DNA of 64,000 nucleotides from a virus. A program made the position numbers and the translations under genes. The notes under the pieces are model-generated. The model was not told the origin of the DNA. It saw nothing but the letters and a program-made list of their open reading frames with translations, and did no database searches. Location of the stretch: the IMG/VR virus record IMGVR_UViG_3300042923_000607, positions 1 through 64,000 of that record, one strand, 5' to 3'. Positions 1 to 64,000 of the stretch are shown here, in pieces (position 1 is the first letter of the stretch; every line of letters starts with the position of its first letter).

Positions 1-361
1 TTTCACCTTCTGTTAATTCAACCCAATCATTAGCCTCATTGCATTGCCCGTGGCAATCATCTTCATACAAGCAGCCATTACATCCCATATTACTCTCCCT
101 TCTAACCTCACAATCAAATTTAACTTTCATTTACTTATTTAAGTAATATATTCTTTGCTACTTCAAACCCCTTATGCCAACCAATATTTATTCCAATCAT
201 GAACGAAATCCCTATCCCAAAAATCAACAGGATAATTATAAAAATATAGTAAAAATTAGAATTATCTTTGTTCACACCTTACTCCTTTCATTCGTTGTTA
301 TGTTCTATATGTTATGTACTAAAAACCTATGCTATCTGGAACTATTTCTTAGTTCTCTTTA

Positions 362-390
362 ATAATAGCACAGGTTTTATCTTCTGTCAA
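362..390 (-). promoter_or_regulatory. sigmaA-type promoter
   Basis: TTGACA-17nt-TATTAT with extended TG; ACATATAAAACA motif at 392-403 immediately upstream. Confidence 0.75.
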
Positions 391-415
391 TTGTTTTATA
401 TGTTATTTAGTAAAA

Positions 416-667
416 TTATTTCACTACTTTCATTCCTAGAGAAATCGCTTCTTCTAACCACTCTGAATATTCGCTTTTTGATATGCTAGGTCTACCCTCG
501 CTCAAATTCACTACATAATCACGACGTGGCAAGAGATCCCGGTAAATCGTCTGATATTTCAAAGAGCCATCTATTTCAGCCATGGCTACAGCGTCCTCTT
601 CAGAGGCGGCTTCTATTTCCCATATCTGCACGAAATGACCATACTGCTTAGATACATTAAATTTCAT
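416..667 (-). CDS. hypothetical protein
   Basis: 83-aa ORF with GAGGTG RBS, in operon orientation. Confidence 0.75.
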   Translation of the reverse strand: MKFNVSKQYGHFVQIWEIEAASEEDAVAMAEIDGSLKYQTIYRDLLPRRDYVVNLSEGRPSISKSEYSEWLEEAISLGMKVVK

Positions 668-681
668 TTAATCACACCACC

Positions 682-1212
682 TCATTTTAATAAATATCGT
701 ATGTAATACTGCATTACTCCTAGAATATAAATAGGGGAATAGGATTTATCCTTAATAAACATAATTTGCAAATCATATTTAATATTAAAACTGTGGAGAG
801 AGGCGAGAAAGCTTTTCTTGTTATAATCTGTATTATAGTTTCCTTTTACCAAATCTTCGTAAGTTGCGTTTTCAATAAGTAAATGTTTCCTTTTAGCATA
901 TGACGTTGCAAATTCATCATTAAATCTTACCCTTGTTTGAGTAAAACATCCCGATAATTCCTCAAGGGAATTTTTCCTTTCCAGTATTACGTCATTATAA
1001 AATATCATATCATTATAAATGCCCAAATCAGGATTTTTTGGAAGTTTTGCGCTATAGTCTCCACACGGCAATGCAATTTTTTCATATGGAACTTTATGCT
1101 TATCGTAATATTGCGTCACATGGTCTTGCTTTTCTCTGGTATCTACTAAAATGACAATTGATTTAATGAGTTCATTCATTTCTGAATCAGTGTACTTTAT
1201 TCTATTTAGCAT
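682..1212 (-). CDS. ERCC4/XPF-domain nuclease (putative junction resolvase)
   Basis: VDTREK, GDYS and ERKxSLxEL motifs. Confidence 0.85.
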   Translation of the reverse strand: MLNRIKYTDSEMNELIKSIVILVDTREKQDHVTQYYDKHKVPYEKIALPCGDYSAKLPKNPDLGIYNDMIFYNDVILERKNSLEELSGCFTQTRVRFNDEFATSYAKRKHLLIENATYEDLVKGNYNTDYNKKSFLASLHSFNIKYDLQIMFIKDKSYSPIYILGVMQYYIRYLLK

Positions 1213-3561
1213 TTACTGTACCTCTTCCCATTTTTTTAATATCCACCCATTTTGATTTAATATTTTTTCAAAATCTAATAATTTTATCACTGAATACTCA
1301 TTAAGGGAAAGGGTTTCTCCTGGATTGACATAAATATAAAACCGATCTTTTTTACCATTTTTAATGCTTCTTAGTATAACGCTATATTTTCCCATAAAAA
1401 ATTCTATACTTTCAACATTGGTTATCAGGGAATCTATCGAATTATCTTCAAAGCACACATATCCCAAATTGTCCATTTGTAATTTTATTATCTCTGATAT
1501 TGATAAATCAGAAGGTTGTTGATTATTAATTATATAATCATAAAGAGCAGTTCCATTTAATTTTGTAATAGATTTTACTGATTCTTTTCCAAATAATGCG
1601 GCCGTTTCAATTCGTACACCATGCTTCACAAGTCTTTCTTTTGTAATAGAAGTTTTTTCATATAAAAGTTTATATAAATCTAATTGTTGTAATAAGTTTT
1701 TTATTGTACCAAACTTACTAAAATAGCCAACCAAAATTAAGTTTTTAAAATCTTTAGTTTTTGACAAAGAGTTATTCAAAACAGATTCAATTATTTGATG
1801 AAAAGATGTATATGAGTCATCAATTAATTCGTATACATCAAGTTTAGTATCTTCTTCTGTCACTTCAATAAAATCGCCATATCGTTTGTTTGCTAACTCT
1901 ATATACCAATTTTTATCAAGTTTATCAATTATTTTTTTATCAATAACTGCATCATTATAAATGAATGCAATATCTGGAGTGTTACCAACTTTATCGGCTT
2001 TCCCATTTCTAAACTTATATATTCCACCATCAGTGGGGTCTTTAGAAGCAAACAGTCTTAATACCCTTTCAGATAATACAGTTTCCCCATGCATTCCATA
2101 TTCATAATCTTTTCCGATTTTTATTACTTTTTGAAAAGCTATTAAATCCTCACATTCCATTATAGTTTTTTCTAGTGGTATATTTTTAACTAGTTTATTG
2201 ACAAGTGCTTTATTAACTATTGGCAAATCATAATCTAAATCATTTAGTTTTTTAACATACGCACCTTTTGATTTATAATGTCCATCTTCAGCCATAATAA
2301 CATAGTTATTAACATCTTTTTGAAACACTGTAACGTAGGTGTCATGTTCTAAATCCAATCTAGTTCTTTTACTCCACTCATCACAAACTGTTACGTATTC
2401 ATCATAATAACTTGAATTAGGAAGTTTGACTAATATTCCATCTGTATTAGACTGTATTAATTCGCATTGCGATCCAAAATGCATTTCAATTTTTTCAATT
2501 AAATCTAATAATAATAGTTGTCCAGTTACACAAACATTGTTAGCCATCAAGGGATCAAACAATTGGTTATATTTATCTTTCATTGCACCATATGTGGAAT
2601 TTAAAACAATTTTATAAGGAAGCTGCATTGGATTTTTTGCTTTTTTGAGCTCGAGTCTTTTATCTCTTATACGTCTATAACTTTGCATATCCGGCACATT
2701 TCTGGATAAATAGTCATACTCTATCATAATTGAAGGATAAAGCGATGCTACATCTGACATTATATAAAATCCATTTCCGCTATAGTTTGATATTGCTCCA
2801 TGTATTCCTCCCCATGCAAAAATATGAGGAACATTATATACTTTTGTTTTTAGAGACATATTATAGTTTAAATTTATTTTACATTTATACCAATCAACTA
2901 TGTATTTATATTTTTTAGAAATCGCCAGTGTTTCAGGAAAAGTGATATTGAAATCATCAAATCTATCTTTTTCGTTTTTTGCGCCTAATATAATTGCTGA
3001 AAGTTGAGCTTTTGTTTTATTCATATAGTTTTTTGGTAAATTAAAAGCTTCAACCAATGAGGTTTGACTTTCTAATTCTTCTGGCTGTCTTTTGAAAACT
3101 TCTATCGTTTGTTCAACGTCATGAATACAATACTTTTTAGTAAGTTCCAACTCTGATTCAGTTAGTTTTCTTTTAATATTAAAGTCTACGCTTGTTTCTC
3201 TTATATCATTTCCCATAAATGCTTCTAACTGCTTTAATGATTTTGTTTTATCAATCATACAATCATAAATAAGAAGTTCAATGTCTTTAAATTTCTTTGA
3301 ATACTGACCACCCTTATTCCCATCAATTATAATAAAATCATTAACTTTTTTAGGATCAATTCCGCATAATATAGCCTTGAAAATAAACTGATCATAGCTC
3401 CTAGCATTATATCCAATAAATACCTGATTTTTATTATTCTCATAAAAACTAACAAGCTCATCTGTATTATTGATTATTATTTTTCGTTTATTACCATCAT
3501 TTGTATCTATAAATACAAACATCCAATCTTTATAAAATACTTCGCAGTCAAAGCACCACAT
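1213..3561 (-). CDS. Family B DNA polymerase with 3'-5' exonuclease and a C-terminal extension
   Basis: Exo I DCEV, Exo II YNARSYD, Exo III YCIHDV; polymerase motifs DVASLYPS, KIVLNSTYG, SNTDG. Confidence 0.92.
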   Translation of the reverse strand: MWCFDCEVFYKDWMFVFIDTNDGNKRKIIINNTDELVSFYENNKNQVFIGYNARSYDQFIFKAILCGIDPKKVNDFIIIDGNKGGQYSKKFKDIELLIYDCMIDKTKSLKQLEAFMGNDIRETSVDFNIKRKLTESELELTKKYCIHDVEQTIEVFKRQPEELESQTSLVEAFNLPKNYMNKTKAQLSAIILGAKNEKDRFDDFNITFPETLAISKKYKYIVDWYKCKINLNYNMSLKTKVYNVPHIFAWGGIHGAISNYSGNGFYIMSDVASLYPSIMIEYDYLSRNVPDMQSYRRIRDKRLELKKAKNPMQLPYKIVLNSTYGAMKDKYNQLFDPLMANNVCVTGQLLLLDLIEKIEMHFGSQCELIQSNTDGILVKLPNSSYYDEYVTVCDEWSKRTRLDLEHDTYVTVFQKDVNNYVIMAEDGHYKSKGAYVKKLNDLDYDLPIVNKALVNKLVKNIPLEKTIMECEDLIAFQKVIKIGKDYEYGMHGETVLSERVLRLFASKDPTDGGIYKFRNGKADKVGNTPDIAFIYNDAVIDKKIIDKLDKNWYIELANKRYGDFIEVTEEDTKLDVYELIDDSYTSFHQIIESVLNNSLSKTKDFKNLILVGYFSKFGTIKNLLQQLDLYKLLYEKTSITKERLVKHGVRIETAALFGKESVKSITKLNGTALYDYIINNQQPSDLSISEIIKLQMDNLGYVCFEDNSIDSLITNVESIEFFMGKYSVILRSIKNGKKDRFYIYVNPGETLSLNEYSVIKLLDFEKILNQNGWILKKWEEVQ

Positions 3562-3575
3562 GTCATCATCTCCTT

Positions 3576-5468
3576 TTATTCAAATGGTAGTTCTTTAGTA
3601 TTTGGATAGTGTATTTTATTTTCGTATGTTGCTTTATCCCAAGCGTATTTTCTGTCAAACTCTGTTTCATTGGTATAGAATCGTCTTGACTTATTATCAT
3701 AAAACATTCCAACTTCTAAGCCTTCTCTTCCTCGTAATCTGTCTTTTAAAACATCTAAGATAACATCAAATTTTACTGGGTTTTTTATATCTTCTTTTTC
3801 CTTTTTCTGAACTCTATACAAGCTGAAAAGTCTATGTGCTAAGTCAACCGAAGTGCCCATTCCTTGAACATCAAATTTAGTTAATCTTCTCATTGTATCA
3901 ATCTTTTTCGGATGAATTACCAAAAACACTACAACGTGGTATTTTCTTGCAAAAGATATCAACCAATTTATTAAATCTACTTGTTTTTGCCATTTTGAAT
4001 CATCCGTACAAGATAGATTTAGACTTGACATATTATCTAAAATGAATAATTTACACCCAAACTTTCTAACACAGTCTTCCATTGATTTTTTTATATCTTC
4101 TATATCATTTGTACATTCATCTTTATACAGATAGAAATGTTTTTTATAAAATTCGCTTATACTTTTTTTTGCTTCTTTTTTTACGGTATAATATGTACTA
4201 CCAAAAGCATTACTATGTTCATCAACATTTCTCGATCCAGCAAATATTGAGTCTATCCAATTTTTAGTAAGATAATTTGGCATTTCTCCAGAATACATCC
4301 ACACATCTTTACCTTGATCTATGGAATTGCAAGTTAGTTGTCCTAAAAAACTAGATTTTCCTCCCCCATTAACACCTGTTAAAATATTAAATGTTCCATA
4401 AAAAAGTCTCATTAATTCCCTATCAAGTGTTTCAATTCCAGTTGTAATTCCATCAATTGTTGAAATATCAATATCATCAACATCTGAAAAATCAATTACA
4501 GAATCTACGGGTGTATCTTTTGCATTTAAAATCATATTCATAACAAAACTCTTACCAAAAGCTTGTAGAGTATCGTTCATATCTTTAATTGGGATTCTTG
4601 TTCCCTTATCTGTAATTTTTTCTTTTGGATATTCTATATATTTTGTTCTCCAAGATCCCAATCTATAAATACATTCTTTACGCATTTTAGTACCAGCGTC
4701 ATCATTGTCAGAGGCTATGATTATATTATCAAATTGTTCTAACCACTCCCAATTTTCCTCTATCCAATGAAAATCATGTGCACCAAATGGAATTGATACG
4801 GTATTAAAATAGCCCGATTCTATAGCGGAGGCAGCATCTCCTTCCCCTTCTATAATCAACAACGGATAGTTTGGATTCACCCTATTCATATTGAATAATA
4901 AATGTATTTTATCGGAATCTCCCTGCTTCCAGTTTTTTGCTTCTCCTTTATCTAAACTTCTAGAAGGTCTGTATTTAATCATGGTTAACACATCATTAGC
5001 ATCATAATATCGAAATACGGTGTTTGAATAAGTGTCACTTCCAAAATTAAGATAATCCAATGTGTCCTTTGATAATCCCCTTTTCGCCCAGTACTCATAT
5101 ACTTTAGCCATGTCTCCGCTTTCATCTTTCGGATATCTAAATTGCGTTTTAGTCTTTACATCCTTCTCTCCAAAAGAATAACTTATTTCTGCGTACTCAA
5201 ACAGTTTTTGAATAGCTGATAAAAATGTGTTGCCTTTCTGAAGTAAAACATCTATTAAATCAATATTTTGACCACATCCAAAACAATGAAAGCAGTAATG
5301 TTTTTTATCATAAATAAAACTCGGTGTTTTTTCTCCATGAAAAGGACATAAAGCTTTTAAATTCTTTTCGTCAAATCCTTCTAGGTTTAATAATTCTGCT
5401 ATCAGTGTTGCATTTTTATCACCCAACTTTTCTTTAGCCTGTTCAATCAGTTCTTTGTCTATTATCAA
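3576..5468 (-). CDS. Bifunctional primase-helicase (CHC2 Zn finger, TOPRIM, SF4 helicase)
   Basis: CPFHxEKTPSF...CFGC, IIEGEGD, DNDDAG, Walker A GVNGGGKS, ILDN, VIHPKK; TTG start at 5468 chosen from the upstream GAAGGAG RBS. Confidence 0.92.
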   Translation of the reverse strand: MIIDKELIEQAKEKLGDKNATLIAELLNLEGFDEKNLKALCPFHGEKTPSFIYDKKHYCFHCFGCGQNIDLIDVLLQKGNTFLSAIQKLFEYAEISYSFGEKDVKTKTQFRYPKDESGDMAKVYEYWAKRGLSKDTLDYLNFGSDTYSNTVFRYYDANDVLTMIKYRPSRSLDKGEAKNWKQGDSDKIHLLFNMNRVNPNYPLLIIEGEGDAASAIESGYFNTVSIPFGAHDFHWIEENWEWLEQFDNIIIASDNDDAGTKMRKECIYRLGSWRTKYIEYPKEKITDKGTRIPIKDMNDTLQAFGKSFVMNMILNAKDTPVDSVIDFSDVDDIDISTIDGITTGIETLDRELMRLFYGTFNILTGVNGGGKSSFLGQLTCNSIDQGKDVWMYSGEMPNYLTKNWIDSIFAGSRNVDEHSNAFGSTYYTVKKEAKKSISEFYKKHFYLYKDECTNDIEDIKKSMEDCVRKFGCKLFILDNMSSLNLSCTDDSKWQKQVDLINWLISFARKYHVVVFLVIHPKKIDTMRRLTKFDVQGMGTSVDLAHRLFSLYRVQKKEKEDIKNPVKFDVILDVLKDRLRGREGLEVGMFYDNKSRRFYTNETEFDRKYAWDKATYENKIHYPNTKELPFE

Positions 5469-5832
5469 ACTTATCTTCTCCTTCATTCCACAACTTGAAT
5501 ATGAGTTTATTTTTTGGTAAATAGTGAAGTGCATATGGTGAATTAATCTTTACTTTTTTCTTAACAATGTAATTCAATGCGAACAGCATATAGTCTGGAT
5601 TAATTTTCTTAGTAAACACTATATTATTTAAAACACTCGTCAACTGAACAAATTCGGCGTTTTCATCTATTTTTTCATAATATAAATCTTTCATCTGTTC
5701 TATTTTTCTATGTATTGCCGCACAGTCCGCATGATATCTTCTCGTTCCAACTGTTACAGCTTCTTCTTGTTTCACCTTTTCACCTTTATGTAAACAATGC
5801 CTATATCCACAAACATAAGTCTTTTCACTCAT
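5443..5832 (-). CDS. hypothetical replication-module protein with N-terminal Cys/His zinc finger
   Basis: CGYRHC...YHADC; sits between exonuclease and primase. Confidence 0.7.
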   Translation of the reverse strand: MSEKTYVCGYRHCLHKGEKVKQEEAVTVGTRRYHADCAAIHRKIEQMKDLYYEKIDENAEFVQLTSVLNNIVFTKKINPDYMLFALNYIVKKKVKINSPYALHYLPKNKLIFKLWNEGEDKFDNRQRTD

Positions 5833-5834
5833 TT

Positions 5835-6641
5835 TTACTCCTCATCATTGTTAAATTGTCGGTACTCGCAATTGTCACACACATCGCATAACATATAGCA
5901 ATTTACATAATTAACAAACGGATTAAAAGATTTGTCCTTATATATTTTTTTTATATTATCCAAAGCCCAGTTTTTAGCGTCTTCCAATTCTGCTTCATTA
6001 AATTCTATTCTGTGTCTTGTTTTATTTCTTGGGTAGTTCCATTCCAGGTATTTTGGATAAACCCCATATTTATCATAAATCGCTATACTGTAGAGATATA
6101 ATTGCCTCTTGTGATCTCGATATTCTTCTTCTTTGTTTTTTAAAACTCCCCCGCGTTTTCCTATCGGGGATTCTCCGCTTTTATGATCCCTTAAAACTAT
6201 AGCCATGTCTTTAGTGTTCTTATCTCTCAACAACACATCTATGTATCCGATAAAATTAAACTTACCTATAGTAAATTTAACTTCACCTTCAACCATTAGT
6301 ATTTCAAAGTCCTCGTCTTCCCATTCTAATGTGCTGAAGTAATCTACTCCTGCCATAAACAACTTCTCTTTTGTAGATTCTTTTATGTACGAAGTTACTT
6401 CAAAATCAAAATTTTCTATGTAATAATCAAGGCACTCTTGTTCGTTAAATTCGCGTTTGAAGTATTTTTCAAGAATGCTGTGAATAAATTTTCCGTACTC
6501 TGCATGAAATTTTCTTTCTTTTTTCACTTGCTCTATGTATATTAAGTAAAATTTATATGGACATCGAGTATAGGTTGATAACCTACTAAAACTCCACATC
6601 ATAGCATCTAATTCTTTTTTGTATTTACTCGCCATTGACAC
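5835..6641 (-). CDS. PD-(D/E)XK Cas4/RecB-like exonuclease
   Basis: WSFSRLxxYxxCP, GYIDV, DHKSG, QLYLY, C-terminal CxxxCxxCxxC cluster. Confidence 0.85.
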   Translation of the reverse strand: MSMASKYKKELDAMMWSFSRLSTYTRCPYKFYLIYIEQVKKERKFHAEYGKFIHSILEKYFKREFNEQECLDYYIENFDFEVTSYIKESTKEKLFMAGVDYFSTLEWEDEDFEILMVEGEVKFTIGKFNFIGYIDVLLRDKNTKDMAIVLRDHKSGESPIGKRGGVLKNKEEEYRDHKRQLYLYSIAIYDKYGVYPKYLEWNYPRNKTRHRIEFNEAELEDAKNWALDNIKKIYKDKSFNPFVNYVNCYMLCDVCDNCEYRQFNNDEE

Positions 6642-6651
6642 CTACTTTCTT

Positions 6652-6682
6652 AGCTCCCCACACTCATAGTAATGCAGGGAGC
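6652..6682 (-). terminator. Hairpin downstream of ssb
   Basis: GCTCCC...GGGAGC inverted repeat; no clear U-tract. Confidence 0.3.
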
Positions 6683-6705
6683 CAAACTTTATTTGAACTG
6701 TAATT

Positions 6706-7143
6706 TTAGGAGAATGGCAGCTCTTCATCCAGTCCGTCGGGGATATTCATAAATCCGTCGCCTACGGCTTGACTAGGTGCTGGTCTGTTACTAGATGATT
6801 TGCCCGTATTATTTGTATTTGTATTCGACTCTGACTTAGACGATGCAAAGAATTGATTTTCCACTACGACTTCAGTTGTATAAACTTTCTGCCCCTCTTT
6901 GTTTGTGTAATTTCCAGTTTGAATTCTACCAGTAACAGCCACTTGCTGCCCCTGTTTAAAATATTTCTCCGCAAACTCTCCTGATTTACCAAATGCAATT
7001 ATATTAATAAAATCAGCCTCTTCTTTTTTACCAATCCTATTAACTGCAAGAGTATATCTTGCAATAGCCACGGGGTTCTCTCCCTGTGAATATCTAACTT
7101 CAGGATTTCTTGTTAATCTTCCCATAATATTTACTGAATTCAT
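6706..7143 (-). CDS. ssb: Single-stranded DNA-binding protein
   Basis: MNSVNIMGRLTRNPEVRY N-terminus and acidic DEELPF tail (Clostridia-like). Confidence 0.97.
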   Translation of the reverse strand: MNSVNIMGRLTRNPEVRYSQGENPVAIARYTLAVNRIGKKEEADFINIIAFGKSGEFAEKYFKQGQQVAVTGRIQTGNYTNKEGQKVYTTEVVVENQFFASSKSESNTNTNNTGKSSSNRPAPSQAVGDGFMNIPDGLDEELPFS

Positions 7144-7171
7144 ATTTAATCTCCTATTATTGTTTTATATT

Positions 7172-7819
7172 TTATTTTCTAAGTGATAATATTTTAGTTT
7201 TTAGCATCTTTAACTCTTCTGAGTCCTCGCACAACCTATAGTCTCCATTATATAATTCTGGTAAGTTATCGATACAAGTTTTCTGCAATAGTTTTTTAAC
7301 CTCTTCAGTACCCCCTAGGGTTACAATTTTCTTTGAGATTAATTCTTTAAGTTCATCTTGTAACTTCTCGACTAGTTTTACTTCCTGTGGCAGATCCTCT
7401 CCCTCATATATATAAATACCTATACCAAACGACGCACAGCATTTAGTTAAGCATCTAGCTATAGATTTTTGCACATCCGTCGAGGTTATCTTTGTCAGTG
7501 AGATACTTTGGTTTTTAAAATCCATAACTGCCAATTCTTGCGGTTGAGACAGTCCGTTTGCTGTTATTTCCACCTCTACCCAACATGTTCTTCCGTCTGT
7601 ATGATATGGAGTAAACTCTGGAACATAATAGGTTTCTTCCCCATAAGTAAACTGTAGATCTTTTTCGTTTTTTATGACTCTATATATAGCATCCGGATAT
7701 ATAGTTTTCATAAAGTTCCAAGCTGAAGCCCAGCTTAAATATTTAAGTTTATTCTTTTCTTTAACTTTATCATTTACGTTCAAATCTCTTGCTTGAATAA
7801 ATAAATTAGTTTCTGCCAT
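7172..7819 (-). CDS. Sak3/DUF1071-like single-strand annealing recombinase
   Basis: KNKLKYLSWASAW...VMDFKN...RCLTKCCASFGIGIYIYEGEDLP; next to ssb and exonuclease. Confidence 0.85.
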   Translation of the reverse strand: MAETNLFIQARDLNVNDKVKEKNKLKYLSWASAWNFMKTIYPDAIYRVIKNEKDLQFTYGEETYYVPEFTPYHTDGRTCWVEVEITANGLSQPQELAVMDFKNQSISLTKITSTDVQKSIARCLTKCCASFGIGIYIYEGEDLPQEVKLVEKLQDELKELISKKIVTLGGTEEVKKLLQKTCIDNLPELYNGDYRLCEDSEELKMLKTKILSLRK

Positions 7820-7852
7820 AAAACTCCTTTCACGATAAAAAGCCGATTTGGT

Positions 7853-8173
7853 TTAGTCTTCTAAAAAAGAAAATATACTACGGAAATTTGAAGGATGCCA
7901 AAGATCTCTAGCGGCAAACAACTCTCCGTTTAAATTATAGACAGATACAGATTTACCGGTTGCTAAATTAAACTCCTTAATCATCGTGTTCAGATTTATT
8001 ATTTCTTTTTTAATCTCTTCAAATGCCTTAATCTCTTCTTTTTCTTTGGCTCTTTTTTCTTCTTCTTTAGTTTTTAATCCTTCTTCATAGGCTATTACTT
8101 CTTTTTCTAATTTGTAATAATCTTCGCCTGCAAATGTTTTTCCGTCGTTTGCTGTTACTGTAATAATTTTCAT
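7853..8173 (-). CDS. hypothetical protein
   Basis: ORF; ATG at 8173 has an AAGGAG RBS. Confidence 0.7.
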   Translation of the reverse strand: MKIITVTANDGKTFAGEDYYKLEKEVIAYEEGLKTKEEEKRAKEKEEIKAFEEIKKEIINLNTMIKEFNLATGKSVSVYNLNGELFAARDLWHPSNFRSIFSFLED

Positions 8174-8196
8174 ATATGTACTCTCCTTTAAATAAT

Positions 8197-8355
8197 TTAG
8201 AAATTCCAACCTCTAACGTCTTTTTTGCGATTAATTGTTAGTCCAATATCAGATCTGTAAAGATAAACTCTTTCGTCATCCTGGCGTTTGAATTCATAAA
8301 GATAAACATCTTGAACGCCTTTTCTCTCTAACCACTCATACTGTTCACGACTCAT
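8197..8355 (-). CDS. small hypothetical protein (52 aa, not in ORF track)
   Basis: MSREQYEWLERKGVQDVYLYEFKRQ...GWNF with GAAAGGTGG RBS. Confidence 0.6.
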   Translation of the reverse strand: MSREQYEWLERKGVQDVYLYEFKRQDDERVYLYRSDIGLTINRKKDVRGWNF

Positions 8356-8392
8356 AATAATCACCACCTTTCATTGATGTTTTATATGTTAT

Positions 8393-8662
8393 TTATTCTT
8401 CGTTAACTCTGGATGCGATAATCTCAAGTGTATCAGGTAAAATTTTATCTGATGTCCAAATCTCTTTATGGGCTTCATTATTTGGGGTAATAAGAAAGCT
8501 AAACGACTTCTTTTTGCTGCTAATCTTATCAAGGAAACCCTCTTTAACCTCTCCAGTGTCTACCGTAAATTTGATTAACATTCCTTCGTCAATTCTCAAC
8601 TCTCTTTCTTCGCTTAAAATAACATTGATACTCTTGTATGCTTTTCCTTTTGAAATAATCAT
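8393..8662 (-). CDS. hypothetical protein
   Basis: ORF with AAAGGAG RBS. Confidence 0.7.
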   Translation of the reverse strand: MIISKGKAYKSINVILSEERELRIDEGMLIKFTVDTGEVKEGFLDKISSKKKSFSFLITPNNEAHKEIWTSDKILPDTLEIIASRVNEE

Positions 8663-8677
8663 GATGTGTAATCTCCT

Positions 8678-8875
8678 TTATTTTTTATTAATATTATCAA
8701 TCCAACAATTACAAATTTCCAAAATAGATTCTTTTGTTATATCGGCATTTTGTAACTCAACGAATTTCTTTAGTGTCTCAAGTATTGAAATAGCTCCTTT
8801 GTTGTACATGTCAGCGGCAATTTCAACCATTTCATTCTTAAACTCTTCTTTATCTATTAGTGCCACCTCCTTCAA
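8678..8875 (-). CDS. hypothetical protein
   Basis: ORF; true start probably a few codons in, after AAGGAGGT. Confidence 0.6.
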   Translation of the reverse strand: MKEVALIDKEEFKNEMVEIAADMYNKGAISILETLKKFVELQNADITKESILEICNCWIDNINKK

Positions 8876-8903
8876 ATTGTGAATAAAAGCCTTGTTTTAT
8901 CTA

Positions 8904-9089
8904 TTATTTGATCGCTAAGTTTTTAATTATATCTTTTTTAGTATCTTCATCTGTCATATCCCATACGTCTACTAAATTATTAAGTACATCTTTAAATTTT
9001 CTGAAGCTATCGTCATCTTCTCTAGTCTCTACGCCAAGTTCATTTAAAAAAGTTTCAACTTCTAAAAGATTAAATGTTATTCTATTCAT
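8904..9089 (-). CDS. hypothetical protein
   Basis: ORF with GAGGTG RBS. Confidence 0.65.
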   Translation of the reverse strand: MNRITFNLLEVETFLNELGVETREDDDSFRKFKDVLNNLVDVWDMTDEDTKKDIIKNLAIK

Positions 9090-9148
9090 AAGTTCACCTC
9101 ACTTTCATTATCATTCGTCGATTTCATATACTGTTTTATATGTCACTT

Positions 9149-9529
9149 TTATACTGTAGAGATAATAATTAACCACGTAATAATAATTTGAGATATATGT
9201 ATTAATTGATCTTCAATTAAGTTTATCTTATGCTGATTAGCTTTCATATTGTCAACGATCATATGTATTACCAAATTTAAAACATATAGTAGCGGAAACC
9301 ACGTACGACCATGTAACAATAAATAAACTGTAGTTGGCATCATAACCATAAATGACCAGCTGAAACTATGCATAAATAACGCTATTATATAGTCATGTTT
9401 GTAAAGCTTATCCGGTGCATTTTTCTCCCACCAGCTCTTTTGTTTTGCTGAAGCTAACCAACCTTGTAAATAATAATCATCAACAATATGTAAAAACATC
9501 ATTGTAAATAATACTAGTAGTTTATCCAC
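9149..9529 (-). CDS. DUF3307-like membrane protein
   Basis: LHIVDDYYLQG...HS...HMIVD..K...DQLIH pattern with hydrophobic segments; GTG start after AAAGGAG. Confidence 0.75.
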   Translation of the reverse strand: MDKLLVLFTMMFLHIVDDYYLQGWLASAKQKSWWEKNAPDKLYKHDYIIALFMHSFSWSFMVMMPTTVYLLLHGRTWFPLLYVLNLVIHMIVDNMKANQHKINLIEDQLIHISQIIITWLIIISTV

Positions 9530-9577
9530 ATTACTTCTCCTTTCTAATTGTGCGTCAAACGGCAATTTTATTTTGAA

Positions 9578-10660
9578 TTATTCATCATGCTTCAGTAAGA
9601 ACAATGGATCAACAGCCTTAAAACTCTGTTTGCCATCCTTACTTCTGAATACAATTCCTTCTCGCAGCGTATCATATAATTTACTTGTCCCATGTGCATA
9701 CTCTAATACTTCTTTAACACTGTCTGGCAATACGTAATGTTCATCAATAATCGGAACAAAATTTAAACCGTTCTTATTAGCCCATTCTTTGGCTTCTACT
9801 GAACCAATTCTTCCAGATGGTTTTAATACATTGAATACATACAAGTCTGGTTCTGTGACATGATATTTATTCCCTTGAACATTAGATGCAACACATTCAC
9901 CTTGAATAGCAAGATAATCGTCATCTCCAATGTTGTCTTTAAGTAACTGTTTAATATTATACTTATTAGCAACTGTCCAATATGAAGAACTATCTTCATT
10001 CCAAATTCTAAGATTTCTTGAACAAACTCCGAAATCATATGTAACTTTCTTAAACAAACCTTTACTCTTTTCTTTTCTCAAGAAGAATGTTCCTGACTGC
10101 CCGTCTACCTTTTCTGTTGCAACCCATTCATCTTTATTCTTTAAATAGAATGGAGCATTCTGAATTCTAGTTTCATCAGTCTTACTAATAAAGTCTGGGA
10201 ATCCTTTTACTTGTTTCTTTGGTAATACTAACTTTCTAAACCATGAAAATTTCATCAGGAACTTTGGATACTTCTTTTTAGTAGATGGCTCTGATTGGGT
10301 ATTGCTATCGACATCCATAGTTTCTTCGTACTGTTTAATACCTAAGATATTGGTAACGTCTTGGTCAACTTCATACTTACCTTCTGGCAAGATGCTCAAT
10401 GGGAAACAAATACCTTGACTAAGTACACCAGCCATTTTCATTGTTTTAATACGAAACTTCTTACTTCTTAGAAATTCAAACTTCTCAATCTCAGGCATAA
10501 CGCTGTCAATCTCGCAATAAACAACCTTATCACCTACTTGAATCTGATCTTTATTAATAATTACTTGCCATCCATCAACCATTGCCAATGCAATCTTATC
10601 TCTACCTTCAATTGGTAGCATATCACTTACCATCTTAATACTTGCTAATTTTCTTGCCAT
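9578..10660 (-). CDS. ATP-dependent RNA ligase (Rnl2/DRB0094-like)
   Basis: N-terminal RKLAS...VYCEIDS...GVLSQG module; motif I EKVDG, QGE, YVFNV, REGIV, FKAV. Confidence 0.88.
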   Translation of the reverse strand: MARKLASIKMVSDMLPIEGRDKIALAMVDGWQVIINKDQIQVGDKVVYCEIDSVMPEIEKFEFLRSKKFRIKTMKMAGVLSQGICFPLSILPEGKYEVDQDVTNILGIKQYEETMDVDSNTQSEPSTKKKYPKFLMKFSWFRKLVLPKKQVKGFPDFISKTDETRIQNAPFYLKNKDEWVATEKVDGQSGTFFLRKEKSKGLFKKVTYDFGVCSRNLRIWNEDSSSYWTVANKYNIKQLLKDNIGDDDYLAIQGECVASNVQGNKYHVTEPDLYVFNVLKPSGRIGSVEAKEWANKNGLNFVPIIDEHYVLPDSVKEVLEYAHGTSKLYDTLREGIVFRSKDGKQSFKAVDPLFLLKHDE

Positions 10661-10826
10661 ATGTATTATCGTCCTTTCCAAATCTCTCATCTAATTCTTT
10701 ATCTGTTAACTTGTTCTTTGGTGTTTCATTATGACACTTGTTACATGTGTTAAATCTTAATCTTTTACTACTCGAAAAACTCAAAACTTCGCTCATAGCT
10801 TTCCCACAATGCCTACAAATCCTCAT
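10635..10826 (-). CDS. small zinc-ribbon protein
   Basis: CRHC...CNKC; GGAGGT RBS. Confidence 0.7.
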   Translation of the reverse strand: MRICRHCGKAMSEVLSFSSSKRLRFNTCNKCHNETPKNKLTDKELDERFGKDDNTYGKKISKY

Positions 10827-10875
10827 GTTTCACCTCCATTTTGCAAACCAAACTTTGATTTTATGCATATTTTAG

Positions 10876-10919
10876 TCTATATATTGTATGTATTGTTTTA
10901 GTATGCCACTACATATAGT
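10876..10919. promoter_or_regulatory. Tandem NrdR-box-like sites
   Basis: TCTATATATTGT (10876) and ACTACATATAGT (10908), 32 bp apart, resembling aCwAtATaTwGt. Confidence 0.55.
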
Positions 10920-10920
10920 A

Positions 10921-11967
10921 TTAATAATCTTCAATGTGTTCTCTAACTTTCTGATAATCTTCATATAATGCTGGATTCTGTTCTTTTACAATTCCATATA
11001 AGACATCGTAATTCCAAGTACAGTCTCTAAAATATCTACCATCAACATCTTCATATGTAGTAGCTATATTATTGATACAGTCGAAAATCTCTTTATCTTG
11101 TTCTGTTTCAACTTTAAATCCACCTAGACCAGTTCTTGCATAACTATAGCCGTCATTCCAATCTCCTCTGTTCATCATTAGAAAATGAGCTAGGTAAAGA
11201 TATTTATTTTTATCTATGATTGAACGTTGAAGGTCTTCCCAATCCGATGTAATATCTAACTCATATTTCGATAACATATAAGCTAATTGTCTATCATTTT
11301 CTTTTCTTTGAATCTCTTGCTGCTTTTTATTTTCTTCTTCTCTGCGTTTATCTTGGTCTGTTTTATATAATTTATCAAACATCTCAATCAACTTATTCTT
11401 AGTAGAAATGATGTTACTGGAATACATACTAAAAGCAGATTGAATTTCATAAGTCCATGCACAGCTAACCCATTCTTTATTTCTTGCTCTACTAGTTTTA
11501 TATTCGTATTTTTTAGTCGGTACTCCAATGTCGTTAAGCATTTTCATAACCATATCTCTCGTATGAGTATTTGTTTGACTAGCTTTAATATTTTCCTCAT
11601 CTGTCACACTGTCCAATTCTTCAATAGCATTAAGTATGGTAAGGAAATTTTCTTTACTTTTTTCAGTATTGTAGCTAAATTGATAATATTCCCATGTTTC
11701 ATCTCCACGAATATCTTTATGTGTTTTATTTAAAATCTTTACACACTCTTTTGGAACATCAAATCTTATGTAGTGATAACTAGACCATCCTGAACTCTCA
11801 CAATCTCTAACCCTGCAACTTTTTAAATATAATGGCTTAATTGGCTGTATTGGAGTTAAATTATTTTGTGAATTAATTTGATCGATTGTAGAATTAACAA
11901 TGCTTTCAAGTTTATCTAAACTGTCTCTTGCTGACTTTAACTGTGTATCAACTTCTTTTTGACTCAT
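10921..11967 (-). CDS. hypothetical protein (about 348 aa), single-gene cassette
   Basis: Long ORF with GAGGAG RBS, bracketed by 18-bp sites at 10847 and 11990. Confidence 0.8.
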   Translation of the reverse strand: MSQKEVDTQLKSARDSLDKLESIVNSTIDQINSQNNLTPIQPIKPLYLKSCRVRDCESSGWSSYHYIRFDVPKECVKILNKTHKDIRGDETWEYYQFSYNTEKSKENFLTILNAIEELDSVTDEENIKASQTNTHTRDMVMKMLNDIGVPTKKYEYKTSRARNKEWVSCAWTYEIQSAFSMYSSNIISTKNKLIEMFDKLYKTDQDKRREEENKKQQEIQRKENDRQLAYMLSKYELDITSDWEDLQRSIIDKNKYLYLAHFLMMNRGDWNDGYSYARTGLGGFKVETEQDKEIFDCINNIATTYEDVDGRYFRDCTWNYDVLYGIVKEQNPALYEDYQKVREHIEDY

Positions 11968-12011
11968 ATTTTCTCCTCTCATTTTCAAAACAAAACACCT
12001 GTTTTATATAA

Positions 12012-12200
12012 TTAATAATTCCATTTATAAAGATTATAGTCGTCTCCAACCAAGGTGTAATTATAATTGTTCTTTTTAAGTCCGGATTTATTTATGCCCT
12101 GGATCATGGCCATCGCAAGATTTGAATCTGTTACATTCTCGGCAATTAAAATATCATTTTCAGTACTGAGATTTTCCTTTGAAACTGCTACAATTTTCAT
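12012..12200 (-). CDS. hypothetical protein
   Basis: ORF with AAAGGTGG RBS between sites 11990 and 12219. Confidence 0.7.
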   Translation of the reverse strand: MKIVAVSKENLSTENDILIAENVTDSNLAMAMIQGINKSGLKKNNYNYTLVGDDYNLYKWNY

Positions 12201-12241
12201 TTAATACCACCTTTCTGTATAAAATATCACTTTGATATTGA

Positions 12242-12679
12242 TTATCTTTCTAATCCTTTAAAAACTAACCCTCTATATCGTGGTAATTCAAGAATTTTAT
12301 TATAAATCCTTAAAACATCATTTGCAAAATTACTTCCACCCATCTGTGGGGTAACTGAATATTCGTCTATTGCTGATTTAAGAATATTTTCGTTATAGTA
12401 TTTATCATTGGCCTTACACCACTTTAAAATTGCATATCCGATACCATACAAATTTGCATCATGAAAAAACCATTTCGCTATTTCTTTATTTTTTAATTTT
12501 TCTATATAGTCAATTGCTTTGTCATAATCCGTAAAATTATTTCCATTTATTCTAACAATATTATCATTATTAGTTACAGATTTTAGTTTTTCCATGGCGC
12601 CATCCAATGCTGTTGCCTCCTCTACTGCTGATTTGATAATATCTGTTAAAATTTTGATTTCGTCAATCTTGTTATTCAT
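12242..12679 (-). CDS. hypothetical protein
   Basis: ORF with AAGGAG RBS between sites 12219 and 12711. Confidence 0.7.
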   Translation of the reverse strand: MNNKIDEIKILTDIIKSAVEEATALDGAMEKLKSVTNNDNIVRINGNNFTDYDKAIDYIEKLKNKEIAKWFFHDANLYGIGYAILKWCKANDKYYNENILKSAIDEYSVTPQMGGSNFANDVLRIYNKILELPRYRGLVFKGLER

Positions 12680-12724
12680 TAAACATTCTCCTTCCATTCA
12701 TTAACTTTAAATAAAACCTCTATT

Positions 12725-12916
12725 CTATGCAGACATTATCCTTCCTTCTGCTATATTAAAATACTTATCCTCTAATTCATCAATTTTTTCCGATTTTCTA
12801 ACAGCTTTTAAAATTGTTCTACAAGCAACATCAAAATTTACTCCTTCGTGTGCCATTTCGGCACGCATTTCTAACCCTAAAATTTTAATTGCTTCCTCTA
12901 AATTATAACGTTCCAT
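12725..12916 (-). CDS. hypothetical protein
   Basis: ORF with AGGAGG RBS between sites 12711 and 12986. Confidence 0.7.
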   Translation of the reverse strand: MERYNLEEAIKILGLEMRAEMAHEGVNFDVACRTILKAVRKSEKIDELEDKYFNIAEGRIMSA

Positions 12917-12999
12917 ATCATTTCCCTCCTGCTATGAATTTTAGGTAAGGACATAAATGTCATAACCAAAAATCTAATTTTCAAAATAAAATGCCTCTT

Positions 13000-13551
13000 T
13001 TATCCTCTTATGAATTCTCTAAATTTTGAATACGATCCAAATTTCTCTTTCCACCCTGCAACAATTTCGGTAGGATTAAGGCTAAATTCCTTACAAACAT
13101 ATGTAATGTACTCATTTTCGTACAATTTCTTTCTTCTTTTGTTAAGGGCTTTTACTTCCGCGAATACTACATCTCTACTAATCTTATATTCCTTTTCTAG
13201 ATATTTACTTAAATCATACTGAGAATACTCGATAAATTGACATATAGGGCAAACACATTCTGGAACCTCATAATACCCCCCGTCTGAGGCTAATTCCATC
13301 AATTCTTCATTTTCTAGTTCATTAAGTTCTGCTTCTGTTTTTTTGTTATATTCTGATTCTAATATAATCTGTATAAGCTCTTTTGAATCAACTTCCAAAG
13401 CTTCGTCAATGCAAAAAATATGACCATTTACACATTCCATCATTTCACATTCACGTAAACTGATATCCCATCCGCTCTCTTCTCTACCACAAATTTCACA
13501 TACATAACTTGAACTACTACTATTAGTAACAAAATCTCTCCTAAATTTCAT
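13000..13551 (-). CDS. TNSSSSS-motif protein 4 (Cys-rich, putative radical SAM substrate)
   Basis: MKFRRDFVTNSSSSSYV then CEIC, CxNGHxFC, CVCPIC; GGAGG RBS. Confidence 0.85.
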   Translation of the reverse strand: MKFRRDFVTNSSSSSYVCEICGREESGWDISLRECEMMECVNGHIFCIDEALEVDSKELIQIILESEYNKKTEAELNELENEELMELASDGGYYEVPECVCPICQFIEYSQYDLSKYLEKEYKISRDVVFAEVKALNKRRKKLYENEYITYVCKEFSLNPTEIVAGWKEKFGSYSKFREFIRG

Positions 13552-13552
13552 A

Positions 13553-13984
13553 TTATTCATCCTCCAATATAATAAAGTTTTCTTTATCTTCTGCTAATGA
13601 ATTAATCATGTTAGAACAGTAAGTATCATTATAGTCAACACTTTTACATAAAATTTTATAACCATTATTTAATGCTTCAATTGCCTTGTTATATTTATTA
13701 GTTAAATAATCATCATCTTCAAGAATCTTATCAATTGTATTTGCTTTACTCCACCCATAATTTTCTACTATATACTGGTTGTATTCTTCTATGCTTGAAA
13801 ATTTTTCACCTTCATCCGTATCATTATCTCCTGCTGTAAACAAAACTTTTTCAATTAGTTTTCCATAGTTTTTTAAGAATGGATATTTATTTAACGTTTC
13901 ATCATCAAAAGTTGGCAAATCCCGATAAGCAATTATATAGCTGCTACTACTCGAATTGGTAACAAAGTCTGTTCTAATCTTCAT
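13553..13984 (-). CDS. TNSSSSS-motif protein 3
   Basis: MKIRTDFVTNSSSSSYII N-terminus; acidic body. Confidence 0.85.
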   Translation of the reverse strand: MKIRTDFVTNSSSSSYIIAYRDLPTFDDETLNKYPFLKNYGKLIEKVLFTAGDNDTDEGEKFSSIEEYNQYIVENYGWSKANTIDKILEDDDYLTNKYNKAIEALNNGYKILCKSVDYNDTYCSNMINSLAEDKENFIILEDE

Positions 13985-13986
13985 AA

Positions 13987-14388
13987 TCAACCATTCCTTC
14001 CTGACCCTTGCTCAATGTTTAAATCAAATCCTTTTAGCCCGTTTAATTTATTTGATACGTATTCATAATGTTCATCTACATCTTCTTCTATAACTTCACC
14101 ATCTTCATCTGCCTCAACATCCGTGTAATTACTATAAATAAAATATAGTTTATCTTCGACAATTTCTTGTTTATCTTGAAATGGATCTACCCAACACCAA
14201 TCATCACAGGTATTCTCATAACGTAAATTCTCATAATCGTCTAATAACTCTTTACCAGTCATTACATAAGATGACAATTTATTTTCTTCTGCGCTTTTTA
14301 GTGCTATTTCATTATCTGTAGCTATCCCAAATACTGCAATAAAACTACTGCTAGAACTGTTAGTTACAAAATCTGTACGAATTTTCAT
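13987..14388 (-). CDS. TNSSSSS-motif protein 2
   Basis: MKIRTDFVTNSSSSSFIA N-terminus; very acidic body ending GSGRNG. Confidence 0.85.
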   Translation of the reverse strand: MKIRTDFVTNSSSSSFIAVFGIATDNEIALKSAEENKLSSYVMTGKELLDDYENLRYENTCDDWCWVDPFQDKQEIVEDKLYFIYSNYTDVEADEDGEVIEEDVDEHYEYVSNKLNGLKGFDLNIEQGSGRNG

Positions 14389-14396
14389 TTATTATC

Positions 14397-14762
14397 CTAC
14401 CTTTCTATCTCTCCATAATCAAAAGAAACATCGTTATTGGTTATTTGTGTTACATATGTATCGTTAAATTTCTTTACAAGTTCATCCTTAATTTGTGTTA
14501 ATGTCTTTTCTGACAATTCCCTTTCACTTAAATCATATCCAATATAATTTAAATAACTCCCCTCGCCTACCGATGCAGTTAGATTTCCTTTTAGATTAAA
14601 ATCTTCCCAATTATTATTTTCTACGGCATCACTAAATTCATCCGAATTGTCATCTGGAAGACCATTTTCTTTGAGAATATCTTTGCTTAATTTATTATTA
14701 ATCCTTAAACAAATAAAACTAGAACTACTTGAATTAGTTACATAATCAATTCTTACTTTCAT
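14397..14762 (-). CDS. TNSSSSS-motif protein 1
   Basis: MKVRIDYVTNSSSSSFIC N-terminus; start overlaps the end of the radical SAM gene, AAAGGAG RBS. Confidence 0.85.
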   Translation of the reverse strand: MKVRIDYVTNSSSSSFICLRINNKLSKDILKENGLPDDNSDEFSDAVENNNWEDFNLKGNLTASVGEGSYLNYIGYDLSERELSEKTLTQIKDELVKKFNDTYVTQITNNDVSFDYGEIER

Positions 14763-15837
14763 ATAAATCTTTCTCCTTTCTATCACACAATACTATTTGT
14801 CTTCTAATTGGGCAACCACCCATACATTCATTTCTTTTACTACAATTCCCACATGAATTTCTAAAATGATCTCTAAAATCCTCAAACTGTTCACTATCCC
14901 ATGCGTTCTGAATTGAATCGTTTGATATATCATAAAACCATTTTAATTCCTGATTGTCAAATGAACACGGAATAGCTTTCATATCCGATGTAATATACAT
15001 TGACCATCTTCCGCCTTCACACGTATCAAAACTGTCTTGATTTATATTTTTTGTAAGATTAACTAATGCCGGAATCGTACAGCTATCAAATCCGATCTTG
15101 AAATTGAAATCTCCAGTATCTACAATTTCAAAGAATTCTTTCACTTTTGGACTATCCATTTTTAATACATTACTTTCTTGCCCTAATCCCACTGGTTTAT
15201 GTAATAAAAATATTATTGCATTAATTCCTTTTGGAAAATCATTTGTATTTAATCTTTCAATTGCTTCATCAATGGAATTATTGCCAAGTACATAATGAAT
15301 ATTAGTTTTAATACCTGCATTTAATAACATTTGAATTGCTTTATATGTATGTTCTTGACGATACCAACTAATCGCTACTGCTCCACAATACTTTTTACAG
15401 ATATTAATTATATTTTCTGTGAATCCTAAACCGGAAGAAGTAAAATTTGGAACAATTCTATTTTGCCTACAATATTTTAATATTTCCTCAAAATCCTCAT
15501 GTTGATCTACATCACCTCTGCCGCCTAAAGCTAACTGAAATGTTTTACCTTTACATTCATCAACAATTCTTTTGAAATTATCTAATGTCATATTCGGTAC
15601 TTTTGTTTTTAATCCGTTTTGATAACATTGGACTCCTGACTTTAAACACAATCCACTTGCTCCGTGTACACAATGTCCCATAACTCCAATATCAATTAAT
15701 TCTGGATATGAAGTCATAAATGGGTCTTTTCCTGTGTCTTTGCCATTCTCTATTACTCCGCTTCTCATATAAAACCCCGTATCTGGATTAAACAATGAGA
15801 TAAATTTATTCTTTTTGTCTACCTTTTTAATATTAAT
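14746..15837 (-). CDS. Radical SAM/SPASM-domain enzyme
   Basis: PELIDIGVMGHC-x7-C-x6-CYQ, ALGGRGD, NFTSSG, AISW; SPASM CEGGR...PCSF...CxxCx5Cx3CP; frame open back to an ATT at 15837 after AGGAG. Confidence 0.9.
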   Translation of the reverse strand: MNIKKVDKKNKFISLFNPDTGFYMRSGVIENGKDTGKDPFMTSYPELIDIGVMGHCVHGASGLCLKSGVQCYQNGLKTKVPNMTLDNFKRIVDECKGKTFQLALGGRGDVDQHEDFEEILKYCRQNRIVPNFTSSGLGFTENIINICKKYCGAVAISWYRQEHTYKAIQMLLNAGIKTNIHYVLGNNSIDEAIERLNTNDFPKGINAIIFLLHKPVGLGQESNVLKMDSPKVKEFFEIVDTGDFNFKIGFDSCTIPALVNLTKNINQDSFDTCEGGRWSMYITSDMKAIPCSFDNQELKWFYDISNDSIQNAWDSEQFEDFRDHFRNSCGNCSKRNECMGGCPIRRQIVLCDRKEKDLYESKN

Positions 15838-15882
15838 TTAAATCACTCCTTTCTAAATCAAAACCAAACAAACATTCTATTT

Positions 15883-16047
15883 TTATTTTTCTTTGTAAAA
15901 ATCAATCCATGAATATAATGTGGTTCCAACAGTTGATATCAATCCATACATCACAGCTGTATTACCATATTGCTTATATAATAGAGTAAACCCAGCCGCC
16001 ATCATTATGAAGCTTAAAAAATAAATAATTACTTTTACCTGTTTCAT
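15883..16047 (-). CDS. small membrane protein (54 aa, not in ORF track)
   Basis: MKQVKVIIYFLSFIMMAAGFTLLY...; overlaps upstream stop (ATGATGA), AAGGAG RBS. Confidence 0.6.
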   Translation of the reverse strand: MKQVKVIIYFLSFIMMAAGFTLLYKQYGNTAVMYGLISTVGTTLYSWIDFYKEK

Positions 16048-16271
16048 CATTTCTCCTTTATTGTTTTATTTTTTAAATGTGTTCTAAACATTTCTTCTAA
16101 TGTCTTTTTATTTAGTCCAAGGAGTTTCTTCTTCGCTTTAATGCTATTATTTAAATAATCAAGCACCGATATCTCAAAACTATCAATTGTTTTCGAATTC
16201 TCTTTAAGCATTTTGAAAATCCTAATTTCTTCGCAAAGTGTGTAAATGTAAGAGTTCATTTTATCATCCAT
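16047..16271 (-). CDS. hypothetical protein
   Basis: ORF with GAGGTG RBS. Confidence 0.65.
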   Translation of the reverse strand: MDDKMNSYIYTLCEEIRIFKMLKENSKTIDSFEISVLDYLNNSIKAKKKLLGLNKKTLEEMFRTHLKNKTIKEK

Positions 16272-16291
16272 AATTTCACCTCGCTATTGTT

Positions 16292-16561
16292 TTATATGTT
16301 ATATTGTATGCTGTAACTTGCTATATGTACACTGTCTTTCTTTTTCTTTTTCAAAAACTTTTCTGTTTTATATGTAATGTTATCTTCGTATTTCTCTGGA
16401 TAATCAATCAATCCAAAGCTTTTGCTGCCACATGCCGGGTCTGGACACTGTAATTCCACTCCTAATCCCGTATCTACTCTCCTTATTTGACTCTGATGGA
16501 AAACTAGATTACATTTTCTACACTGGCAGATCTCCTTTCCATTAATAACTGTTTCAATCAC
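16292..16561 (-). CDS. zinc-ribbon hypothetical protein
   Basis: CRKC...CPDPAC; follows promoter at 16631-16659. Confidence 0.7.
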   Translation of the reverse strand: MIETVINGKEICQCRKCNLVFHQSQIRRVDTGLGVELQCPDPACGSKSFGLIDYPEKYEDNITYKTEKFLKKKKKDSVHIASYSIQYNI

Positions 16562-16630
16562 TAGAGTTTCGCCCCTTCTTATTTTAGTTTGTTGTATTTG
16601 TTATTTAGTATAATACTTGCTGACAAGATA

Positions 16631-16659
16631 AGTATATCACCTGTAGTATCATCTGTCAA
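16631..16659 (-). promoter_or_regulatory. sigmaA-type promoter
   Basis: TTGACA-17nt-TATACT with extended TG; 12-bp repeat at 16673. Confidence 0.75.
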
Positions 16660-16683
16660 CAACTATTTTAATTGTTTTATATG

Positions 16684-17034
16684 TTATTTACTAAGTAATT
16701 GTCCACAGTTAGGACAACACTTTGATTTTCTTTTCACGGTAGTTAAACAAGTCGGACACCAATATCCTTGAATCACATTTGAAGAACACACTGGCTTCTT
16801 CTCTCTTAGTCCCTCACAATATTCTTTACTTACAACTTCTTCTGATGGTCGTATTCTTAGCTGTCCAGACTCCCAGTCAATTCCGAAGCGTATTCCTTCT
16901 ATATTTACGGAAGCTCTCGATCCTATGGAAGGATCACTTAAGTCTAATACCACATTAATTTTTTCTGGATTTTTATTATTTGGAGTATTTTCATAAGCAT
17001 TTTTTATTGTTTCATGCATCTCTTTTAAATTCAT
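16684..17034 (-). CDS. hypothetical protein with C-terminal zinc ribbon
   Basis: GIDWESG motif; YWCPTC...CCPNCGQ. Confidence 0.7.
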   Translation of the reverse strand: MNLKEMHETIKNAYENTPNNKNPEKINVVLDLSDPSIGSRASVNIEGIRFGIDWESGQLRIRPSEEVVSKEYCEGLREKKPVCSSNVIQGYWCPTCLTTVKRKSKCCPNCGQLLSK

Positions 17035-17076
17035 GATTTCACCACCTTTCACTATCAAATATGTCTTTGCTGTTGA

Positions 17077-17508
17077 TTATAATATATCTTTATATTTTTC
17101 TTGTAGCTCTTTTAGCAGCTTCATTTCACGTTCCATTGTTTCAATCCTCTCTTTTTCTCTAAGTTCATTTTCTTTTTGTTCTTTATTTATCACATATTCC
17201 GTCTTAATATTATTAATTATATTAATAATTTGACCCTTGATTGAACAATCTGTATACCTCTTTAAATCTTCCAATAGTCCATTATATATGTCGAGACTAT
17301 TACTGTCATCGTTCATATACCACGCGATAGAAAATTTTTCATTATTGTTTTCCCATACGTCTAATGCTTTACCGTTACCCTCACTTCCAAAACATCCAAA
17401 CGTATTTAATAATTCGTTTATTGCAACTTTTAAATCAGTTGTAACAATATTTATTCCAGAAGAATCGTAACTCCATTGTCTAACAACAAAAATCATAATA
17501 TTTTCCAT
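17077..17508 (-). CDS. hypothetical protein, single-gene cassette
   Basis: ORF with GAAAGGA RBS between sites 17054 and 17524. Confidence 0.7.
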   Translation of the reverse strand: MENIMIFVVRQWSYDSSGINIVTTDLKVAINELLNTFGCFGSEGNGKALDVWENNNEKFSIAWYMNDDSNSLDIYNGLLEDLKRYTDCSIKGQIINIINNIKTEYVINKEQKENELREKERIETMEREMKLLKELQEKYKDIL

Positions 17509-17530
17509 AAACGTCCTTTCAGTATCAAAA

Positions 17531-17767
17531 TTAGTTTTTATGCAATCTTTCTATTTCATCCTCAAGCTCTCCTAGTCGCTGTACAGCTTCGTATATCGCG
17601 CAACTATTACAGTGCTCTACAGGTTGACTCTCACAATACAGATTGCACCATTCATCATTCATTTTAATTAATCCATAACCTGAAGACTCTAATCTAGTCA
17701 ATCTGTTAATTCTATTTCTATTTTTCATTACCTCTAAATCATATTTTTCTTTGTCTCTTTCAACCAT
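17531..17767 (-). CDS. hypothetical phage protein
   Basis: RLT...C..C...C..C...EAVQRLGELED pattern common in Clostridia phages. Confidence 0.65.
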   Translation of the reverse strand: MVERDKEKYDLEVMKNRNRINRLTRLESSGYGLIKMNDEWCNLYCESQPVEHCNSCAIYEAVQRLGELEDEIERLHKN

Positions 17768-17779
17768 TATGATATCCTT

Positions 17780-17977
17780 TCATAAATTGACAATAAATCT
17801 TCCATTTGACTTACATTTCTTTTTCTTTGTCGTTTCCACAGCCGCCAAACAACCCCTTACATTTCGGTTTAAATGGATTTTTATAGCATATATATCCTGA
17901 TGCAAATATTGATTCTCCTTGCAAATACTTAGAAAATATACAGTTCTTACATTTCTTCTCTTTTTTAATAATATCAT
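17780..17977 (-). CDS. small basic hypothetical protein
   Basis: ORF with AAAGGAG RBS. Confidence 0.5.
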   Translation of the reverse strand: MILLKKRRNVRTVYFLSICKENQYLHQDIYAIKIHLNRNVRGCLAAVETTKKKKCKSNGRFIVNL

Positions 17978-18009
17978 CTCCTTTCCAATTTCAATACCAA
18001 ACCCATATT

Positions 18010-18774
18010 TTATGCTCTTACTAGTTTAAATCCCAAATTATCCGTATATGTAACCATACCTAATGAAATTAAATAATCTACAACTGTCTTAGCTCCCTCA
18101 TAAGTCCACTCAAAAGTTACATCTTCTTTCTCTTCTTTTGTATTTGGATCGGTATAGGGATTAATCTTTTCTATTATTAACTTTGTATTTGGATACTTTC
18201 TCAAGAAATCTTCTTTTATTTGAGATGTTTTAGTATAAACTCCAGCCTTTTTAAGATTCGCTGCTAACGTTTGTGGTTTTGTATCTAATTTAGTTGCTAA
18301 TTGTGTTTTTGAAAGTCTTTCATTAGTATCGCATAAAAATCTTTTGTACCTATCTACTTCTTCAAGGAGCTTTTCATTTTCACCTAATTGTTCAATTAAT
18401 TGTATTAATGCATCTTTATATGTAGAGGGAATCATTCTTGTGCTTTGTCTTTTTATATGATCTTCCATTTTATTAAATGCTTCGATAAAATCCAACTTCC
18501 ATCTCAGAGCTTCCTTACCGGTAAACCCCATAGCCAGCAAAGAAAATCCATCCCTAGTTAATTCAAACATTGGATATTCTTGATTATTTTGATCATTAAC
18601 ATAGTATCTTTCTTTAAATAGGTGTGCACAATTTTGAGCAGACCCCAGTTCATCTATTATTTTTCTAATGTCTCGAATAACATTCCGGTGTTCTTTGTTA
18701 AACTTCTCAGCCACATATCTGCTGTCGGTTAATACTTCTCCATTCATTTCTTTTAATATTATTTTATTTTCCAT
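18010..18774 (-). CDS. rha: Rha family phage regulatory protein
   Basis: TDSRYVAEKFNKEHRNVIRDI...LTRDGFSLLAMGFTGKEALRWKLDFIEAFNKME. Confidence 0.9.
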   Translation of the reverse strand: MENKIILKEMNGEVLTDSRYVAEKFNKEHRNVIRDIRKIIDELGSAQNCAHLFKERYYVNDQNNQEYPMFELTRDGFSLLAMGFTGKEALRWKLDFIEAFNKMEDHIKRQSTRMIPSTYKDALIQLIEQLGENEKLLEEVDRYKRFLCDTNERLSKTQLATKLDTKPQTLAANLKKAGVYTKTSQIKEDFLRKYPNTKLIIEKINPYTDPNTKEEKEDVTFEWTYEGAKTVVDYLISLGMVTYTDNLGFKLVRA

Positions 18775-19042
18775 ATAACTTCCTTTCTGAATCAAAAATT
18801 CCTTTTATTCTTATTTTCTTCTTATTTTTATCTTGTCGGTAATACAGGTGATCGTAGATATTCCTATAACTCCCATACAAATTAATTCAACATAAGGCTT
18901 CAGCACATAATAATAGTTCATACAATATCCTCTCTTTCATTAAATTTATTTTCCTTATAATCACTCTCCATTTCTTTATCTTTTATGTGATTTATACATT
19001 TTAAGCATTCATCAGTATCTTCGTATGGACATCGGTCGCAAC

Positions 19043-19288
19043 TTAAATATTTTCCGTATTCCCACATGTCTTGCACACCCGTTTCCCTATATCATAATAG
19101 TTTACAGTTTCACCTAGACATCTTTTACATTTTGAATCATTTGTTTTATATGTTAGTTCTTTAACGATTTTTCGTAACCTTAGTGTTTCTTGGCATTCCC
19201 TTATGTAAAGTTGCTTATAATGTTCCAAATAATCGGATGAGACCGATTCTGGAACATCAATGATAACCCCATTTAACATTTTTCTCAT
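19043..19288 (-). CDS. hypothetical protein with zinc ribbon
   Basis: CKRC...CKTCG. Confidence 0.65.
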   Translation of the reverse strand: MRKMLNGVIIDVPESVSSDYLEHYKQLYIRECQETLRLRKIVKELTYKTNDSKCKRCLGETVNYYDIGKRVCKTCGNTENI

Positions 19289-19431
19289 AGTCCCTCACTC
19301 CCTTCTTTAAAGAAATCTTCTCTTTCTTCCTGAGTCATAAGATGGAGTCTTTTACTATTATCCTTCCTGGTTAACTTCAAATTTTTCTTTTGTAATAAAT
19401 ATTTGATTATTTTTAACATCATAAAATCCTC

Positions 19432-19617
19432 CTAGTTCCTATAATCGTTTAATTTCTTTATTAGCTCGTCGCAGCTATCTTTTCTAGTCTTGTGATCTAA
19501 AAATTCTTTTGCCGTTTTACATTTCTGTATCCACATGAACTCATTACAGGATTCTTTTACAAGAATATCCCATATCAAGTTAATTGAATCCGTCTCTAAT
19601 GGTACATTGACTGTCAT
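19432..19617 (-). CDS. hypothetical protein
   Basis: ORF with GGGAGG RBS downstream of a promoter. Confidence 0.65.
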   Translation of the reverse strand: MTVNVPLETDSINLIWDILVKESCNEFMWIQKCKTAKEFLDHKTRKDSCDELIKKLNDYRN

Positions 19618-19734
19618 ATGACCCTCCCTCTATATTCTTTATTCATACTCCAATTGTAAAACTCCCCTTTTAAATATGTACTGTTACATATGTTATCCAG
19701 TAGTGATTGTAAAGTTAATTTGTATTACAATAAT

Positions 19735-19763
19735 ATTATATCACCATTTATTTCCTCTGTCAA
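19735..19763 (-). promoter_or_regulatory. consensus sigmaA promoter
   Basis: TTGACA-17nt-TATAAT with extended TG; 12-bp repeat at 19765 abuts the -35. Confidence 0.85.
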
Positions 19764-19801
19764 TTGTTTTATATGTTATTTTGTAAAATATTTATTTTTA
19801 T

Positions 19802-19823
19802 AGGCAGCCATTATAGGCTGCCT
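19802..19823. terminator. Hairpin, likely terminator
   Basis: AGGCAGCC-attata-GGCTGCCT just after stop of 19832..20176. Confidence 0.55.
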
Positions 19824-19831
19824 TCTCGGTT

Positions 19832-20176
19832 TTAATATAATGTTGTAATTGAAATGCTCTTACCTGAATTAAAATTAATCTTATAGCAATCTGCAAAATC
19901 TATATTTTCAATATTATTAATTAGAAAACCGCTATTAAGATTGAATGTGGGATCTTCCATAATTAGAATACCTGAATCAATGATGCAGCTTATAGCCTCA
20001 ACTTTATATGTAATCTCTTTGTTTATTTTTTCATATATAAGAAATCCGGTAGCACCATTAAACTGATCCCAATCAATTTTGTCTATCAATTCTTCCACTT
20101 TTTTCTTTTTTACCATAAATACGAATCTCCCTTCTTCGCTTAAAAAAACTTTAACTTGTAGAATAGGCAGATTCAT
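19832..20176 (-). CDS. hypothetical protein (start uncertain, possibly 20116)
   Basis: ORF; internal GAAGGGAG RBS precedes MVKKKK. Confidence 0.6.
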   Translation of the reverse strand: MNLPILQVKVFLSEEGRFVFMVKKKKVEELIDKIDWDQFNGATGFLIYEKINKEITYKVEAISCIIDSGILIMEDPTFNLNSGFLINNIENIDFADCYKINFNSGKSISITTLY

Positions 20177-20280
20177 GGTATTATTACCTCATACCTATCC
20201 AATGGATAATGGTTATCATTTTTGAAGTACAGGAGGTCGCCAAACTTTACTGTACTTCTCTTTTTTTCATCTCTCAATCA

Positions 20281-20329
20281 GAACAAATGTTCTTTTATAT
20301 AATATAACACGTTTTAAGAAAAATATCAA
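20281..20329 (-). promoter_or_regulatory. Promoter with LexA (SOS) box
   Basis: TTGATA-17nt-TATATT followed by GAAC-ATTT-GTTC at 20281-20292. Confidence 0.7.
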
Positions 20330-20407
20330 TATGATTTTTATCTGTTTCTGTTTTATATGTTTTATAATAAATTATAATATATGGTGGAAGTTTATCCACC
20401 AATATTA

Positions 20408-21394
20408 TTAAAACAAATCTATAAAATCTTTAAGTCTATATCTCAACATTCTCATTGCTATTTTTGAACCAAATTCTTCTATATATTGCTGTGTTTCTTT
20501 TTCATAAACATATTCGTGCCCTGATTTCTCTGTGAACACCTGTTTAAGCGTAACCCCATTTAACTCATGTTTTTGCTTAATAAAATTTATTAATCCATTC
20601 AAATAAAGGTTCCCACAATTAATCATTTTATTTCCAATTATTCTTTGAATGTCTCTGTATTTAGACATTATAATAGTGTTACTTGCTCCTGACGCTGCTG
20701 ATTTTTTGCCTGCTGACTTGATAATATATTTGCTTTCGGCATATAGTCTTGACTCTTTATAATTACGAGCTTCTTCTATTCCTTCAGGATGATACCATGT
20801 TTCTTTTTCTGCTTTTTTTAATATTTGTATAAATGTATCATCAACTCTAGCCACTCGACCATTAACCAAAGTAATTGCTTTTTCATCTTCATTCAAATCA
20901 GATAATTTTAGTCCCAATATTTCTTCATATGAATTACCCCATATCCCTATATAGGGTGAATATAATAATAATTTAATCACATAATCATCAAAAATATCCA
21001 TATAGTCCTGTATCGTTTCAAGTGGTATATATTTTTCTTGAATTATTTCAATTGGAATAACGTCGTCTATTATAGATTTTGAAAAATTTATTGCGTAATA
21101 ATTTTTAACATTTTTCCCATCAATAAATCCTTCTTGTAAACAAAATAAAAAATACCTATTAAAATAGAAACATACAAGCGTCAGATAATTCTTTGATGTC
21201 GCATTAAAATATTTGAGCAACCTATACACCTGAGTAGAGTTGAACATTGATAAATCTGAATTTTCATCTATCTCGATAGTTTCTGCTCTTTTAAACATTC
21301 TTTCCACTGTAAATTTAACTTGATCGTCATAATTACAGTAGTCGCTTTCTATAAATCGTTCCTTTAGTTTTCTAGACTCTTCTATATTAAACAT
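20408..21394 (-). CDS. MrpR/YopR-like lytic-cycle repressor (integrase-like fold, catalytic residues absent)
   Basis: 328 aa; FKRAETIE...DLSMFN, LLLYSPYIGIWG...EEILGLKLSDL, NLYLNGLINFIK; no R/HxxR/Y tetrad; directly downstream of a YopQ-like gene. Confidence 0.7.
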   Translation of the reverse strand: MFNIEESRKLKERFIESDYCNYDDQVKFTVERMFKRAETIEIDENSDLSMFNSTQVYRLLKYFNATSKNYLTLVCFYFNRYFLFCLQEGFIDGKNVKNYYAINFSKSIIDDVIPIEIIQEKYIPLETIQDYMDIFDDYVIKLLLYSPYIGIWGNSYEEILGLKLSDLNEDEKAITLVNGRVARVDDTFIQILKKAEKETWYHPEGIEEARNYKESRLYAESKYIIKSAGKKSAASGASNTIIMSKYRDIQRIIGNKMINCGNLYLNGLINFIKQKHELNGVTLKQVFTEKSGHEYVYEKETQQYIEEFGSKIAMRMLRYRLKDFIDLF

Positions 21395-21396
21395 TG

Positions 21397-22647
21397 TTAT
21401 CTCACCCCTTCAATAATCTTGTCTAATTCGTTCATTTGTGTTTTAGTTGGCTTATTCGCTATTTTAAGATTTTGCATGTAGTCTTTAAATGAATTTAGCT
21501 CTATCAGTTTTTCAAAATCATACTCTTTTATTATTAATTTATTTATAATATAGATATATGTGAACCAATCCTCTTTGCTCAGTGAAGATTTTTTCTTGTC
21601 ATGAGCTATTAAGTAATTTAAATTATCAGAAATAATTTCATAAATTTCGAATTGATTATCCTTATTTACATCCATTATTTTTTTTATAATTTCATAGATA
21701 TAAACATTTAACTTGCTATCAATAGTACCTTTTAGCCTGGATCTGGTTGAAGTGTTTAACTTATTTATTATATACGAGATTGGATCTGAGCCACTAATCC
21801 TTATAGATTGAGACTTTGATAAGTGTGTCTTTCTGTCCATTTGATATATATAATCTCTTGCTTTTTCAGTATCGAAAAATGTCAAATAATAATCACACGG
21901 ATAATTCCAATCCTGATTATTCCTTTTAACCGCCAGTTTCGATTCATGGTTATGGAATCCATCAATTAAATCAAGTTTTAATTCTTTTGGAATTATTAAA
22001 TCTCCGTCTTTTATTAATACCGTATTTCCGCCATTTATTTCTGGATTTATATTTATTGTTCCTATTGTGGGGAATTGAGTCAGGTCTTGCATGCCATTTT
22101 TAATTTCCTTCAAGGCCGTCTTGTTTAGATTAAGTTTAACAATCGGTACCCCGTCATTCTCTACAATTATTAAATCTCTTTGAGTGTCAGGATTGTATCT
22201 TAGCTTATTATAAAAATCCCATTTCTCAACTTCATTTACATCGGTATGAATAAATATATAGTCGTATGGATATATGTTCACTCTAAACCAATTACCAGAT
22301 TTTATTACAATGTCAAAATCTTCTTCTCCTTTGTCTGACATTATCCTTTTACCATATTCTTCTTTCTCAAGTTCATAAAAATATGAATCTTCGTTTAGAG
22401 CTCCGGAGTTTATCCTATCGTCACTAATAGAAACCTTCTTAATTGATTTCATTAACTTATATAACATGTGGTAAGGCAAAGTCTCAACTCTGAGTATTCC
22501 ATTGAAAATATCAATTGTCTTGTCGTACCCCACGTTATAATCTTCTTTCAGGGAGTACTCGATTTCTCTTCGGACTGTTCTAGGTAGCTTATTAATGATT
22601 GCTATTTGCCTCATTAATTCCTCTCGTAGTGCTTTATCGTCTTTCAT
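21397..22647 (-). CDS. YopQ/DndB-like (DGQHR/ParB-like) protein
   Basis: YNPDTQR and LIDGFH motifs; ATG at 22647 with AGGAGG RBS. Confidence 0.65.
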   Translation of the reverse strand: MKDDKALREELMRQIAIINKLPRTVRREIEYSLKEDYNVGYDKTIDIFNGILRVETLPYHMLYKLMKSIKKVSISDDRINSGALNEDSYFYELEKEEYGKRIMSDKGEEDFDIVIKSGNWFRVNIYPYDYIFIHTDVNEVEKWDFYNKLRYNPDTQRDLIIVENDGVPIVKLNLNKTALKEIKNGMQDLTQFPTIGTININPEINGGNTVLIKDGDLIIPKELKLDLIDGFHNHESKLAVKRNNQDWNYPCDYYLTFFDTEKARDYIYQMDRKTHLSKSQSIRISGSDPISYIINKLNTSTRSRLKGTIDSKLNVYIYEIIKKIMDVNKDNQFEIYEIISDNLNYLIAHDKKKSSLSKEDWFTYIYIINKLIIKEYDFEKLIELNSFKDYMQNLKIANKPTKTQMNELDKIIEGVR

Positions 22648-22683
22648 ACTTATTCCTCCTACGAACAAATATAATATATTTAC

Positions 22684-22712
22684 ATAATAGCATTTATACA
22701 TAAATTTGTCAA
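22684..22712 (-). promoter_or_regulatory. sigmaA-type promoter for the yopQ/mrpR-like pair
   Basis: TTGACA-17nt-TATTAT with extended TG. Confidence 0.75.
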
Positions 22713-22732
22713 TATGTTGTTATATATTTTGT

Positions 22733-23140
22733 TTAGGCAAAAGAAAATTGACTTTTATTATCAATTATAAAACGCACACTTTTCTTAGGGAGTATTTGGA
22801 TCGCTAATCCATTATCAATCATATCCATATCATAGGAATGCATTTCTCCTATTTTTTCTTTTATAAAACGCTTATCTATAGAATCTACACTTTCACATAA
22901 AGCTATACTTTCCTCTGGCAGCTCCGTATAACTTATATGTATGTGCGTAGAAAGATTATTCTTTGTCATTTTTGTTGTTAGTGGAACATACTGTACTCTA
23001 TTGCAATATTTATTGTTTGCATCATTTGATACAATTACGCATGGTCTACAACCAGCCTGTTTGTTGGGATCAGTAATCACCTTTGGAATATCAATATAAA
23101 ATATATCTCCTCTTTTAAGTAACATATTATTCTCTTTCAT
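22733..23140 (-). CDS. PemK/MazF family endoribonuclease
   Basis: KRGDIFYID...QAGCRPCVIVSNDxxN...VPLTT...SIALCE...IDK. Confidence 0.9.
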   Translation of the reverse strand: MKENNMLLKRGDIFYIDIPKVITDPNKQAGCRPCVIVSNDANNKYCNRVQYVPLTTKMTKNNLSTHIHISYTELPEESIALCESVDSIDKRFIKEKIGEMHSYDMDMIDNGLAIQILPKKSVRFIIDNKSQFSFA

Positions 23141-23299
23141 TATTATCTCTCCTTTTCAACTCGTGTTTTCTTGTTTTATATGTTTCATAGTTCTCCCTTC
23201 TGTGTGAAGTTTAAAAAAAGTTATAGTTATAATAAATTATCATCGACACATCCTCTCCGTTTCATATAGTTTTTATATGTTCTATATATCATGTCTTAA

Positions 23300-23328
23300 A
23301 CTATAATACAACAAATAGAACATGTCAA
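23300..23328 (-). promoter_or_regulatory. sigmaA-type promoter upstream of the mazF-like gene
   Basis: TTGACA-17nt-TATAGT. Confidence 0.6.
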
Positions 23329-23456
23329 CACCTTTTTATAAAAAAGTTGTAGCATATTCGAAATATTAATAATTTATGGTATTTATTATTACTTTTTATC
23401 TTCTGTTTAGGTATAATTTGGATATACAATCAAAATAAAACTACTCTTTTTTATTC

Positions 23457-23753
23457 TTAATATAATCTCAATGCCCACTTGTAATCCTCATTTGAATGAA
23501 ATAATACAACCATCATTTGAATTTCATTAATCGTTACAACACAGTAATAATTAAAACCGAATAAACTATTTGGCATTACCTTCTCAACCCTATCAATAGG
23601 AATTTTTTCACTTGTCCCATCTGGATTATTGTATCTGAAATATAATGGTCTACAGTTTCCTTCAGTATCATAGCTTGCAATTACCGGCACATATTTATTT
23701 TTGTCGAGATCCAACTTAAATGTAGGTTTTGGTGTATTATTAAAGAAGGGCAT
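23457..23753 (-). CDS. hypothetical protein, probably SOS-regulated
   Basis: VPVIASYDxxGxxRPLYF...IDRV...YYC...KW; ATG at 23753 with GAAAGGA RBS. Confidence 0.7.
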   Translation of the reverse strand: MPFFNNTPKPTFKLDLDKNKYVPVIASYDTEGNCRPLYFRYNNPDGTSEKIPIDRVEKVMPNSLFGFNYYCVVTINEIQMMVVLFHSNEDYKWALRLY

Positions 23754-23773
23754 TTCAACTTTCCTTTCAATGC

Positions 23774-23824
23774 AAACGTTTGTTCTGTTTATCAATTATA
23801 CACCACAACCCATATGGGTTTCAA
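23774..23824 (-). promoter_or_regulatory. Promoter with LexA-like box
   Basis: TTGAAA-18nt-TATAAT followed by GAAC-AAAC-GTTT at 23774-23785. Confidence 0.6.
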
Positions 23825-23901
23825 GTCTTAATTCAAACAAATCTACTGTTTAAATATTCCATTTATAATTTAGTTCCTTAATATAAAATTCTCATTTTAT
23901 G

Positions 23902-24093
23902 TTATTTTACACAGTGTTCACAGTTTCTACATACTGAATTAATTTCTTCTTGTATGTCTTGTTTGCTATAAGTTGTTCTAAGCCAGTAAGCATCATCACC
24001 TCCACAAGTAAAATGTATCTCTCCATTTTTCATTGGCTCAGTTTGTAAAAATTGTTTCCCACATATACCAATTATTCTTTTTCTTCGTTGCAT
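23902..24093 (-). CDS. hypothetical protein
   Basis: ORF with AAGGAG RBS. Confidence 0.6.
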   Translation of the reverse strand: MQRRKRIIGICGKQFLQTEPMKNGEIHFTCGGDDAYWLRTTYSKQDIQEEINSVCRNCEHCVK

Positions 24094-24095
24094 CT

Positions 24096-24635
24096 TTACT
24101 CCTTAATCTGTAAATGTTCTATCATTTCTTTTACCTTTTCGATTTCATCTTTCGTATGTGGTGTTCCACCTGCATTCATATCAACATACCACTGTAAAAC
24201 CTCTTCTTCTGTTTTAAGATCATTGACATTTATTTTCATTGTATATTTCATTCGTGGTTGGTCTTCAAATTCTTTAAAAAATGTACCGAATATAGGAATC
24301 TCATTATTAACAAATTTATAAATAGCAGTAATTCGTTGTAATCCATCAACACATACATATTCATTATATGAGCCATCTTTTACTCTTCCATGCCAATCAG
24401 GTTTATTAAAATATATAACTGTTCCAGATTTTCCGCCTTTAAAGAAATATTCTAAGAATGCTATCTGTTGTTGTTCAGCCCACACATGACCTCTCTGAAA
24501 GTTTGGATTAAGTTGTAATCCACTTTCACTTATTTGTTCATTTACCCATTTTACAATATATTTTATATCGAAATCACATTGCCAATTACCATCTCTGGTA
24601 AACTGTGGTATATCTCTAAATTTTGTTATCTTCAT
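24096..24635 (-). CDS. DUF262/ParB-like (GmrS-type) domain protein
   Basis: PNFQRGHVW, VDGLQRITAI, YVDMNAGGTP. Confidence 0.85.
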   Translation of the reverse strand: MKITKFRDIPQFTRDGNWQCDFDIKYIVKWVNEQISESGLQLNPNFQRGHVWAEQQQIAFLEYFFKGGKSGTVIYFNKPDWHGRVKDGSYNEYVCVDGLQRITAIYKFVNNEIPIFGTFFKEFEDQPRMKYTMKINVNDLKTEEEVLQWYVDMNAGGTPHTKDEIEKVKEMIEHLQIKE

Positions 24636-24680
24636 TATGTACCACTCCTTTCTACTTTTAGCATAAAATTTAAGTTTCAT

Positions 24681-24917
24681 TTAGTCAAGTCTACTTACTG
24701 TAATTTTGAATTTGCTTGTAACAATTTTACCAGATTCTATTTCATCAAAAACAGCCACAAATGAATTGTCATTTAAATTTTCTTGTTCATATTGACTATT
24801 GATTAATTCTTCCCATTCATTATATATATTTTTATTTATACATTCATTTATGGCATTTTCTAATATTTTATATACATCATACGTATACACCATTTTTCTA
24901 ATTTCCATCCTCTCCAT
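24681..24917 (-). CDS. hypothetical protein
   Basis: ORF between sites 24663 and 24924. Confidence 0.65.
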   Translation of the reverse strand: MERMEIRKMVYTYDVYKILENAINECINKNIYNEWEELINSQYEQENLNDNSFVAVFDEIESGKIVTSKFKITVSRLD

Positions 24918-25171
24918 TTCTATGTAAAATTACTTTTTTATTTGCAATATATTATTTTCGTAGACTAAATTCTGCTCGTAAATAAGTACTTGCCTCGGCA
25001 ACAAAAACACCTTCTACTGAATCATCTTCATATACTTTCTTTAGTTTTGTTATTGCGAAACCACTATCCTCAGCTTCTATTTCAACTTCATATTCATAAA
25101 TTTCTCTTACAATTCCTCTGTATTTTTCCATAAATACACCTCTTTATTATATTTTAACGTATTTATTAGTG

Positions 25172-25363
25172 TTATTTTATTACATATGAACCAAATTCTG
25201 CACTTGCTATTACAATATCTTTTATAGGTCTTCCACCTTCAGTATTAATCCAAAATTTCTCTATTTTTTCTTTAGCTTCTGTGTCTGTTACTGCTTTACA
25301 ATTTACTGGTACTGTTGCATCATTATCTAATATAATAATTCCTACATAAGTTTCTTCCATCAT
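25172..25363 (-). CDS. hypothetical protein
   Basis: ORF with GGAGG RBS after site 25381. Confidence 0.65.
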   Translation of the reverse strand: MMEETYVGIIILDNDATVPVNCKAVTDTEAKEKIEKFWINTEGGRPIKDIVIASAEFGSYVIK

Positions 25364-25404
25364 TTTATTCCTCCAATCGAATCAAAATCGTTTTCTATCT
25401 ACAT

Positions 25405-25632
25405 TTATATCATCCAATAAGTTTTTCCAGCTACCAAGTCCTCAATCTCACTCTCTTGACGTTTATATATAGTGGCAGCCATAGAAACCATTCCCTCATA
25501 AAACAACTGACTAAAATGTATCTTGTAATCCTTTAGCTTCTCAATTGTTTCAGCAAGTGAAAGAACGCTTTTTGAATCTAAAATTTTTGGTTGCTCTCTA
25601 TCACAATAAATTTCATATCCACTCTTACTCAT
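25405..25632 (-). CDS. hypothetical protein
   Basis: ORF with AAAGGAGG RBS. Confidence 0.7.
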   Translation of the reverse strand: MSKSGYEIYCDREQPKILDSKSVLSLAETIEKLKDYKIHFSQLFYEGMVSMAATIYKRQESEIEDLVAGKTYWMI

Positions 25633-25909
25633 TCCATCCTCCTTTAAATATAAAATAAGATTTCATTTACTCATTTACTTCTTTATCTCTTCCAATGCAC
25701 TCATATAATGTGTTAACTGACTTCTGTATGCTTTGAATTTCACACATTAAATCTGTTTTCTTTCCAATGTTGGATAATGGGTTACTAGAAAGTTACTTAT
25801 CTAGTTTCTTTTGTATTTTCTCTTGATCTGCTTTCAATTCTTCAATTTTCTTATATAATAAATCTTTCCAATTCATCGTAACACCTCATTTCTATACCAA
25901 ATAATGTAT

Positions 25910-26173
25910 TTATTCTCTTTCAATTACTTTTAAGTCCAAACTTCTTACTTTTGCTAATTGCCTCTCTAGTGCTTTAATCTTCTTAGCTCTTAATTCTTCT
26001 GAATATTTAATTGCATCCTCCTCATTATCACACCATTCTCTATTTTTACCATGATAAAGAGCGTCATTGTATGATTCTTTGCCCCTGACTTTAATCATAC
26101 CATTTCCTTTATCTTCTGCTTCGACCTCGCAAATTCCATCAGTTAGAGCATACTTTATAATATAAGCTTTCAT
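25910..26173 (-). CDS. hypothetical phage protein
   Basis: KYALTDGI...EW...A...EELRAKKIKALERQ; between sites 25896 and 26197. Confidence 0.75.
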   Translation of the reverse strand: MKAYIIKYALTDGICEVEAEDKGNGMIKVRGKESYNDALYHGKNREWCDNEEDAIKYSEELRAKKIKALERQLAKVRSLDLKVIERE

Positions 26174-26218
26174 GTAAAATCTCCTTTCCTATATCTATAA
26201 AATCTCTGTTTGGCTCAC

Positions 26219-26425
26219 TTAATCTCTAATCCATTTACCTTGTTTTATTGTAAAATCATATATATTTTTTGGTTCATTCTCTATATAATAATCAAATGCG
26301 TCTGCCAATGCATTATTATAGGCTTTATCTTCAGGTGTACTGGCCGGAATCTTTCTCATTCCAGACAATAAGGTTAAAAATCCTTCCGTGGCACTTATTC
26401 TAGCAGCTCTAACTTCGTCGTACAT
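26219..26425 (-). CDS. hypothetical protein
   Basis: ORF directly downstream of the recombinase. Confidence 0.65.
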   Translation of the reverse strand: MYDEVRAARISATEGFLTLLSGMRKIPASTPEDKAYNNALADAFDYYIENEPKNIYDFTIKQGKWIRD

Positions 26426-26451
26426 AGTAAATCCCCACTTTCTTACTCGAA

Positions 26452-27192
26452 TTATAATATAACATCTTCATAATACTGTTTTACCCATTCACCCTCAATT
26501 CCAGCGTACCTAAGTGTTATTTGAGGTGAACTATGTCCTAACATCTCTTGTATTACTGACAAGAACATAGCATCATTTTTGTGTGCCATAAGCTGCTGAT
26601 ATGCCCACGTCTTTCTTAGGGAGTGAGTCCCAATGTTTACCTTAATGTTACACTCTTTCGCAGCCTGTTTCAAGACTTTATTTAATGATTTTACTTCAAT
26701 GTGCCCCCCCTGTGAACTAGGGAATATATAGTCATCTAATTTAATTTCTTCCTTGTGACCAATGGTATAGTTTGCTACATATGATTTGAACCCGGTGTTA
26801 AAATACAGGTCACGATAGTTTTTGGTTTTTTGCTCTTTTATTCTGTAAAAATCTTTTACTTCAAGATTATCCGTAAGTACATCACCCCATGTTAATCTCA
26901 ATAAATCTCCGGCTCGTAACGCTATGTTTAATCCCATATTAAAACAAAGCAGATGCTTCTCCCACACCTCTTTATGAAAATCTCTCTCTCCATTTTCTAT
27001 CTTATTAGTAAAATACAGTTTCATAATCATTATTTCTTCTTTTGTTTTAAGTGGATATACGGTATGAGCCTTACCTTCTATGGAATTACTTCTGGTTCTC
27101 TTTGGCGTACCATCTTTTTTTAATTTCTTAGAGGCTCTAAAGTTATAAATCTTACAATCTTCTGCTTGCTTTGGTCTATATGCTAATTCCAT
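26452..27192 (-). CDS. Tyrosine recombinase, catalytic domain only
   Basis: ALRAGDL (R), EQKT (K), THSLRKT (HxxR), LGHSS (H), TLRY (Y); only about 70 aa precede the catalytic domain. Confidence 0.93.
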   Translation of the reverse strand: MELAYRPKQAEDCKIYNFRASKKLKKDGTPKRTRSNSIEGKAHTVYPLKTKEEIMIMKLYFTNKIENGERDFHKEVWEKHLLCFNMGLNIALRAGDLLRLTWGDVLTDNLEVKDFYRIKEQKTKNYRDLYFNTGFKSYVANYTIGHKEEIKLDDYIFPSSQGGHIEVKSLNKVLKQAAKECNIKVNIGTHSLRKTWAYQQLMAHKNDAMFLSVIQEMLGHSSPQITLRYAGIEGEWVKQYYEDVIL

Positions 27193-27210
27193 ACTATCTC
27201 CCTTTCTTTG

Positions 27211-27444
27211 TTATGCTACAAACCTATACTTATCCTTAACATATGGTTGAACGGCTTTAACTGCCTCAATAATGGACTTAAACTCCAGGTCTGAGTATTT
27301 GTCTGCCTTCGGGTTTATCTTATCATACAGGCGAATACACAGCCTTCCAATGTCAATATTAAAACCAGCGAGATCAATTAACTGACATAATTTATATTGT
27401 GGTAAACTTGTTATATTTATTGTTTGTACTTCCATATTATTCAC
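27211..27444 (-). CDS. hypothetical protein
   Basis: ORF overlapping neighbour's stop. Confidence 0.65.
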   Translation of the reverse strand: MNNMEVQTINITSLPQYKLCQLIDLAGFNIDIGRLCIRLYDKINPKADKYSDLEFKSIIEAVKAVQPYVKDKYRFVA

Positions 27445-27643
27445 TCATCCTCTTTCTAGTTTCACACGCTTCATTCATTTTTTGCAGTCTTTCAGCAGCT
27501 CCGCGGTGGAACTCAGCTTCCTGTTCTTTTTTATCAGTTTCTTTTTCTTTTTTATGGCCTAAAAAAACTATTAATAAGAAAAACGCAACTGCGGAGGTTC
27601 CTAATCCCATGCTACAATCTCCAATCTGCATTATATTGTGCAT
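27437..27643 (-). CDS. small membrane-anchored protein
   Basis: Hydrophobic AVAFFLLIVFLG followed by charged tail. Confidence 0.6.
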   Translation of the reverse strand: MHNIMQIGDCSMGLGTSAVAFFLLIVFLGHKKEKETDKKEQEAEFHRGAAERLQKMNEACETRKRMSE

Positions 27644-27847
27644 TTATTTATATTTAGCTATTTCTTCAATTTGACTTCTTATCTTTTCAAGCCTTTCAAC
27701 ATTATTAAGATGTTCATAATATTCCATGGTTCCATAGTAACTATTAGCTAAGCTTCTTTCCTCTGTTTCTCTACTTATAAATGCGCTCCTTATTAAACCC
27801 AAATCTTTCTCATAAACTTTAATAGTATGAGTAGTATAATCAGCCAT
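27644..27847 (-). CDS. hypothetical protein
   Basis: ORF with AAAGGAG RBS after site 27865. Confidence 0.7.
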   Translation of the reverse strand: MADYTTHTIKVYEKDLGLIRSAFISRETEERSLANSYYGTMEYYEHLNNVERLEKIRSQIEEIAKYK

Positions 27848-27893
27848 ATTTTACTCCTTTCTATAGCAAATAGTATGTTTATTGTGTTACCAT

Positions 27894-28079
27894 TCAATTC
27901 TTAAGAGGTGCAGCATAATCTCCATAATAATCAATAATCGCATTCATCACCTTTTGATATGCTTTATATTCCTCGCTCTCAACTCTGTTTCCATTATCAT
28001 TTTGAAGTCCAATTATTGTACAGAGTATACCATCTCTAACCCTCTGCCCTCCGGGCTTTCTTTCTTGGATATAATCCAT
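27894..28079 (-). CDS. hypothetical protein
   Basis: ORF between sites 27865 and 28100. Confidence 0.65.
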   Translation of the reverse strand: MDYIQERKPGGQRVRDGILCTIIGLQNDNGNRVESEEYKAYQKVMNAIIDYYGDYAAPLKN

Positions 28080-28117
28080 CTGTAAATCCCCCTTTCTAGG
28101 TAAAACAATCTTTTTAT

Positions 28118-28345
28118 CTATTTTTTATATTTTGGCTTTATTGGGTAATTACCACTTTTCTTCTTTGCCTGACGAGAACAAAATTCATTACAAAATACTA
28201 TTCCTCTTGATCTATTTTCGTCTCTAACCCCATACAATCCATTCTTATTACAAATTTCTATAAGATCTTTAGAATTCTCTGGCTTACAATTGATTTCAAT
28301 TATGTGCTGTTTCCCGCAATTAAAGCATATTAAAGCATATTTCAT
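28118..28345 (-). CDS. zinc-finger hypothetical protein
   Basis: CFNC...FCNEFC; ATG at 28345 with GAAAGGA RBS, between sites 28100 and 28364. Confidence 0.7.
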   Translation of the reverse strand: MKYALICFNCGKQHIIEINCKPENSKDLIEICNKNGLYGVRDENRSRGIVFCNEFCSRQAKKKSGNYPIKPKYKK

Positions 28346-28391
28346 TAAAATAATCCTTTCTGTTCCAAATGACTGTTTTATATTGTTTCTA

Positions 28392-28715
28392 TTATCTCTC
28401 AACACCATTCCATGTAAGACTAACATTACAAAGTGGACACTTTTCTTCGCCATATGTAAGTTGATGTTTATTCCCTACTGCTTCACACACAGGACATATA
28501 TGTTTAACATATCTTGGTTGTATTGAATAGTAAAGAGTTGTTGGTTTGATTTTGACTGTTCTTTTATATGATAATTTTTCGTCTGCAACTTCTCCTTCTA
28601 TGACCGTTGGTTGATAGTCTAATTCATCATACAAATATCTAGTTCTCATTCCATCTGTTTCAAGTAACCAATTAGGGGTATTCCCTTTCATTCTATCAGC
28701 ATCTATTAATCTCAT
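28392..28715 (-). CDS. MRLIDAD-type phage hypothetical protein with zinc ribbon
   Basis: MRLIDAD...QPTV N-terminus; CPVC...CPLC. Confidence 0.75.
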   Translation of the reverse strand: MRLIDADRMKGNTPNWLLETDGMRTRYLYDELDYQPTVIEGEVADEKLSYKRTVKIKPTTLYYSIQPRYVKHICPVCEAVGNKHQLTYGEEKCPLCNVSLTWNGVER

Positions 28716-28967
28716 ATTATTCTATCCTTTCTACAGACCAATTTCCGATTTTCATCAATAATTTACATTATCACTAATAGAATGTACTCTAAACTTTTCA
28801 TCTGCTTCTGCAATTTTTGAAGCTTCTACAAAGTTTTCTGCTTCAATAATCCATCCACAGGATGCCCATCTTCCCTCTACATATGACATACCACTTACAT
28901 AAAAATGTTTATTATTATCCACGCTTTTATCTCCTCTCTTTTCTGCTCCAAATCAGCATTTTATCTG

Positions 28968-29351
28968 TTAATCTATATACTCCACTGTTATCCTGACCTT
29001 GTGTCCAATAAAAATATCAAATATTGAATCGACATCTACGCTATCACCTTCTTCATTAGTTATAGCGATATAATTTACATTATCGTCATAGCATTGTTCG
29101 TTATCATAAATTGACAATGTTCCTTCAATAGCTTTATTTTCTACTTCACGACTAATTATATAAATTTCGTGTCTTGTAGGTAAATTTTCTTTTATACACT
29201 TTTCGTTCAATTCAACATAAGAACTTACCTCATTTTCTGCTAAAGATTTACCTTGTATATCTGTGCCAAACCATTGTTCGATTGGAAAGTGACCTGTATT
29301 TACTCCATTCTCAGTGCAAATGTGTCTAACCCCATATTCGGTATGTTTCAT
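28968..29351 (-). CDS. hypothetical protein
   Basis: ORF with AAAGGAG RBS between sites 28947 and 29382. Confidence 0.7.
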   Translation of the reverse strand: MKHTEYGVRHICTENGVNTGHFPIEQWFGTDIQGKSLAENEVSSYVELNEKCIKENLPTRHEIYIISREVENKAIEGTLSIYDNEQCYDDNVNYIAITNEEGDSVDVDSIFDIFIGHKVRITVEYID

Positions 29352-29404
29352 ATTATTCTCCTTTCGTCACTCTTAGTAACTATCAAATAAGTATTTGCTG
29401 CATA

Positions 29405-29803
29405 TTACTCTGAAAAACAATCAATCTCTGCATATCCAAAAGTGTTATCATATCCTTCTCTATCTGTATAAGTTGTATTTTCTACAAATAATCTAGAATT
29501 ATTGATTCCAACTTTCAATCCTGATTTTTTAACGTCCAATATTGAGTTTTCAATTTCTTTAACTCTTATTCCTGCGTCAAATCTTTCTGAATAAAAATAG
29601 TTTTTTTGACTTTTAACTTCTTCAATAAAATCAAATGTGTCATTGTCTTTATGAAATATAACCACCCATTTTTCACTGCCATAAGCAATACACGCCTTAG
29701 CGGAAACTATAATTGCTACTATTTCACTATCCACATAATCTCTGTTAATTAAAATATCTTTCATATCTTCTTCGGTAAGTCTAACTCTTGTGTTAAATCC
29801 CAT
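29405..29803 (-). CDS. hypothetical protein
   Basis: ORF with GGAGG RBS. Confidence 0.7.
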   Translation of the reverse strand: MGFNTRVRLTEEDMKDILINRDYVDSEIVAIIVSAKACIAYGSEKWVVIFHKDNDTFDFIEEVKSQKNYFYSERFDAGIRVKEIENSILDVKKSGLKVGINNSRLFVENTTYTDREGYDNTFGYAEIDCFSE

Positions 29804-29842
29804 TTGTTTAATCCTCCATATTCTTAATACTGTCCTAATTAT

Positions 29843-30382
29843 TTATTTTATAATCCTATGTATATTTGATGTAAAGAGCATTTTAATCATTTTATGTCCT
29901 ATATTTTTATTGTATTTATTGTTCATATTATGAATAATCATTTCTGTTATCTTATCCATAAACTCATTAGGAAGTACATCCGTTTTGATGTTATTACATA
30001 CCTTACAAGCACATTGCAAATTGTCAATTTCGTTTGTACCGCCTTTAGCTAAGGGAATAATGTGATCAACGGTAAATTCTTCATAATCAACAAATTTACC
30101 ACATAGGCAGCAATGGCCTTTTGACTTCCGGTAAACCTCTTTTCTTTTATCGGTATCAAATCTAATTCTTTTACATATTTTTTGTCCTTGTTCGTCAGTT
30201 CCTCCTAAATCTTGAATTATAAAACCATTAAGTTTCTTTGTTGCTCTTTTTAGCTCTCCGCTTGCTTGTTCTTTACTTTTAAACTTAAACGAATCATTAA
30301 AGTCAGCAACTTTTACTATCTTATTTGTTTCTGTTTTTGAATAGTAATAAGTTCCATTTGTCAATACATACATTTTCACCAT
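29843..30382 (-). CDS. HNH endonuclease
   Basis: CCLCG...TVDHIIPLAKGGTN...NLQCACKVCNNIK. Confidence 0.9.
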   Translation of the reverse strand: MVKMYVLTNGTYYYSKTETNKIVKVADFNDSFKFKSKEQASGELKRATKKLNGFIIQDLGGTDEQGQKICKRIRFDTDKRKEVYRKSKGHCCLCGKFVDYEEFTVDHIIPLAKGGTNEIDNLQCACKVCNNIKTDVLPNEFMDKITEMIIHNMNNKYNKNIGHKMIKMLFTSNIHRIIK

Positions 30383-30399
30383 TCCTTTCTATGTTTTAT

Positions 30400-30936
30400 T
30401 TATTTACTAATTAACCATATTAACATTTCTTTGCTTACTTTCTCTTTAGCTTCATTTAAATTACTGTTTACACAAAATATCATCATTGACCGGATGTGTG
30501 CCATTACATTGTTTCTCATTGATTCAGTTTTCTTTTGATTTGCAAAATCCATTATCCTTTTAGGTGATACTCTGGTAAAGTCATTAGTGCCCAACCCCTC
30601 TAAAAAGTTTCCGCAGCTTGATTTATATGTTGATCTGCTCTGTTCTGGTAATGAATCTAAAAACCTGGTCATATAATCCGCATTAGACTTGCTTAATTTA
30701 AAGGTTTTAACTCTCTTCTGCATTAACTCTTCACTAGGTTTTAAATCAAAGTACACTAGATGATTCGTAGGTAATTCTAATTCATAAATACGGTTCTTAA
30801 TATTTTGCTTTGTTGTTACAACTGAAGGATTCAATCCAAGGGATTTGCAAATATCTGGCAGCGTTCTAGCGTTTGCAACGGATGTTATAAATAAATCCTT
30901 ATCTACTTCTGTACGACCAATTTTTACTGTAGCCAT
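30400..30936 (-). CDS. DNA-binding protein with integrase core-binding (SAM-like) C-terminal domain
   Basis: SRSTYKSSCGNFL...VSPKRIMDF...ESMRNNVMAHIRSMMIF helical pattern; HTH-like N-terminus. Confidence 0.55.
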   Translation of the reverse strand: MATVKIGRTEVDKDLFITSVANARTLPDICKSLGLNPSVVTTKQNIKNRIYELELPTNHLVYFDLKPSEELMQKRVKTFKLSKSNADYMTRFLDSLPEQSRSTYKSSCGNFLEGLGTNDFTRVSPKRIMDFANQKKTESMRNNVMAHIRSMMIFCVNSNLNEAKEKVSKEMLIWLISK

Positions 30937-30969
30937 GTTATCATCTCCTTTATAATATGTTACATTTGT

Positions 30970-31185
30970 TTATTTGTTTAATAATCCATTACGATAATAA
31001 TCAAATTCATTAGTATGAAAGGTTGCTACTATTTTATCGTTTTCATCTTTTTCTATATATGTGTCAAAACCTTTAAAAAACAATGAATGATTTTTATTAT
31101 CAATTATTCTTGCAATATCAATAGGAACTCCATAATATTCTCTGTCTCTTATATCTTTTAAATTAATTTTATCCATAACAGGCAC
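30970..31185 (-). CDS. hypothetical protein
   Basis: ORF after site 31215. Confidence 0.6.
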   Translation of the reverse strand: MPVMDKINLKDIRDREYYGVPIDIARIIDNKNHSLFFKGFDTYIEKDENDKIVATFHTNEFDYYRNGLLNK

Positions 31186-31239
31186 TTCCTTTCTGTTTTT
31201 TTATTTACTTCTGCACCAAAGAATTGTTTCATATGGTTC

Positions 31240-31425
31240 TTATCTTATATTTTTGTGAGTATAAAATACATCAATACCACGGGTACTCTTTCCAAAGAAT
31301 TTTAAAAACTTTTCTGTGTTGGCTACATTAGTTTCTTCTATTATCTTATCAACGGTAAATGTATATCCATCTTTAGCATGAAGAATATCTCCTATTTTTA
31401 CTTTTAAAGCTTTGTTATATGTCAT
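31240..31425 (-). CDS. hypothetical protein
   Basis: ORF with AAGGAG RBS between sites 31215 and 31452. Confidence 0.7.
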   Translation of the reverse strand: MTYNKALKVKIGDILHAKDGYTFTVDKIIEETNVANTEKFLKFFGKSTRGIDVFYTHKNIR

Positions 31426-31684
31426 ATAACTCCTTCCTTTCTATTAATACAGTAAAACTACACATTTATTTGTGTTTGCTACCTGCACCTAATCTTATAT
31501 AGAAGTATTCTTGATTCATTTCTTCTATATCATCTGGTGTATATATAACTCCTGTTGATAAGTCTAATAAAACTTTCTTCTTTGCTTTTAACAAATGTCT
31601 AACTAAATAATCCTTGGATATTGTGTCCATACTATACCTCTTTCCTTGCCTTTTTAGGCTGTTTAATTGTTAATAGTTATATTT

Positions 31685-31741
31685 GCTACATATAGGAGTT
31701 ATACGCTCCTATTTCGTCTATTTAAGACTCATCAGTGCAGC
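31685..31741 (-). ncRNA. Type I hammerhead ribozyme
   Basis: GCUGCA-CUGAUGA-GUCU(UAAAU)AGAC-GAAA-UAGGAG(CGUAUAA)CUCCUA-UA-UGUAGC: intact core and three stems. Confidence 0.92.
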
Positions 31742-31761
31742 TTATTTATCACATAAAGTGT

Positions 31762-32196
31762 TCAATTTATCTTAATCTTTTCATCCTTATTAATAATGTA
31801 ACATGAATTGTCTTTGTCTCTAAATATTTGCCACTTATCTTCTTCGTTGTTACACCTGACTTTTATCTGCTGATCTCCTTCGGTATATATTCCAATTACC
31901 TTTACCCCATACAATGAAGACATAACTACTTGCTTTAATACTTCAATATCAATTCTACCACAACCATTTAACCACTCATTTACAATTGTATTATCCTCAA
32001 CTATAGGAATAATTTTACCCCAGATTTTAGAAGTTTCCTCTCCGATTTCTTGAAGTGATTTTATCTGCTGTTGATTTTTTTCTTCGTCTACCGTATAAGA
32101 TACTACTGCATGTGAAAGTAAATTATAAATACTATGCCACCTTTTAATCTCTTCATATAAAGATAATAACTCTTTGTAATTTTCTTGTTTAATCAT
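31762..32196 (-). CDS. hypothetical protein
   Basis: ORF with AGGAGG RBS after site 32222. Confidence 0.7.
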   Translation of the reverse strand: MIKQENYKELLSLYEEIKRWHSIYNLLSHAVVSYTVDEEKNQQQIKSLQEIGEETSKIWGKIIPIVEDNTIVNEWLNGCGRIDIEVLKQVVMSSLYGVKVIGIYTEGDQQIKVRCNNEEDKWQIFRDKDNSCYIINKDEKIKIN

Positions 32197-32241
32197 GTTT
32201 TCTTCCTCCTGATTTTTCACTATAGAATCAATAATTGGTTC

Positions 32242-32514
32242 TCATATTAATTCTTTAATTCTTTCTTTCACTTTATGTAGTTCCCAAAACCCTTTGTCAA
32301 GTAACTGATTGTCTTTCCATATAGAGAAGCCGTCAATACAGTTGTTATTGAATTTGATTACATATAATCCATCTATTTCAAATTTCGTATATTGCATATT
32401 ACCATTTAAAATTCTATAAATCTCTTGCCCATATATTTGATAATACTTATTCCTTTTTGAATCTTCATAAAAGGTAACATCTCCTTTTATTTCAGTAACT
32501 TGCAAATGCTTCAC
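32242..32514 (-). CDS. hypothetical protein
   Basis: ORF in arm orientation. Confidence 0.6.
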   Translation of the reverse strand: MKHLQVTEIKGDVTFYEDSKRNKYYQIYGQEIYRILNGNMQYTKFEIDGLYVIKFNNNCIDGFSIWKDNQLLDKGFWELHKVKERIKELI

Positions 32515-32565
32515 CCCCTTCAGTTCTTTGTGTAATTATACTATAAATATATAATTGTTACAATC

Positions 32566-32844
32566 TTACATTTCTTCTTTAATAGCCATAAATCCAAAAC
32601 ATATAGGTAAAAGAAATACCAGAGCTGTAGGATCTTTTAGTATTAGACTTATTACTGTTAAGAGTACTAGTAGACTAAGGCCTCCGGCAATATGTTTTGC
32701 TCTATAGCTGGTTAATTGATTTACTATTGTATTTAATATTTTTAATCTCTTCTCTCTCTTATGCTGCCTATATATTCTCACTACCTGGTCATATGAATAG
32801 AACTCAATTACATTGCTGTTTCGCTGCATTTGTGCCCCCTTCAC
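32566..32844 (-). CDS. membrane protein
   Basis: Two C-terminal hydrophobic segments. Confidence 0.65.
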   Translation of the reverse strand: MKGAQMQRNSNVIEFYSYDQVVRIYRQHKREKRLKILNTIVNQLTSYRAKHIAGGLSLLVLLTVISLILKDPTALVFLLPICFGFMAIKEEM

Positions 32845-33132
32845 TTTCTATACGTTCCATAACAATGGATATCAATTTGTTCCATGCTTCTTTTTTATTG
32901 TGTTCTTTCTGTTGTTCTGTAAGTTTAATATTTTTATTCATCTGTTTGAATCCTTTCAAAATCTTTATAAAAGAGTACTTTTATGTTGCTTGTGTTTGAT
33001 ATTACTATTAATTATTACATTTAATCCGTACGTCCCAAGATAATTCTATTTCAATCATGCGGCTGTCCTCCTGTTTAAATGTATTATTTACTGTATCAGC
33101 TACTAACATACTTTTAATTCCTTTCCGCCTGT

Positions 33133-33321
33133 TTAGGCTATATAATCCGTATCTGCCATATCAGATATATTTGGTGTTTGTTTTATAGATTCTAACTCTC
33201 TCGTAAAACCACTTTTAATCATAATTGCATACGCTAATATTAAAGCATCGTCCTCATTGAAAGCTGAAGCGTATACTGTCTTAGCGTTCTTAAAAGTTAT
33301 AATATAATGATTGTGTTTCAT
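33133..33321 (-). CDS. hypothetical protein
   Basis: ORF with GAAAGGA RBS after site 33347. Confidence 0.65.
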   Translation of the reverse strand: MKHNHYIITFKNAKTVYASAFNEDDALILAYAIMIKSGFTRELESIKQTPNISDMADTDYIA

Positions 33322-33365
33322 ATTTTATATTCCTTTCTAATAGACTATAAATACATTCTTTTATT

Positions 33366-33659
33366 TTATACAGACATTGTTCCATCTGAATAATCATTCA
33401 CACATTCAAAGTAATCTTGATTACTCTCTCTGCTGTAATATTGTTCATACATACTTGTTTGACAACCTTCATCACCTAAATTGCAATTTCTGTTTATGTG
33501 ATTTGCACAAGTATCGCAATCTTTAATTAATGTATTTTCAATTTCTAAAAATCTATGTTGTTCTATATCTGTTAACTCTATTCCATTTTCTAATTTTATT
33601 TTTAAACTTGTTAATTCACCTATTAAATTTGATTTCTTTTCTATACTTAAACTATACAT
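33366..33659 (-). CDS. hypothetical protein
   Basis: ORF, Cys-containing. Confidence 0.65.
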   Translation of the reverse strand: MYSLSIEKKSNLIGELTSLKIKLENGIELTDIEQHRFLEIENTLIKDCDTCANHINRNCNLGDEGCQTSMYEQYYSRESNQDYFECVNDYSDGTMSV

Positions 33660-33707
33660 TATACCTACTTTCTAACGGTTTTAGTTTACCAATAACTAAG
33701 TAAAATC

Positions 33708-33941
33708 TTAATTTTGTTTGCTTAATTTGTTTATTTGTCTTGTATAATAACCTTTATCTCTTTTATCGTTTGCATGTTCACGACATATCATTAAATATTC
33801 GATATCATTCTCATGAATTGCAGTATGAACATTTTCAATTTTAAGTATTTCATTTAATAATGATATTTTCATTCTGTTAGATGTTTCACTATTCACGGTT
33901 GATACGGTTTTGTATGTTTCTTTTAATACCTTTATATTCAT
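33708..33941 (-). CDS. hypothetical protein
   Basis: ORF with GGAGGT RBS after site 33964. Confidence 0.65.
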   Translation of the reverse strand: MNIKVLKETYKTVSTVNSETSNRMKISLLNEILKIENVHTAIHENDIEYLMICREHANDKRDKGYYTRQINKLSKQN

Positions 33942-34915
33942 GCTTTACACCTCCAAAGTGTGAATAAAATGTTAGTTTTGTTTTGTTTTATCTATCTTTG
34001 TTCGCTTGACTATATGCACTGTATTCAGTATTATCCATGTTTGCATATTCAAAATAATTTGTAAATTGTAAATCGGTCATACTCATAAATTCATCATAAC
34101 AAAAATTATAATACTTTTCATCTTCGCTCATTGCTAAACCCTCCAATATTTGAATTTGTTTACTACGTTTTTTTGTGCCGAATCGTAGTTGCTCCGCCTA
34201 TAAGTTTAAACCTCATATAGTGGTTGGTCAATTGTAAAGCATAAAGACCAATGCTGTTATTATAGGAACTTTGTTTGTCACTCGTCAAAGTCAAGTTTTT
34301 AAAGACTTCAAACCTATAACAATGTAGATAAAATAGCTTGAATTACATTACTGCGTTTAATTGATCAATTTCTCTTTGTCTTGCTTGCCAATGCTCAATA
34401 TTTCTCAGTGTGCTATAGGCAATAATAAATTCCATCAGGCTAGTAAAAATATACTCAACCTCGTTATATGTTGCCTTGATTATGTTTCCATGTCTTTTAA
34501 TATTCTTCATATGTGGGTATCCTTTCCTGTTTCATTTATTAGTTATTCATGCAGACAATACTAATATTTTTCAATTATCAACTACCATTATTAAAGCGTT
34601 TACTATGTCCCGTTTGGCGGTGGTTCGTCATACTCTTGTAACTGTTTAATGTTTGTTATTCTTGTATTATCTGCATTCTATAATTAATAAATGTTTTATT
34701 TAGTGTTTACTGGCTTACACAAACGATTTTCACGTTTTATAGTTACCTGTCAAGATGCTATCTTGTAACCCTTCACTATTCCAGAATGGATTTAATTGTC
34801 ATTGTTCAAGTGCCGATAAATCTTTGAGGACTTATTGTTTACAGGTTGCTATTGCTTAAAACCCATTGTAGGAATTGCACCCACTAACTCGTTGCTAGAG
34901 CCACTATTAAGGTTG

Positions 34916-35101
34916 TTATAAGTACTTCTTTATGTCTATTGTGTCCGATATGTCGGAAAGTCTGGAGCAAAGTATATTCTCTATTTCTTCCTCTATATCC
35001 ACGTTATATGCTAATCTCTGAAACACCTTTGTAGCTTCCTTTACTATTTCGTCCTGTACTTCCTGTGGTAACTGTGACACGTATAAATGACTATTACTCA
35101 T
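34916..35101 (-). CDS. hypothetical protein, first gene of leftward transcript
   Basis: AGGAGGT RBS and promoter at 35151-35179. Confidence 0.75.
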   Translation of the reverse strand: MSNSHLYVSQLPQEVQDEIVKEATKVFQRLAYNVDIEEEIENILCSRLSDISDTIDIKKYL

Positions 35102-35150
35102 TTTGACTACCTCCTATTAAGTTGTTGTTGTATCTCTTATCTATGTATTA

Positions 35151-35179
35151 AGTATAACATACTATGTTGTATATGTCAA
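35151..35179 (-). promoter_or_regulatory. sigmaA promoter overlapped by the 12-bp repeat
   Basis: TTGACA-17nt-TATACT with extended TG; ACATATACAACA (35165-35176) overlaps the -35. Confidence 0.8.
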
Positions 35180-35206
35180 CAACTTTTTAATATATTTTTA
35201 CAACTT

Positions 35207-35422
35207 TTAATATTCTTTTTTCGTATCCCTGTCGACAAGCTTAATCTCAATATCACAGTTTAATGCCTCAACTATGTCTTTCAGTGTCTTGGGAATGAAC
35301 TCATCCTTGCTTAGTAATCTGGAGAAGTTACCTTTTTCCATTCCTATTTGAGTATAGATGTCTTTCTGCTTCAAGTCCTTATCAATGAGTATTGTCTTAA
35401 TCTTCTTTGATATTGAGTCCAT
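35207..35422 (-). CDS. XRE/Cro-like helix-turn-helix regulator
   Basis: IKTILIDKDLKQKDI...GMEKGNFSRLL...LKDIVEALNCDI; own promoter TTGACA-16nt-TATACT at 35494-35521. Confidence 0.85.
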   Translation of the reverse strand: MDSISKKIKTILIDKDLKQKDIYTQIGMEKGNFSRLLSKDEFIPKTLKDIVEALNCDIEIKLVDRDTKKEY

Positions 35423-36544
35423 GCTTTCACCTCTTTATTTTGGTTAAAGTATATTGGTTTGTCGTGTGACTGTCAAGTGTCTATCTACATATAAGTATAC
35501 TACTTTTGCCGGAAATGTCAAGACATTTGTTGTATATATTATTTATTAAGGTATTGATTTAAGCTATGATTATGCTAGAAAGCCGGATTAAACCTATATC
35601 AATTATTTATTAATGTATCTTATTTATATATTAATTGTGGTTATAATTTGATATTCCATAGTCCCAGACTGTTGATATAAGAAATCGTTATACATATGTT
35701 GATGTAATATAAGTTATAGTTATTACGCTAATCAGAATGGATTATACGATTACAGATGAATAACCAATTTCAATAATGATATCATTTCGATATCACTTTA
35801 ATATTATTTCTAATTATGACAAGTAAACTTGGCAAAGTACGAACTATATTGATATCTATCTAATTAATTTTTAAATAATGTCTATGGTTTCAATAACAAG
35901 TAAACTTGACATAAAATATCTTAATCCAGTAAAAGAGAAGTTGATAAAATGATATAAAGTCAACTTTACTCTTCATACATACTCTGGAAGCCTTGATTTT
36001 ACTGCGTTGTATGGGGGTACATTTACAAATTTTGATCAGATTTATTTTACCGGTATGCTGCTATCTGTTCTACTCACACGTCAACTTTGATTTTCAACTC
36101 CGAATAATATTGTATAATATTCTCACACAACTAACAATTACACCTCATGAATACTTCGGGAGATGTTTCGAGCAAATACAGTATATAAAAGGCTTAACAA
36201 ATTTTCAGACAATTAGTTATTGAATAACATATACAACATACAGATTCAAGTAAAGCCAGTAAACATCAATATCCCATCGATTTTTGAGCCTGTAAATAAA
36301 AAATAATAAGATATTTACTTTTTACAGGAAAACTCAGCAAAATCAATGGTTTAAGCTACTATTCTTCCGAAGATACATAATAATGGCCAATATATAAGAA
36401 AAATATTAATAAAATGTTATATATTATAAGATAGATAATCCGGAGAATCCTAGCAATTTCAATGGTTTTGATTGATTATGGATCTATGCTGCCGAAGTAT
36501 CATTGATTACAGTAAATAATTTCACTAAATAACATATAAAACAG

Positions 36545-36573
36545 TTGACACAGATAAAATACCGTGATATAAT
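36545..36573 (+). promoter_or_regulatory. consensus sigmaA promoter driving the right arm
   Basis: TTGACA-17nt-TATAAT with extended TG; 12-bp repeat at 36532-36543 abuts the -35. Confidence 0.88.
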
Positions 36574-36860
36574 TTTCTTTGTAGGGGAAAGCTATACTCT
36601 TTTTCTACTACATAACAAATGCAACATCATGGTTTTATATTCATGTTACCTATCCTAAAATGTGTACATAATATATATTATATATATGTACCAAAAATAG
36701 GATTGTAAACAATTTAATTATCTTAAAGGAGGAAAATAATATGGCAAATTTTCGGATTTTCGATTAATCAAAGAACCAAAAATTCGGCATGGGTTATTCT
36801 ATAAATTTACGGTAGCCTCACGAAATTCAGAATAAAAAAATATAACATAAAGGAGGATTT

Positions 36861-38387
36861 ATTATTAGCGAAATATTTATTTCTGACGTAATAGACGTTA
36901 ATAATTTTAAAGACGATGAGTTTAACTTAATTGCATCTGGTTGTGGCACAGGTAAGTCTACTTTTATTTTTAAGCATTTACTACTAAAATATAAAACAAT
37001 ACAACCTCACGAAATTTTATTTATAACTTCAAGGTCTATGATCGTAGATCAGCAGTCTCAGGAAGAGGGAGTTGTTAAATATAATCCGTTCAATTATAAG
37101 ATAATACAGCTTTGGAGCGGAATTGATGATGACTATAATCAAATTCAAGCTAAAGGCATAACTATAATGACCTATGATAAGATTATTAATATTCTTTTAA
37201 ACGAAAACAGTGAGCAAGGAGAAACATTAAGCAAAATTAAAATGATAGTTTTTGATGAATGCCATACTTTGTTCAGTGATTTATTTATAAGAAACATTGA
37301 AGCTTTAAAGGTTTGGATTAGAGATAATCTTTATCAGAAAGAAAAAATATTTTTAGGATTAACTGCCACTCCAAATATTCTTTTATATTACAAGGAATGG
37401 GGAGTAAAAATAAACCAGCTTAATAAAGAACCAATAATTAGATATAAAGCTAATCAACTAATATGTACTAGCTTCGAAACAATTCCATATCTTATAACCA
37501 CAAATAAACTAAAAGGCAAAACAATAATAATGTGTAGCAGTATAAAGGAATGCATTAAGTTACAAGAAGAAATACCTAACGCTGCTATTTTGGTAAGTAG
37601 GAGTAACGAATATTATAAAAAAGATAAGTACATGAATAAAATCAGAGAAGAGATTATTATAAATAGTACGTTGCCTGATATGTTTATGTATCCTACAAAA
37701 AGAGATAAAAATGGATTTCCTGTTGAATATGAAAAAAGACCTTTAGAGGTTTTAATATCTACTTCTACCTTAAGAGAGGGGATCAACTTGGTAGAGAGTA
37801 GCTGCATAAGAAATGTAGTATGTTGTTTTCAAGACGAATTACATATTTCACAATTTATGGGAAGGTGCAGGTACGATATAGATAACTTAGTCGTCGCAGA
37901 ATCTTATGTTAGGGTTGATAATTTTAACAAAGATAGCTACATGTCTAGGTGTCACATAATGTATAAGGAGTTTATAGAAAATAAGTCTAATGTTAAGTGG
38001 TTTGACAGTATTTCACACCTTGTTACTCATGAGTGCTACCAAACAAAGAGATTTATTTTATGTAAAGACGAAAGAAAATTTATAGAATACATAAACGGAA
38101 AATGGTTGGTTCCTATCGGAACTAAAAAAGAAGGATTAAATGATTATAAAATATGGAGAGATTCAGATAAAAATGAAATAATAGACATGTCAATCCGGTG
38201 TAAACTTTACGAGTTATGTAATAGTAAAATAACCTTTAATCGAGTCATAAGAACAATGCAAGACTCTCTTGGTTATGAGATAGAAAGTGGAAATCAAAGA
38301 TTTGACAATGAAAAGAAAACATATAAGTTAATCATATCTTATGAAGAAGAAAAAATAGAAAATAAAAATATAAAGGAGAATATTTAA
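36861..38387 (+). CDS. SF2 DExH helicase (possible origin-binding protein)
   Basis: Frame extends 59 codons upstream of the ORF-track ATG to ATT after AAGGAGG and contains Walker A SGCGTGKS; DECH, LTAT, TSTLREGIN, QFMGRCR. Confidence 0.88.
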   Translation: MISEIFISDVIDVNNFKDDEFNLIASGCGTGKSTFIFKHLLLKYKTIQPHEILFITSRSMIVDQQSQEEGVVKYNPFNYKIIQLWSGIDDDYNQIQAKGITIMTYDKIINILLNENSEQGETLSKIKMIVFDECHTLFSDLFIRNIEALKVWIRDNLYQKEKIFLGLTATPNILLYYKEWGVKINQLNKEPIIRYKANQLICTSFETIPYLITTNKLKGKTIIMCSSIKECIKLQEEIPNAAILVSRSNEYYKKDKYMNKIREEIIINSTLPDMFMYPTKRDKNGFPVEYEKRPLEVLISTSTLREGINLVESSCIRNVVCCFQDELHISQFMGRCRYDIDNLVVAESYVRVDNFNKDSYMSRCHIMYKEFIENKSNVKWFDSISHLVTHECYQTKRFILCKDERKFIEYINGKWLVPIGTKKEGLNDYKIWRDSDKNEIIDMSIRCKLYELCNSKITFNRVIRTMQDSLGYEIESGNQRFDNEKKTYKLIISYEEEKIENKNIKENI

Positions 38388-38780
38388 GTGATCAGCAACC
38401 TTACTATGCAACATATAAAACATTTAGATTTCAAAACACTTACTGATTCTGAGTGGCAACCAATATACAAATCGATTCGAGAGATTATTCCTGTAGTTGG
38501 TACTCTTCCATCTCGACGCGCGTTAAATCCGAGGTGTATGAAAACTTACATACAGTTAACAAATGGAGAATTAGATACGACTGAAACGCTGGATAGTCGG
38601 CACGTTAAAAGAATTAAAGATATATTGAAAAATATCCGGTCAAGGACAAAGAGAAAACCTGCTGTCGATTATGTCTACTTTTTAAGTGATTTAATTGAGT
38701 TGATGAAATATGAAAAAGATTTAGAAATACGTTTAGTTCACGATGAAGTTACATACTGGGAAGTTTGGATTAATAGATAA
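38388..38780 (+). CDS. hypothetical protein
   Basis: GTG start abutting helicase stop, AAGGAG RBS. Confidence 0.7.
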   Translation: MISNLTMQHIKHLDFKTLTDSEWQPIYKSIREIIPVVGTLPSRRALNPRCMKTYIQLTNGELDTTETLDSRHVKRIKDILKNIRSRTKRKPAVDYVYFLSDLIELMKYEKDLEIRLVHDEVTYWEVWINR

Positions 38781-38817
38781 CATATATAACACAAAACATG
38801 TATGGAGGATGATTTAT

Positions 38818-41433
38818 TTGAGTGAATATGGAATAAAAATCAAGAACATTGAAGCTAGTACGTTATTCGAATATAATAATGGCATTAGGGATCACTACGA
38901 ATATAAAGATGCAATGTTAACTAATAGTTTATTTAATGATTTTTTACAAGAAAATGGGATGAAAGTATGGAAAGAAGAATCTACTAGAGATATTATTTGT
39001 TTGGAATTCAATTTTGGAACAAGGTCTTACGACGAAGAAAAAAAACATTTATTGGATATTGCTAAAAAATCAAGATTAGAATATAAAATAGCAAAGTCAC
39101 ACAGAAATAAAAATGAGATAAAAAGCAAATCTAATAAAAGAATAAAAATAATGAATTTAATAAAACTTGTAGATGAAAACAAGGATAAGTATATTAAAAT
39201 ATCCAAAAAGGAAATTAGGAGAATGTATTACAATGATGGAGTGGAAGTAGAATATATAACAAGAAACAAAAAGGGAGAAATAACAAAAAGAGAAAAAATA
39301 CATTATAAAATGCTTTATAGGAGTACGGGGAAGGCGAAAAAAGGATCATGTATGTTTATTTGTGATAGATTACACAAAAAGGCTATTGATTTTTTGAGAA
39401 TGAAAATAAAAATATCTAAAAAAAATGCCCCTATAGTTGAGATAAGTGCTTACAGCCCTTTGGTTTCAAGTGCTATAGTAGGTCGGATAAAAATAAATCC
39501 AAAAAACATATTGATATTAAAAGATATAGAAAGATCTTTCATAACAAACGTGGTAAGCATAGAAACTGATGAAAACAAACATTGTTTTGCTAAAAACATA
39601 GATAATTACGAGTTAAAAAATACATTGTTTGATGGGCAGGCTCTTATAGATAGTGGGATTTTCCCAGAATGGGGAAATGGATATATATTATTAAGACATC
39701 ATTTTTGTAAAATGGCTGCATTTAGTACAAATATTCAAAAGTTTTTTAAAGATTATTTTGGAGATAAATATTTAACGGCAACAGTTAAAGACATGTTTGG
39801 CAGTGAACATTTTGTGAAAGACATAGAGTTGATAACAACTGATAATGCAATGAAATGGTTAAAGTTTGATAAGTCGTATGAATATTGGTGTGAGAAAGTT
39901 TATGAAAATAACTGCATGTTTGGAATTGTAAAAACCGCACATAAGAGTAAACTTGGAGATGTACAAAAAATGAGTTATCAAATGGTAAACTCCCTTGATG
40001 AACACATTATGGATGATGTAGTAAAAGAAAGTGTTTCTTATGTTGAAAAATTAAAACAAGATGATGATTTTTTCTTGGAATACTTAGAAAAAAATAAAAA
40101 CTTTTCAAATGATCACGAAGTATTGATTGCTCTATGCAACCAAAATAAAGATTTTACAAGGAGTGAGTATTTCAGAAGAAGAAAAAGAAAAATAATAGAA
40201 ACTTATGTTCTGAATTTAAAATCAGGAAAGATCATTCAGAATGCGGAGAATTTAGTCATCGTAGGCTCTCCTTATGCTATGTTACTATATGCTACGGATG
40301 GAAAAGAGAATAACGTAGATAAAGATGACACCTTTTTTGTAGAGGAAAATACAATACAATGTTTTACTCAGAGGTTTGATGATGACGAATATTTGGCGTT
40401 CTTCAGAAGCCCTTTTAACAGTAAAAACAATTTAACTTATTTACATAATAAATATAACTATAAATTAGATAAATATTTTAACCTGGGCGAGCAAGTGGTT
40501 GCGGTTAATATGGTGGGGACTGATTTTCAAGATAGGAACAATGGTAGTGATCAAGATTCAGACAGTGGATATACGACTAATCAAAATAATATAGTGGAAC
40601 ATGCGAAAATGTGTTATTTAAAATATCCAACTATAGTTAATAATATTCCAAAAGACAAAAATGTATATAGTAATACAATGGATGACTTTGCATTGATTGA
40701 TGATATGTTAGCTAATTCACAAAGAGATATTGGAGAATCTAGCAATTTAGCCCAGATAGCACAAACCTATGCTTGTAATTTTAATGATAAAAAATATATT
40801 GATTATGTATGTATTCTATCAGTTTTAGCTCAAGTTGCGATCGATAATGCAAAAAGACGATTTGACATTGATTTAACGCAGGAAATACGAAGAATAAAAA
40901 ACGATATGAATATAAAGAAATATAAATACCCTGAATTCTGGTTGATTATTAAGAAAAATTTTAATAGGAAGAATATTAATTATGGATTAAAATGTCCAAT
41001 GAATAAATTGTATGATTTGAACTTATCAGAATTTCATCCAGCAGATACCACTCTTCTAATGTCTGATTTTTTTATAAAGTATCCTCTCGATAAAAAAGAT
41101 ATATTTAGGAAATCAATGAAAGTAGAAGAATTATTACATAAATATTCATTATCAATTTATAAATCCAATATAAATGATGGTTCAAACGAAGATTATTTAT
41201 TATTGAGAAATGACTATGCAAATCTCTTGAATGATATAACCAAAATCAACATATCTTATAATTATATTGGATTGTTTTCATGGCTAATTGACAGAGCATT
41301 TATTATAACGCCCAATATAAAAAGCACAAAAAAAGAAATTTGTACTTTGCTGGATAAAAATAAATCTATGTTATTGAAAATATTATATGACGTAAATAGT
41401 AAAAATTTATTAAAATGTTTTAAAAATGGTTAA
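38818..41433 (+). CDS. YonO-like single-subunit DNA-dependent RNA polymerase
   Basis: RSTGKAKKG, FDGQAL, LRHHFCK, MSYQMVN, FRSP and catalytic loop GSDQDSD (DxDGD variant), IDNAKR; upstream of late genes; TTG start after GGAGG. Confidence 0.88.
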   Translation: MSEYGIKIKNIEASTLFEYNNGIRDHYEYKDAMLTNSLFNDFLQENGMKVWKEESTRDIICLEFNFGTRSYDEEKKHLLDIAKKSRLEYKIAKSHRNKNEIKSKSNKRIKIMNLIKLVDENKDKYIKISKKEIRRMYYNDGVEVEYITRNKKGEITKREKIHYKMLYRSTGKAKKGSCMFICDRLHKKAIDFLRMKIKISKKNAPIVEISAYSPLVSSAIVGRIKINPKNILILKDIERSFITNVVSIETDENKHCFAKNIDNYELKNTLFDGQALIDSGIFPEWGNGYILLRHHFCKMAAFSTNIQKFFKDYFGDKYLTATVKDMFGSEHFVKDIELITTDNAMKWLKFDKSYEYWCEKVYENNCMFGIVKTAHKSKLGDVQKMSYQMVNSLDEHIMDDVVKESVSYVEKLKQDDDFFLEYLEKNKNFSNDHEVLIALCNQNKDFTRSEYFRRRKRKIIETYVLNLKSGKIIQNAENLVIVGSPYAMLLYATDGKENNVDKDDTFFVEENTIQCFTQRFDDDEYLAFFRSPFNSKNNLTYLHNKYNYKLDKYFNLGEQVVAVNMVGTDFQDRNNGSDQDSDSGYTTNQNNIVEHAKMCYLKYPTIVNNIPKDKNVYSNTMDDFALIDDMLANSQRDIGESSNLAQIAQTYACNFNDKKYIDYVCILSVLAQVAIDNAKRRFDIDLTQEIRRIKNDMNIKKYKYPEFWLIIKKNFNRKNINYGLKCPMNKLYDLNLSEFHPADTTLLMSDFFIKYPLDKKDIFRKSMKVEELLHKYSLSIYKSNINDGSNEDYLLLRNDYANLLNDITKINISYNYIGLFSWLIDRAFIITPNIKSTKKEICTLLDKNKSMLLKILYDVNSKNLLKCFKNG

Positions 41434-41699
41434 AATTTGTGGGGGCGAAGATATTTTTATGTTTTTAAACCCACTGTTTATGCTTGTTGTCTTAGATTCA
41501 CTACTGCCCACTAATGAGGAAGAAAGTGAGCAATGACAGTCTTGCGATTTATCGTATAGAAAATAAACTTGCGTGCATGTAAATGCAACACCAGCACAAG
41601 TATCCTCACCGCTTAATACCGATGCGGTATACAAATATGGAATCGCGATATTATAATTATAGCCTCTCCACAGGCGTAATATGTGGATAGAGAATTAAT

Positions 41700-41727
41700 A
41701 GGGTGGTATTATACTGCCCTATTTTTC
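41700..41727 (+). terminator. Rho-independent terminator
   Basis: AGGGTGGTA/TACTGCCCT stem followed by ATTTTT. Confidence 0.6.
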
Positions 41728-42033
41728 ATTATTACATAACATATACAACATTTGCAATTCACACTCAATCGAGTAAAAATATATTCTCCTTTCAAGCAGG
41801 GCGTATGGTTTACAAACTACATACTCTCCTGCTATCCCAATTAAATCATCAAATTTAGTATATTAAACTTATTATATTTTCTTTAAGTTGTACGGGATTA
41901 GCTAGAACTGACCATTCTGAAGCGAGATCTCTAGTTATAGAAGAAAATTAAATCTTGATATGGAGTGGTTTCCAATTTCAAGATTTAAAGGCTGGCAGCG
42001 ACTAGGCACAAGTCCAGTCTTTAACTACATATT

Positions 42034-42094
42034 TGCAGTATAGCTTAAAGGTAAAGCGAATTTATATATGGTATATCAAAAATACCTACTGCAC
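42034..42094 (+). ncRNA. tRNA-like element lacking an anticodon arm
   Basis: Acceptor TGCAGTA/TACTGCA, U8-A9, D arm GCTT-AAAGGTA-AAGC, T arm GGTAT-ATCAAAA-ATACC; only 12 nt between D and T arms. Confidence 0.6.
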
Positions 42095-42137
42095 TCTCCT
42101 ATTCGGGGTAAAATTACAATGAAAGAAGGAAATAAGT

Positions 42138-42308
42138 ATTTTAGTAATTAAGCAGCATGAAGCAAAATATTTGAGAAGTCAGGGAGTTTTTGTCCCAATG
42201 TATAACAAAACAAAGAGTTCCAGGGGAAAGAAATATTTATTGATTGAAAGCCGAGAAAACATTGCGCTATTGGAGCAATATCGCAAGAAAATCAGGAATA
42301 ACAAATAA
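42138..42308 (+). CDS. small basic protein (56 aa, ATT start, not in ORF track)
   Basis: AAGGA RBS 7 nt before ATT; LVIKQHEAKYLRSQG...KKYLLIES... Confidence 0.6.
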   Translation: MLVIKQHEAKYLRSQGVFVPMYNKTKSSRGKKYLLIESRENIALLEQYRKKIRNNK

Positions 42309-42318
42309 AACATGAAAG

Positions 42319-43773
42319 ATGGTGGACACTATTGCCAAGAAAGATAATAAAGTAAGTATAGAAATTATAGGTGGCAATGCAGAAAGTGTAACTGGTAGTT
42401 GTTCAATTATAAAACATAACGGATATACCTCGATATTTGAACTTGGTATGATTCAAGACGGTAAAACAGTAAAAGAAAATTATGATCTAAATAAAAAATT
42501 GATTTCTAATATAAAAAATAAAACAGAAATAAAATATATATTCATTGGTCACGGGCATTCTGATCACATCGGAAACATTCCCGCTCTTTATAAATATGAT
42601 TGCAACGCAAGGATAATAGTCCCAAAAGGAAGTTCCAGAATTTTAAAAGAGATGTGGCTAGATTCTAGTTATATAAACCAGCGAGATTGTGAGTATCTTA
42701 CAGATAAATTTGAAAAATTATATGAGCCTTTATATGGGGACACTGAAGTTTTAGACGCATTGTCTCATGTAGATGAATACGATTTTGATGAAATAATTGA
42801 GTTAGACGAATATCTAAAATTTAGATTCATACATGCTGGACATATTCTTTTTTCAGCTCAAACAGAATTGTTCATATCGGTTAATAATTCCACAAAGAAG
42901 ATACTATTCACTTCTGACTTAGGAAATATAAAACTGAATAATAATAAAGTATTTGTTGAGAATTTTGTTCCGATTACAAAGTGCAATATAGTGATAGGAG
43001 AAGCTACATACTCTTCTAGTTCAAGATCAATGAATAAGAAAGATCTTCAGAATGATTTAAATAAAATAAAGTCTGTTATAACTCAATATTGTGTAGATAA
43101 CAAAAAGATTGTAGTAATACCTACTTTTAGCCTGGACAGGCTTCCATATATGTTGTGGATATTATTTTCTCTATTTGGAGAAGACAAAACGTTCTCAGTT
43201 CCAATTGTCGTTGACAGCCCATTATCAATAAGACTTCTTAATGCATATTCAGAATCTCTTACTGGGGAAGCAAAAGAAAAGTTTGACGAGATGATGAATT
43301 GGAGCAATTTGAAATTCTCGTACACACCAGAAGAAAGTAAATCATTGCTGGCGGATGGTAAGTCAAAGTGTGTACTCAGTTCTAGTGGAATGTTGCAGGC
43401 TGGAAGATCTGTAAAATGGGTTCAACATGTTTTGCCCAATCCAGACGACTGTATTTTATTTATCGGATTTTCTACCACGAATACGCTAGCCTATAAAATA
43501 AAGCACGGTAAAGAGCAGAAAACTATAACAATCAATGGTAAAGTTGTTAAAAATAGGGCGGCGATTGTTGACCTTCATTCGTTTAGTTCTCACATGCAGC
43601 ACGATGATTTGTTAAACTACTACTCTTCTATTAATTGCGAAAAAATATATCTTGTTCATTCTAATCAGGATGATAAAATCCAATTTAAAAAAGAGTTAGA
43701 AAAAGTAATAAGTGATAAATGCAAGACTACTAAGGTTGTAGCCGTTAATAAGAGTACGATAATTAACTTATAA
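42319..43773 (+). CDS. Metallo-beta-lactamase/beta-CASP ribonuclease
   Basis: VTGSC, HGHSDHIG, AGHI, TSDLG, EATY, SGMLQAGRS, FSSH, LVH. Confidence 0.92.
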   Translation: MVDTIAKKDNKVSIEIIGGNAESVTGSCSIIKHNGYTSIFELGMIQDGKTVKENYDLNKKLISNIKNKTEIKYIFIGHGHSDHIGNIPALYKYDCNARIIVPKGSSRILKEMWLDSSYINQRDCEYLTDKFEKLYEPLYGDTEVLDALSHVDEYDFDEIIELDEYLKFRFIHAGHILFSAQTELFISVNNSTKKILFTSDLGNIKLNNNKVFVENFVPITKCNIVIGEATYSSSSRSMNKKDLQNDLNKIKSVITQYCVDNKKIVVIPTFSLDRLPYMLWILFSLFGEDKTFSVPIVVDSPLSIRLLNAYSESLTGEAKEKFDEMMNWSNLKFSYTPEESKSLLADGKSKCVLSSSGMLQAGRSVKWVQHVLPNPDDCILFIGFSTTNTLAYKIKHGKEQKTITINGKVVKNRAAIVDLHSFSSHMQHDDLLNYYSSINCEKIYLVHSNQDDKIQFKKELEKVISDKCKTTKVVAVNKSTIINL

Positions 43774-43866
43774 TTTTTTTATTGCTTAAATGACTATATT
43801 TATCCAATTTAATAATACATCAACTATTAACCATTGTCAAATAAAAAATGAAGGGATTGGTGACTT

Positions 43867-44829
43867 ATAAATTATCAAGAAATAAAAGAATTAGTAGAGG
43901 GGAAATTAGTTAATAAAAAAATAAATACGCCATTTGAAGAATTAAGCGAGATGTTGTTTGGTGAGGGAAATTGCTTTAACGAATCAGAAGTTAGAAAGAG
44001 AATGTACGGAATGAAACGACTAATAGAAATAATAGAGTCCGACAACTCTTTCCATACAATAGACGCTAGAATATTATCAATATCTGATTTACATGTACCA
44101 TATCAATTACCAATTGAAACATACAGTAATTATGTCGGTAAGGTTGATATATTGCAAATTAATGGAGACGTTGGTGATTGTCAAAGCATAAGTAAATTTC
44201 CAAAAGCTTATAGGGTTAGTCCCATGGAAGAACTGATTGAAACCAGACAGCATTTAATTGATTTAATAGAATATATAAAACCTAAAAAAGTCATTGTTAC
44301 ATATGGAAATCATGATATGAGATTTCAGAGCTATTTTGCTAAAAATTTAGACACTGACTTGTTAGAACTGATGCCCAAAACTTCTCTTGAATTGATTTTG
44401 GTAGATGGCTTTAAACACTACAATAAAAGGGAACGTGCAAAAATCGAGTATAAACCCTTGGTTGATGTTTTTGATGACGTAGAAATCGAATATACCGACA
44501 ATTGGTTCTGTCAAATCGGAGAAACTATTTTCTGTCATCCCACAGCATATTCAAGCGGAATATTAAAGACCGCTGAAAAGGCTATGATGTGGTTTAGAAA
44601 CGAAGGATGTCAGTTCAAATCACTGGTTATGGCTCATACTCATAGGATTGGACAGTATAGCATTGGGAATACGACAATCTACGAACAGGGATGTTGTTGC
44701 GACGTAAAAAAGGTGCACTATTCCGATGGTCTACTGGTAAACAGTCAAAAAGAAGGATTTATTTATATATGCCAAGATAAAGAAGGTAATATACTAAAAG
44801 ATCATACTAGACTTGAAGTATTAAATTAG
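43867..44829 (+). CDS. Calcineurin-like metallophosphoesterase
   Basis: SDLHVP, NGDVGD, GNHD, AHTHR; frame open 28 codons upstream to an ATA. Confidence 0.88.
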   Translation: MNYQEIKELVEGKLVNKKINTPFEELSEMLFGEGNCFNESEVRKRMYGMKRLIEIIESDNSFHTIDARILSISDLHVPYQLPIETYSNYVGKVDILQINGDVGDCQSISKFPKAYRVSPMEELIETRQHLIDLIEYIKPKKVIVTYGNHDMRFQSYFAKNLDTDLLELMPKTSLELILVDGFKHYNKRERAKIEYKPLVDVFDDVEIEYTDNWFCQIGETIFCHPTAYSSGILKTAEKAMMWFRNEGCQFKSLVMAHTHRIGQYSIGNTTIYEQGCCCDVKKVHYSDGLLVNSQKEGFIYICQDKEGNILKDHTRLEVLN

Positions 44830-44839
44830 AGGTAAACTT

Positions 44840-45295
44840 ATGGACATAGAATTCGAATACAAAGTAGTTACATATGACTCAGTGATGAGTGTTTTATCGG
44901 ACGCACTCTCCGCTCTTGACTATAAAGACAGAGAAAACATGAAGAATGAGGAAGAATATACCAACGTTTCGATTGTTTCTTATAGTGAAGTTATTGAAGA
45001 GTTATTAAAAGATATCTGCTTATTTGCTTCAGTTAATGACATAGATGTTGTTATTGATTTTATTGATTTTGACACGGCGGATTATGAAGACGTTTATGTG
45101 GCTTCAATAATTATGCAAGATGGAGAAATGCATTTTAATATTGAAAAAGCATTATATGATGATGAAAAATATAAAGAAATCATTTGTCACAAATTGTATC
45201 TCGATGCGGATAGTGATGAAGATTTAATCTCTTCTGCGTTTACTTATGAATCCGACGTGGAGTATTTCATGATTGACGAGTCAGAAGAAGAATAA
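44840..45295 (+). CDS. acidic hypothetical protein
   Basis: ORF with GAGGT RBS; stop lies inside an 18-bp site (45292-45309). Confidence 0.75.
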   Translation: MDIEFEYKVVTYDSVMSVLSDALSALDYKDRENMKNEEEYTNVSIVSYSEVIEELLKDICLFASVNDIDVVIDFIDFDTADYEDVYVASIIMQDGEMHFNIEKALYDDEKYKEIICHKLYLDADSDEDLISSAFTYESDVEYFMIDESEEE

Positions 45296-45323
45296 AATAC
45301 AGTTTTTATATTGATATATCTAG

Positions 45324-45351
45324 GGAACCGGGTGCCACAGCTCGGTTCTTT
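45324..45351 (+). terminator. Rho-independent terminator
   Basis: GAACCGGG/CTCGGTTC stem followed by T-rich tract. Confidence 0.55.
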
Positions 45352-45401
45352 ATTATTGTACTACTCTCCTACCGTAGTGCAAATTAATTATATGAAAGGA
45401 C

Positions 45402-46493
45402 GTGTTTATAATCGGTCGTAAACCAAAGGTTGCAGAAGCAACAGATAATTTTGATGATTCTCATTCTTATAAATGTTTAAGATGTGGTGCTGAACACGAG
45501 AATCCGATTAAGAAGTTTTATAAAATTCAGTGGTCTGAACTATGGCTAAAAAATGATAGGTATGCGCCATATTGTATTGAATGTATAAACGAAATGTTTT
45601 CATCTTATGAAAAGAAATATGGAACTGAAACCGCATGTAAATTAATGTGCTATAAACTTGATATTCCTTATTATTATTCATTATTTTCGAGTATAACAAA
45701 GAATAATAATAATTTTAGTATGGGGTTAATGTTACGCCAAATGAATGGGAGACAATATCAATATCAGGATTTTTCCCAATCGATTTTAAACGGTGAACTG
45801 GGCAAAAACAATTTGGATCACGAAAAAGATAAAGAAATCAAGTGGTCGAAAACAGATCAGGAACATAGAGATTATTCAATTGAAGTGTTAGAGTATGATC
45901 CTTTTGAGGGATACCCGGAAGAAGATAGAAAATTTTTATTTAATCAGCTATTTCCATATCTTGAAGATGAAGACATAGTGGATGACAAGTATAAATTATC
46001 TCAGCTATTACAGATAGTAGACAATAACAAACAAATCAGGCAATGTGATATGAAAATTGCAAATCTAGACCCAATTAAGGATGCTACAGACATTAAAACC
46101 TTACAGCAAATCAAAAAGGCACTAGTTGATGCTAATGATAAGATTGCAAAAGAAAACGAGATATCTGTAAAGAATCGCTCAAACAAAGAAGTGGGAAAAT
46201 CCACCTTAACTTATTTAATGAGAAAATTACGTGAAGACAACTTTGATAAAGCTGAGGCGGATTATTATGATCAGCTCAAAGGCGAAGGAACTTTGTGGGC
46301 GATTGAGATGTCAAATAAGGCAATTCTACAAAACGGAATGTTTGATGAGAATGATAAAAAAGAAGTATACGAGATTCAATTACAACTAATAAATGACTTA
46401 AATACAGAACTAGATGATAAAAAAGAACAGGTCAGACTTTTGCTTAAAGAGATTGATTTATTAAAGGCTGGTGATACAATTGGCTCGCCATAA
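45402..46493 (+). CDS. Zinc-binding protein, probable terminase small subunit
   Basis: CLRC...CIEC; overlaps start of terminase large subunit. Confidence 0.55.
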   Translation: MFIIGRKPKVAEATDNFDDSHSYKCLRCGAEHENPIKKFYKIQWSELWLKNDRYAPYCIECINEMFSSYEKKYGTETACKLMCYKLDIPYYYSLFSSITKNNNNFSMGLMLRQMNGRQYQYQDFSQSILNGELGKNNLDHEKDKEIKWSKTDQEHRDYSIEVLEYDPFEGYPEEDRKFLFNQLFPYLEDEDIVDDKYKLSQLLQIVDNNKQIRQCDMKIANLDPIKDATDIKTLQQIKKALVDANDKIAKENEISVKNRSNKEVGKSTLTYLMRKLREDNFDKAEADYYDQLKGEGTLWAIEMSNKAILQNGMFDENDKKEVYEIQLQLINDLNTELDDKKEQVRLLLKEIDLLKAGDTIGSP

Positions 46494-48366
46494 ATTAATG
46501 TCTGAGAGAAAAAGAAAAATATGCGAACTTGATTCTAAATCTATTGCTTTTTACAGAAGAAATCCCTGTCTTGCATGTGAGGATCTTTTAGGGATAAAAC
46601 TAATTGATAGTCAGAAATATATTTTACAACAAAGTTGGAATAAGCCACATGTTCTTTGGTGTTGTAGTCGAAACTTTGGCAAATCATTTTTAGGTGCAGT
46701 TTTTATGATATTAAAGGCTGTTCTTTATGAAAATCAAGCTATATATATTGTTTCTAGCGTAGGAGATCAAAGTAAGGAGACATTTACCAAGATTGAAGAG
46801 ATAGTTTTACGTATAGGTAAAACGGCGGCTTCAATAGATAGTTTACAAGATATAATCGATAAGGAAACCGTAAAATCTGCTAATAATAAAACTGGGTTCA
46901 GTCACCCACAAGCTGGATATCATGTATCGTTTTATAATGGTAGCGAAATTATTACATTAAATGGTAATCCTGACAATAATAGAAGTAGACGTGCAACTAT
47001 GGTATTTTTTGATGAAGCTGCATTCTCTTCTGATGAGTTAATAGCAGTTTGCGAAGCTTTTGCTACTCAAAATACAGAATTTAAAACTTCTACTAAAGAA
47101 GGATTTAACCCTGATACTCTTAAAAGAAAATGTCCTACTCAACTTGTTTATGCATCCTCTCAGGATGATATGAGCAAAGTATTTTATAAACATTATAAGA
47201 ACTTTTCAAAGAGAATGATGGCTGGAGATAGAAATTATTTTGTTGCAGATATGATTTGTGATACTGCCATTCGCACATTCATGAATGGAAGGCCGTACAC
47301 TGCATTATTGACACAAGCAAAAGTTGACGCTGCAATGAAAGCGAACAGAGATAAGGCATTAAGAGAATATTATAATCAACCAACTAGAGATGGTGGAGTA
47401 AATCAGATTGTAAAATGGGGTGTAATACGTAGGAATGAATCATTTTATTTGCCAGAGCTAGAATATAAAAAAGGTGGAAGATATGCTTTGGCTCTTGACC
47501 CTGCTCGTACTAAGGATAATTCAATATTGAGCGCCATGAGAATAAAATATGACGAAAATATCGGATACTACGGAGAGTTTGTTAATAGTATAAATTTTGT
47601 AGATGTCTCAAGTAAAAAAGGTTACAAATTGGATTCTAACAGACAGATCGAAGAAATAAGGAAAAACATATTGGCTTACAACGGAAAAACTGCGGATTAT
47701 GCAAATATAGATGCAATATTAGTCGACCAAGGTTCTGGTGGAGGAGGTACTTCTACATACGCTGATACATTATTAAATGATTGGGTTGATGAAAATGGTA
47801 TTTCTCATAGGGGATTAATAGATGCTAATCATGAAATATATGCGGGGTACACTAGCCTGTATCCAAACGCAGTAGATAAGTTAAGACTGATAAATCCCAA
47901 AAAATTTAGAACCCAAATGGTTGATGAATTTATAGAATTAATAGGATTGGGAGTGTTAAAATTCCCCTATGAATTTAAAAATGACGTTATTTCATTTACT
48001 CATCAAGTGGACGAGGACAACGAGGAACTTATAAAGTATTCGTTGTCAGATGATGAGATAATGTCGTTAATGAGTTTAGATGTTATGAAAAACGAAATAA
48101 CATCTATTTACAAATTTGAAAATCCTGAAAAAACAACCAAATCTTATGCACTACCCAAAGACAAAGAAAATAGAATGCATGACGATAGGTTTTATACCGC
48201 AATCATGCTTGCTCATCATTTATATGAATTAAGAAGAGGAGAAATAATTACTAATTCAAAGCCAAACAACTCACTAGAGAATTTCGTTAAAAATTTTAAT
48301 AATTCTAATGTCTCATCTTCTACCGCTTTTAAAAAAGACAGCCTATATAAAAAAATATTCCGTTAG
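46471..48366 (+). CDS. terL: Terminase large subunit
   Basis: SRNFGKS Walker A, FFDEA Walker B, YASS, ALDPA and HDDRF nuclease motifs. Confidence 0.92.
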   Translation: MIQLARHKLMSERKRKICELDSKSIAFYRRNPCLACEDLLGIKLIDSQKYILQQSWNKPHVLWCCSRNFGKSFLGAVFMILKAVLYENQAIYIVSSVGDQSKETFTKIEEIVLRIGKTAASIDSLQDIIDKETVKSANNKTGFSHPQAGYHVSFYNGSEIITLNGNPDNNRSRRATMVFFDEAAFSSDELIAVCEAFATQNTEFKTSTKEGFNPDTLKRKCPTQLVYASSQDDMSKVFYKHYKNFSKRMMAGDRNYFVADMICDTAIRTFMNGRPYTALLTQAKVDAAMKANRDKALREYYNQPTRDGGVNQIVKWGVIRRNESFYLPELEYKKGGRYALALDPARTKDNSILSAMRIKYDENIGYYGEFVNSINFVDVSSKKGYKLDSNRQIEEIRKNILAYNGKTADYANIDAILVDQGSGGGGTSTYADTLLNDWVDENGISHRGLIDANHEIYAGYTSLYPNAVDKLRLINPKKFRTQMVDEFIELIGLGVLKFPYEFKNDVISFTHQVDEDNEELIKYSLSDDEIMSLMSLDVMKNEITSIYKFENPEKTTKSYALPKDKENRMHDDRFYTAIMLAHHLYELRRGEIITNSKPNNSLENFVKNFNNSNVSSSTAFKKDSLYKKIFR

Positions 48367-48383
48367 AGAGGAGGTAGTAAATA

Positions 48384-50021
48384 TTGTCTGAAGTAAATAA
48401 TCAGCCAAAAAAGCGCGGACGCCCACCAAAAGAAAAAATGGCAACCCCAGAACAGTTGTCTCAAATACAAGAGGCACTTGGAGAACCTCTGGAAACATAT
48501 ATAAAAAATATATATGATGAATATAAACTTCAAATATTCGCAAATAATTTAAATCGTTCTGTTAAACAGCTAGAAAAACTTACTACCGAATCCTCTGGGA
48601 ACGGCAAATATCAACCAATATACAGCGAAGAACTATTGCAAGAAATAAATATTAACCCTAGAGTTGCTAGCTCTGAAGAAATAAGTAATTGGTTATTGAA
48701 TCCTCAAAATCACGACATGGAACTTAGACATCTGAGTCAGTACTTATCATATGCGGTTGGACAATACAATAGAACTCTATGGTATCTAAACACCATTAAA
48801 TCCTATAACTACTCTCCTAAATTCCCATATTGTAGCCCATTAGAGGAAAATAGCAAAGAATATCAGGACGACTGGGAAGTTTATTTAAAGACATTGCAAA
48901 AGATGAATCTTAAATACAACATCTCGAAGATAGATTTACAAGTTCAATATGATGGAGTCTTAGCCGTCTACATAGTAGAAACTAATGATACGATTAGTTT
49001 ACATCACATACCTACTGATTATATTTATATTACGGCTCCTTGGACTTTCGGATATACATTTGCCATTGATTTGACTTATTTTGATAGGTTTGCAATGTTA
49101 GATGACCAAGTTCCAGAATTAGTTGCGGCATATCAGTTATTTGTGGAAAAACGTAAAGCTTTATACAAAGGAGAAAAACTCGCTCCTTATCAGTATTATC
49201 AGGTTCCACCGAATAAAGGATGGGTCTTTACTTTCGACCCGATTCACCCTGACAAAGTTCCTCCTTTAACAAGCTCCATGCAGTCTTCTATTGATATTCT
49301 TAGCTATAAAGAACTTCTAAAAAATAAATTAGCCTTGGATTTATACAAGGTTATCGCCATGAGAATTCCATTAGATAAAGATAATAAAAATATGGCGATA
49401 ACTTATGATTTGGCTACGGAGATAACCCAAGTTATTCAATCACAGTTGCCAGATAACATGCGAGTATTTTCTGCCCCATTTGATAGTACTCCAATTGTCA
49501 CGGATCAAACAAATAGGTTTAAAGAAATAATAGATATTTCCAATGACAGCTTTTCTACTAGTACTGGTATTAATCAAGCGGTTTTAGGAAGCAGCGAAGC
49601 TAAACAGGGAACCGCATTACAAATGTCTCAAAGAGTTGACTTTGCTTATGTGAGTACTCATATGTATAACCAATATAACAACTTCGTAAATTATCAAATA
49701 GCAATACGGACTAAAAAATATCGGTTTGGAGTTAAATTTTTCGGAAATAAAATTGAAGAACAGAAAGAACTTGAAATGTATTCTGCTCTTGTACGTAATA
49801 ACAATACAGGCGTTTTTGAATTGTTTGGAGCTATGGGGAGAGAACCATTTGAAATAGAGAGTAGCCTAAGACATGAAAACAGAATAAAAACTCTAATGAT
49901 CCCGATTGTGTCGGCTTTTAATACTAAAGCATCAGATTCTGGAAGAACTCAGAAAAATGAAAGTGATTTAGCTGATGGAGGTAATAACACGAGGGATTAT
50001 GAAAGTAATGAAAACAGGTGA
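48384..50021 (+). CDS. Portal protein
   Basis: 545 aa directly after terL; synteny and C-terminal SGR tail. Confidence 0.75.
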   Translation: MSEVNNQPKKRGRPPKEKMATPEQLSQIQEALGEPLETYIKNIYDEYKLQIFANNLNRSVKQLEKLTTESSGNGKYQPIYSEELLQEININPRVASSEEISNWLLNPQNHDMELRHLSQYLSYAVGQYNRTLWYLNTIKSYNYSPKFPYCSPLEENSKEYQDDWEVYLKTLQKMNLKYNISKIDLQVQYDGVLAVYIVETNDTISLHHIPTDYIYITAPWTFGYTFAIDLTYFDRFAMLDDQVPELVAAYQLFVEKRKALYKGEKLAPYQYYQVPPNKGWVFTFDPIHPDKVPPLTSSMQSSIDILSYKELLKNKLALDLYKVIAMRIPLDKDNKNMAITYDLATEITQVIQSQLPDNMRVFSAPFDSTPIVTDQTNRFKEIIDISNDSFSTSTGINQAVLGSSEAKQGTALQMSQRVDFAYVSTHMYNQYNNFVNYQIAIRTKKYRFGVKFFGNKIEEQKELEMYSALVRNNNTGVFELFGAMGREPFEIESSLRHENRIKTLMIPIVSAFNTKASDSGRTQKNESDLADGGNNTRDYESNENR

Positions 50022-50046
50022 AAAACTATGAAAGGTGGTGATTAAA

Positions 50047-50565
50047 ATGCTAATAAGCCCCAAGACGAATGATCAATTGAACTTGATTATTCAGAAATTC
50101 TTCGGATTAAACAGAATCATGGATAGAATCGTATCTGTAATGAGCGTTGATTTTGCATGTGTTGATTCGTCAAAGATACTACACATGCAATTCGCCCATA
50201 AATTCCCTTTACTTGCGGATCAAATATCAGAAATCCAAGATTCTTTTAATGTAAAAACCGACTATTTAGAGACTCCACGCGATGGCTCTGACTACTCTTC
50301 TCTTTTAGAAATCTTTCAAAAGGTTCTTGATAATGTATTAGAGGCTAATGATTTAATCACTGGGGCTATAGAAATATGTATTGAAGAAGGCGATTATAAC
50401 GTTAAATCAAGTCTAGAATCATTTTTGTCTCAAACTTATATCCAATATATAAAACAAGCAATTATATTACGAGACAAGGCAAAAATGTATGGTGACGACA
50501 TTATTAGATTTGATAAGGATTTGCACATGTTCTTTATTTTGGACAGGGCTGGAAGCGGTGACTAA
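50047..50565 (+). CDS. Ferritin/Dps-like four-helix protein
   Basis: LHMQFAH...LADQI...LLEIFQKVLD...AIEICIEEGDYNVKSSLESFL helical pattern. Confidence 0.55.
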   Translation: MLISPKTNDQLNLIIQKFFGLNRIMDRIVSVMSVDFACVDSSKILHMQFAHKFPLLADQISEIQDSFNVKTDYLETPRDGSDYSSLLEIFQKVLDNVLEANDLITGAIEICIEEGDYNVKSSLESFLSQTYIQYIKQAIILRDKAKMYGDDIIRFDKDLHMFFILDRAGSGD

Positions 50566-50566
50566 T

Positions 50567-50797
50567 ATGAAAATAATCAATATCGAGGACAGCACCAAAA
50601 AAGAAGAATTATATTATTGTGGAAGTCTAAATTTAAAAAGATTTCTTGAAAAGAATGGATTAGTACATATTTCGTCTTACACAAAAAATAAAACACATAA
50701 AAACATCTATATCTATATTAAATCAAAGAAGCTAGAAGAACTCCTTACGGTATGGTCTAACAATAAAGGGAAAGGAGGTGCAGAAGGTGGAAAATGA
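50567..50797 (+). CDS. small DUF5659-like protein
   Basis: YYCGSLNLKRFLEKNG...YIYIKSKKLEELLTVW. Confidence 0.6.
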   Translation: MKIINIEDSTKKEELYYCGSLNLKRFLEKNGLVHISSYTKNKTHKNIYIYIKSKKLEELLTVWSNNKGKGGAEGGK

Positions 50798-52499
50798 ATT
50801 AAGATCTAGTCTTGATATAGATTTTATGGACATTCTCTACGAAGACGACTCTGTTAGCATTGTTGACGTTCTTGTTCTTCATGAAGGAATAAATCGTAAT
50901 AATTGCGATATTGCTCATGATGTAATATTAGCAGCCCTACCTACTCTTGCTAATAAGCCACTTTGGGCAATTCCTAACCGCACATATATGAAATCATATA
51001 GTGACGACTTTATAGAACACGCAAGAAATAAAGAAGACGAAAAAGATATTATAATTTTTGGAGTTTTTACTGAGTCAGGAGTTAAGAACTATAGTTTCGT
51101 AGAGATAAATAATAAAACATATTTAAAAGTTCAAGCAGTTTTGTTTAAAAAGTATAGCCCAATAGCAATCAACATTATTAAAAACAGAGATGGAAATTGC
51201 AAAATAAGCATTGAAATTTTAGCCAAAGGAAAAATGAACGATGGGATTTTTAAGATTGAAGAAATGATATTTGAGGCAGCTGTTGCACTTGGCGCCGATA
51301 TACCAGAAGGAATTGAAGGAAGTTCATTGGATGTTGTTCGTTTTTCATTGGATGACACCATTAAAGATTTTAATGATAGATATTTCAGATTTTCTATGGA
51401 AGATAAATATAAAATACCTCAAAAAGTAAAAGATAATGCAAAGTTTGGGCTAGAGTTAAGAAAAGAATACGGAAGAGGGGGAACTTCTGTTGGAGCAAAC
51501 ACGGCAAAACAAATCACCTCTAACGATTATCTTTCGTATGAAAAAGTAAAAAAAATAAGCCAATATTTCCCTAGGCACGCAAATGATAATTTAGACCAAA
51601 AAGATCCACCTAGTAACGGATATATTGCTTGGATGTTATGGGGCGGAAAAGAAGCTTGGAATTGGTCAAAGGGAATTGTTGATAAAAAAGAAGGTGAAGA
51701 AGTGAAAAATTCAGTAAACCCCATTGTCGAAGAAGAAGTTGAAGTAACGGATTTAGACAATGAAGAAATTAAAAATAATGAAAGAGAGGAGAAAATTTTG
51801 GAAAATAATAATTTAACCTTTAGTTTAAATTCTGCTCAAATATTTGAAATATTAAGTGTTGCTATTTCAAATGTTAAATACATGTGTGGAGAATATGAAT
51901 GCAGAAAATATTATACAGAGGCATATGACGAGAACTACGTATATTTGTGCGATTGCGAAGAGAATAAAACCTTCAAATTCCCTTTTGTAATTGAAAACAA
52001 TATGGCAACTGTGAATCTTGATGAAAAAATTGAGGTTATTCGCGGTGGATATTTGGAAGTTGGAGAAGAGATTAAAAATACTGAAAATGAGAAGGAAGCA
52101 AAGTATGCCGAGTTAGAAGAAAAGTATGCATCTGCAACTACCGAGTTAGAGGAATGTAAAAACAAACTGATGACCTACGAAAGAAAAGAAGAAGAAGAGA
52201 AAATGTCTTCATATATACAAAAATACTCACACCGTTTATCAAAAGAGGATGTTAAGAAGTTCAGCGAAAACATTGAAAATTCTAAATTTGAAGAACTTAA
52301 ACATTCTGTAGACGAAAGAGTTCTGGAATACGCTGAAAGAAAAGAAGATACAAAGGCTGAAGAAATAAAGAATTCTTATCAGACATCGGCCTCAAATTTC
52401 GGAGCAGTTGATCCAGTAGTATTTGAAACAAACAAAAACAAACCTAACGACCTTGATTCAATCACCAAAAAATCAGGCGTTAAAATAAAAACTAATTAA
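50787..52499 (+). CDS. Prohead protease/scaffold fusion with inserted domain
   Basis: VLHEGINRN, ISIEI, ALGADIPEG protease-like region; acidic coiled-coil C-terminus; between portal and capsid. Confidence 0.75.
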   Translation: MENELRSSLDIDFMDILYEDDSVSIVDVLVLHEGINRNNCDIAHDVILAALPTLANKPLWAIPNRTYMKSYSDDFIEHARNKEDEKDIIIFGVFTESGVKNYSFVEINNKTYLKVQAVLFKKYSPIAINIIKNRDGNCKISIEILAKGKMNDGIFKIEEMIFEAAVALGADIPEGIEGSSLDVVRFSLDDTIKDFNDRYFRFSMEDKYKIPQKVKDNAKFGLELRKEYGRGGTSVGANTAKQITSNDYLSYEKVKKISQYFPRHANDNLDQKDPPSNGYIAWMLWGGKEAWNWSKGIVDKKEGEEVKNSVNPIVEEEVEVTDLDNEEIKNNEREEKILENNNLTFSLNSAQIFEILSVAISNVKYMCGEYECRKYYTEAYDENYVYLCDCEENKTFKFPFVIENNMATVNLDEKIEVIRGGYLEVGEEIKNTENEKEAKYAELEEKYASATTELEECKNKLMTYERKEEEEKMSSYIQKYSHRLSKEDVKKFSENIENSKFEELKHSVDERVLEYAERKEDTKAEEIKNSYQTSASNFGAVDPVVFETNKNKPNDLDSITKKSGVKIKTN

Positions 52500-52523
52500 T
52501 TATTCTATAGGAGGAATTCAATT

Positions 52524-53072
52524 ATGGCAAATAGACTTGCACGTCCCGTTACAGCAGTACCCGAATATGCAGTATTAAATTTTAAAGTACCTACAGGTAA
52601 AACATACTATGCAGGTGATGTATTTGTATTGAATACATTAGATACAGACCTAGTTAATAATTTTAGTACATTTGCACCGACTGAACCAGCTACCGCAAAT
52701 CTCGGAAAACAAATGGCTATTGTAATTAATAGCGGATTCGAGCAGTTGGAAGACGGAAGACGTCCCGACGGTCAGCCAGATTTTACACAGTATTCATTTG
52801 TTGCTGGTGACATTGTAACCGCAGTTCTCTTAGTTCAGGGATTAAGATTTGAAATTTCTACAGATTGTTTTACTGGAACAGCAACAGTGGGATATTCTAT
52901 TCATCCAGTAAATGCTGATACAAAGATGGCAACTGCTTCTGCTACTCCCGCTGGTACATATAGTTCTCTTACTACTTTGGCTAAGAAATATTTCCGTATC
53001 GGTGGCTTATTTGCTGCTCAGTCAATCAACACAGTTGTGGCTATGGTTAAAGAACCTACCCCTGCGGCTTAA
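52524..53072 (+). CDS. Head decoration protein
   Basis: 182 aa, Ala/Thr-rich, strong RBS, directly before capsid gene. Confidence 0.6.
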   Translation: MANRLARPVTAVPEYAVLNFKVPTGKTYYAGDVFVLNTLDTDLVNNFSTFAPTEPATANLGKQMAIVINSGFEQLEDGRRPDGQPDFTQYSFVAGDIVTAVLLVQGLRFEISTDCFTGTATVGYSIHPVNADTKMATASATPAGTYSSLTTLAKKYFRIGGLFAAQSINTVVAMVKEPTPAA

Positions 53073-53098
53073 TTTAAAATAATAGGAGGAACTATAAT

Positions 53099-54232
53099 AT
53101 GAATAAAGACTTTACTGAAATTAAATACTCTCTCGCTTTAGCTGACGATTCTGATGCTAAAGTAATAGTTAAAAATCTTGAGGAAGTAGTTCTTGCAGCT
53201 GCTACTAATGAATATGGGAAACGCAGTATGACAAAGAATTTTTCAATGGATGGTGCTACATATACTGAAAAAGAAGATAAAGTAAGAAAAGCACTATTGG
53301 CATTTGCTGCTTCCAAATCTGGTATCACTAAACTAGAAGACAAAAGAGATATCATAATGGCGTTTGATAATCCTCAGTTTGTTTCAGTGTTAAATAGTAT
53401 TGTATCTGAAACATTAACCGGAGTTGTTATTAATGCAAACGGAAGTCAGTTGCTTTCTATGTGCAATGTTTCAGATGTTGAGGTTGGTGATAGCAAGACT
53501 TTTACAATTGAACCAAAAGGACTGCCTATCGCACAGAGAGGTTCTTACATGAATAACGTTGCTTTTCTTGACGGATATTCAGCAAGCTCTCTTACTGTGG
53601 TTCCTAAATTATATACAGCCGGATCTTCCATCGATTACATTAGAATCCTTGCGAATGGATTTGATTGGGGTAAGGAATTAGCAAGAGTTGCTATGGGTAT
53701 GTTATATGCTCAGTATAAGTTAGTTGCTGGTTTATTATTTGACACAACTAACGTATCAAGCACTCCTTTATATCAGGCAACATTTGACTCATCTAAATAC
53801 ACATTGATGATTCAGTATTTACAGGCATTAAATAAAACAGGAGTTAAAGCGTATGGCACACTTCCTGCATTCCAGAAGCAGGGAACTACTGCCACCACTA
53901 ACTATGGTTTTGTACTTCAGGATACTATGATCAAAGACGGATATCTTGGAAGCGCTTATGGTGTAGATAACGTTCTTATTGATCAGGCAACTGATTTATC
54001 TGCGCCATTTGTTGATGCTAATCTTTCTAGCTTATTATTAGTACCAAATAACAAGATTCTTTTAGTTTCTGACGCAGGAGACAAGCCTGTTAAATTAGTT
54101 AGAGAGAATTTCGTTAGAACATACAGCAAGCCAGCTCAGGATGGAGCGTTATACAGACAGGAATATTCATATACCATGTCTTTCGATGCAGCCATCATTA
54201 CATCTGGTCACTATGCAATTCAGGCAGTTTAA
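53099..54232 (+). CDS. Major capsid protein
   Basis: 377 aa, AGGAGG RBS, synteny, followed by a terminator hairpin. Confidence 0.78.
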   Translation: MNKDFTEIKYSLALADDSDAKVIVKNLEEVVLAAATNEYGKRSMTKNFSMDGATYTEKEDKVRKALLAFAASKSGITKLEDKRDIIMAFDNPQFVSVLNSIVSETLTGVVINANGSQLLSMCNVSDVEVGDSKTFTIEPKGLPIAQRGSYMNNVAFLDGYSASSLTVVPKLYTAGSSIDYIRILANGFDWGKELARVAMGMLYAQYKLVAGLLFDTTNVSSTPLYQATFDSSKYTLMIQYLQALNKTGVKAYGTLPAFQKQGTTATTNYGFVLQDTMIKDGYLGSAYGVDNVLIDQATDLSAPFVDANLSSLLLVPNNKILLVSDAGDKPVKLVRENFVRTYSKPAQDGALYRQEYSYTMSFDAAIITSGHYAIQAV

Positions 54233-54240
54233 TATAAAAC

Positions 54241-54284
54241 ATTGAGGGGTTGGGGAGTTTATCCTTCTCTTCCCCTTTCAATTT
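54241..54284 (+). terminator. Hairpin terminator after capsid gene
   Basis: ATTGAGGGGTTGGGGAG/CTTCTCTTCCCCTTTCAAT imperfect stem. Confidence 0.55.
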
Positions 54285-54313
54285 AAAATTATTGAATAAA
54301 AAGGAGTTATAAA

Positions 54314-55003
54314 ATGGCAAACGTAAAAAAAACAAAAACAGAAGTAGATAACTTAGAAACAAGCAATGTCGCATCCATAGTTGTAGATACCTCGTCTTCA
54401 GACAATTCAAAAGATCAAGAGATAAGTGCTTTACAGAAGCAACTTCAAGAAATGCAGAAGGTTATCCTTGCAATGCAGTCTGCTCAATATCCAAATTCTC
54501 AGAAAGAAGACTCTTCTGAAGTTCTTTATGAAATTGGAACTAGGTTTGTAAATGGTGTAACAATCTTCTCTCCTATGAAAGACGTAAAGATTGAGATGGA
54601 TTTTGGTAAATTATACGAAATTGAGTTACACGAATTAAATTCTCTTTTAAAAAATCCTCAAAACAGAGAGTGGTTGGAAAAGGATATTCTTTTCTTTACA
54701 AACTCAGAAGTCTATAAAAAGAAAAAGCTTAACAGGCAGTATTTTTTAGATGATGATACTCTGACGGAGTTAATCATGTCTAAAGATACAGATGTATTAA
54801 AGTCCATCTTTAATAAAATGACAGAAAATATGAATTATGATCCTATGATTTATTGCTTGTTTTATAGGATTGTAGAACTCGCTTATTCTGGAAAACTAAA
54901 TAGCATGAGCCATCCTACCAGGCAAATGATAGAAAAAATGTTCAAGTTCAACTTGGATAATGCTGAGATGTTATTCCAGAGATACAAAGAGGTTAGTCGT
55001 TAA
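54314..55003 (+). CDS. hypothetical virion-module protein
   Basis: N-terminal coiled coil; follows capsid gene. Confidence 0.7.
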   Translation: MANVKKTKTEVDNLETSNVASIVVDTSSSDNSKDQEISALQKQLQEMQKVILAMQSAQYPNSQKEDSSEVLYEIGTRFVNGVTIFSPMKDVKIEMDFGKLYEIELHELNSLLKNPQNREWLEKDILFFTNSEVYKKKKLNRQYFLDDDTLTELIMSKDTDVLKSIFNKMTENMNYDPMIYCLFYRIVELAYSGKLNSMSHPTRQMIEKMFKFNLDNAEMLFQRYKEVSR

Positions 55004-55022
55004 AAAGGGGAGGTGTTAAATT

Positions 55023-55730
55023 GTGGGAACTAAGTTCGCAGCTGTTTATGAGAAAATGGATATTATCAGAGACGATAATAGAATAAGAAATAAGAGGACT
55101 AATGATATTTATAGACTTTACTATGACTACTTGACTTTTGCTATTGCCCAGTTCTATAGAACATGTAAAAAAGTTAGTTCCAAAGATTTAACTCAGAATA
55201 CACCTTTTCAGCAGATAGAGTATGGATTTATTAGTGATGGAGTAGACACTGAGTTCGTACTCACAAGTCCAAGTGTTCCTTTAGAAGACGGATGTTTTTA
55301 CGTTGGGTTTTCTCCTGACGCTACTACTTCTTTCACTGAAATAACTTCTGATAAGTATTCTTACGACAGTGTAACAAATACTATCACTGTTACGGGAATT
55401 TCAATACCTGAAAACTATATTGTGTACATATCTAGTTATTTGATAGGCGAATTCAATGATAACCTGGTTTATGATGAAATATCTATTTTGGCAAATGGAG
55501 CTATAATCCCATATCTGCAAGAGCAACAGAATAGAACAAGTTTAATGACTCAGTATGTATATGGTGCTTCCATGAAGATGTTTTCTCAAGCTGAACATAT
55601 ATCTTCGGTTCATAATGTTGTAAATTCTCAAGAGGATAAAGTTACAAATATGATAACAAAATATTCTTATTTAGCATCTCAGAACCAGCTAAAGGGGCTA
55701 GGAGGTGTAGGGTATGAACAAACAGTTTAA
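55023..55730 (+). CDS. Putative head-tail adaptor
   Basis: TKFAAVY...MKMFSQAEH pattern; synteny. Confidence 0.55.
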   Translation: MGTKFAAVYEKMDIIRDDNRIRNKRTNDIYRLYYDYLTFAIAQFYRTCKKVSSKDLTQNTPFQQIEYGFISDGVDTEFVLTSPSVPLEDGCFYVGFSPDATTSFTEITSDKYSYDSVTNTITVTGISIPENYIVYISSYLIGEFNDNLVYDEISILANGAIIPYLQEQQNRTSLMTQYVYGASMKMFSQAEHISSVHNVVNSQEDKVTNMITKYSYLASQNQLKGLGGVGYEQTV

Positions 55731-56775
55731 TATAAATTGTAACATAAACGAATGGAGAAATGATGTTCTCGGTTATACAAATACTCGGTTGGATTTAACG
55801 AGGAATGTATTTGACAAAGTAAAAGAAGGATTTACCACTAACCTATATTACAAGCTAGTACATAAAAATCTTGATGAGAATTCAAATTATCATGTTTGGA
55901 TTTTCGATGGAAACAATAAGGAAAAGAAAATTAAAAAATTCCAGTCTTATCCTTATCCCGCTGTTCAGTTTAAATCCGGTGACTATATAAGTTACACTGA
56001 CGATAGTGGAAACTATCAGATTTGGCTAATTATCGATTTAGATCAGACAAATGAATGGGAAGTTACTGGTGAAGTTCGTCAATGTGTTTATGAATTAAAA
56101 TGGCAAAATGCATCTGGCGATATTATTCATCGTTGGTGCACCATTGACACTTACAGTGTTGGAGACGGTCTACAGGTAACTGATGTTATTAGAGCATTAG
56201 ATGGGACATTCAAAATAAAACTGCCATTTGATAATGAAACTAAATTGCTCAAAGAAGACAAGCGGTTTCTTATTGATATTGAAGGATTGTCGGAACCACA
56301 TGCTTATAAGACTACAATGAACAACATGATCACACAAAACTTTGGAGCAAACGGAAATATTGTTGAGTTGACCGTGACAAAAGATCCTTTTATTGCAGGG
56401 ATAGATAATGCGGAACTTATGATCGCTAATTATTTTACTCCCCCGAATGAGCCTAATCCTCCAACAAACGAGCATTACTCGGTTATTTCTTGTAGTAATC
56501 CCTTAAATCAAATAAGTATAGGTGGAGCGACTAGAACGCTCTCTCCTACTTTTTATGATAATCCAGATACGATAAATACTTCTATAATATCATCTTGGAC
56601 TTACGTTTTACCTTCAGGATATGAAAATCAAATTGTTATTACTCCTTCGGGTAATAATTTAAAAATTAAAGCATTAGACAATACTTCTTTAATCGGAAAA
56701 ATAATTACTGCTACCGTTAGCGATGGAAACAATGATTATGTGTCAAGTATTGTAATTACAATTATTGCAGGATAG
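55714..56775 (+). CDS. Putative head-closure/neck protein with C-terminal Ig-like region
   Basis: GDYI...WLI...C...LKW; synteny. Confidence 0.5.
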   Translation: MNKQFNINCNINEWRNDVLGYTNTRLDLTRNVFDKVKEGFTTNLYYKLVHKNLDENSNYHVWIFDGNNKEKKIKKFQSYPYPAVQFKSGDYISYTDDSGNYQIWLIIDLDQTNEWEVTGEVRQCVYELKWQNASGDIIHRWCTIDTYSVGDGLQVTDVIRALDGTFKIKLPFDNETKLLKEDKRFLIDIEGLSEPHAYKTTMNNMITQNFGANGNIVELTVTKDPFIAGIDNAELMIANYFTPPNEPNPPTNEHYSVISCSNPLNQISIGGATRTLSPTFYDNPDTINTSIISSWTYVLPSGYENQIVITPSGNNLKIKALDNTSLIGKIITATVSDGNNDYVSSIVITIIAG

Positions 56776-56785
56776 AGGTGATTTA

Positions 56786-57373
56786 ATGGCATATAATGAA
56801 ACTTTTACCTATTTAAGTGCTTTATATAAAAGTAGATTGCTTAATAGGTTTTCAACCAGTGATGATTTATTTTTCATTATTAGCCCCACTCCTGTACAAG
56901 GATTTGATAATGACCAAATATTGCTTGGTGGAGAATTTATCATTAATGGGAATAAGACGGTGCTTCAACCATACTTATACGATTTTCAGTTTGTTCCCAC
57001 GACTCTTACAGAGGCAAAGCTAATAGTATGCGTAGAAATAGACCCTACTTCTGTAGAGAATTCAATGATGAGTAATTTTGTTTTTAATGTTTACATTTTT
57101 TCTCCAAGAACAAGTATTCCATTAAACGAATATACCATTCCGAAAAAATCAGAGGTGAACCAACACGGGTTGATAGGAAACAGAATAGATTGTACTTGCC
57201 AAATCATAGAACATTTAATGAAAGGTTCTGAATCATTTGGCTTAGGCAAGATTACAGTGGCTGCGAGAGATTTTACCGCTCCTTTTTCTCCTAATGATGC
57301 ATATGCTGGGAAACGTATGAAATTTAAGGTTAATGGATTCTCGCCTTTGGAGGTGGTTACTTGTGGCAATTAA
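56786..57373 (+). CDS. Putative tail terminator
   Basis: NRID...FGLG pattern; synteny. Confidence 0.5.
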   Translation: MAYNETFTYLSALYKSRLLNRFSTSDDLFFIISPTPVQGFDNDQILLGGEFIINGNKTVLQPYLYDFQFVPTTLTEAKLIVCVEIDPTSVENSMMSNFVFNVYIFSPRTSIPLNEYTIPKKSEVNQHGLIGNRIDCTCQIIEHLMKGSESFGLGKITVAARDFTAPFSPNDAYAGKRMKFKVNGFSPLEVVTCGN

Positions 57374-58136
57374 TAAGGAACTGATAGAACAACTACTTAT
57401 GTTTGGAGATCCTTATGTGTATGAAGAAAAAATTATTTTATATCCCGTACTAATGAGTAATGTGGTTCCGTTTAATATTTACTCACAATCTATAACAGTA
57501 AGGAAAGACAGTACTTTTCCAGAAAAAAAGATTATCAAGATGCCATATTTACAGTTTTTATACTATTGTTCAAACAATAAAGAACTAGCAGAAAAATATA
57601 ACATCTTTGATTTGCCAAACTGGTATAGATATGCAATGAGGTTATTAAAACTTGTTTGTCAAACTGACAATGTTAGGTTTGATCTTAATACTGGTAATTT
57701 TTATATAGAAAACATAGAAGTAAATTATAAAATGTTTGATGACATAAGAAGAATTATCATATTGCAAAATGAAATAAGCTTCGACATCGATGAGTTTTTG
57801 CATTATGAGGCGGAACAAGCTCTCATAGATTCTTCAAACAAATTAAACCAAGACAAGATAACATTAGAAGATCAAATAGATAGCTTAATAATTCAGACTC
57901 ATTACTCGGAGCAAGACATCAAAAATTTAACGATTAGAAGATTTAATAGACTTCTAAGAAGAATTAATATGAGAGATGATTTTATTATTGCCAAAGAGGC
58001 CGAAATGGGAGGAATGGTTAAGTTTAAGAATCCGATAAAGCATTGGATGATTAGTATAGAAAAACAAGACAAATATTCTGACGTTAAAACTGATAGTAAA
58101 TCATTTAACGAACTAAAGGGCAAGATTGAATCTTAG
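57363..58136 (+). CDS. Tail-module protein
   Basis: FDDIRRIIILQN...LTIRRF...IKHW; directly before the major tail gene. Confidence 0.55.
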   Translation: MAINKELIEQLLMFGDPYVYEEKIILYPVLMSNVVPFNIYSQSITVRKDSTFPEKKIIKMPYLQFLYYCSNNKELAEKYNIFDLPNWYRYAMRLLKLVCQTDNVRFDLNTGNFYIENIEVNYKMFDDIRRIIILQNEISFDIDEFLHYEAEQALIDSSNKLNQDKITLEDQIDSLIIQTHYSEQDIKNLTIRRFNRLLRRINMRDDFIIAKEAEMGGMVKFKNPIKHWMISIEKQDKYSDVKTDSKSFNELKGKIES

Positions 58137-58176
58137 CTCTTTTTTTATATGATAAATAAGAAAGAGAGGAAAAAAT

Positions 58177-59178
58177 ATGAAACAAAACGAATTCGTCGCA
58201 AGTGCTGCGAATCTTGCATTTTTTGTTAATGATCAGTTGGCATTCACTGGCACTGCAAACTTAAACTCTACTGTTACCGTGGCAATGCAGGAAACAAATG
58301 TAAATGCAGGACAGGGAAATATGCTTCTGTTCTCATACAAACATTCTAGAGAAATGACGGTAGCCGCCACAGCCGCTGATTGGAAGTTAGAATATCTGGC
58401 ATCTCAAGCTGGAACAGCCGTATCTCAGGGATTAAAGGATTTCTATAAGATTAACGAATGTATTACATTAACTGGCGGGGTAGGCACATTGTCTGAAGTT
58501 CCATTAGGCGGAAAAGTCGGAGTTGAACTTCCTTCTGGAAGTGTAGTTACTGTGGTTCCTACGTCTAGTACCATCAACTTATCTAGTTATGGGTTAACAA
58601 CTGAATCTGTAAAAGTTACATATAGGTATTCTACCACTGCAAAATCGGTTGTTATTGATGCTAGTTCTACTCCGCTTACCGGAAAATTAATATTAAGTGC
58701 AGGAAAATATCAGAGCAATAGAGGAAAGACTGGAAATATTGAAATAATCATTCCAGCATTTCAGTTGTCTGGTAATTTTGAAATTGCTTTAACTCCCGAC
58801 TCCGTTGTTTCCACAAACCTTGAGGGTAGATCATTGGCTGTATATGGTGATACCTGTGAGAGTGGAGCTCCTGTATATGCTTATATCAACGAAGAAGATT
58901 CTACTGAAGCACTAGCTGTATCTGAAATTTCAGCCGCTCCTTCTTTCGTGACTGTAGGAGTTGGAGACACCCAAACCCTTACCGTTCTTGGTTTAAATGG
59001 AGAATTATACCGCCCAGTGGCGCTTAGTAATTCAGACTGTACTTTTACATCTGATACTCCTGGAAAGGCAACTGTGAATTCGAGCGGTGTTATAACTGGA
59101 GTTGCAACGGGAACTGCTCTTGTTACCGTAGAATATGAAGGATTAGAAGACGTAGTATCGGTAACTATAGAAGCATAA
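58177..59178 (+). CDS. Major tail protein with C-terminal Ig-like (Big_2) domain
   Basis: Gly/Thr/Ser-rich; FTSDTPGKATVNSSGVITGVATGTALVTV Big_2 motif. Confidence 0.85.
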   Translation: MKQNEFVASAANLAFFVNDQLAFTGTANLNSTVTVAMQETNVNAGQGNMLLFSYKHSREMTVAATAADWKLEYLASQAGTAVSQGLKDFYKINECITLTGGVGTLSEVPLGGKVGVELPSGSVVTVVPTSSTINLSSYGLTTESVKVTYRYSTTAKSVVIDASSTPLTGKLILSAGKYQSNRGKTGNIEIIIPAFQLSGNFEIALTPDSVVSTNLEGRSLAVYGDTCESGAPVYAYINEEDSTEALAVSEISAAPSFVTVGVGDTQTLTVLGLNGELYRPVALSNSDCTFTSDTPGKATVNSSGVITGVATGTALVTVEYEGLEDVVSVTIEA

Positions 59179-59187
59179 GGATATATT

Positions 59188-59213
59188 GTGGGAGGGGAAA
59201 CTCTCCCACTTAT
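59188..59213 (+). terminator. Terminator hairpin
   Basis: GTGGGAGGG-GAAA-CTCTCCCAC then TTAT. Confidence 0.65.
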
Positions 59214-59227
59214 ATTAAAGGAGTTTT

Positions 59228-59458
59228 ATGGAAAATATTGATATTAAAGAGTCAAAAGATGAAAGTTATAAGAAGGTAAAAAAGAAAATCAAACAGTGTA
59301 GAATAATTAAATTTGATCCCTTGAGAAAAAGAATCAAAATTGATTTTGATGGATATGGCATTGATGTGTCTGATGTTGTGGAAATTAAAAGCGAATATGT
59401 TAGAATTGAATATTCAGGTGAAATCGGACGATCAAATTTTAAGTTTAGGATAATCTAG
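59228..59458 (+). CDS. hypothetical protein
   Basis: AAAGGAG RBS; FDGYGI...YSGEIG. Confidence 0.7.
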   Translation: MENIDIKESKDESYKKVKKKIKQCRIIKFDPLRKRIKIDFDGYGIDVSDVVEIKSEYVRIEYSGEIGRSNFKFRII

Positions 59459-59465
59459 GAGTCGT

Positions 59466-59690
59466 ATGTGTAAAAATTCATATATAAAACTCAGTTCCAC
59501 CACAAAAACAGAAATGATATATTGTCACTTATTTGATGATGAAAATTCAGATATGCTAAGGATTTGCAGGTTTCAAAAGTATTGTGGACAAGTAAAAAAA
59601 TATATATTTAATAACGAAAATAAGTGTAAAAGAAAAAATATATTAGAGGATGGGCATGAAAAGTGCAATGAAGATATTAATTTTTCATAG
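59466..59690 (+). CDS. Cys-rich small protein
   Basis: MCKN...YC...CRFQKYC...C. Confidence 0.65.
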   Translation: MCKNSYIKLSSTTKTEMIYCHLFDDENSDMLRICRFQKYCGQVKKYIFNNENKCKRKNILEDGHEKCNEDINFS

Positions 59691-59758
59691 GCATATGTCC
59701 GTTACAAAATGGATGTATGCCTATTTTTTTACAAATTATAAATGAAAGAAGGGTTTAT

Positions 59759-59968
59759 GTGGAAAAGATAATAACAATAAGATACGACAGTAATGATGTC
59801 GTCTATACCGATAACCAAAAAATGGTAGCCTTCTATTTAGAGCAAGGAGAACAAGTTCTATATACACTATTGGGAAATGAAAAAAAGTTATTATTTGCAT
59901 TTTCAAAAATAAAAACAGCAGAATCATTTAAGAAGTGGACTGAAAATAAACCAAGAAAAAATAAATAG
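59759..59968 (+). CDS. small DUF5659-like protein
   Basis: NQKMVAFYLEQG...LLFAFSK...FKKW. Confidence 0.55.
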   Translation: MEKIITIRYDSNDVVYTDNQKMVAFYLEQGEQVLYTLLGNEKKLLFAFSKIKTAESFKKWTENKPRKNK

Positions 59969-59978
59969 AGGTGATTTA

Positions 59979-60314
59979 TTGTACAAAGAATTAAAATCGC
60001 ACAACACATCTTCAGAAATGGGATATGTCTACATATTACACAACCCAGAAAGTAACTTAGTTAAGATTGGGAAAACAAAATTCCCTTATAAAAGATTCTC
60101 TAATCTTTCAAATCAAAATGGCAGTAAGTTCAAATATCATATTACTGAATCTATGTTTATAGAAGGAATTATAGAAAAAATATTACATAATAAGTTTGCG
60201 ATGAAAAGAAAATGTGGTGAATGGTTTAATATTAATTTTGATGATGCTCTTTCGGAGTTAGAAAATATATTAAACAGCGAAGATTTCAAGAGAAGAAATA
60301 TCAATAAAATATAA
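59979..60314 (+). CDS. GIY-YIG/T5orf172-domain protein
   Basis: GYVYIL...VKIGKT...KRF...EKILHNKF...GEWF. Confidence 0.85.
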   Translation: MYKELKSHNTSSEMGYVYILHNPESNLVKIGKTKFPYKRFSNLSNQNGSKFKYHITESMFIEGIIEKILHNKFAMKRKCGEWFNINFDDALSELENILNSEDFKRRNINKI

Positions 60315-60336
60315 GTTTGATTTAAGGAGGATTAAC

Positions 60337-60516
60337 TTGCCAAATTACTATTATGAATGCGAAGACCACGGAGAAATGATTTTGCGATTGAGTATGTCTG
60401 AAGTAAAGGATGAAATGGAGTGTCCACTATGCAAAAAGAAAGTTAAAAGAGTATACTCTCCTACTCCTAGCGTTTGGTGCTGCTCAGGCTCATACAATCA
60501 GACAAGAGGTAAATAA
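60337..60516 (+). CDS. FmdB-like zinc-ribbon protein (59 aa, not in ORF track)
   Basis: TTG start after AAGGAGG; PNYYYECEDHG...ECPLC...KRVYS. Confidence 0.7.
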   Translation: MPNYYYECEDHGEMILRLSMSEVKDEMECPLCKKKVKRVYSPTPSVWCCSGSYNQTRGK

Positions 60517-60990
60517 ATGGCTAAGAAAAGAACAAGGTCAAAATTTCATGTAGATATTACATCTAAAGGTATAGAAAAACGTACATATGAGGGAGAAACT
60601 TATGACAGTTTAACGGAAATGAGATTCCTTCAAGAGTGGATTCTGCCAAAAATGGAAAGCGGAGAAATAGAAAAATGGGAAAGACAAATACCCTTTATTC
60701 TGCAAGAGGGATTCACAAGAAAAAATGGCAGCAAGGTTTTGCCTATAAAATATATAAGCGACTTCATTGTTTATTGGACTGATGGTACCCGTACTATTTT
60801 TGATGTTAAAGGTCAGCCGGATAATTTAAGCAAAACAAAAAGAAAAATTTTCTGGAAGAAATATCCTGACGAAGAATATGTGTGGATGTGTAGAAATATA
60901 AAATTTGGAGATGAGAGTCACTGGTTGACATACGAAGAGTTGGAGCAGAAAAGGAAAATGGAAAAGAAAAACAAGACCTCAAATAAGTAG
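60517..60990 (+). CDS. DUF1064-like PD-(D/E)XK endonuclease
   Basis: YDSLTE...RQIPFILQ...YISDF...DVKG...KRKIF. Confidence 0.85.
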   Translation: MAKKRTRSKFHVDITSKGIEKRTYEGETYDSLTEMRFLQEWILPKMESGEIEKWERQIPFILQEGFTRKNGSKVLPIKYISDFIVYWTDGTRTIFDVKGQPDNLSKTKRKIFWKKYPDEEYVWMCRNIKFGDESHWLTYEELEQKRKMEKKNKTSNK

Positions 60991-61022
60991 GTCTTTTATT
61001 TAATCTAAAATGGAGGATTAGA

Positions 61023-61592
61023 ATGAAAACATCAAACAACATTGAATTAAAAGATAAAGTATCTTTAGATGACAAGATTAAAATTATTAATACGGTAGTT
61101 AATTCATGCTTTTTAAATGGAGAATATACTCCTTATTATAAGGATTATACCTTAAAAATGTGTTTTGGATTATATGTTTTAAGTGGAATAGAATTTGAAG
61201 AAAACGAAGATATTGCAGAATTAATAGAGGAAAAAAATGAACTATCTGAACTATGGAGAATGTGGAAAGACGATAGTTTTAGCTGGGAACTAACTCAAGA
61301 CATCGATGACATTGTAGACTACAAAAAGAAACAATTGTTGAATGAAAACAATGAGATTAATAAATATTTGATTGACTTATTAAGGGAACAAGTTGAAACA
61401 GTAAAATTACAGAAAAAGGTTCTTGAGCAGGCCGATAAAATTAATGGTCAGTATTCAAAGGAAGACATCATGAGAATAACTGAGGCTTCTGAGAAATTAT
61501 CAGATAAATTAAAAGATATTGACGTTCAGAAAGGCTTAGTTCAAAGCATAAAGAAACCAACCGACCACAAAAGAGCTCAGAGGGCAAAGTAA
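61023..61592 (+). CDS. hypothetical protein, possible tail assembly chaperone
   Basis: Position before tape measure; EYTPYY motif. Confidence 0.5.
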   Translation: MKTSNNIELKDKVSLDDKIKIINTVVNSCFLNGEYTPYYKDYTLKMCFGLYVLSGIEFEENEDIAELIEEKNELSELWRMWKDDSFSWELTQDIDDIVDYKKKQLLNENNEINKYLIDLLREQVETVKLQKKVLEQADKINGQYSKEDIMRITEASEKLSDKLKDIDVQKGLVQSIKKPTDHKRAQRAK

Positions 61593-62026
61593 TGACTACA
61601 TATGGTAGAAACGCGAAAGACTTAGAAAAATACTTAAAGAATCTTGCGAAACAGGTTTGTGACTATGCTAGCAATGTTGTATATGAAGCGATTAATTACT
61701 ATTTGAACCAATACTATTTAGAATTTGATCCCGTGTCATATCGTAGAACGGAACAATTATTAAGAAGTGCTTTTAAGACTAAATCTGTTTGGTCAGGAAG
61801 TGCATGGACTGCTGAAGTCGGTATTGATTATGAGTCTTTGGATTACAACGAAGCGACTGGTTACGATGTAATTTCCTATGCGAATCAAGGGTTGCATGGG
61901 GGTATAGACGTTGGTTCTGACACTCATGTATATGATGATGCAATTAATAAAACAATCAGAAATGGACAATTGATTGAAGATATTATTAAATACATTCAAG
62001 ATAAGGGTATAAGGGTAACAAGATAA
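61592..62026 (+). CDS. hypothetical tail-region protein
   Basis: YxEFDPxSYRRT...L pattern; TAATG coupling to upstream gene. Confidence 0.6.
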   Translation: MTTYGRNAKDLEKYLKNLAKQVCDYASNVVYEAINYYLNQYYLEFDPVSYRRTEQLLRSAFKTKSVWSGSAWTAEVGIDYESLDYNEATGYDVISYANQGLHGGIDVGSDTHVYDDAINKTIRNGQLIEDIIKYIQDKGIRVTR

Positions 62027-62036
62027 AAGCAGTATT

Positions 62037-62258
62037 TTATATTGAATAATCCTCATTACTCTCCTCTTCTATTATCAACAACTCTTCAACTCCACAATTC
62101 AATATCTTGCATAATTTTTCTAGTATGTCAAATCTAATACTTTGAGTTTTCCCGTTACATAAATTATGTAAGTTTTTATATGTGCAACCAGCCCCTTTCG
62201 CTACTATTGCCATATTAAGATTTTCTTCTTGAATTTTGTTTGCTATATTAATTATCAT
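62037..62258 (-). CDS. Cro/C1-type HTH regulator
   Basis: VAKGAGCTYKNLHNLCNGKTQSIRFDILEKLCKILNCGVEELL. Confidence 0.85.
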   Translation of the reverse strand: MIINIANKIQEENLNMAIVAKGAGCTYKNLHNLCNGKTQSIRFDILEKLCKILNCGVEELLIIEEESNEDYSI

Positions 62259-62393
62259 GTTTGAATTGCCCCCACAAAGAATATACCATAACTTACCATA
62301 TTTGTCAATTTTTATGTAATATTTATTACCTAGCAAATAACTCGGAATTGTATCATATAGAAAAACAATTATGTCGATATCGACATAATTATA

Positions 62394-62556
62394 TTGACAA
62401 TTTATAGGGACTATAGTATGATATTCCTAAGGAAAAAATAGGGGGGAGGATTGCACATAATGTACATGATTATTTTGTAAACAATACACTATAAAACAAG
62501 TTTAATTAAATCTTAATCTTTGCAATATTGACATTTATTGGAACAAGACCTATAAT
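62394..62556 (+). promoter_or_regulatory. Two tandem sigmaA promoters
   Basis: TTGACA-17-TATGAT (62394-62422) and TTGACA-17-TATAAT (62528-62556). Confidence 0.75.
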
Positions 62557-62602
62557 AAAAATTGTTAAAATTAAACAATTCACCCGATTGCGAGGAGGGG
62601 TT

Positions 62603-62932
62603 ATTACGGAAAATGAAAGAATTGGTTTTGACGAGCTAGAAGAAGATTTATTAATGTTAATTTTTTATCACGGCAAAGAAAAATTTAGGATCACTGAGGA
62701 CTTGGTGAATACAGTTACATACACCGTAGAAGGCATTGGATTTGAACAAGAAGATGATGAAGTCGTCGTAGGAAGCGATATGTATGATTATATGATATTA
62801 AAAAATACATTTTTGTCATGTTTCAATTTAATTCAAATTGTATGTATAACTCGTTATCGAGATGAAAATAGATTACCATGTTGCTATGAGTTACATGTGA
62901 CAGAAGGGCATGTATCGATTGAAGTTCTATAA
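62603..62932 (+). CDS. Moron-like hypothetical protein (ATT start)
   Basis: GAGGAGGGG RBS before ATT; own promoter and terminators. Confidence 0.65.
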   Translation: MTENERIGFDELEEDLLMLIFYHGKEKFRITEDLVNTVTYTVEGIGFEQEDDEVVVGSDMYDYMILKNTFLSCFNLIQIVCITRYRDENRLPCCYELHVTEGHVSIEVL

Positions 62933-63004
62933 AAAATAAATAATAAAATTTAAAGAGCTATTTAGTGAAAACTATTTGGCTCTTTTTTAATGAAGAAAAA
63001 TATC

Positions 63005-63029
63005 ACACTCCTTTCAGGGGTGTTTTTTT
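63005..63029 (+). terminator. Rho-independent terminator
   Basis: ACACTCCT-TTC-AGGGGTGT followed by T tract; second hairpin AAGAGC/GCTCTT at about 62952-62988. Confidence 0.7.
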
Positions 63030-63075
63030 ATGTGAAAAATAACCCGTGAGTTAGAAAGGATGGTGTTACTTATAG

Positions 63076-64000
63076 ATGGATGATTTTAAAACCCTGTTGA
63101 GCGTTGCCTATAGTATAAAGCAAGCTCAGACTGAAACAAATAAAGTAATAAAAGAGGTACAAAAAAACGCTAAAATACAGCTTGACTTGGATATTACAGA
63201 TAAGGAAGCCAAGAAAGTAATAAATGAAACAAGAAAAGATTATCAGAATTGGTGGAAAACTGCTTTATCTCAGGAGTCTAATTTGCAAAAGCAAAAAGAT
63301 AACTTTAATAAAAAAAATCTTTCGGCTATAGATTTAGAGATAAAAAAAAGAAAAGAACAGTCCACACAGTTTAGCAATCAAATAAAATCACAGATGTTGG
63401 AAGCTCAAAAACTTGCTAAAGCTCAACAATCGGCAATCTCCCTAAGCCAAGACAGAGATACTCTTAAAAACAGAATAAACTCTTATGTTAAAAATAATCC
63501 AGCTTTAAAGGAAATGTCTTCTGATTTTATTAAACTAAGAGATTCGGTTGAAGGATTAGATAAAGTGGGATTATCTTCTGCTAATAAAGAATTTAGATTA
63601 CTACAGTCTTCTGCTGAATCTTTAGGGAAAACCGGAGATACTTATTTCAGTAAATTAGGAAAGAATGTTCAACAGTTTGTTGGTTTCTTGGGTTCCGCTA
63701 CGGTAGTAATGACAGGAGTTAATGCTATTCGTAATATGATTACCGAGGTTTATAATTTAGACCAAGCCTTGGTTGATTTGCAAATGGCTACTGGATACAC
63801 TCACGAACAAGCAAAAGAACTTCTCAGCACATATATTGATTTAGGAAAACAAATGGGTGCTACTGCAACTGAGGTTGCTGCCGCTGCCGGTGACTATCTT
63901 AGACAAGGTATGACAATAGCTGAAACAAACAAGTTAATAAAGGACTCCCTAGTACTTGCAAAGTTGGGCAATATTGATACGGCACAAGCAACTACTTACT
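63076..64000 (+). CDS. Tail tape measure protein (5' part, runs off window)
   Basis: ATG GAT GAT TTT open to the window end; EVYNLDQALVDLQMATG...LGKQMGATATEV...YLRQG TP901-type core. Confidence 0.88.
   Translation, partial: MDDFKTLLSVAYSIKQAQTETNKVIKEVQKNAKIQLDLDITDKEAKKVINETRKDYQNWWKTALSQESNLQKQKDNFNKKNLSAIDLEIKKRKEQSTQFSNQIKSQMLEAQKLAKAQQSAISLSQDRDTLKNRINSYVKNNPALKEMSSDFIKLRDSVEGLDKVGLSSANKEFRLLQSSAESLGKTGDTYFSKLGKNVQQFVGFLGSATVVMTGVNAIRNMITEVYNLDQALVDLQMATGYTHEQAKELLSTYIDLGKQMGATATEVAAAAGDYLRQGMTIAETNKLIKDSLVLAKLGNIDTAQATTY

Follow-up and report, generated by a model that had tools for sequence, protein, structure and literature searches.

A dyad-symmetric 18-bp motif at gene junctions of a large phage and of SPbeta: candidate sites for the exchange of gene modules

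It has long been asked how phage genomes turn into mosaics whose joints coincide with gene boundaries. Two views exist, i.e. random illegitimate recombination followed by selection and recombination at conserved linker sequences. Elements with which repeated junction sequences can be compared differ widely in design. attC sites are imperfect palindromes of 57-141 bp that are recombined as folded single strands by IntI beside attI and Pc. The pdif sites span 28 bp and, like the host dif, have arms of 11 bp for XerC and XerD, heterospecific lox/FRT sites are used in engineered recombinase-mediated cassette exchange, and stoperators are oriented with transcription. In cluster A mycobacteriophages the stoperators lack symmetry, and a monomer binds them (McGinnis et al. 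2022, PMC9283540). The PeSLs (promoter-early stem-loops) of T4-type phages combine a strong sigma-70 promoter with a terminator stem-loop, and homologous recombination between them yields mini-circles (Arbiol et al. 2010, PMC2839356). Finally, SPbeta has SPBRE, a 15-bp non-palindromic motif bound by MrpR at about ten promoters (PMC10516654). We recovered the shared core of SPBRE in SPbeta as AATATGTATA.

The window analysed here comprises the first 64 kb of a 116-kb phage genome with 31.5% GC. It is marked by an 18-bp dyad-symmetric motif with the consensus AYMAAA-N6-TTTKRT and the perfect form ATAAAA-N6-TTTTAT, of which the whole genome holds about 50 copies. The strict pattern AYMAAANNNNNNTTTKRT occurred 17 times in the window compared with 1.18 ± 1.08 expected, and none of 100 dinucleotide shuffles reached 17. 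Sites were scored with a symmetric half-site matrix at thresholds of 11 or 12 bits. Because the matrix was trained on the very sites it scores, controls with altered spacers are the fair comparison. At ≥12 bits the whole genome yielded 44 sites with N6, 0-6 with control spacers of 2-12 and 5.1 ± 2.4 in 50 shuffles. The region 113-33981 contained 26 sites of at least 11 bits, 23 of them mostly outside called genes, whereas spacers of 4, 5, 7 and 8 bases gave 2, 5, 6 and 9 matches with the same matrix. Hence, the 6-base spacing is sharply preferred over other spacings. No conservation beyond the 18 bp was found in 109 oriented sites, nor in the 52 sites of the phage genome.

All 12 example sites of the initial annotation were present as written and scored at least 11 bits. 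Its further coordinates fared unevenly: 29382 passed, while 12711, 25896 and 27865 each had one mismatch in the AAA/TTT core and remained below 11 bits, giving 13 of 16 in total. The remark that all spacers differ was correct for the 52 centres of the phage genome. Yet, about 40% of random sets are equally distinct, so the distinctness of the centres is uninformative. Could the motif be a chance product of an AT-rich intergenic composition with its TAA stops, A runs and U-rich leaders? The GC content of the genome and arms that consist purely of A/T and overlap stop codons would agree with this, but the signal is spacing-specific and was not reproduced by shuffles. The spacer controls refute composition as the cause, and we grant it practically no probability. 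The observation of a palindrome at gene junctions is thus confirmed and the motif is real.

Although 82% of the genome is coding, 47 of the 63 sites of at least 11 bits were mostly intergenic. With genes taken from a crude ORF caller a site was present at 47 of 187 gene junctions, while control spacings gave 1-8. Within long early and accessory operons the sites are tucked between the stop codon and the extended Shine-Dalgarno sequence of the next gene. The stop codon was at most 12 nt from the start of the site in 42 of 52 cases, a Shine-Dalgarno core followed 5-13 nt downstream in 32 of 52, and a G at +4 past the site, the first base of GAAAGG, was seen in 32 of 52. The genes from 135 to 35422 are all on the minus strand except two doubtful ORFs, and consensus promoters are scarce between 7.8 and 27.8 kb, so that the description as promoterless single-gene units in one orientation was borne out. 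The sites were not among the promoter or terminator matches of the phage genome. No match lay between 113 and 7835, i.e. the replication genes are free of sites as the initial annotation had stated, and in the lysogeny module (19.4-23.9 kb) the single match was inside a gene. Some well-formed sites are followed by no gene, for example at the convergent junction at 84575 and at the ends of late units. The coordinates are collected in Table 1.

Table 1. Palindromic sites and candidate proteins in the window (X1 to X4, other sequencing runs)
Feature	Position	Strand	Remarks
Junction palindrome	113..130	.	ATCAAA-N6-TTTCAT, 12.7 bits
Junction palindrome	7835..7852	.	13.4 bits; brackets site-free replication module together with 113
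Junction palindrome	8883..8900	.	Perfect arms; match of X3 variant contig ends exactly at site
Junction palindrome	9554..9571	.	3' of RNA ligase stop; X2 and X4 variant contigs diverge at 9557 and 9555
Junction palindrome	10847..10864	.	Weaker overlapping register from 10842; X4 contig match ends at 10864
Junction palindrome	11990..12007	.	X1 unitig branch at 11974-12003
Junction palindrome	12219..12236	.	
Junction palindrome	12986..13003	.	Stop codon of upstream gene within arm
Junction palindrome	17054..17071	.	
Junction palindrome	17524..17541	.	Stop codon overlapped
Junction palindrome	17996..18013	.	Stop codon of Rha gene within arm
Junction palindrome	18791..18808	.	
Junction palindrome	23883..23900	.	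Perfect arms
Junction palindrome	24663..24680	.	X3 contig divergence at 24676
Junction palindrome	24924..24941	.	
Junction palindrome	26197..26214	.	
Junction palindrome	28100..28117	.	
Junction palindrome	28364..28381	.	
Junction palindrome	28947..28964	.	
Junction palindrome	29382..29399	.	
Junction palindrome	31215..31232	.	
Junction palindrome	32967..32984	.	Perfect arms
Junction palindrome	33700..33717	.	Stop codon overlapped
Junction palindrome	33964..33981	.	Same 18-mer in relative G001 between unrelated flanks
Perfect palindrome	45292..45309	.	At stop codon of plus-strand gene, late arm
Palindrome	60304..60321	.	At plus-strand junction, followed by Shine-Dalgarno
Perfect palindrome	62023..62040	.	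At stop codon of plus-strand gene
PD-(D/E)XK nuclease	5835..6641	-	
Sak single-strand annealing protein	7172..7819	-	
MrpR-like protein	20408..21394	-	Tyrosine-recombinase fold; MrpR_N_CB 39.4 bits
YopQ-like protein	21397..22701	-	Partner of MrpR in SPbeta lysogeny core
246-aa tyrosine recombinase	26452..27192	-	Phage_integrase domain only; HxxR, GH, Y motifs kept

The two half-sites share one degenerate consensus, and minor variants of one half are mirrored in the other as reverse complements. Pairing between variable arm positions did not exceed that of shuffles (P 0.25-1.0; 52 sites), the RNA folds of six sites were weak (-1.6 to -3.2 kcal/mol; z -1.7 to +0.4), and neither extended pairing around the sites nor a match in an Rfam search was found. 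Given weak folds and a lack of covariation between the arms, the motif looks like a protein site on duplex DNA and not like a hairpin, which also upholds the earlier view that the sites are not attC hairpins. A signal in the mRNA, with the A-rich and U-rich halves governing intercistronic processing, stability or translation, would suit the strong Shine-Dalgarno sequence AGAAAGGAG adjoining the site and the preferred positions of the stop codon, the Shine-Dalgarno core and the +4 G. However, the mirroring of the halves is meaningless on a single RNA strand. Compensatory changes were absent, and the weak folds, the negative Rfam search and the well-formed sites without a downstream gene argue against such punctuation as well, so that we consider it improbable.

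The motif is common to many large phage contigs. Bacillus phage SPbeta carries 13 perfect copies at N6 compared with 0-1 at spacers 2-11, while the phage genomes G012 and G013 carry 18 and 9 copies. In 56 stretches totalling 451 kb, which were chosen by seeding on the site plus Shine-Dalgarno sequence, 116 perfect N6 copies, 56 of them seeds, were counted versus 0-3 at other spacers. The motif was not enriched in a host-like 3.6-Mb Clostridium genome (G009), which contained only 14 copies with a control count of 22. It is shared with SPbeta and many other large phages that have the MrpR/YopQ lysogeny core, and it is unchanged across phages whose shared proteins are 21-30% identical. Such invariance is more readily expected of a common currency than of a private operator. 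Literature searches, which did not extend to the SPbeta genome paper of 1999, returned no description of the motif.

Comparison of relatives revealed gene replacements that end at the sites. Of 24 ends of homology blocks between G001 and G006, about 7 fall in or beside a site, and one 51-bp island consisting of a site and the ribosome-binding region lies between unrelated genes. In the SPbeta group (SPbeta, phi3T, Goe13 and Goe11) 8 groups of orthologous sites kept their own centre through at least 12 switches of the flank, which started 0-7 nt from the edge of the site. At orthologous junctions the 6-bp centre was identical in every relative examined with the flanking gene on one or both sides replaced, and in cases of unequal arms the outer bases of the arm moved with the swapped flank (L003/L004, L031/L032 and positions 9554, 24663 and 11990). 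Breakpoints were present at 19 of 22 site junctions in the SPbeta-group region compared with 80 of 177 other junctions. Among junction pairs, the counts of which are not independent, those with a site had only one flank alike in 38 and both alike in 10 cases; the corresponding numbers without a site were 48 and 42. The fraction of switched flanks rose over successive bins of site score from 0.43 to 0.57, 0.76 and 0.81, whereas control spacers of 5 and 8 showed no trend. In other sequencing runs of the phage's own population, all six partly matching contigs listed break no more than 10 nt away from a site; four junctions are involved. The data are consistent with the sites being recombination hinges at which gene modules are swapped between related phages, with an enzyme or an annealase as the agent. 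We favor this explanation tentatively, at a little short of an even chance.

Several findings count against hinges. In the SPbeta group 80 of 99 breakpoint junctions have no site, and even in the bin with the lowest scores flanks are switched in 43% of the pairs. Thus, the expectation that breakpoints in relatives coincide with the sites held insofar as replacements end there with a dose-response, but it does not account for the site-free majority. At RNA-ligase loci a site was found 3' of the ligase stop in only 3 of 39 cases, this phage counted, although most of these loci have different genes downstream. With most such loci and most breakpoint junctions being free of sites, a requirement of sites for shuffling is not supported. 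Among the 24 loose ends listed in the other sequencing runs none was within 10 nt of a site, and none of the 15 joints listed there from contigs connects two sites. A laboratory hybrid of phi3Ts and SPbeta has been explained by crossover in long identical stretches, which also counts against site hinges. Moreover, the dense packing of stop codon, site and Shine-Dalgarno sequence could by itself place any viable joint at the edge of a site.

The latter point is central to an explanation in which a dimeric DNA-binding protein of the phage occupies the palindromes as operators or roadblocks and silences or insulates polycistronic early operons, much as stoperators halt elongation. The hinge pattern would then be a by-product, as the sites would end autonomous modules and tight packing would force joints to their edges. 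Dimeric regulators typically have a palindromic consensus in which the centre is free, some 50 copies lie in operons with few strong promoters or terminators, the lysogeny module is nearly devoid of them, and junctions without a site also swap commonly. The phage family already uses a repeat bound by MrpR, SPBRE (PMC10516654), and a similar 12- to 15-mer exists here. On the other hand, operators usually drift along with their repressor, yet the motif is identical in phages with barely alignable regulators, and ChAP-seq of SPbeta MrpR gave ten peaks, all at SPBRE (PMC10516654). The climb of the switch fraction with site score does not favor a regulator either. Loss of one among about 50 roadblocks would be nearly neutral, but the sites persist through the replacement of their flanks. 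Among DNA-binding proteins, BLAST matched only the Rha family between this phage and SPbeta, and this family is missing from 10 of 10 other motif-bearing records. Taken together a regulator is the main rival, if a less likely one. If it does bind the sites, a genome-wide control network has been overlooked in a model phage.

The initial annotation had interpreted the locus as integron-like capture, with single-gene circles being inserted and excised by the 246-aa recombinase at any site regardless of its centre. The layout of a 6-bp centre between 6-bp arms and the conserved motifs of the recombinase, which is encoded amid the array, could be reconciled with this. So could a 1,028-bp gene insertion of G006 that lies between two near-copies of the single site of G001, and a homologue of gene 12242-12679 that in L001 has switched sides relative to the ligase. 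However, the 246-aa protein reached 24 bits with TIGR02249 (integron integrase; cut-off 265), a 416-aa integrase 38 bits with TIGR02249 and 31 bits with NF011946 (cut-off 435), and scores with XerC/XerD-type profiles were 49-58 bits (cut-offs 220-335); the recombinase is neither an integron integrase nor a Xer equivalog. A full-length integrase is encoded elsewhere in the phage genome (G000 85704-86954). A role of the 246-aa recombinase as the general enzyme is not supported by SPbeta, which has perfect sites and no specific homologue (best blastp E 0.09); the protein is also absent from G003 and G005 and has only a generic match in G004. Recombination without identity of the overlap is not supported by the stable centres at orthologous junctions, by neighboring sites having centres no more alike than random pairs (4.07 vs 4.33 mismatches) or by the metagenome contigs, which drop rare forms and in which none of the 15 joints listed, out of 19, links two sites. 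The integron analogy finds no support, and we consider capture of this kind very improbable. As a whole, the earlier interpretation is partly supported.

No candidate enzyme shared at the sequence level by this phage and SPbeta was found. Of the proteins of this phage, the MrpR-like protein alone has relatives at BLAST level in SPbeta, G012 and G013, all of which bear the motif. In the hinge explanation that we prefer, a symmetric protein dimer would read both 6-bp arms on duplex DNA and recombination would occur at the site itself. Related phages would meet through co-infection or infection of a lysogen, and exchange between copies with the same centre would replace the DNA on one side, which would amount to allelic module replacement and not to integron-style capture of circles. 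The agent may be a dedicated recombinase, to which we would assign about half of the weight of this explanation, with the tyrosine-recombinase-fold proteins YopP and YomM of SPbeta and perhaps the 246-aa recombinase of this phage as candidates. For a tyrosine recombinase, however, 6-bp arms are short, and the sequence outside the 18 bp is not conserved, both of which argue against it. Alternatively, an annealase plus exonuclease, i.e. Sak and the PD-(D/E)XK nuclease here and Sak4 in SPbeta, may act on 18-45 bp islands of identity made up of the site and the adjoining ribosome-binding region. The nuclease is likely the partner of Sak, which could drive short-homology exchange at such conserved islands.

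A bolder proposal is that SPbeta-like phages own a natural cassette-exchange system, in which a dedicated recombinase, most plausibly an orphan protein of tyrosine-recombinase fold such as YopP or YomM, would join same-centre palindromes only. We judge this doubtful. If true, accessory genes would be swapped singly and position by position with the phage's own genome neither scrambled nor deleted, and the invariant arms would be a common currency for a very broad group of Firmicutes phages. Independent of the agent, one invariant 18-bp motif marks many junctions across a wide group of large temperate Firmicutes phages, and the better the motif, the more frequent the swapping. Should a dedicated enzyme take part, the sites would belong to a gene-exchange system of a new kind. 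Because SPbeta carries perfect copies, is tractable in Bacillus subtilis and has sequenced relatives and hybrids, the question is directly testable.

How do the sites compare with the described systems? Like SPBRE they are a repeated intergenic element of the same phage family, but the counterpart of SPBRE in this phage is the ATAACATATAAAACA family, which is distinct from the 18-bp palindrome. With attC they share the position 3' of individual co-oriented genes that mostly lack promoters and the conservation of short inverted cores alone; they differ by lacking a hairpin fold, and the phage recombinases gave no IntI match. The similarity to PeSLs is that short motifs recur between small, non-essential genes and that indels or replacements between close relatives end at them; here this coincidence is not exclusive in view of the site-free breakpoint junctions. 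PeSLs differ from the present sites, which have 18 bp with only 12 fixed bases and centres of their own and resemble neither promoters nor hairpins, and the joints listed here from metagenome contigs included neither circles nor links between two sites. Acinetobacter plasmids with pdif/dif modules likewise have many recombinase-type sites with a 6-bp centre between two inverted arms, which lie in accessory regions and flank adaptive genes (Mindlin et al. 2019, PMC6449649). In contrast to pdif only 6-bp arms are conserved here, the host-like genome is not enriched, and scores with XerC/XerD-type profiles stay below the cut-offs. Dozens of copies of one short motif, mostly between genes over the genome of a temperate phage, are reminiscent of stoperators, against which the sites here are dyad-symmetric, identical in very distant phages and enriched at swap points. 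As to heterospecific lox/FRT sites, a recombinase is only a candidate in the present case, and the distinctness of its centres does not exceed chance. Yet, the design is alike in that the same arms surround a position-specific centre, which would limit exchange to matching positions and prevent deletions within the genome.

Counted in the window, the strict form of the 18-bp junction palindrome AYMAAA-N6-TTTKRT, AYMAAANNNNNNTTTKRT, occurred 17 times, while 1.18 ± 1.08 copies were expected and 0 of 100 shuffled sequences reached 17. A loose pattern gave 21 matches with the 6-base spacer and 0 to 4 with spacers of 2 to 11 bases. With a symmetric half-site matrix 44 sites of at least 12 bits were found at N6, compared with 5.1 ± 2.4 in shuffled sequences and 0 to 6 at other spacers; the matrix was derived from the same sites it scores, and the spacer controls are the fair comparison. 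A chance origin of the motif fits these data worse than the reading we favor below and is extremely improbable. One-mismatch copies were present at many further junctions, including those at 12711, 25896 and 27865. The twelve example sites of the initial annotation had the sequences reported there, and its placement of the motif between genes was borne out: of the 63 sites scoring 11 bits or more, 47 lay mostly in intergenic DNA of a genome that is 82% coding, and the 16 sites within genes agree with the roughly 14 expected by chance. A site was found at 47 of 187 junctions (control spacers, 1 to 8) and, in the minus-strand arms, at 40 of the 97 junctions whose gap measures 25 nt or more. The stretch 113-33981 held 26 sites, 23 of them intergenic, and the replication module (113-7835), where genes abut or overlap, held none, as had been noted originally. 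The variable 6-bp centres, said to be all distinct, did differ in 52 of 52 sites, yet this is no more than chance would give.

On the coding strand the order was stop codon, site, extended Shine-Dalgarno sequence and start codon, again as first described. The upstream stop lay at most 12 nt from the start of the site in 42 of 52 cases, in seven of the sites being the TAA within ATAAAA, and position +4 past the site was G, the first base of GAAAGG, in 32 of 52. AGAAAGGAG has maximal complementarity to the 3' end of 16S rRNA. We read this anatomy as an independent 18-bp element tightly packed between genes. Well-formed sites were also found where no gene follows, for instance at the convergent junction (84575) and behind the final genes of late units (45292, 62023 and 80826). 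A promoter role was rejected, as the Shine-Dalgarno sequence follows only 3 to 12 nt after the site and sites also occur at convergent gene ends; in a sigma-70 scan promoter-like matches were not in excess (127 versus 120 expected). Consensus promoters and terminators were few between 7.8 and 27.8 kb, which places most sites inside operons. The radical-SAM/SPASM gene and the four genes downstream of it (window 12986-15880) form a tight operon with palindromes at its bounds. The gene following that for an 833-aa late protein is bracketed by two palindromes, at 80826 and 82363 of the whole phage genome (G000).

Both halves of the site, read as reverse complements, follow one degenerate consensus. 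Position 1 is A and sometimes G, mirrored by T and sometimes C at position 18; position 2 is T, less often C, mirrored by A, less often G, at position 17; position 3 is A or C and never T, mirrored by T or G at position 16. The first base of the centre avoids A and the last avoids T. Pairing of the variable arm positions within the same site was no commoner than in shuffles (P 0.25-1.0), the dyad was not extended into the flanks of the sites examined, and RNA folds were marginal. Thus the motif looks like a duplex-DNA site for a symmetric reader. A hairpin, whether of RNA or of attC-like single-stranded DNA, was rejected on the same three grounds and because a search of the sites against Rfam returned no family. 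Stem-loops are annotated over two of the 13 perfect sites in the GenBank record of Bacillus phage SPbeta; an RNA role of the sites fits the data worse than the favored reading and is improbable.

The phage contig, of which the window is the first 64 kb, comprises 116,239 bp with 31.5% GC. Minus-strand genes occupy 1-35.4 kb and 84.6-116 kb, with plus-strand genes in between, and the full-length integrase adjoins the convergent junction of both genome arms; it is probably the real integrase of the phage, in which case the 246-aa recombinase has no assigned role. The second ORF of the anaerobic ribonucleotide reductase NrdD contains an intein with an HNH/NUMOD3 endonuclease, and this intein-split NrdD points to an anaerobic host. 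Among bacterial genomes the nearest relatives of the polymerase were two loci, in Clostridium moutaii and in a Tissierellaceae bacterium. The small 246-aa tyrosine recombinase, used as a query for the host, had no match in the genome contigs searched. In the phage collection megablast with the window and tblastn with a 553-aa late protein both came back empty, so no close relative was present, and blastn of the window gave short patches only.

Coordinates of features in the phage genome and of sequence breaks near sites
Feature	Location	Coordinates	Content or evidence
Family-B polymerase, primase-helicase, PD-(D/E)XK nuclease, Sak annealase	Window	0.7-7.8 kb	Pfam
RNA ligase, SPASM enzyme, Rha protein, HNH endonuclease, MazF-like toxin	Window		Pfam
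SPbeta-type lysogeny core	Window	20408-23140	MrpR-like, YopQ-like and MazF/PemK-like genes
MrpR-like protein	Window	20408-21394, minus	Pfam MrpR_N_CB, 39.4 bits
246-aa tyrosine recombinase	Window	26452-27192, minus	Pfam
ATAACATATA(A/G)AACA family	Window	Upstream of genes ending 275, 8355, 16271, 23140	
ATAACATATA(A/G)AACA family	G000	89404, 93829, 100297, 100648	
Contig breaks near sites	Window	8883, 9555, 9557, 9578, 10864, 24676	
Full-length tyrosine integrase	G000, beyond window	85704-86954 (L111:1704-2954)	SAM-like N-terminal and catalytic domains
N6/N4 DNA methylase	G000, beyond window	89462-90334 (L111:5462-6334)	
Anaerobic ribonucleotide reductase NrdD	G000, beyond window	104245-107603 (L112:245-3603)	In two ORFs

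The motif was not confined to this phage. SPbeta carries 13 perfect ATAAAA-N6-TTTTAT sites, against 0 to 1 for each of the other spacers between 2 and 11, and the perfect sites likewise lie at gene ends and junctions. Related IMG/VR and metagenome contigs, found by way of the RNA ligase, were less densely populated with the motif. Searching IMG/VR with a 19-base pattern that combines site and Shine-Dalgarno sequence brought up 56 stretches, many on contigs of 120 to 167 kb; these 451 kb contained 116 perfect N6 sites, 56 of which are the seeds, versus 0 to 3 at other spacers, and 31 of the 56 stretches had tblastx matches to SPbeta. Two complete records, G012 and G013, had 18 and 9 perfect sites. 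A 3.6-Mb Clostridium genome held 14 perfect sites, below the 22 of the control pattern; the motif therefore belongs to phages, and the regulon of a host factor is unlikely, a factor with one or a few chromosomal sites being one that would escape such a count. A Rha-type protein was rejected as the reader because none of 10 motif-bearing records, of which three are complete, contains its family. Homologues of the phage's N6/N4 methylase lay near seeded palindromes in 6 of the 56 stretches, more often than those of any other protein of this phage. A GATCAA site adjoins methylase genes in SPbeta and phi3T. A 17-nt leader with two direct ATAAAA half-sites, TAGARTAAAAATAAAAT, was seen at SPbeta 113682 and 132765 and in phi3T (locus L051, 7834 and 20967), immediately following certain junction palindromes and immediately preceding others; as a general feature of the sites it was rejected, SPbeta having only three copies. 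A literature search returned no paper describing the palindrome; the original 1999 SPbeta genome paper lay outside its coverage.

The initial annotation had proposed that genes are exchanged at the sites, and this was compared over 25 kb of SPbeta, phi3T, Goe13 and Goe11. Eight orthologous site groups keep their own centre while left or right neighbours differ, and divergence begins 0 to 7 nt from the site edge. Two variants on the left and three on the right meet at the TATTCC site, and around the TCGGTC site, which has a 26-nt leader, three upstream genes and four downstream genes alternate. A breakpoint was found at 19 of 22 site junctions versus 80 of 177 others. Most breakpoints are siteless. 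Taken over all sequences compared, junction pairs with one flank alike numbered 48 with a site, of which 38 differed in the other flank, and 90 without a site, of which 48 did so; the odds ratio was 3.3, for pairs that are not independent of one another. With rising site score the fraction of switches increased from 0.43 (n = 51) over 0.57 (n = 14) and 0.76 (n = 21) to 0.81 (n = 47), and no such trend appeared when the matrix was applied with spacers of 5 or 8. In the laboratory hybrid Hyb2phi3Ts-SPbeta, with phi3T standing in for phi3Ts, the parent switches fell between 5050 and 6454 and between 14589 and 19485. These intervals begin or end at sites but contain no informative differences; crossing over in long stretches of identity accounts for this hybrid.

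In the lineage of the phage itself, the relatives G001 and G006 share blocks of 97-99% identity. Of these blocks one starts at a site with a differing left arm, two end 1 and 15 nt past a site, a 51-bp island of site and ribosome-binding region lies between unrelated genes, and a 1.4-kb insertion/deletion has its end beside a site. About 7 of 24 block ends were at sites, the others away from them. Between two near-copies of the single G001 site (centres TAACTA and GAACTA) G006 carries a 1,028-bp insertion (L110, G006:6900-8100) encoding a 259-aa protein with weak, sub-threshold matches to AP2 and treble-clef zinc-finger domains. This was the sole clear site duplication seen; as a general signature of insertion, site duplication was rejected because neighbouring centres are no more alike than random pairs. 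A 1.5-kb insertion in G006 relative to G001, between Shine-Dalgarno sequence and start codon (G006:8866-10358; L003 about 1387-2879), has no palindrome at either end and may represent a different type of mobile insert. Six of six partly matching contigs, among those listed from three other sequencing runs, break at most 10 nt from a site, and a unitig branches at 11974-12003 in the source run; among those listed, 0 of 24 loose ends came that close to a site, and 0 of 15 contig joints linked two sites. An identical 18-mer with the centre TGTTAG occurs at window 33964-33981 and G001:12489-12506, with unrelated flanks on both sides, and could be chance or a site stripped of both original neighbours. 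Shared centres between the phage and its relatives were dismissed: the nine matches are close to what chance would produce, and in every case the flanks were unrelated.

At sites with differing arms, the outer bases of the arm travel with the swapped flank, which puts the joints inside the site. With packing this tight, a joint can leave the site intact only if it falls at the site's edge. Next to its stop codon the RNA-ligase gene has new neighbours in most of the 38 relatives, with a site there in two of the 38 and in this phage. Sites are enriched at module boundaries and kept through replacements; mosaicism does not need them. The main rival is a regulator or roadblock network for which the hinge pattern would be secondary; we regard it as rather unlikely. 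We tentatively favor the view that related phages would exchange DNA at the site itself, between copies with the same centre, because of the dose-response with site score and because the motif is unchanged across phages whose shared proteins are 21-30% identical. The exchange could be carried out by a dedicated recombinase or by the phage annealase; a dedicated recombinase, taken as a separate proposition, is doubtful. The overlap-free, integron-like capture by the 246-aa recombinase that had been suggested at the outset lost ground: the protein keeps its catalytic motifs but scores far below the Xer and IntI cut-offs, and specific homologues were found in only two of five relatives (G001 and G002) and none in SPbeta. 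This mechanism also fits the data worse than exchange between same-centre copies and is very improbable.

At the BLAST level the phage and SPbeta have very little in common (10 ORFs by tblastn). The MrpR-like protein is the sole protein of the phage with relatives at this level in SPbeta, G012 and G013, and the latter two records also have homologues of YopP, YomM, YopQ and YopR. In the lysogeny core, which has no palindrome inside, the MrpR-like protein matched YopR (E 5e-7) and the YopQ-like protein its namesake (E 8e-5) by blastp; the MazF/PemK-like gene lies directly upstream and no antitoxin was called. The paper on MrpR (PMC10516654) names mrpR, yopQ and yopP as core genes of SPbeta-like phages and describes MrpR as a tyrosine-recombinase fold without catalytic residues that binds the 15-bp repeat SPBRE at ten promoters. 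We recovered the SPBRE core AATATGTATA upstream of 9 of 10 MrpR-regulated SPbeta genes. The ATAACATATA(A/G)AACA family, a second repeat situated 5 to 25 nt ahead of Shine-Dalgarno sequences in our phage, resembles the reverse complement of this core and probably serves the MrpR-like repressor as its set of operators. SPBRE is an element different from the palindrome, and its counterpart in this phage is the ATAACATATAAAACA family.

What the first reader, a model, noticed from the sequence alone, without database searches (positions are those of the whole stretch)
12986..15880. Radical SAM/SPASM enzyme with four different proteins sharing an N-terminal VTNSSSSS tag: candidate protein-modification system
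Seen: a tightly coupled five-gene operon. The four genes after the enzyme begin MKVRIDYVTNSSSSSFI, MKIRTDFVTNSSSSSFI, MKIRTDFVTNSSSSSYI and MKFRRDFVTNSSSSSYV, then diverge completely (121-183 aa, acidic, one Cys-rich). The Ser codons are mixed AGT/TCT/TCA/TCG/AGC, so the motif is kept at protein level. The operon is bounded by 18-bp sites (12986, 15863) with none inside, i.e. one cassette. Established: SPASM radical SAM enzymes modify peptides/proteins (anSME Ser/Cys to formylglycine, RiPP crosslinkers, epimerases). No transporter, protease or RRE gene is visible and the partners look like folded proteins. Inference: the 17-aa tag is the recognition/modification site and the modified proteins form a multi-subunit effector (anti-defence, host takeover or new protein-derived cofactor). 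I know of no characterised function for this motif.
Basis: partly seen in the sequence, partly recalled or inferred. Interest (0 to 1): 0.9.

Follow-up and report, generated by a model that had tools for sequence, protein, structure and literature searches.

The report
Phage radical-SAM enzyme with tagged proteins
An uncultured large phage encodes an iron-sulfur "radical SAM" enzyme followed by four unrelated small acidic proteins that all begin with the same 16-residue serine-rich tag, and this enzyme-plus-tag pair, which no paper found here explains, also occurs in many other phages and in bacterial immune operons.

Summary
The core observation holds. On the minus strand, a radical SAM/SPASM gene (14746-15837) is followed by four tightly packed genes. 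Their products (121, 133, 143 and 183 aa, pI 4.1-4.7) share only M-K-x-R-x-D-[FY]-V-T-N-S-S-S-S-S-[FY]. The "18-bp bounding sites" are not real (9 of 18 bases match).

Enzyme and tag travel together:
- 71 of 76 related phage loci have tags beside the enzyme.
- 70 of 78 tag-bearing phage records hold the enzyme.
- 75 of 80 bacterial loci have a tag within 8 kb of the enzyme.

Tags always sit at the extreme N-terminus, on at least 21 body families with no detectable sequence relationship. A tag profile finds 22,411 protein clusters. The enzyme model resembles the peptide- and protein-modifying enzymes SuiB, anSME, ChlB and PqqE (Z 21-23) and has no RRE domain.

- Cultured T4-like Klebsiella, Enterobacter and Escherichia phages carry the pair about 20 kb apart.
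- Alphaproteobacterial plasmids place it beside Avs2-like STAND NTPases. That layout matches the published KpAvs2-Avap1-Avap2 operon, whose accessory genes have no known role.

Most likely the enzyme docks on the tag and modifies it by radical chemistry. The chemistry is unproven. This scan has flagged the same system on many other genomes.

The parts
14746..15837 (-). Radical SAM/SPASM enzyme gene. The mechanical ORF starts at TTG 15795 (349 aa). The true start is probably ATT at 15837 (363 aa) or 15831.
   Evidence: SPASM PF13186 scores 29.1 bits against a cut-off of 21.5. The gene matches phrog_7293 at E 7.5e-26. The 14 codons upstream of the TTG read INIKKVDKKNKFIS, and homologues start MIKKVDKKNKFIS. 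The AF2 model has pLDDT 86.3. Its nearest solved structures are SuiB at Z 23.4 and anSMEcpe at Z 21.8.
15622..15672 (-). Codons for the non-canonical radical-SAM cluster motif C-x7-C-x6-C-Y (CVHGASGLCLKSGVQCY, residues 42-58 of the 349-aa form). Coordinates were computed by hand from the residue numbers.
   Evidence: C42 and C57 are invariant in 28 family members. The motif aligns with the canonical C-x3-C-x2-C of the plasmid homologues and with the C-x7-C-x2-C of the T4-like homologue.
14397..14762 (-). Tagged gene 1 (121 aa, pI 4.37). Belongs to body cluster 7.
13987..14388 (-). Tagged gene 2 (133 aa, pI 4.06). Belongs to body cluster 5. The model is a ferredoxin-like alpha/beta body that ends in GSGRNG.
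   Evidence: The AF2 model has pLDDT 88.5. Residues 1-10 are below pLDDT 50, and the strand 12-23 is modelled inside the folded body. No specific fold match was found.
13553..13984 (-). Tagged gene 3 (143 aa, pI 4.35). Belongs to body cluster 3.
13000..13551 (-). Tagged gene 4 (183 aa, pI 4.70, 9 Cys with CxxC pairs). Belongs to body cluster 1. An alternative in-frame ATG lies at 13560.
14715..14762 (-). Tag-coding segment of gene 1 (codons 1-16). The equivalent segments of the other genes are 14341-14388, 13937-13984 and 13504-13551.

Best explanation
This is a tag-directed radical-SAM system.

The enzyme is a true radical SAM/SPASM protein. It has three cluster-binding cysteines in an expanded C-x7-C-x6-C loop and a complete set of auxiliary-cluster cysteines. 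It has no RRE domain. It does have a family-specific N-terminal element, F-N-x-x-T-G-x-[FY]-x-R.

The proposed mechanism is that the enzyme recognises the extreme N-terminus of several unrelated client proteins through the invariant tag M-K-x-R-x-[DG]-[FY]-V-[TS]-N-S-S-S-S-S-[FY]. It then abstracts a hydrogen atom inside that tag and leaves a covalent change.

Two candidate reactions are offered:
(a) An aromatic-to-C-beta cyclophane on [FY]7-V8-[TS]9, or between residue 7 and N10, as triceptide synthases make.
(b) Oxidation or epimerisation of a serine in the S11-S15 run, as anSME or EpeE do.

The clients (four here, 1 to 8 in related phages) would act separately, probably in the phage-host conflict, because bacteria use the same enzyme-tag pair beside Avs2-like STAND immune sensors.

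Shown: the enzyme class, the strict N-terminal position of the tag, the lack of detectable sequence relationship between body clusters, and linkage in both directions.
Inferred: direct binding (my odds about 0.7) and a covalent change within the tag (about 0.45).
Unknown: the chemistry and the biological role of the clients.
For: 1. Linkage from the enzyme side. 71 of 76 related viral loci have at least one tag on the same strand downstream. The 5 without are cut 213-3181 nt after the enzyme. 75 of 80 bacterial-genome loci have an N-terminal tag within 8 kb.

2. Linkage from the tag side. A DNA pattern for one tag variant hit 87 stretches. By my reading of the locus list these lie on 78 viral contigs. 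38 of these contigs were already in the enzyme set. Of the other 40, 32 hold the enzyme, including 14 of 14 records that are at least 90% complete. The 8 without are 10-84% complete.

3. Position. In 276 of 278 motif hits the motif lies next to the ORF start; a start codon 6 residues before F7 was the one picked in 209 (195 ATG, 10 TTG, 4 GTG). The other 2 hits are spurious. K2, R4, [DG]6, S15 and [FY]16 were not imposed by the search pattern yet are nearly invariant in 176 unique proteins. Positions 7 and 16 are only ever F or Y, although L, I and V were allowed at position 7.

4. Bodies. 177 unique tagged proteins form 21 clusters. All 45 profile-profile comparisons among the 10 largest clusters give a probability of 16.6% or less.

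5. The tag variant follows the genome rather than the body. 85 of 86 loci with at least 2 tags are uniform at position 6 (57 all D, 28 all G). All 28 G loci belong to the 68-69%-identity enzyme clade.

6. Enzyme. The SPASM motif CX2CX5CX3C and eight auxiliary cysteines are conserved. The structural neighbours are all peptide- or protein-modifying enzymes: SuiB Z 23.4, anSMEcpe 21.8, SkfB 21.0, ChlB 20.9, PqqE 20.9 and CteB 20.8.

7. The pair persists across deep divergence.
- In T4-like phage phi5 the enzyme is 28.5% identical to ours, and two genes tagged MKIRSGFVSNSSSSSF lie 19-24 kb from it.
- The enzyme and the two tagged genes are found in 171, 175 and 174 phage records. Genus counts match except Klebsiella (108 against 115 and 114) and three enzyme-only records.
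- On plasmids, an Avs2-like STAND NTPase is followed by a protein tagged MKxKxDFVSNSSSTSF and the enzyme, in 4 of 4 loci inspected out of 7 hits.

8. Related phages carry an intein with a LAGLIDADG domain inside the enzyme gene.
Against: - No chemistry is shown by anything here.
- In the AF2 model of the 133-aa client, residues 12-23 (SSSSFIAVFGIA) are the first strand of the folded body. Only residues 1-10 are flexible. The serine run may therefore be buried structure rather than a substrate site, unless the enzyme acts before folding.
- In known leader-guided systems the conserved piece is usually the handle and not the site that is altered.
- The enzyme meets no curated family cut-off other than SPASM, so its reaction cannot be transferred from a relative.
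- The T4-like enzyme lacks two of the SPASM cysteines.
- The linkage counts rest on related phages and are not independent events. The D/G switch at position 6 is essentially one event.
- One bacterial locus with full flanks (L217) has the enzyme and no tag.
Confidence: 0.5

Rival explanations
1. Docking only. The tag is a non-covalent handle that brings each client to the enzyme. The radical chemistry happens elsewhere on the client body, or the clients regulate or are regulated by the enzyme.
For: In RiPP systems the conserved leader is the handle. The second half of the tag is modelled as a core strand of the body. The enzyme has a conserved N-terminal element of low model confidence that could pair with a strand.
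Against: The bodies share nothing that could serve as a common modification site. The tag is pinned to within one residue of the N-terminus. The asparagine and the first three serines are invariant in all copies seen, and the strictly aromatic positions 7 and 16 are more constrained than a simple handle needs.
Confidence: 0.22
2. The enzyme works on a small molecule or nucleic acid, in the manner of viperin. The tagged proteins are adaptors or inhibitors that tune it.
For: Viperins appear among the structural neighbours (Z 19.0-19.5). The plasmid homologue gives weak pVip hits in PADLOC (E 4e-12 over about 100 residues).
Against: The full SPASM domain with two auxiliary clusters is typical of peptide or protein substrates, and the top structural matches are all such enzymes. 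Bechon et al. report no viperin-type nucleotides and no NTP pocket for Avap1 (PMC11564622, passages read).
Confidence: 0.1
3. RiPP-like release. The modified N-terminal peptide is cut off and is the active product, and the bodies are carriers.
For: The closest solved enzymes are RiPP maturases.
Against: No protease or exporter was detected in the six neighbouring ORFs scanned. The body families are themselves conserved across phages, for example 53-77% identity over the full length for the 133-aa family. The serine run and the residues after it form a core strand in the model.
Confidence: 0.07
4. The motif has nothing to do with the enzyme. It is a structural N-terminal strand or a targeting signal (packaging, injection or degradation), and it co-occurs with the enzyme only through shared ancestry.
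For: Most of the loci counted are related phages. Residues 12-23 are structural in the model.
Against: The pairing survives in three very distant settings with 28-38% enzyme identity: gut phages, T4-like phages and alphaproteobacterial plasmids. In most bacterial loci the module is just one tagged gene plus the enzyme. The bodies are not related.
Confidence: 0.06

Closest known systems
KpAvs2 operon of Klebsiella pneumoniae: Avs2 sensor with accessory proteins Avap1 (radical SAM) and Avap2 (small protein). Bechon et al. 2024, Nat Commun 15:9860, PMC11564622; passages read.
   Same: The gene content is the same: an Avs2-type STAND NTPase, a small protein and a radical SAM enzyme. I saw this layout with a tagged small protein in 4 of 4 alphaproteobacterial plasmid loci. 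The NTPase of the one scanned (L279) matches PADLOC Avs2 models at E 8e-27. The paper shows that Avap2 binds Avs2, and that Avap1 is needed against some phages but has no known reaction.
   Different: The window is a phage with no STAND gene beside the pair, and it has four clients instead of one. I could not obtain the KpAvs2 sequences, so I did not test whether Avap2 carries the tag or whether Avap1 belongs to this enzyme family. PF19902 (DUF6375, the paper's HHpred hit for Avap2) matched none of the tagged proteins I scanned. The paper's supplements were not open to me.
Anaerobic sulfatase-maturating enzyme (anSMEcpe/AtsB; PDB 4K36-4K39)
   Same: It is an RRE-less radical SAM/SPASM enzyme that acts on whole proteins and can oxidise a serine. 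The structural match is Z 21.8, rmsd 3.0 over 285 residues.
   Different: The TIGR03942 score is 14.2 bits against a cut-off of 349. The (C/S)-x-(P/A)-x-R target motif is absent from the tag. The clients are not sulfatases. The site is pinned to the N-terminus.
SuiB/StrB, the streptide Lys-Trp cyclase (PDB 5V1Q/S/T)
   Same: It is the best structural match: Z 23.4 over 306 residues, Foldseek E 3e-11. It is a SPASM enzyme that crosslinks a side chain to an aromatic ring.
   Different: SuiB has an RRE domain and acts on a short leader-core peptide. Sequence identity is 15-16%.
Triceptide synthases (three-residue cyclophane-forming rSAM/SPASM enzymes such as ChlB, HtkB and XncB). PMC11499958, passages read; ChlB PDB 9GM3/9GMC.
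   Same: They crosslink an aromatic ring to C-beta of X3 in aromatic-X2-X3 motifs. The tag has strictly aromatic residues at positions 7 and 16, giving [FY]-V-[TS] and [FY]-x-x. ChlB matches at Z 20.9.
   Different: No curated cyclophane-synthase model appeared among the NCBIfam hits. Triceptide substrates are short precursor peptides with leaders. This link is a hypothesis from motif shape only.
FxSxx-motif peptides with a radical SAM-SPASM gene in vWA-MoxR (VMAP) ternary conflict systems. Kaur, Burroughs, Iyer and Aravind 2020, eLife 9:e52696, PMC7159879; passages read.
   Same: A radical SAM/SPASM gene sits beside a short conserved F-x-S-type motif inside NTPase-based bacterial conflict systems, and the authors predict peptide modification.
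   Different: There the motif is on small peptides processed by a peptidase and linked to vWA-MoxR systems. Here it is an N-terminal tag on whole proteins, linked to STAND NTPases or standing alone in phages. Homology was not tested.

Membership tests
Radical SAM superfamily (PF04055) | Three cysteines that bind the [4Fe-4S] cluster (canonical CX3CX2C) in a partial TIM barrel | tested here: met
   PF04055 did not hit the window protein. Its CX7CX6C motif aligns with the canonical CX3CX2C of the plasmid homologues, one of which (L279) hits PF04055 at E 5e-16. C42 and C57 are invariant in 28 sequences. The fold matches radical SAM enzymes at Z above 20.
SPASM domain (PF13186 / TIGR04085) | C-terminal seven-cysteine motif including CX2CX5CX3C, for two auxiliary clusters | tested here: met
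   PF13186 scores 29.1 bits against a cut-off of 21.5. TIGR04085 scores 27.0 against 27. C239, C259, C277, C315, C318, C324 and C328 are invariant and C337 nearly so.
Anaerobic sulfatase-maturating enzymes (TIGR03942) | Family HMM cut-off, and a (C/S)-x-(P/A)-x-R motif in a sulfatase substrate | tested here: not met
   The score is 14.2 bits against a cut-off of 349.45. The tag contains no such motif.
RiPP maturase systems with RRE (SuiB, PqqE/PqqD, CteB) | An RRE (PqqD-like) domain or partner, a short leader-core precursor, and a protease or exporter | tested here: not met
   No PqqD/RRE hit in the enzyme. The clients are 121-183 aa and one has a confident folded model. The six neighbouring ORFs scanned have no Pfam hit.
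Triceptide (three-residue cyclophane) synthases | An aromatic-X2-X3 motif in the substrate, and membership of the XyeB/GrrM/FxsB-type enzyme clusters | tested here: inconclusive
   The motif shape is present at positions 7-9 and 16-18. No such family appears among the 14 NCBIfam hits. ChlB is a structural neighbour tied with many others.
KpAvs2-type operon accessory pair (Avap1/Avap2) | A radical SAM gene and a small partner gene adjacent to an Avs2 STAND NTPase | tested here: not met
   No STAND gene lies next to the pair in the window. The feature is met for the plasmid homologues of the enzyme.
KpAvs2-type operon accessory pair (Avap1/Avap2) | Sequence homology of the tagged protein to Avap2 (DUF6375, PF19902) and of the enzyme to Avap1 | tested here: inconclusive
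   PF19902 gave no match in the window genome, none in 5 and then 401 bacterial genomes, and none on any tagged protein scanned. The KpAvs2 sequences themselves were not available.

The most novel reading that the evidence does not exclude
One radical-SAM enzyme family writes a covalent mark on the first 18 or so residues of many unrelated whole proteins. The mark would be, for example, a strained cyclophane on [FY]7-V-[TS]9 or an oxidised serine. The mark is used on both sides of the phage-bacterium conflict. In bacteria it would arm or restrain Avs2-like STAND sensors through a single tagged partner. Phages would bring their own enzyme and arrays of 1-8 tagged effectors or decoys. That would be a new, widespread class of N-terminal protein modification (at least 22,411 protein clusters at 50% identity). 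It could be studied directly in cultured T4-like phages of Escherichia, Klebsiella and Enterobacter.
Probability: 0.3. Interest if true: 0.92.

Novelty: new variant of a known kind. Interest (0 to 1): 0.8.

Why it matters
Radical SAM/SPASM enzymes are known to mature short peptides, and in one case a single enzyme class (sulfatases). A version that reads a portable N-terminal tag on dozens of unrelated whole proteins would be a new way of modifying proteins after translation.

The tag is very common: a profile of it finds 22,411 protein clusters. The pair sits in phage early regions and beside Avs2-like immune sensors, so it probably matters for phage-host conflict. It would also give a testable role to Avap1 and Avap2, whose function the published work leaves open.

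The pair is present in cultured T4-like phages, including nine Escherichia phage records. The question can therefore be answered with ordinary genetics and mass spectrometry.

Tried and rejected
Work that gave no usable result:
- Complex prediction of the enzyme with the 133-aa client gave a score of 0.01 against a mark of 0.32. That is no verdict and is not evidence either way.
- Fold searches for the 133-aa client body found nothing specific. Foldseek PDB gave no match at E <= 0.001. VIA wide gave a best Z of 5.8 to generic ferredoxin-like alpha/beta folds. BFVD gave no match at E <= 0.001.
- Pfam, NCBIfam, PHROGs and PADLOC gave no family for any of the four clients. The only signal was weak N-terminal hits to phrog_7397.
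- PF19902 (DUF6375) gave no match in the window genome, in 5 bacterial genomes or in 401 genomes of one phylum. Nothing rang in the control genomes either, so these searches say little.
- The last homologue search, with the plasmid tagged protein, found 301 relatives. None of the 120 listed has a precomputed Pfam family.
- blastn of the operon against cultured phages found no match.
- tblastn with the 143-aa client found only two weak, partial hits.
- The sequencing-run search listed no RNA holder, only three DNA runs. I did not lay reads.
- Literature searches for the motif strings and for word combinations found nothing relevant. Searches returned zero papers. One search returned two unrelated papers.
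- The bacterial locus L219 (Dorea) has no STAND gene near the pair. Its neighbours are histidine kinases and ABC/FtsX transporters. STAND association is therefore not general.
- I rejected a shared-fold paralogue explanation because profile-profile probabilities are at most 16.6%.
- I rejected the 18-bp sites.
- Promoter-like matches in 12000-17000 are at chance level (32 found, 30.9 expected), and no terminator-like site flanks the block.
- Atlas look-up for the 143-aa client returned only unnamed 'hypothetical protein' clusters, mostly viral (best score 0.95); it added nothing.
- Counts not cross-checked: the 71 of 76 and the 22,411 include hits that were not all inspected, and the per-genus phage counts are not record-by-record matches.

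Full report
WHAT IS THERE

The window is the first 64 kb of a 116,239-bp IMG/VR virus record estimated to be 72% complete. It has about 30% G+C. A minus-strand replication and early block holds a DNA polymerase, a primase-helicase and an RNA ligase. A plus-strand structural block holds the terminase and portal genes.

The five genes of the finding lie on the minus strand inside the early block. They are a SPASM enzyme ORF (14746..15795) and four genes starting at 14762, 14388, 13984 and 13551. The products of those four begin MKVRIDYVTNSSSSSF, MKIRTDFVTNSSSSSF, MKIRTDFVTNSSSSSY and MKFRRDFVTNSSSSSY. They are 121, 133, 143 and 183 aa long with pI 4.06-4.70, and the last has nine cysteines. The genes overlap by 17 nt or are separated by 8, 2 and 1 nt.

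Conservation of the tag is at protein level. In codons 1-16, 79 of 96 pairwise residue comparisons are identical, 41 of them through different codons. In codons 17-40, only 11 of 144 are identical. Three of the five serine positions use both the TCN and AGY codon families. The motif occurs exactly four times in all six frames of the 116-kb record.

They match at 9 of 18 positions, and no repeat family joins the two intergenic regions.

THE ENZYME

Curated libraries recognise only the SPASM domain: PF13186 at 29.1 bits and TIGR04085 exactly at its cut-off. All equivalog models score far below their thresholds. PHROGs places the enzyme in phrog_7293, of unknown function.

The family is large. 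4,610 proteins match at E <= 1e-5, and the best 120 are 76-92% identical, many on contigs of 100-240 kb.

The cluster motif is unusual. It is C-x7-C-x6-C-Y here, C-x-C-x3-C-x3-C-Y or C-x5-C-x3-C-Y in more distant phage members, and C-x7-C-x2-C in the T4-like homologue. The alphaproteobacterial plasmid homologues have the canonical C-x3-C-x2-C, and these motifs align with one another. These are therefore the radical SAM ligands in an expandable loop.

The SPASM cysteines, including CX2CX5CX3C, are invariant or nearly so. A family-specific element, F-N-x-x-T-G-x-[FY]-x-R, precedes the core in all branches.

The AF2 model is confident (pLDDT 86.3, pTM 0.85), except for the N-terminal 30 or so residues. 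Its neighbours are the peptide- and protein-modifying SPASM and twitch enzymes:
- SuiB: Z 23.4
- anSMEcpe: Z 21.8
- SkfB: Z 21.0
- ChlB: Z 20.9
- PqqE: Z 20.9
- CteB: Z 20.8

These values are effectively tied. There is no RRE domain.

THE TAG AND ITS CLIENTS

Among 76 related viral loci, 71 have 1-8 tags on the enzyme's strand downstream. The five without are truncated 213-3181 nt after the enzyme.

Of 278 motif hits (these loci plus the window), 276 lie next to the ORF start; a start codon six residues before F7 was the one picked in 209, with ATG, TTG or GTG.

Across 176 unique proteins, K2, R4, [DG]6, S15 and [FY]16 are nearly invariant although my search pattern did not require them. Positions 7 and 16 are only ever F or Y.

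The 177 unique proteins fall into 21 body clusters, and the window's four belong to clusters 7, 5, 3 and 1. None of the 45 profile-profile comparisons among the ten largest clusters exceeds 16.6% probability. 97.7% of these proteins have a pI below 5.5.

The 133-aa client folds confidently (pLDDT 88.5) into a generic ferredoxin-like alpha/beta body. It has no specific structural relative.

One detail of this model matters for the mechanism. Residues 1-10 (MKIRTDFVTN) have pLDDT below 50, whereas residues 12-23, which hold four of the five serines and the hydrophobic residues after them, form the first strand of the folded body. The tag is therefore half flexible N-terminal peptide and half first beta-strand of whatever body follows.

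LINKAGE FROM THE TAG SIDE

A degenerate DNA pattern for one tag variant hit 87 stretches. By my reading of the locus list these lie on 78 viral contigs. Thirty-eight were already in the enzyme set. Of the other 40 records, 32 contain the enzyme, including 14 of 14 that are at least 90% complete. The eight without are 10-84% complete.

A 38-position profile of the tag finds 22,411 cluster representatives at E <= 0.001 among 1.84 billion, nearly always starting at residue 1. The few double hits I looked at read as two adjacent tagged proteins joined end to end in one predicted protein.

Tag variants follow the genome rather than the body. 85 of 86 loci with at least two tags are uniform at position 6 (57 all D, 28 all G). 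All 28 G loci belong to one enzyme clade. This is essentially a single evolutionary event, so it is suggestive only.

WIDER DISTRIBUTION

1. Species-representative bacterial genomes. 443 stretches encode a relative of the enzyme. The best 80 are mostly Lachnospiraceae, Oscillospiraceae and other Clostridia from guts and rumens, which points to the likely host range. Of these 80, 75 have an N-terminal tag within 8 kb. Most often it is a single gene of about 124 aa immediately upstream. Only one of the five exceptions (L217) has complete flanks. Large tagged proteins carry BspA-type LRR and BRCT domains.

2. Cultured phages. 171 Straboviridae-type records (Klebsiella, Enterobacter, Cronobacter, Citrobacter, Escherichia and others) encode a 28.5%-identical enzyme. 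No tagged gene lies beside it in phage phi5. The same genome nevertheless has two tagged genes, MKIRSGFVSNSSSSSF..., of 170 and 155 aa, 19-24 kb away. Those two genes occur in 175 and 174 records. Genus counts match the enzyme's except Klebsiella (108 against 115 and 114) and three enzyme-only records. This is one lineage, and the comparison is by counts rather than record by record. It shows that a lack of adjacency does not mean the enzyme is absent, and it gives the system culturable hosts.

3. Plasmids. Seven Agrobacterium, Rhizobium and Rhodobacter plasmids encode a 35-38%-identical enzyme. In the four loci I inspected, the gene order is a SMEK-domain NACHT/STAND NTPase, in three of the four a small untagged protein, a 131-132-aa tagged protein (MKxKxDFVSNSSSTSF) and then the enzyme. 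In the one locus scanned (L279) the NTPase matches PADLOC Avs2 models at E 8e-27.

COMPARISON WITH WHAT IS KNOWN

Bechon et al. 2024 (PMC11564622; passages read) describe the KpAvs2 operon. It consists of an Avs2 sensor-nuclease, Avap1 (a radical SAM protein) and Avap2 (a small protein with an HHpred hit to DUF6375). According to the paper:
- Avap2 binds Avs2.
- Avap2 could not be deleted when Avap1 and Avs2 were present.
- Avap1 is needed against phage T2 but not against SECphi18.
- No viperin-like product was found.

The architecture matches what I see on the plasmids. I could not test whether Avap2 carries the tag.

Kaur et al. 2020 (PMC7159879; passages read) note radical SAM-SPASM genes beside FxSxx-motif peptides in vWA-MoxR conflict systems and predict peptide modification.

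Triceptide synthases crosslink an aromatic ring to C-beta of X3 in aromatic-X2-X3 motifs (PMC11499958). The strictly aromatic positions 7 and 16 of the tag give such motifs, and ChlB is among the structural neighbours. This is a hypothesis based on motif shape and not a membership claim.

No paper found by my searches contains the tag strings or describes the pairing.

MECHANISM AND ODDS

The functional pairing of enzyme and tag is close to certain. Direct recognition of the tag by the enzyme is likely (about 0.7). A covalent radical modification within the tag is plausible (about 0.45). It is unproven, and the structural role of residues 12-23 in the model argues against the serine run being freely accessible after folding.

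If modification occurs, it probably takes place on the nascent or unfolded N-terminus, or within the flexible residues 1-10. The tightly linked, mostly unannotated early-gene setting, the acidic clients and the bacterial STAND association point to a role in phage-host conflict. Whether that role is counter-defence, decoy or takeover is open.

EARLIER SCAN NOTES

This scan has already flagged the same enzyme-tag system on many other genomes. I used those notes as leads only. From them I took the Avs2 paper, the Kaur paper and the remark that a phage sister form of the tag often lacks a nearby enzyme. My T4-like result offers an explanation for that remark, because there the enzyme is elsewhere in the same genome.

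LIMITS

- The complex prediction gave no verdict.
- No RNA run was listed.
- The counts come from related sequences and are not independent events.

Noticed in passing
window 15795-15837, minus strand: The enzyme gene probably starts at a non-canonical ATT (15837 or 15831). The 14 codons upstream of the TTG read INIKKVDKKNKFIS, which matches the MIKKVDKKNKFIS or MSIIKKVDKKNKFIS N-termini of homologues. An AGGAG lies 8 nt before 15837. There is no ATG, GTG or TTG in frame after the upstream TAA.
   Followed up: partly
L190 (record G040) 1483-3723 minus strand; also L193 (record G015): In two related phages the enzyme gene is interrupted around model position 100 by an intein with a LAGLIDADG homing-endonuclease domain. 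Intein_splicing scores E 8e-10 and LAGLIDADG_3 scores E 8e-6. The open frames are 746 aa in L190 and 753 aa in L193.
   Followed up: partly
L001 3899-5050 (Enterobacter phage phi5 ORF73): The T4-like homologue of the enzyme lacks two of the SPASM cysteines, those equivalent to the fourth Cys of CX2CX5CX3C and to the last Cys. Its auxiliary clusters may therefore be incompletely ligated.
   Followed up: no
proteins P0141-P0146 and P0156: Some predicted proteins in the public library hold two tags, one at the N-terminus and one internal. They look like two adjacent tagged genes read as one protein. This could be a true fusion, a gene-calling artefact or a recoded stop codon.
   Followed up: no
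L269 9039-12224; L275 5460-7886; L272 9042-10415: In Clostridia genomes the same tag heads very large proteins (458-1062 aa) with BspA-type leucine-rich repeats, and in one case a BRCT domain.
   Followed up: partly
L197 1093-1560 (phi5 ORF23) against window 13987-14388: The T4-like tagged protein ORF23 ends in GGGYDG and the window's 133-aa client ends in GSGRNG. The profile comparison aligned only the first 36 residues (96.8% probability), so a shared body is not shown.
   Followed up: partly
window 16292-16561 and 16684-17058, minus strand: Two small ORFs just upstream of the operon carry paired CxxC motifs that look like zinc ribbons. Neither has a Pfam family.
   Followed up: no
window about 34000-37000: Coding strand and GC skew switch here, from the minus-strand replication and early module to the plus-strand structural module (terminase 46471-48366, portal 48384-50021).
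   Followed up: no
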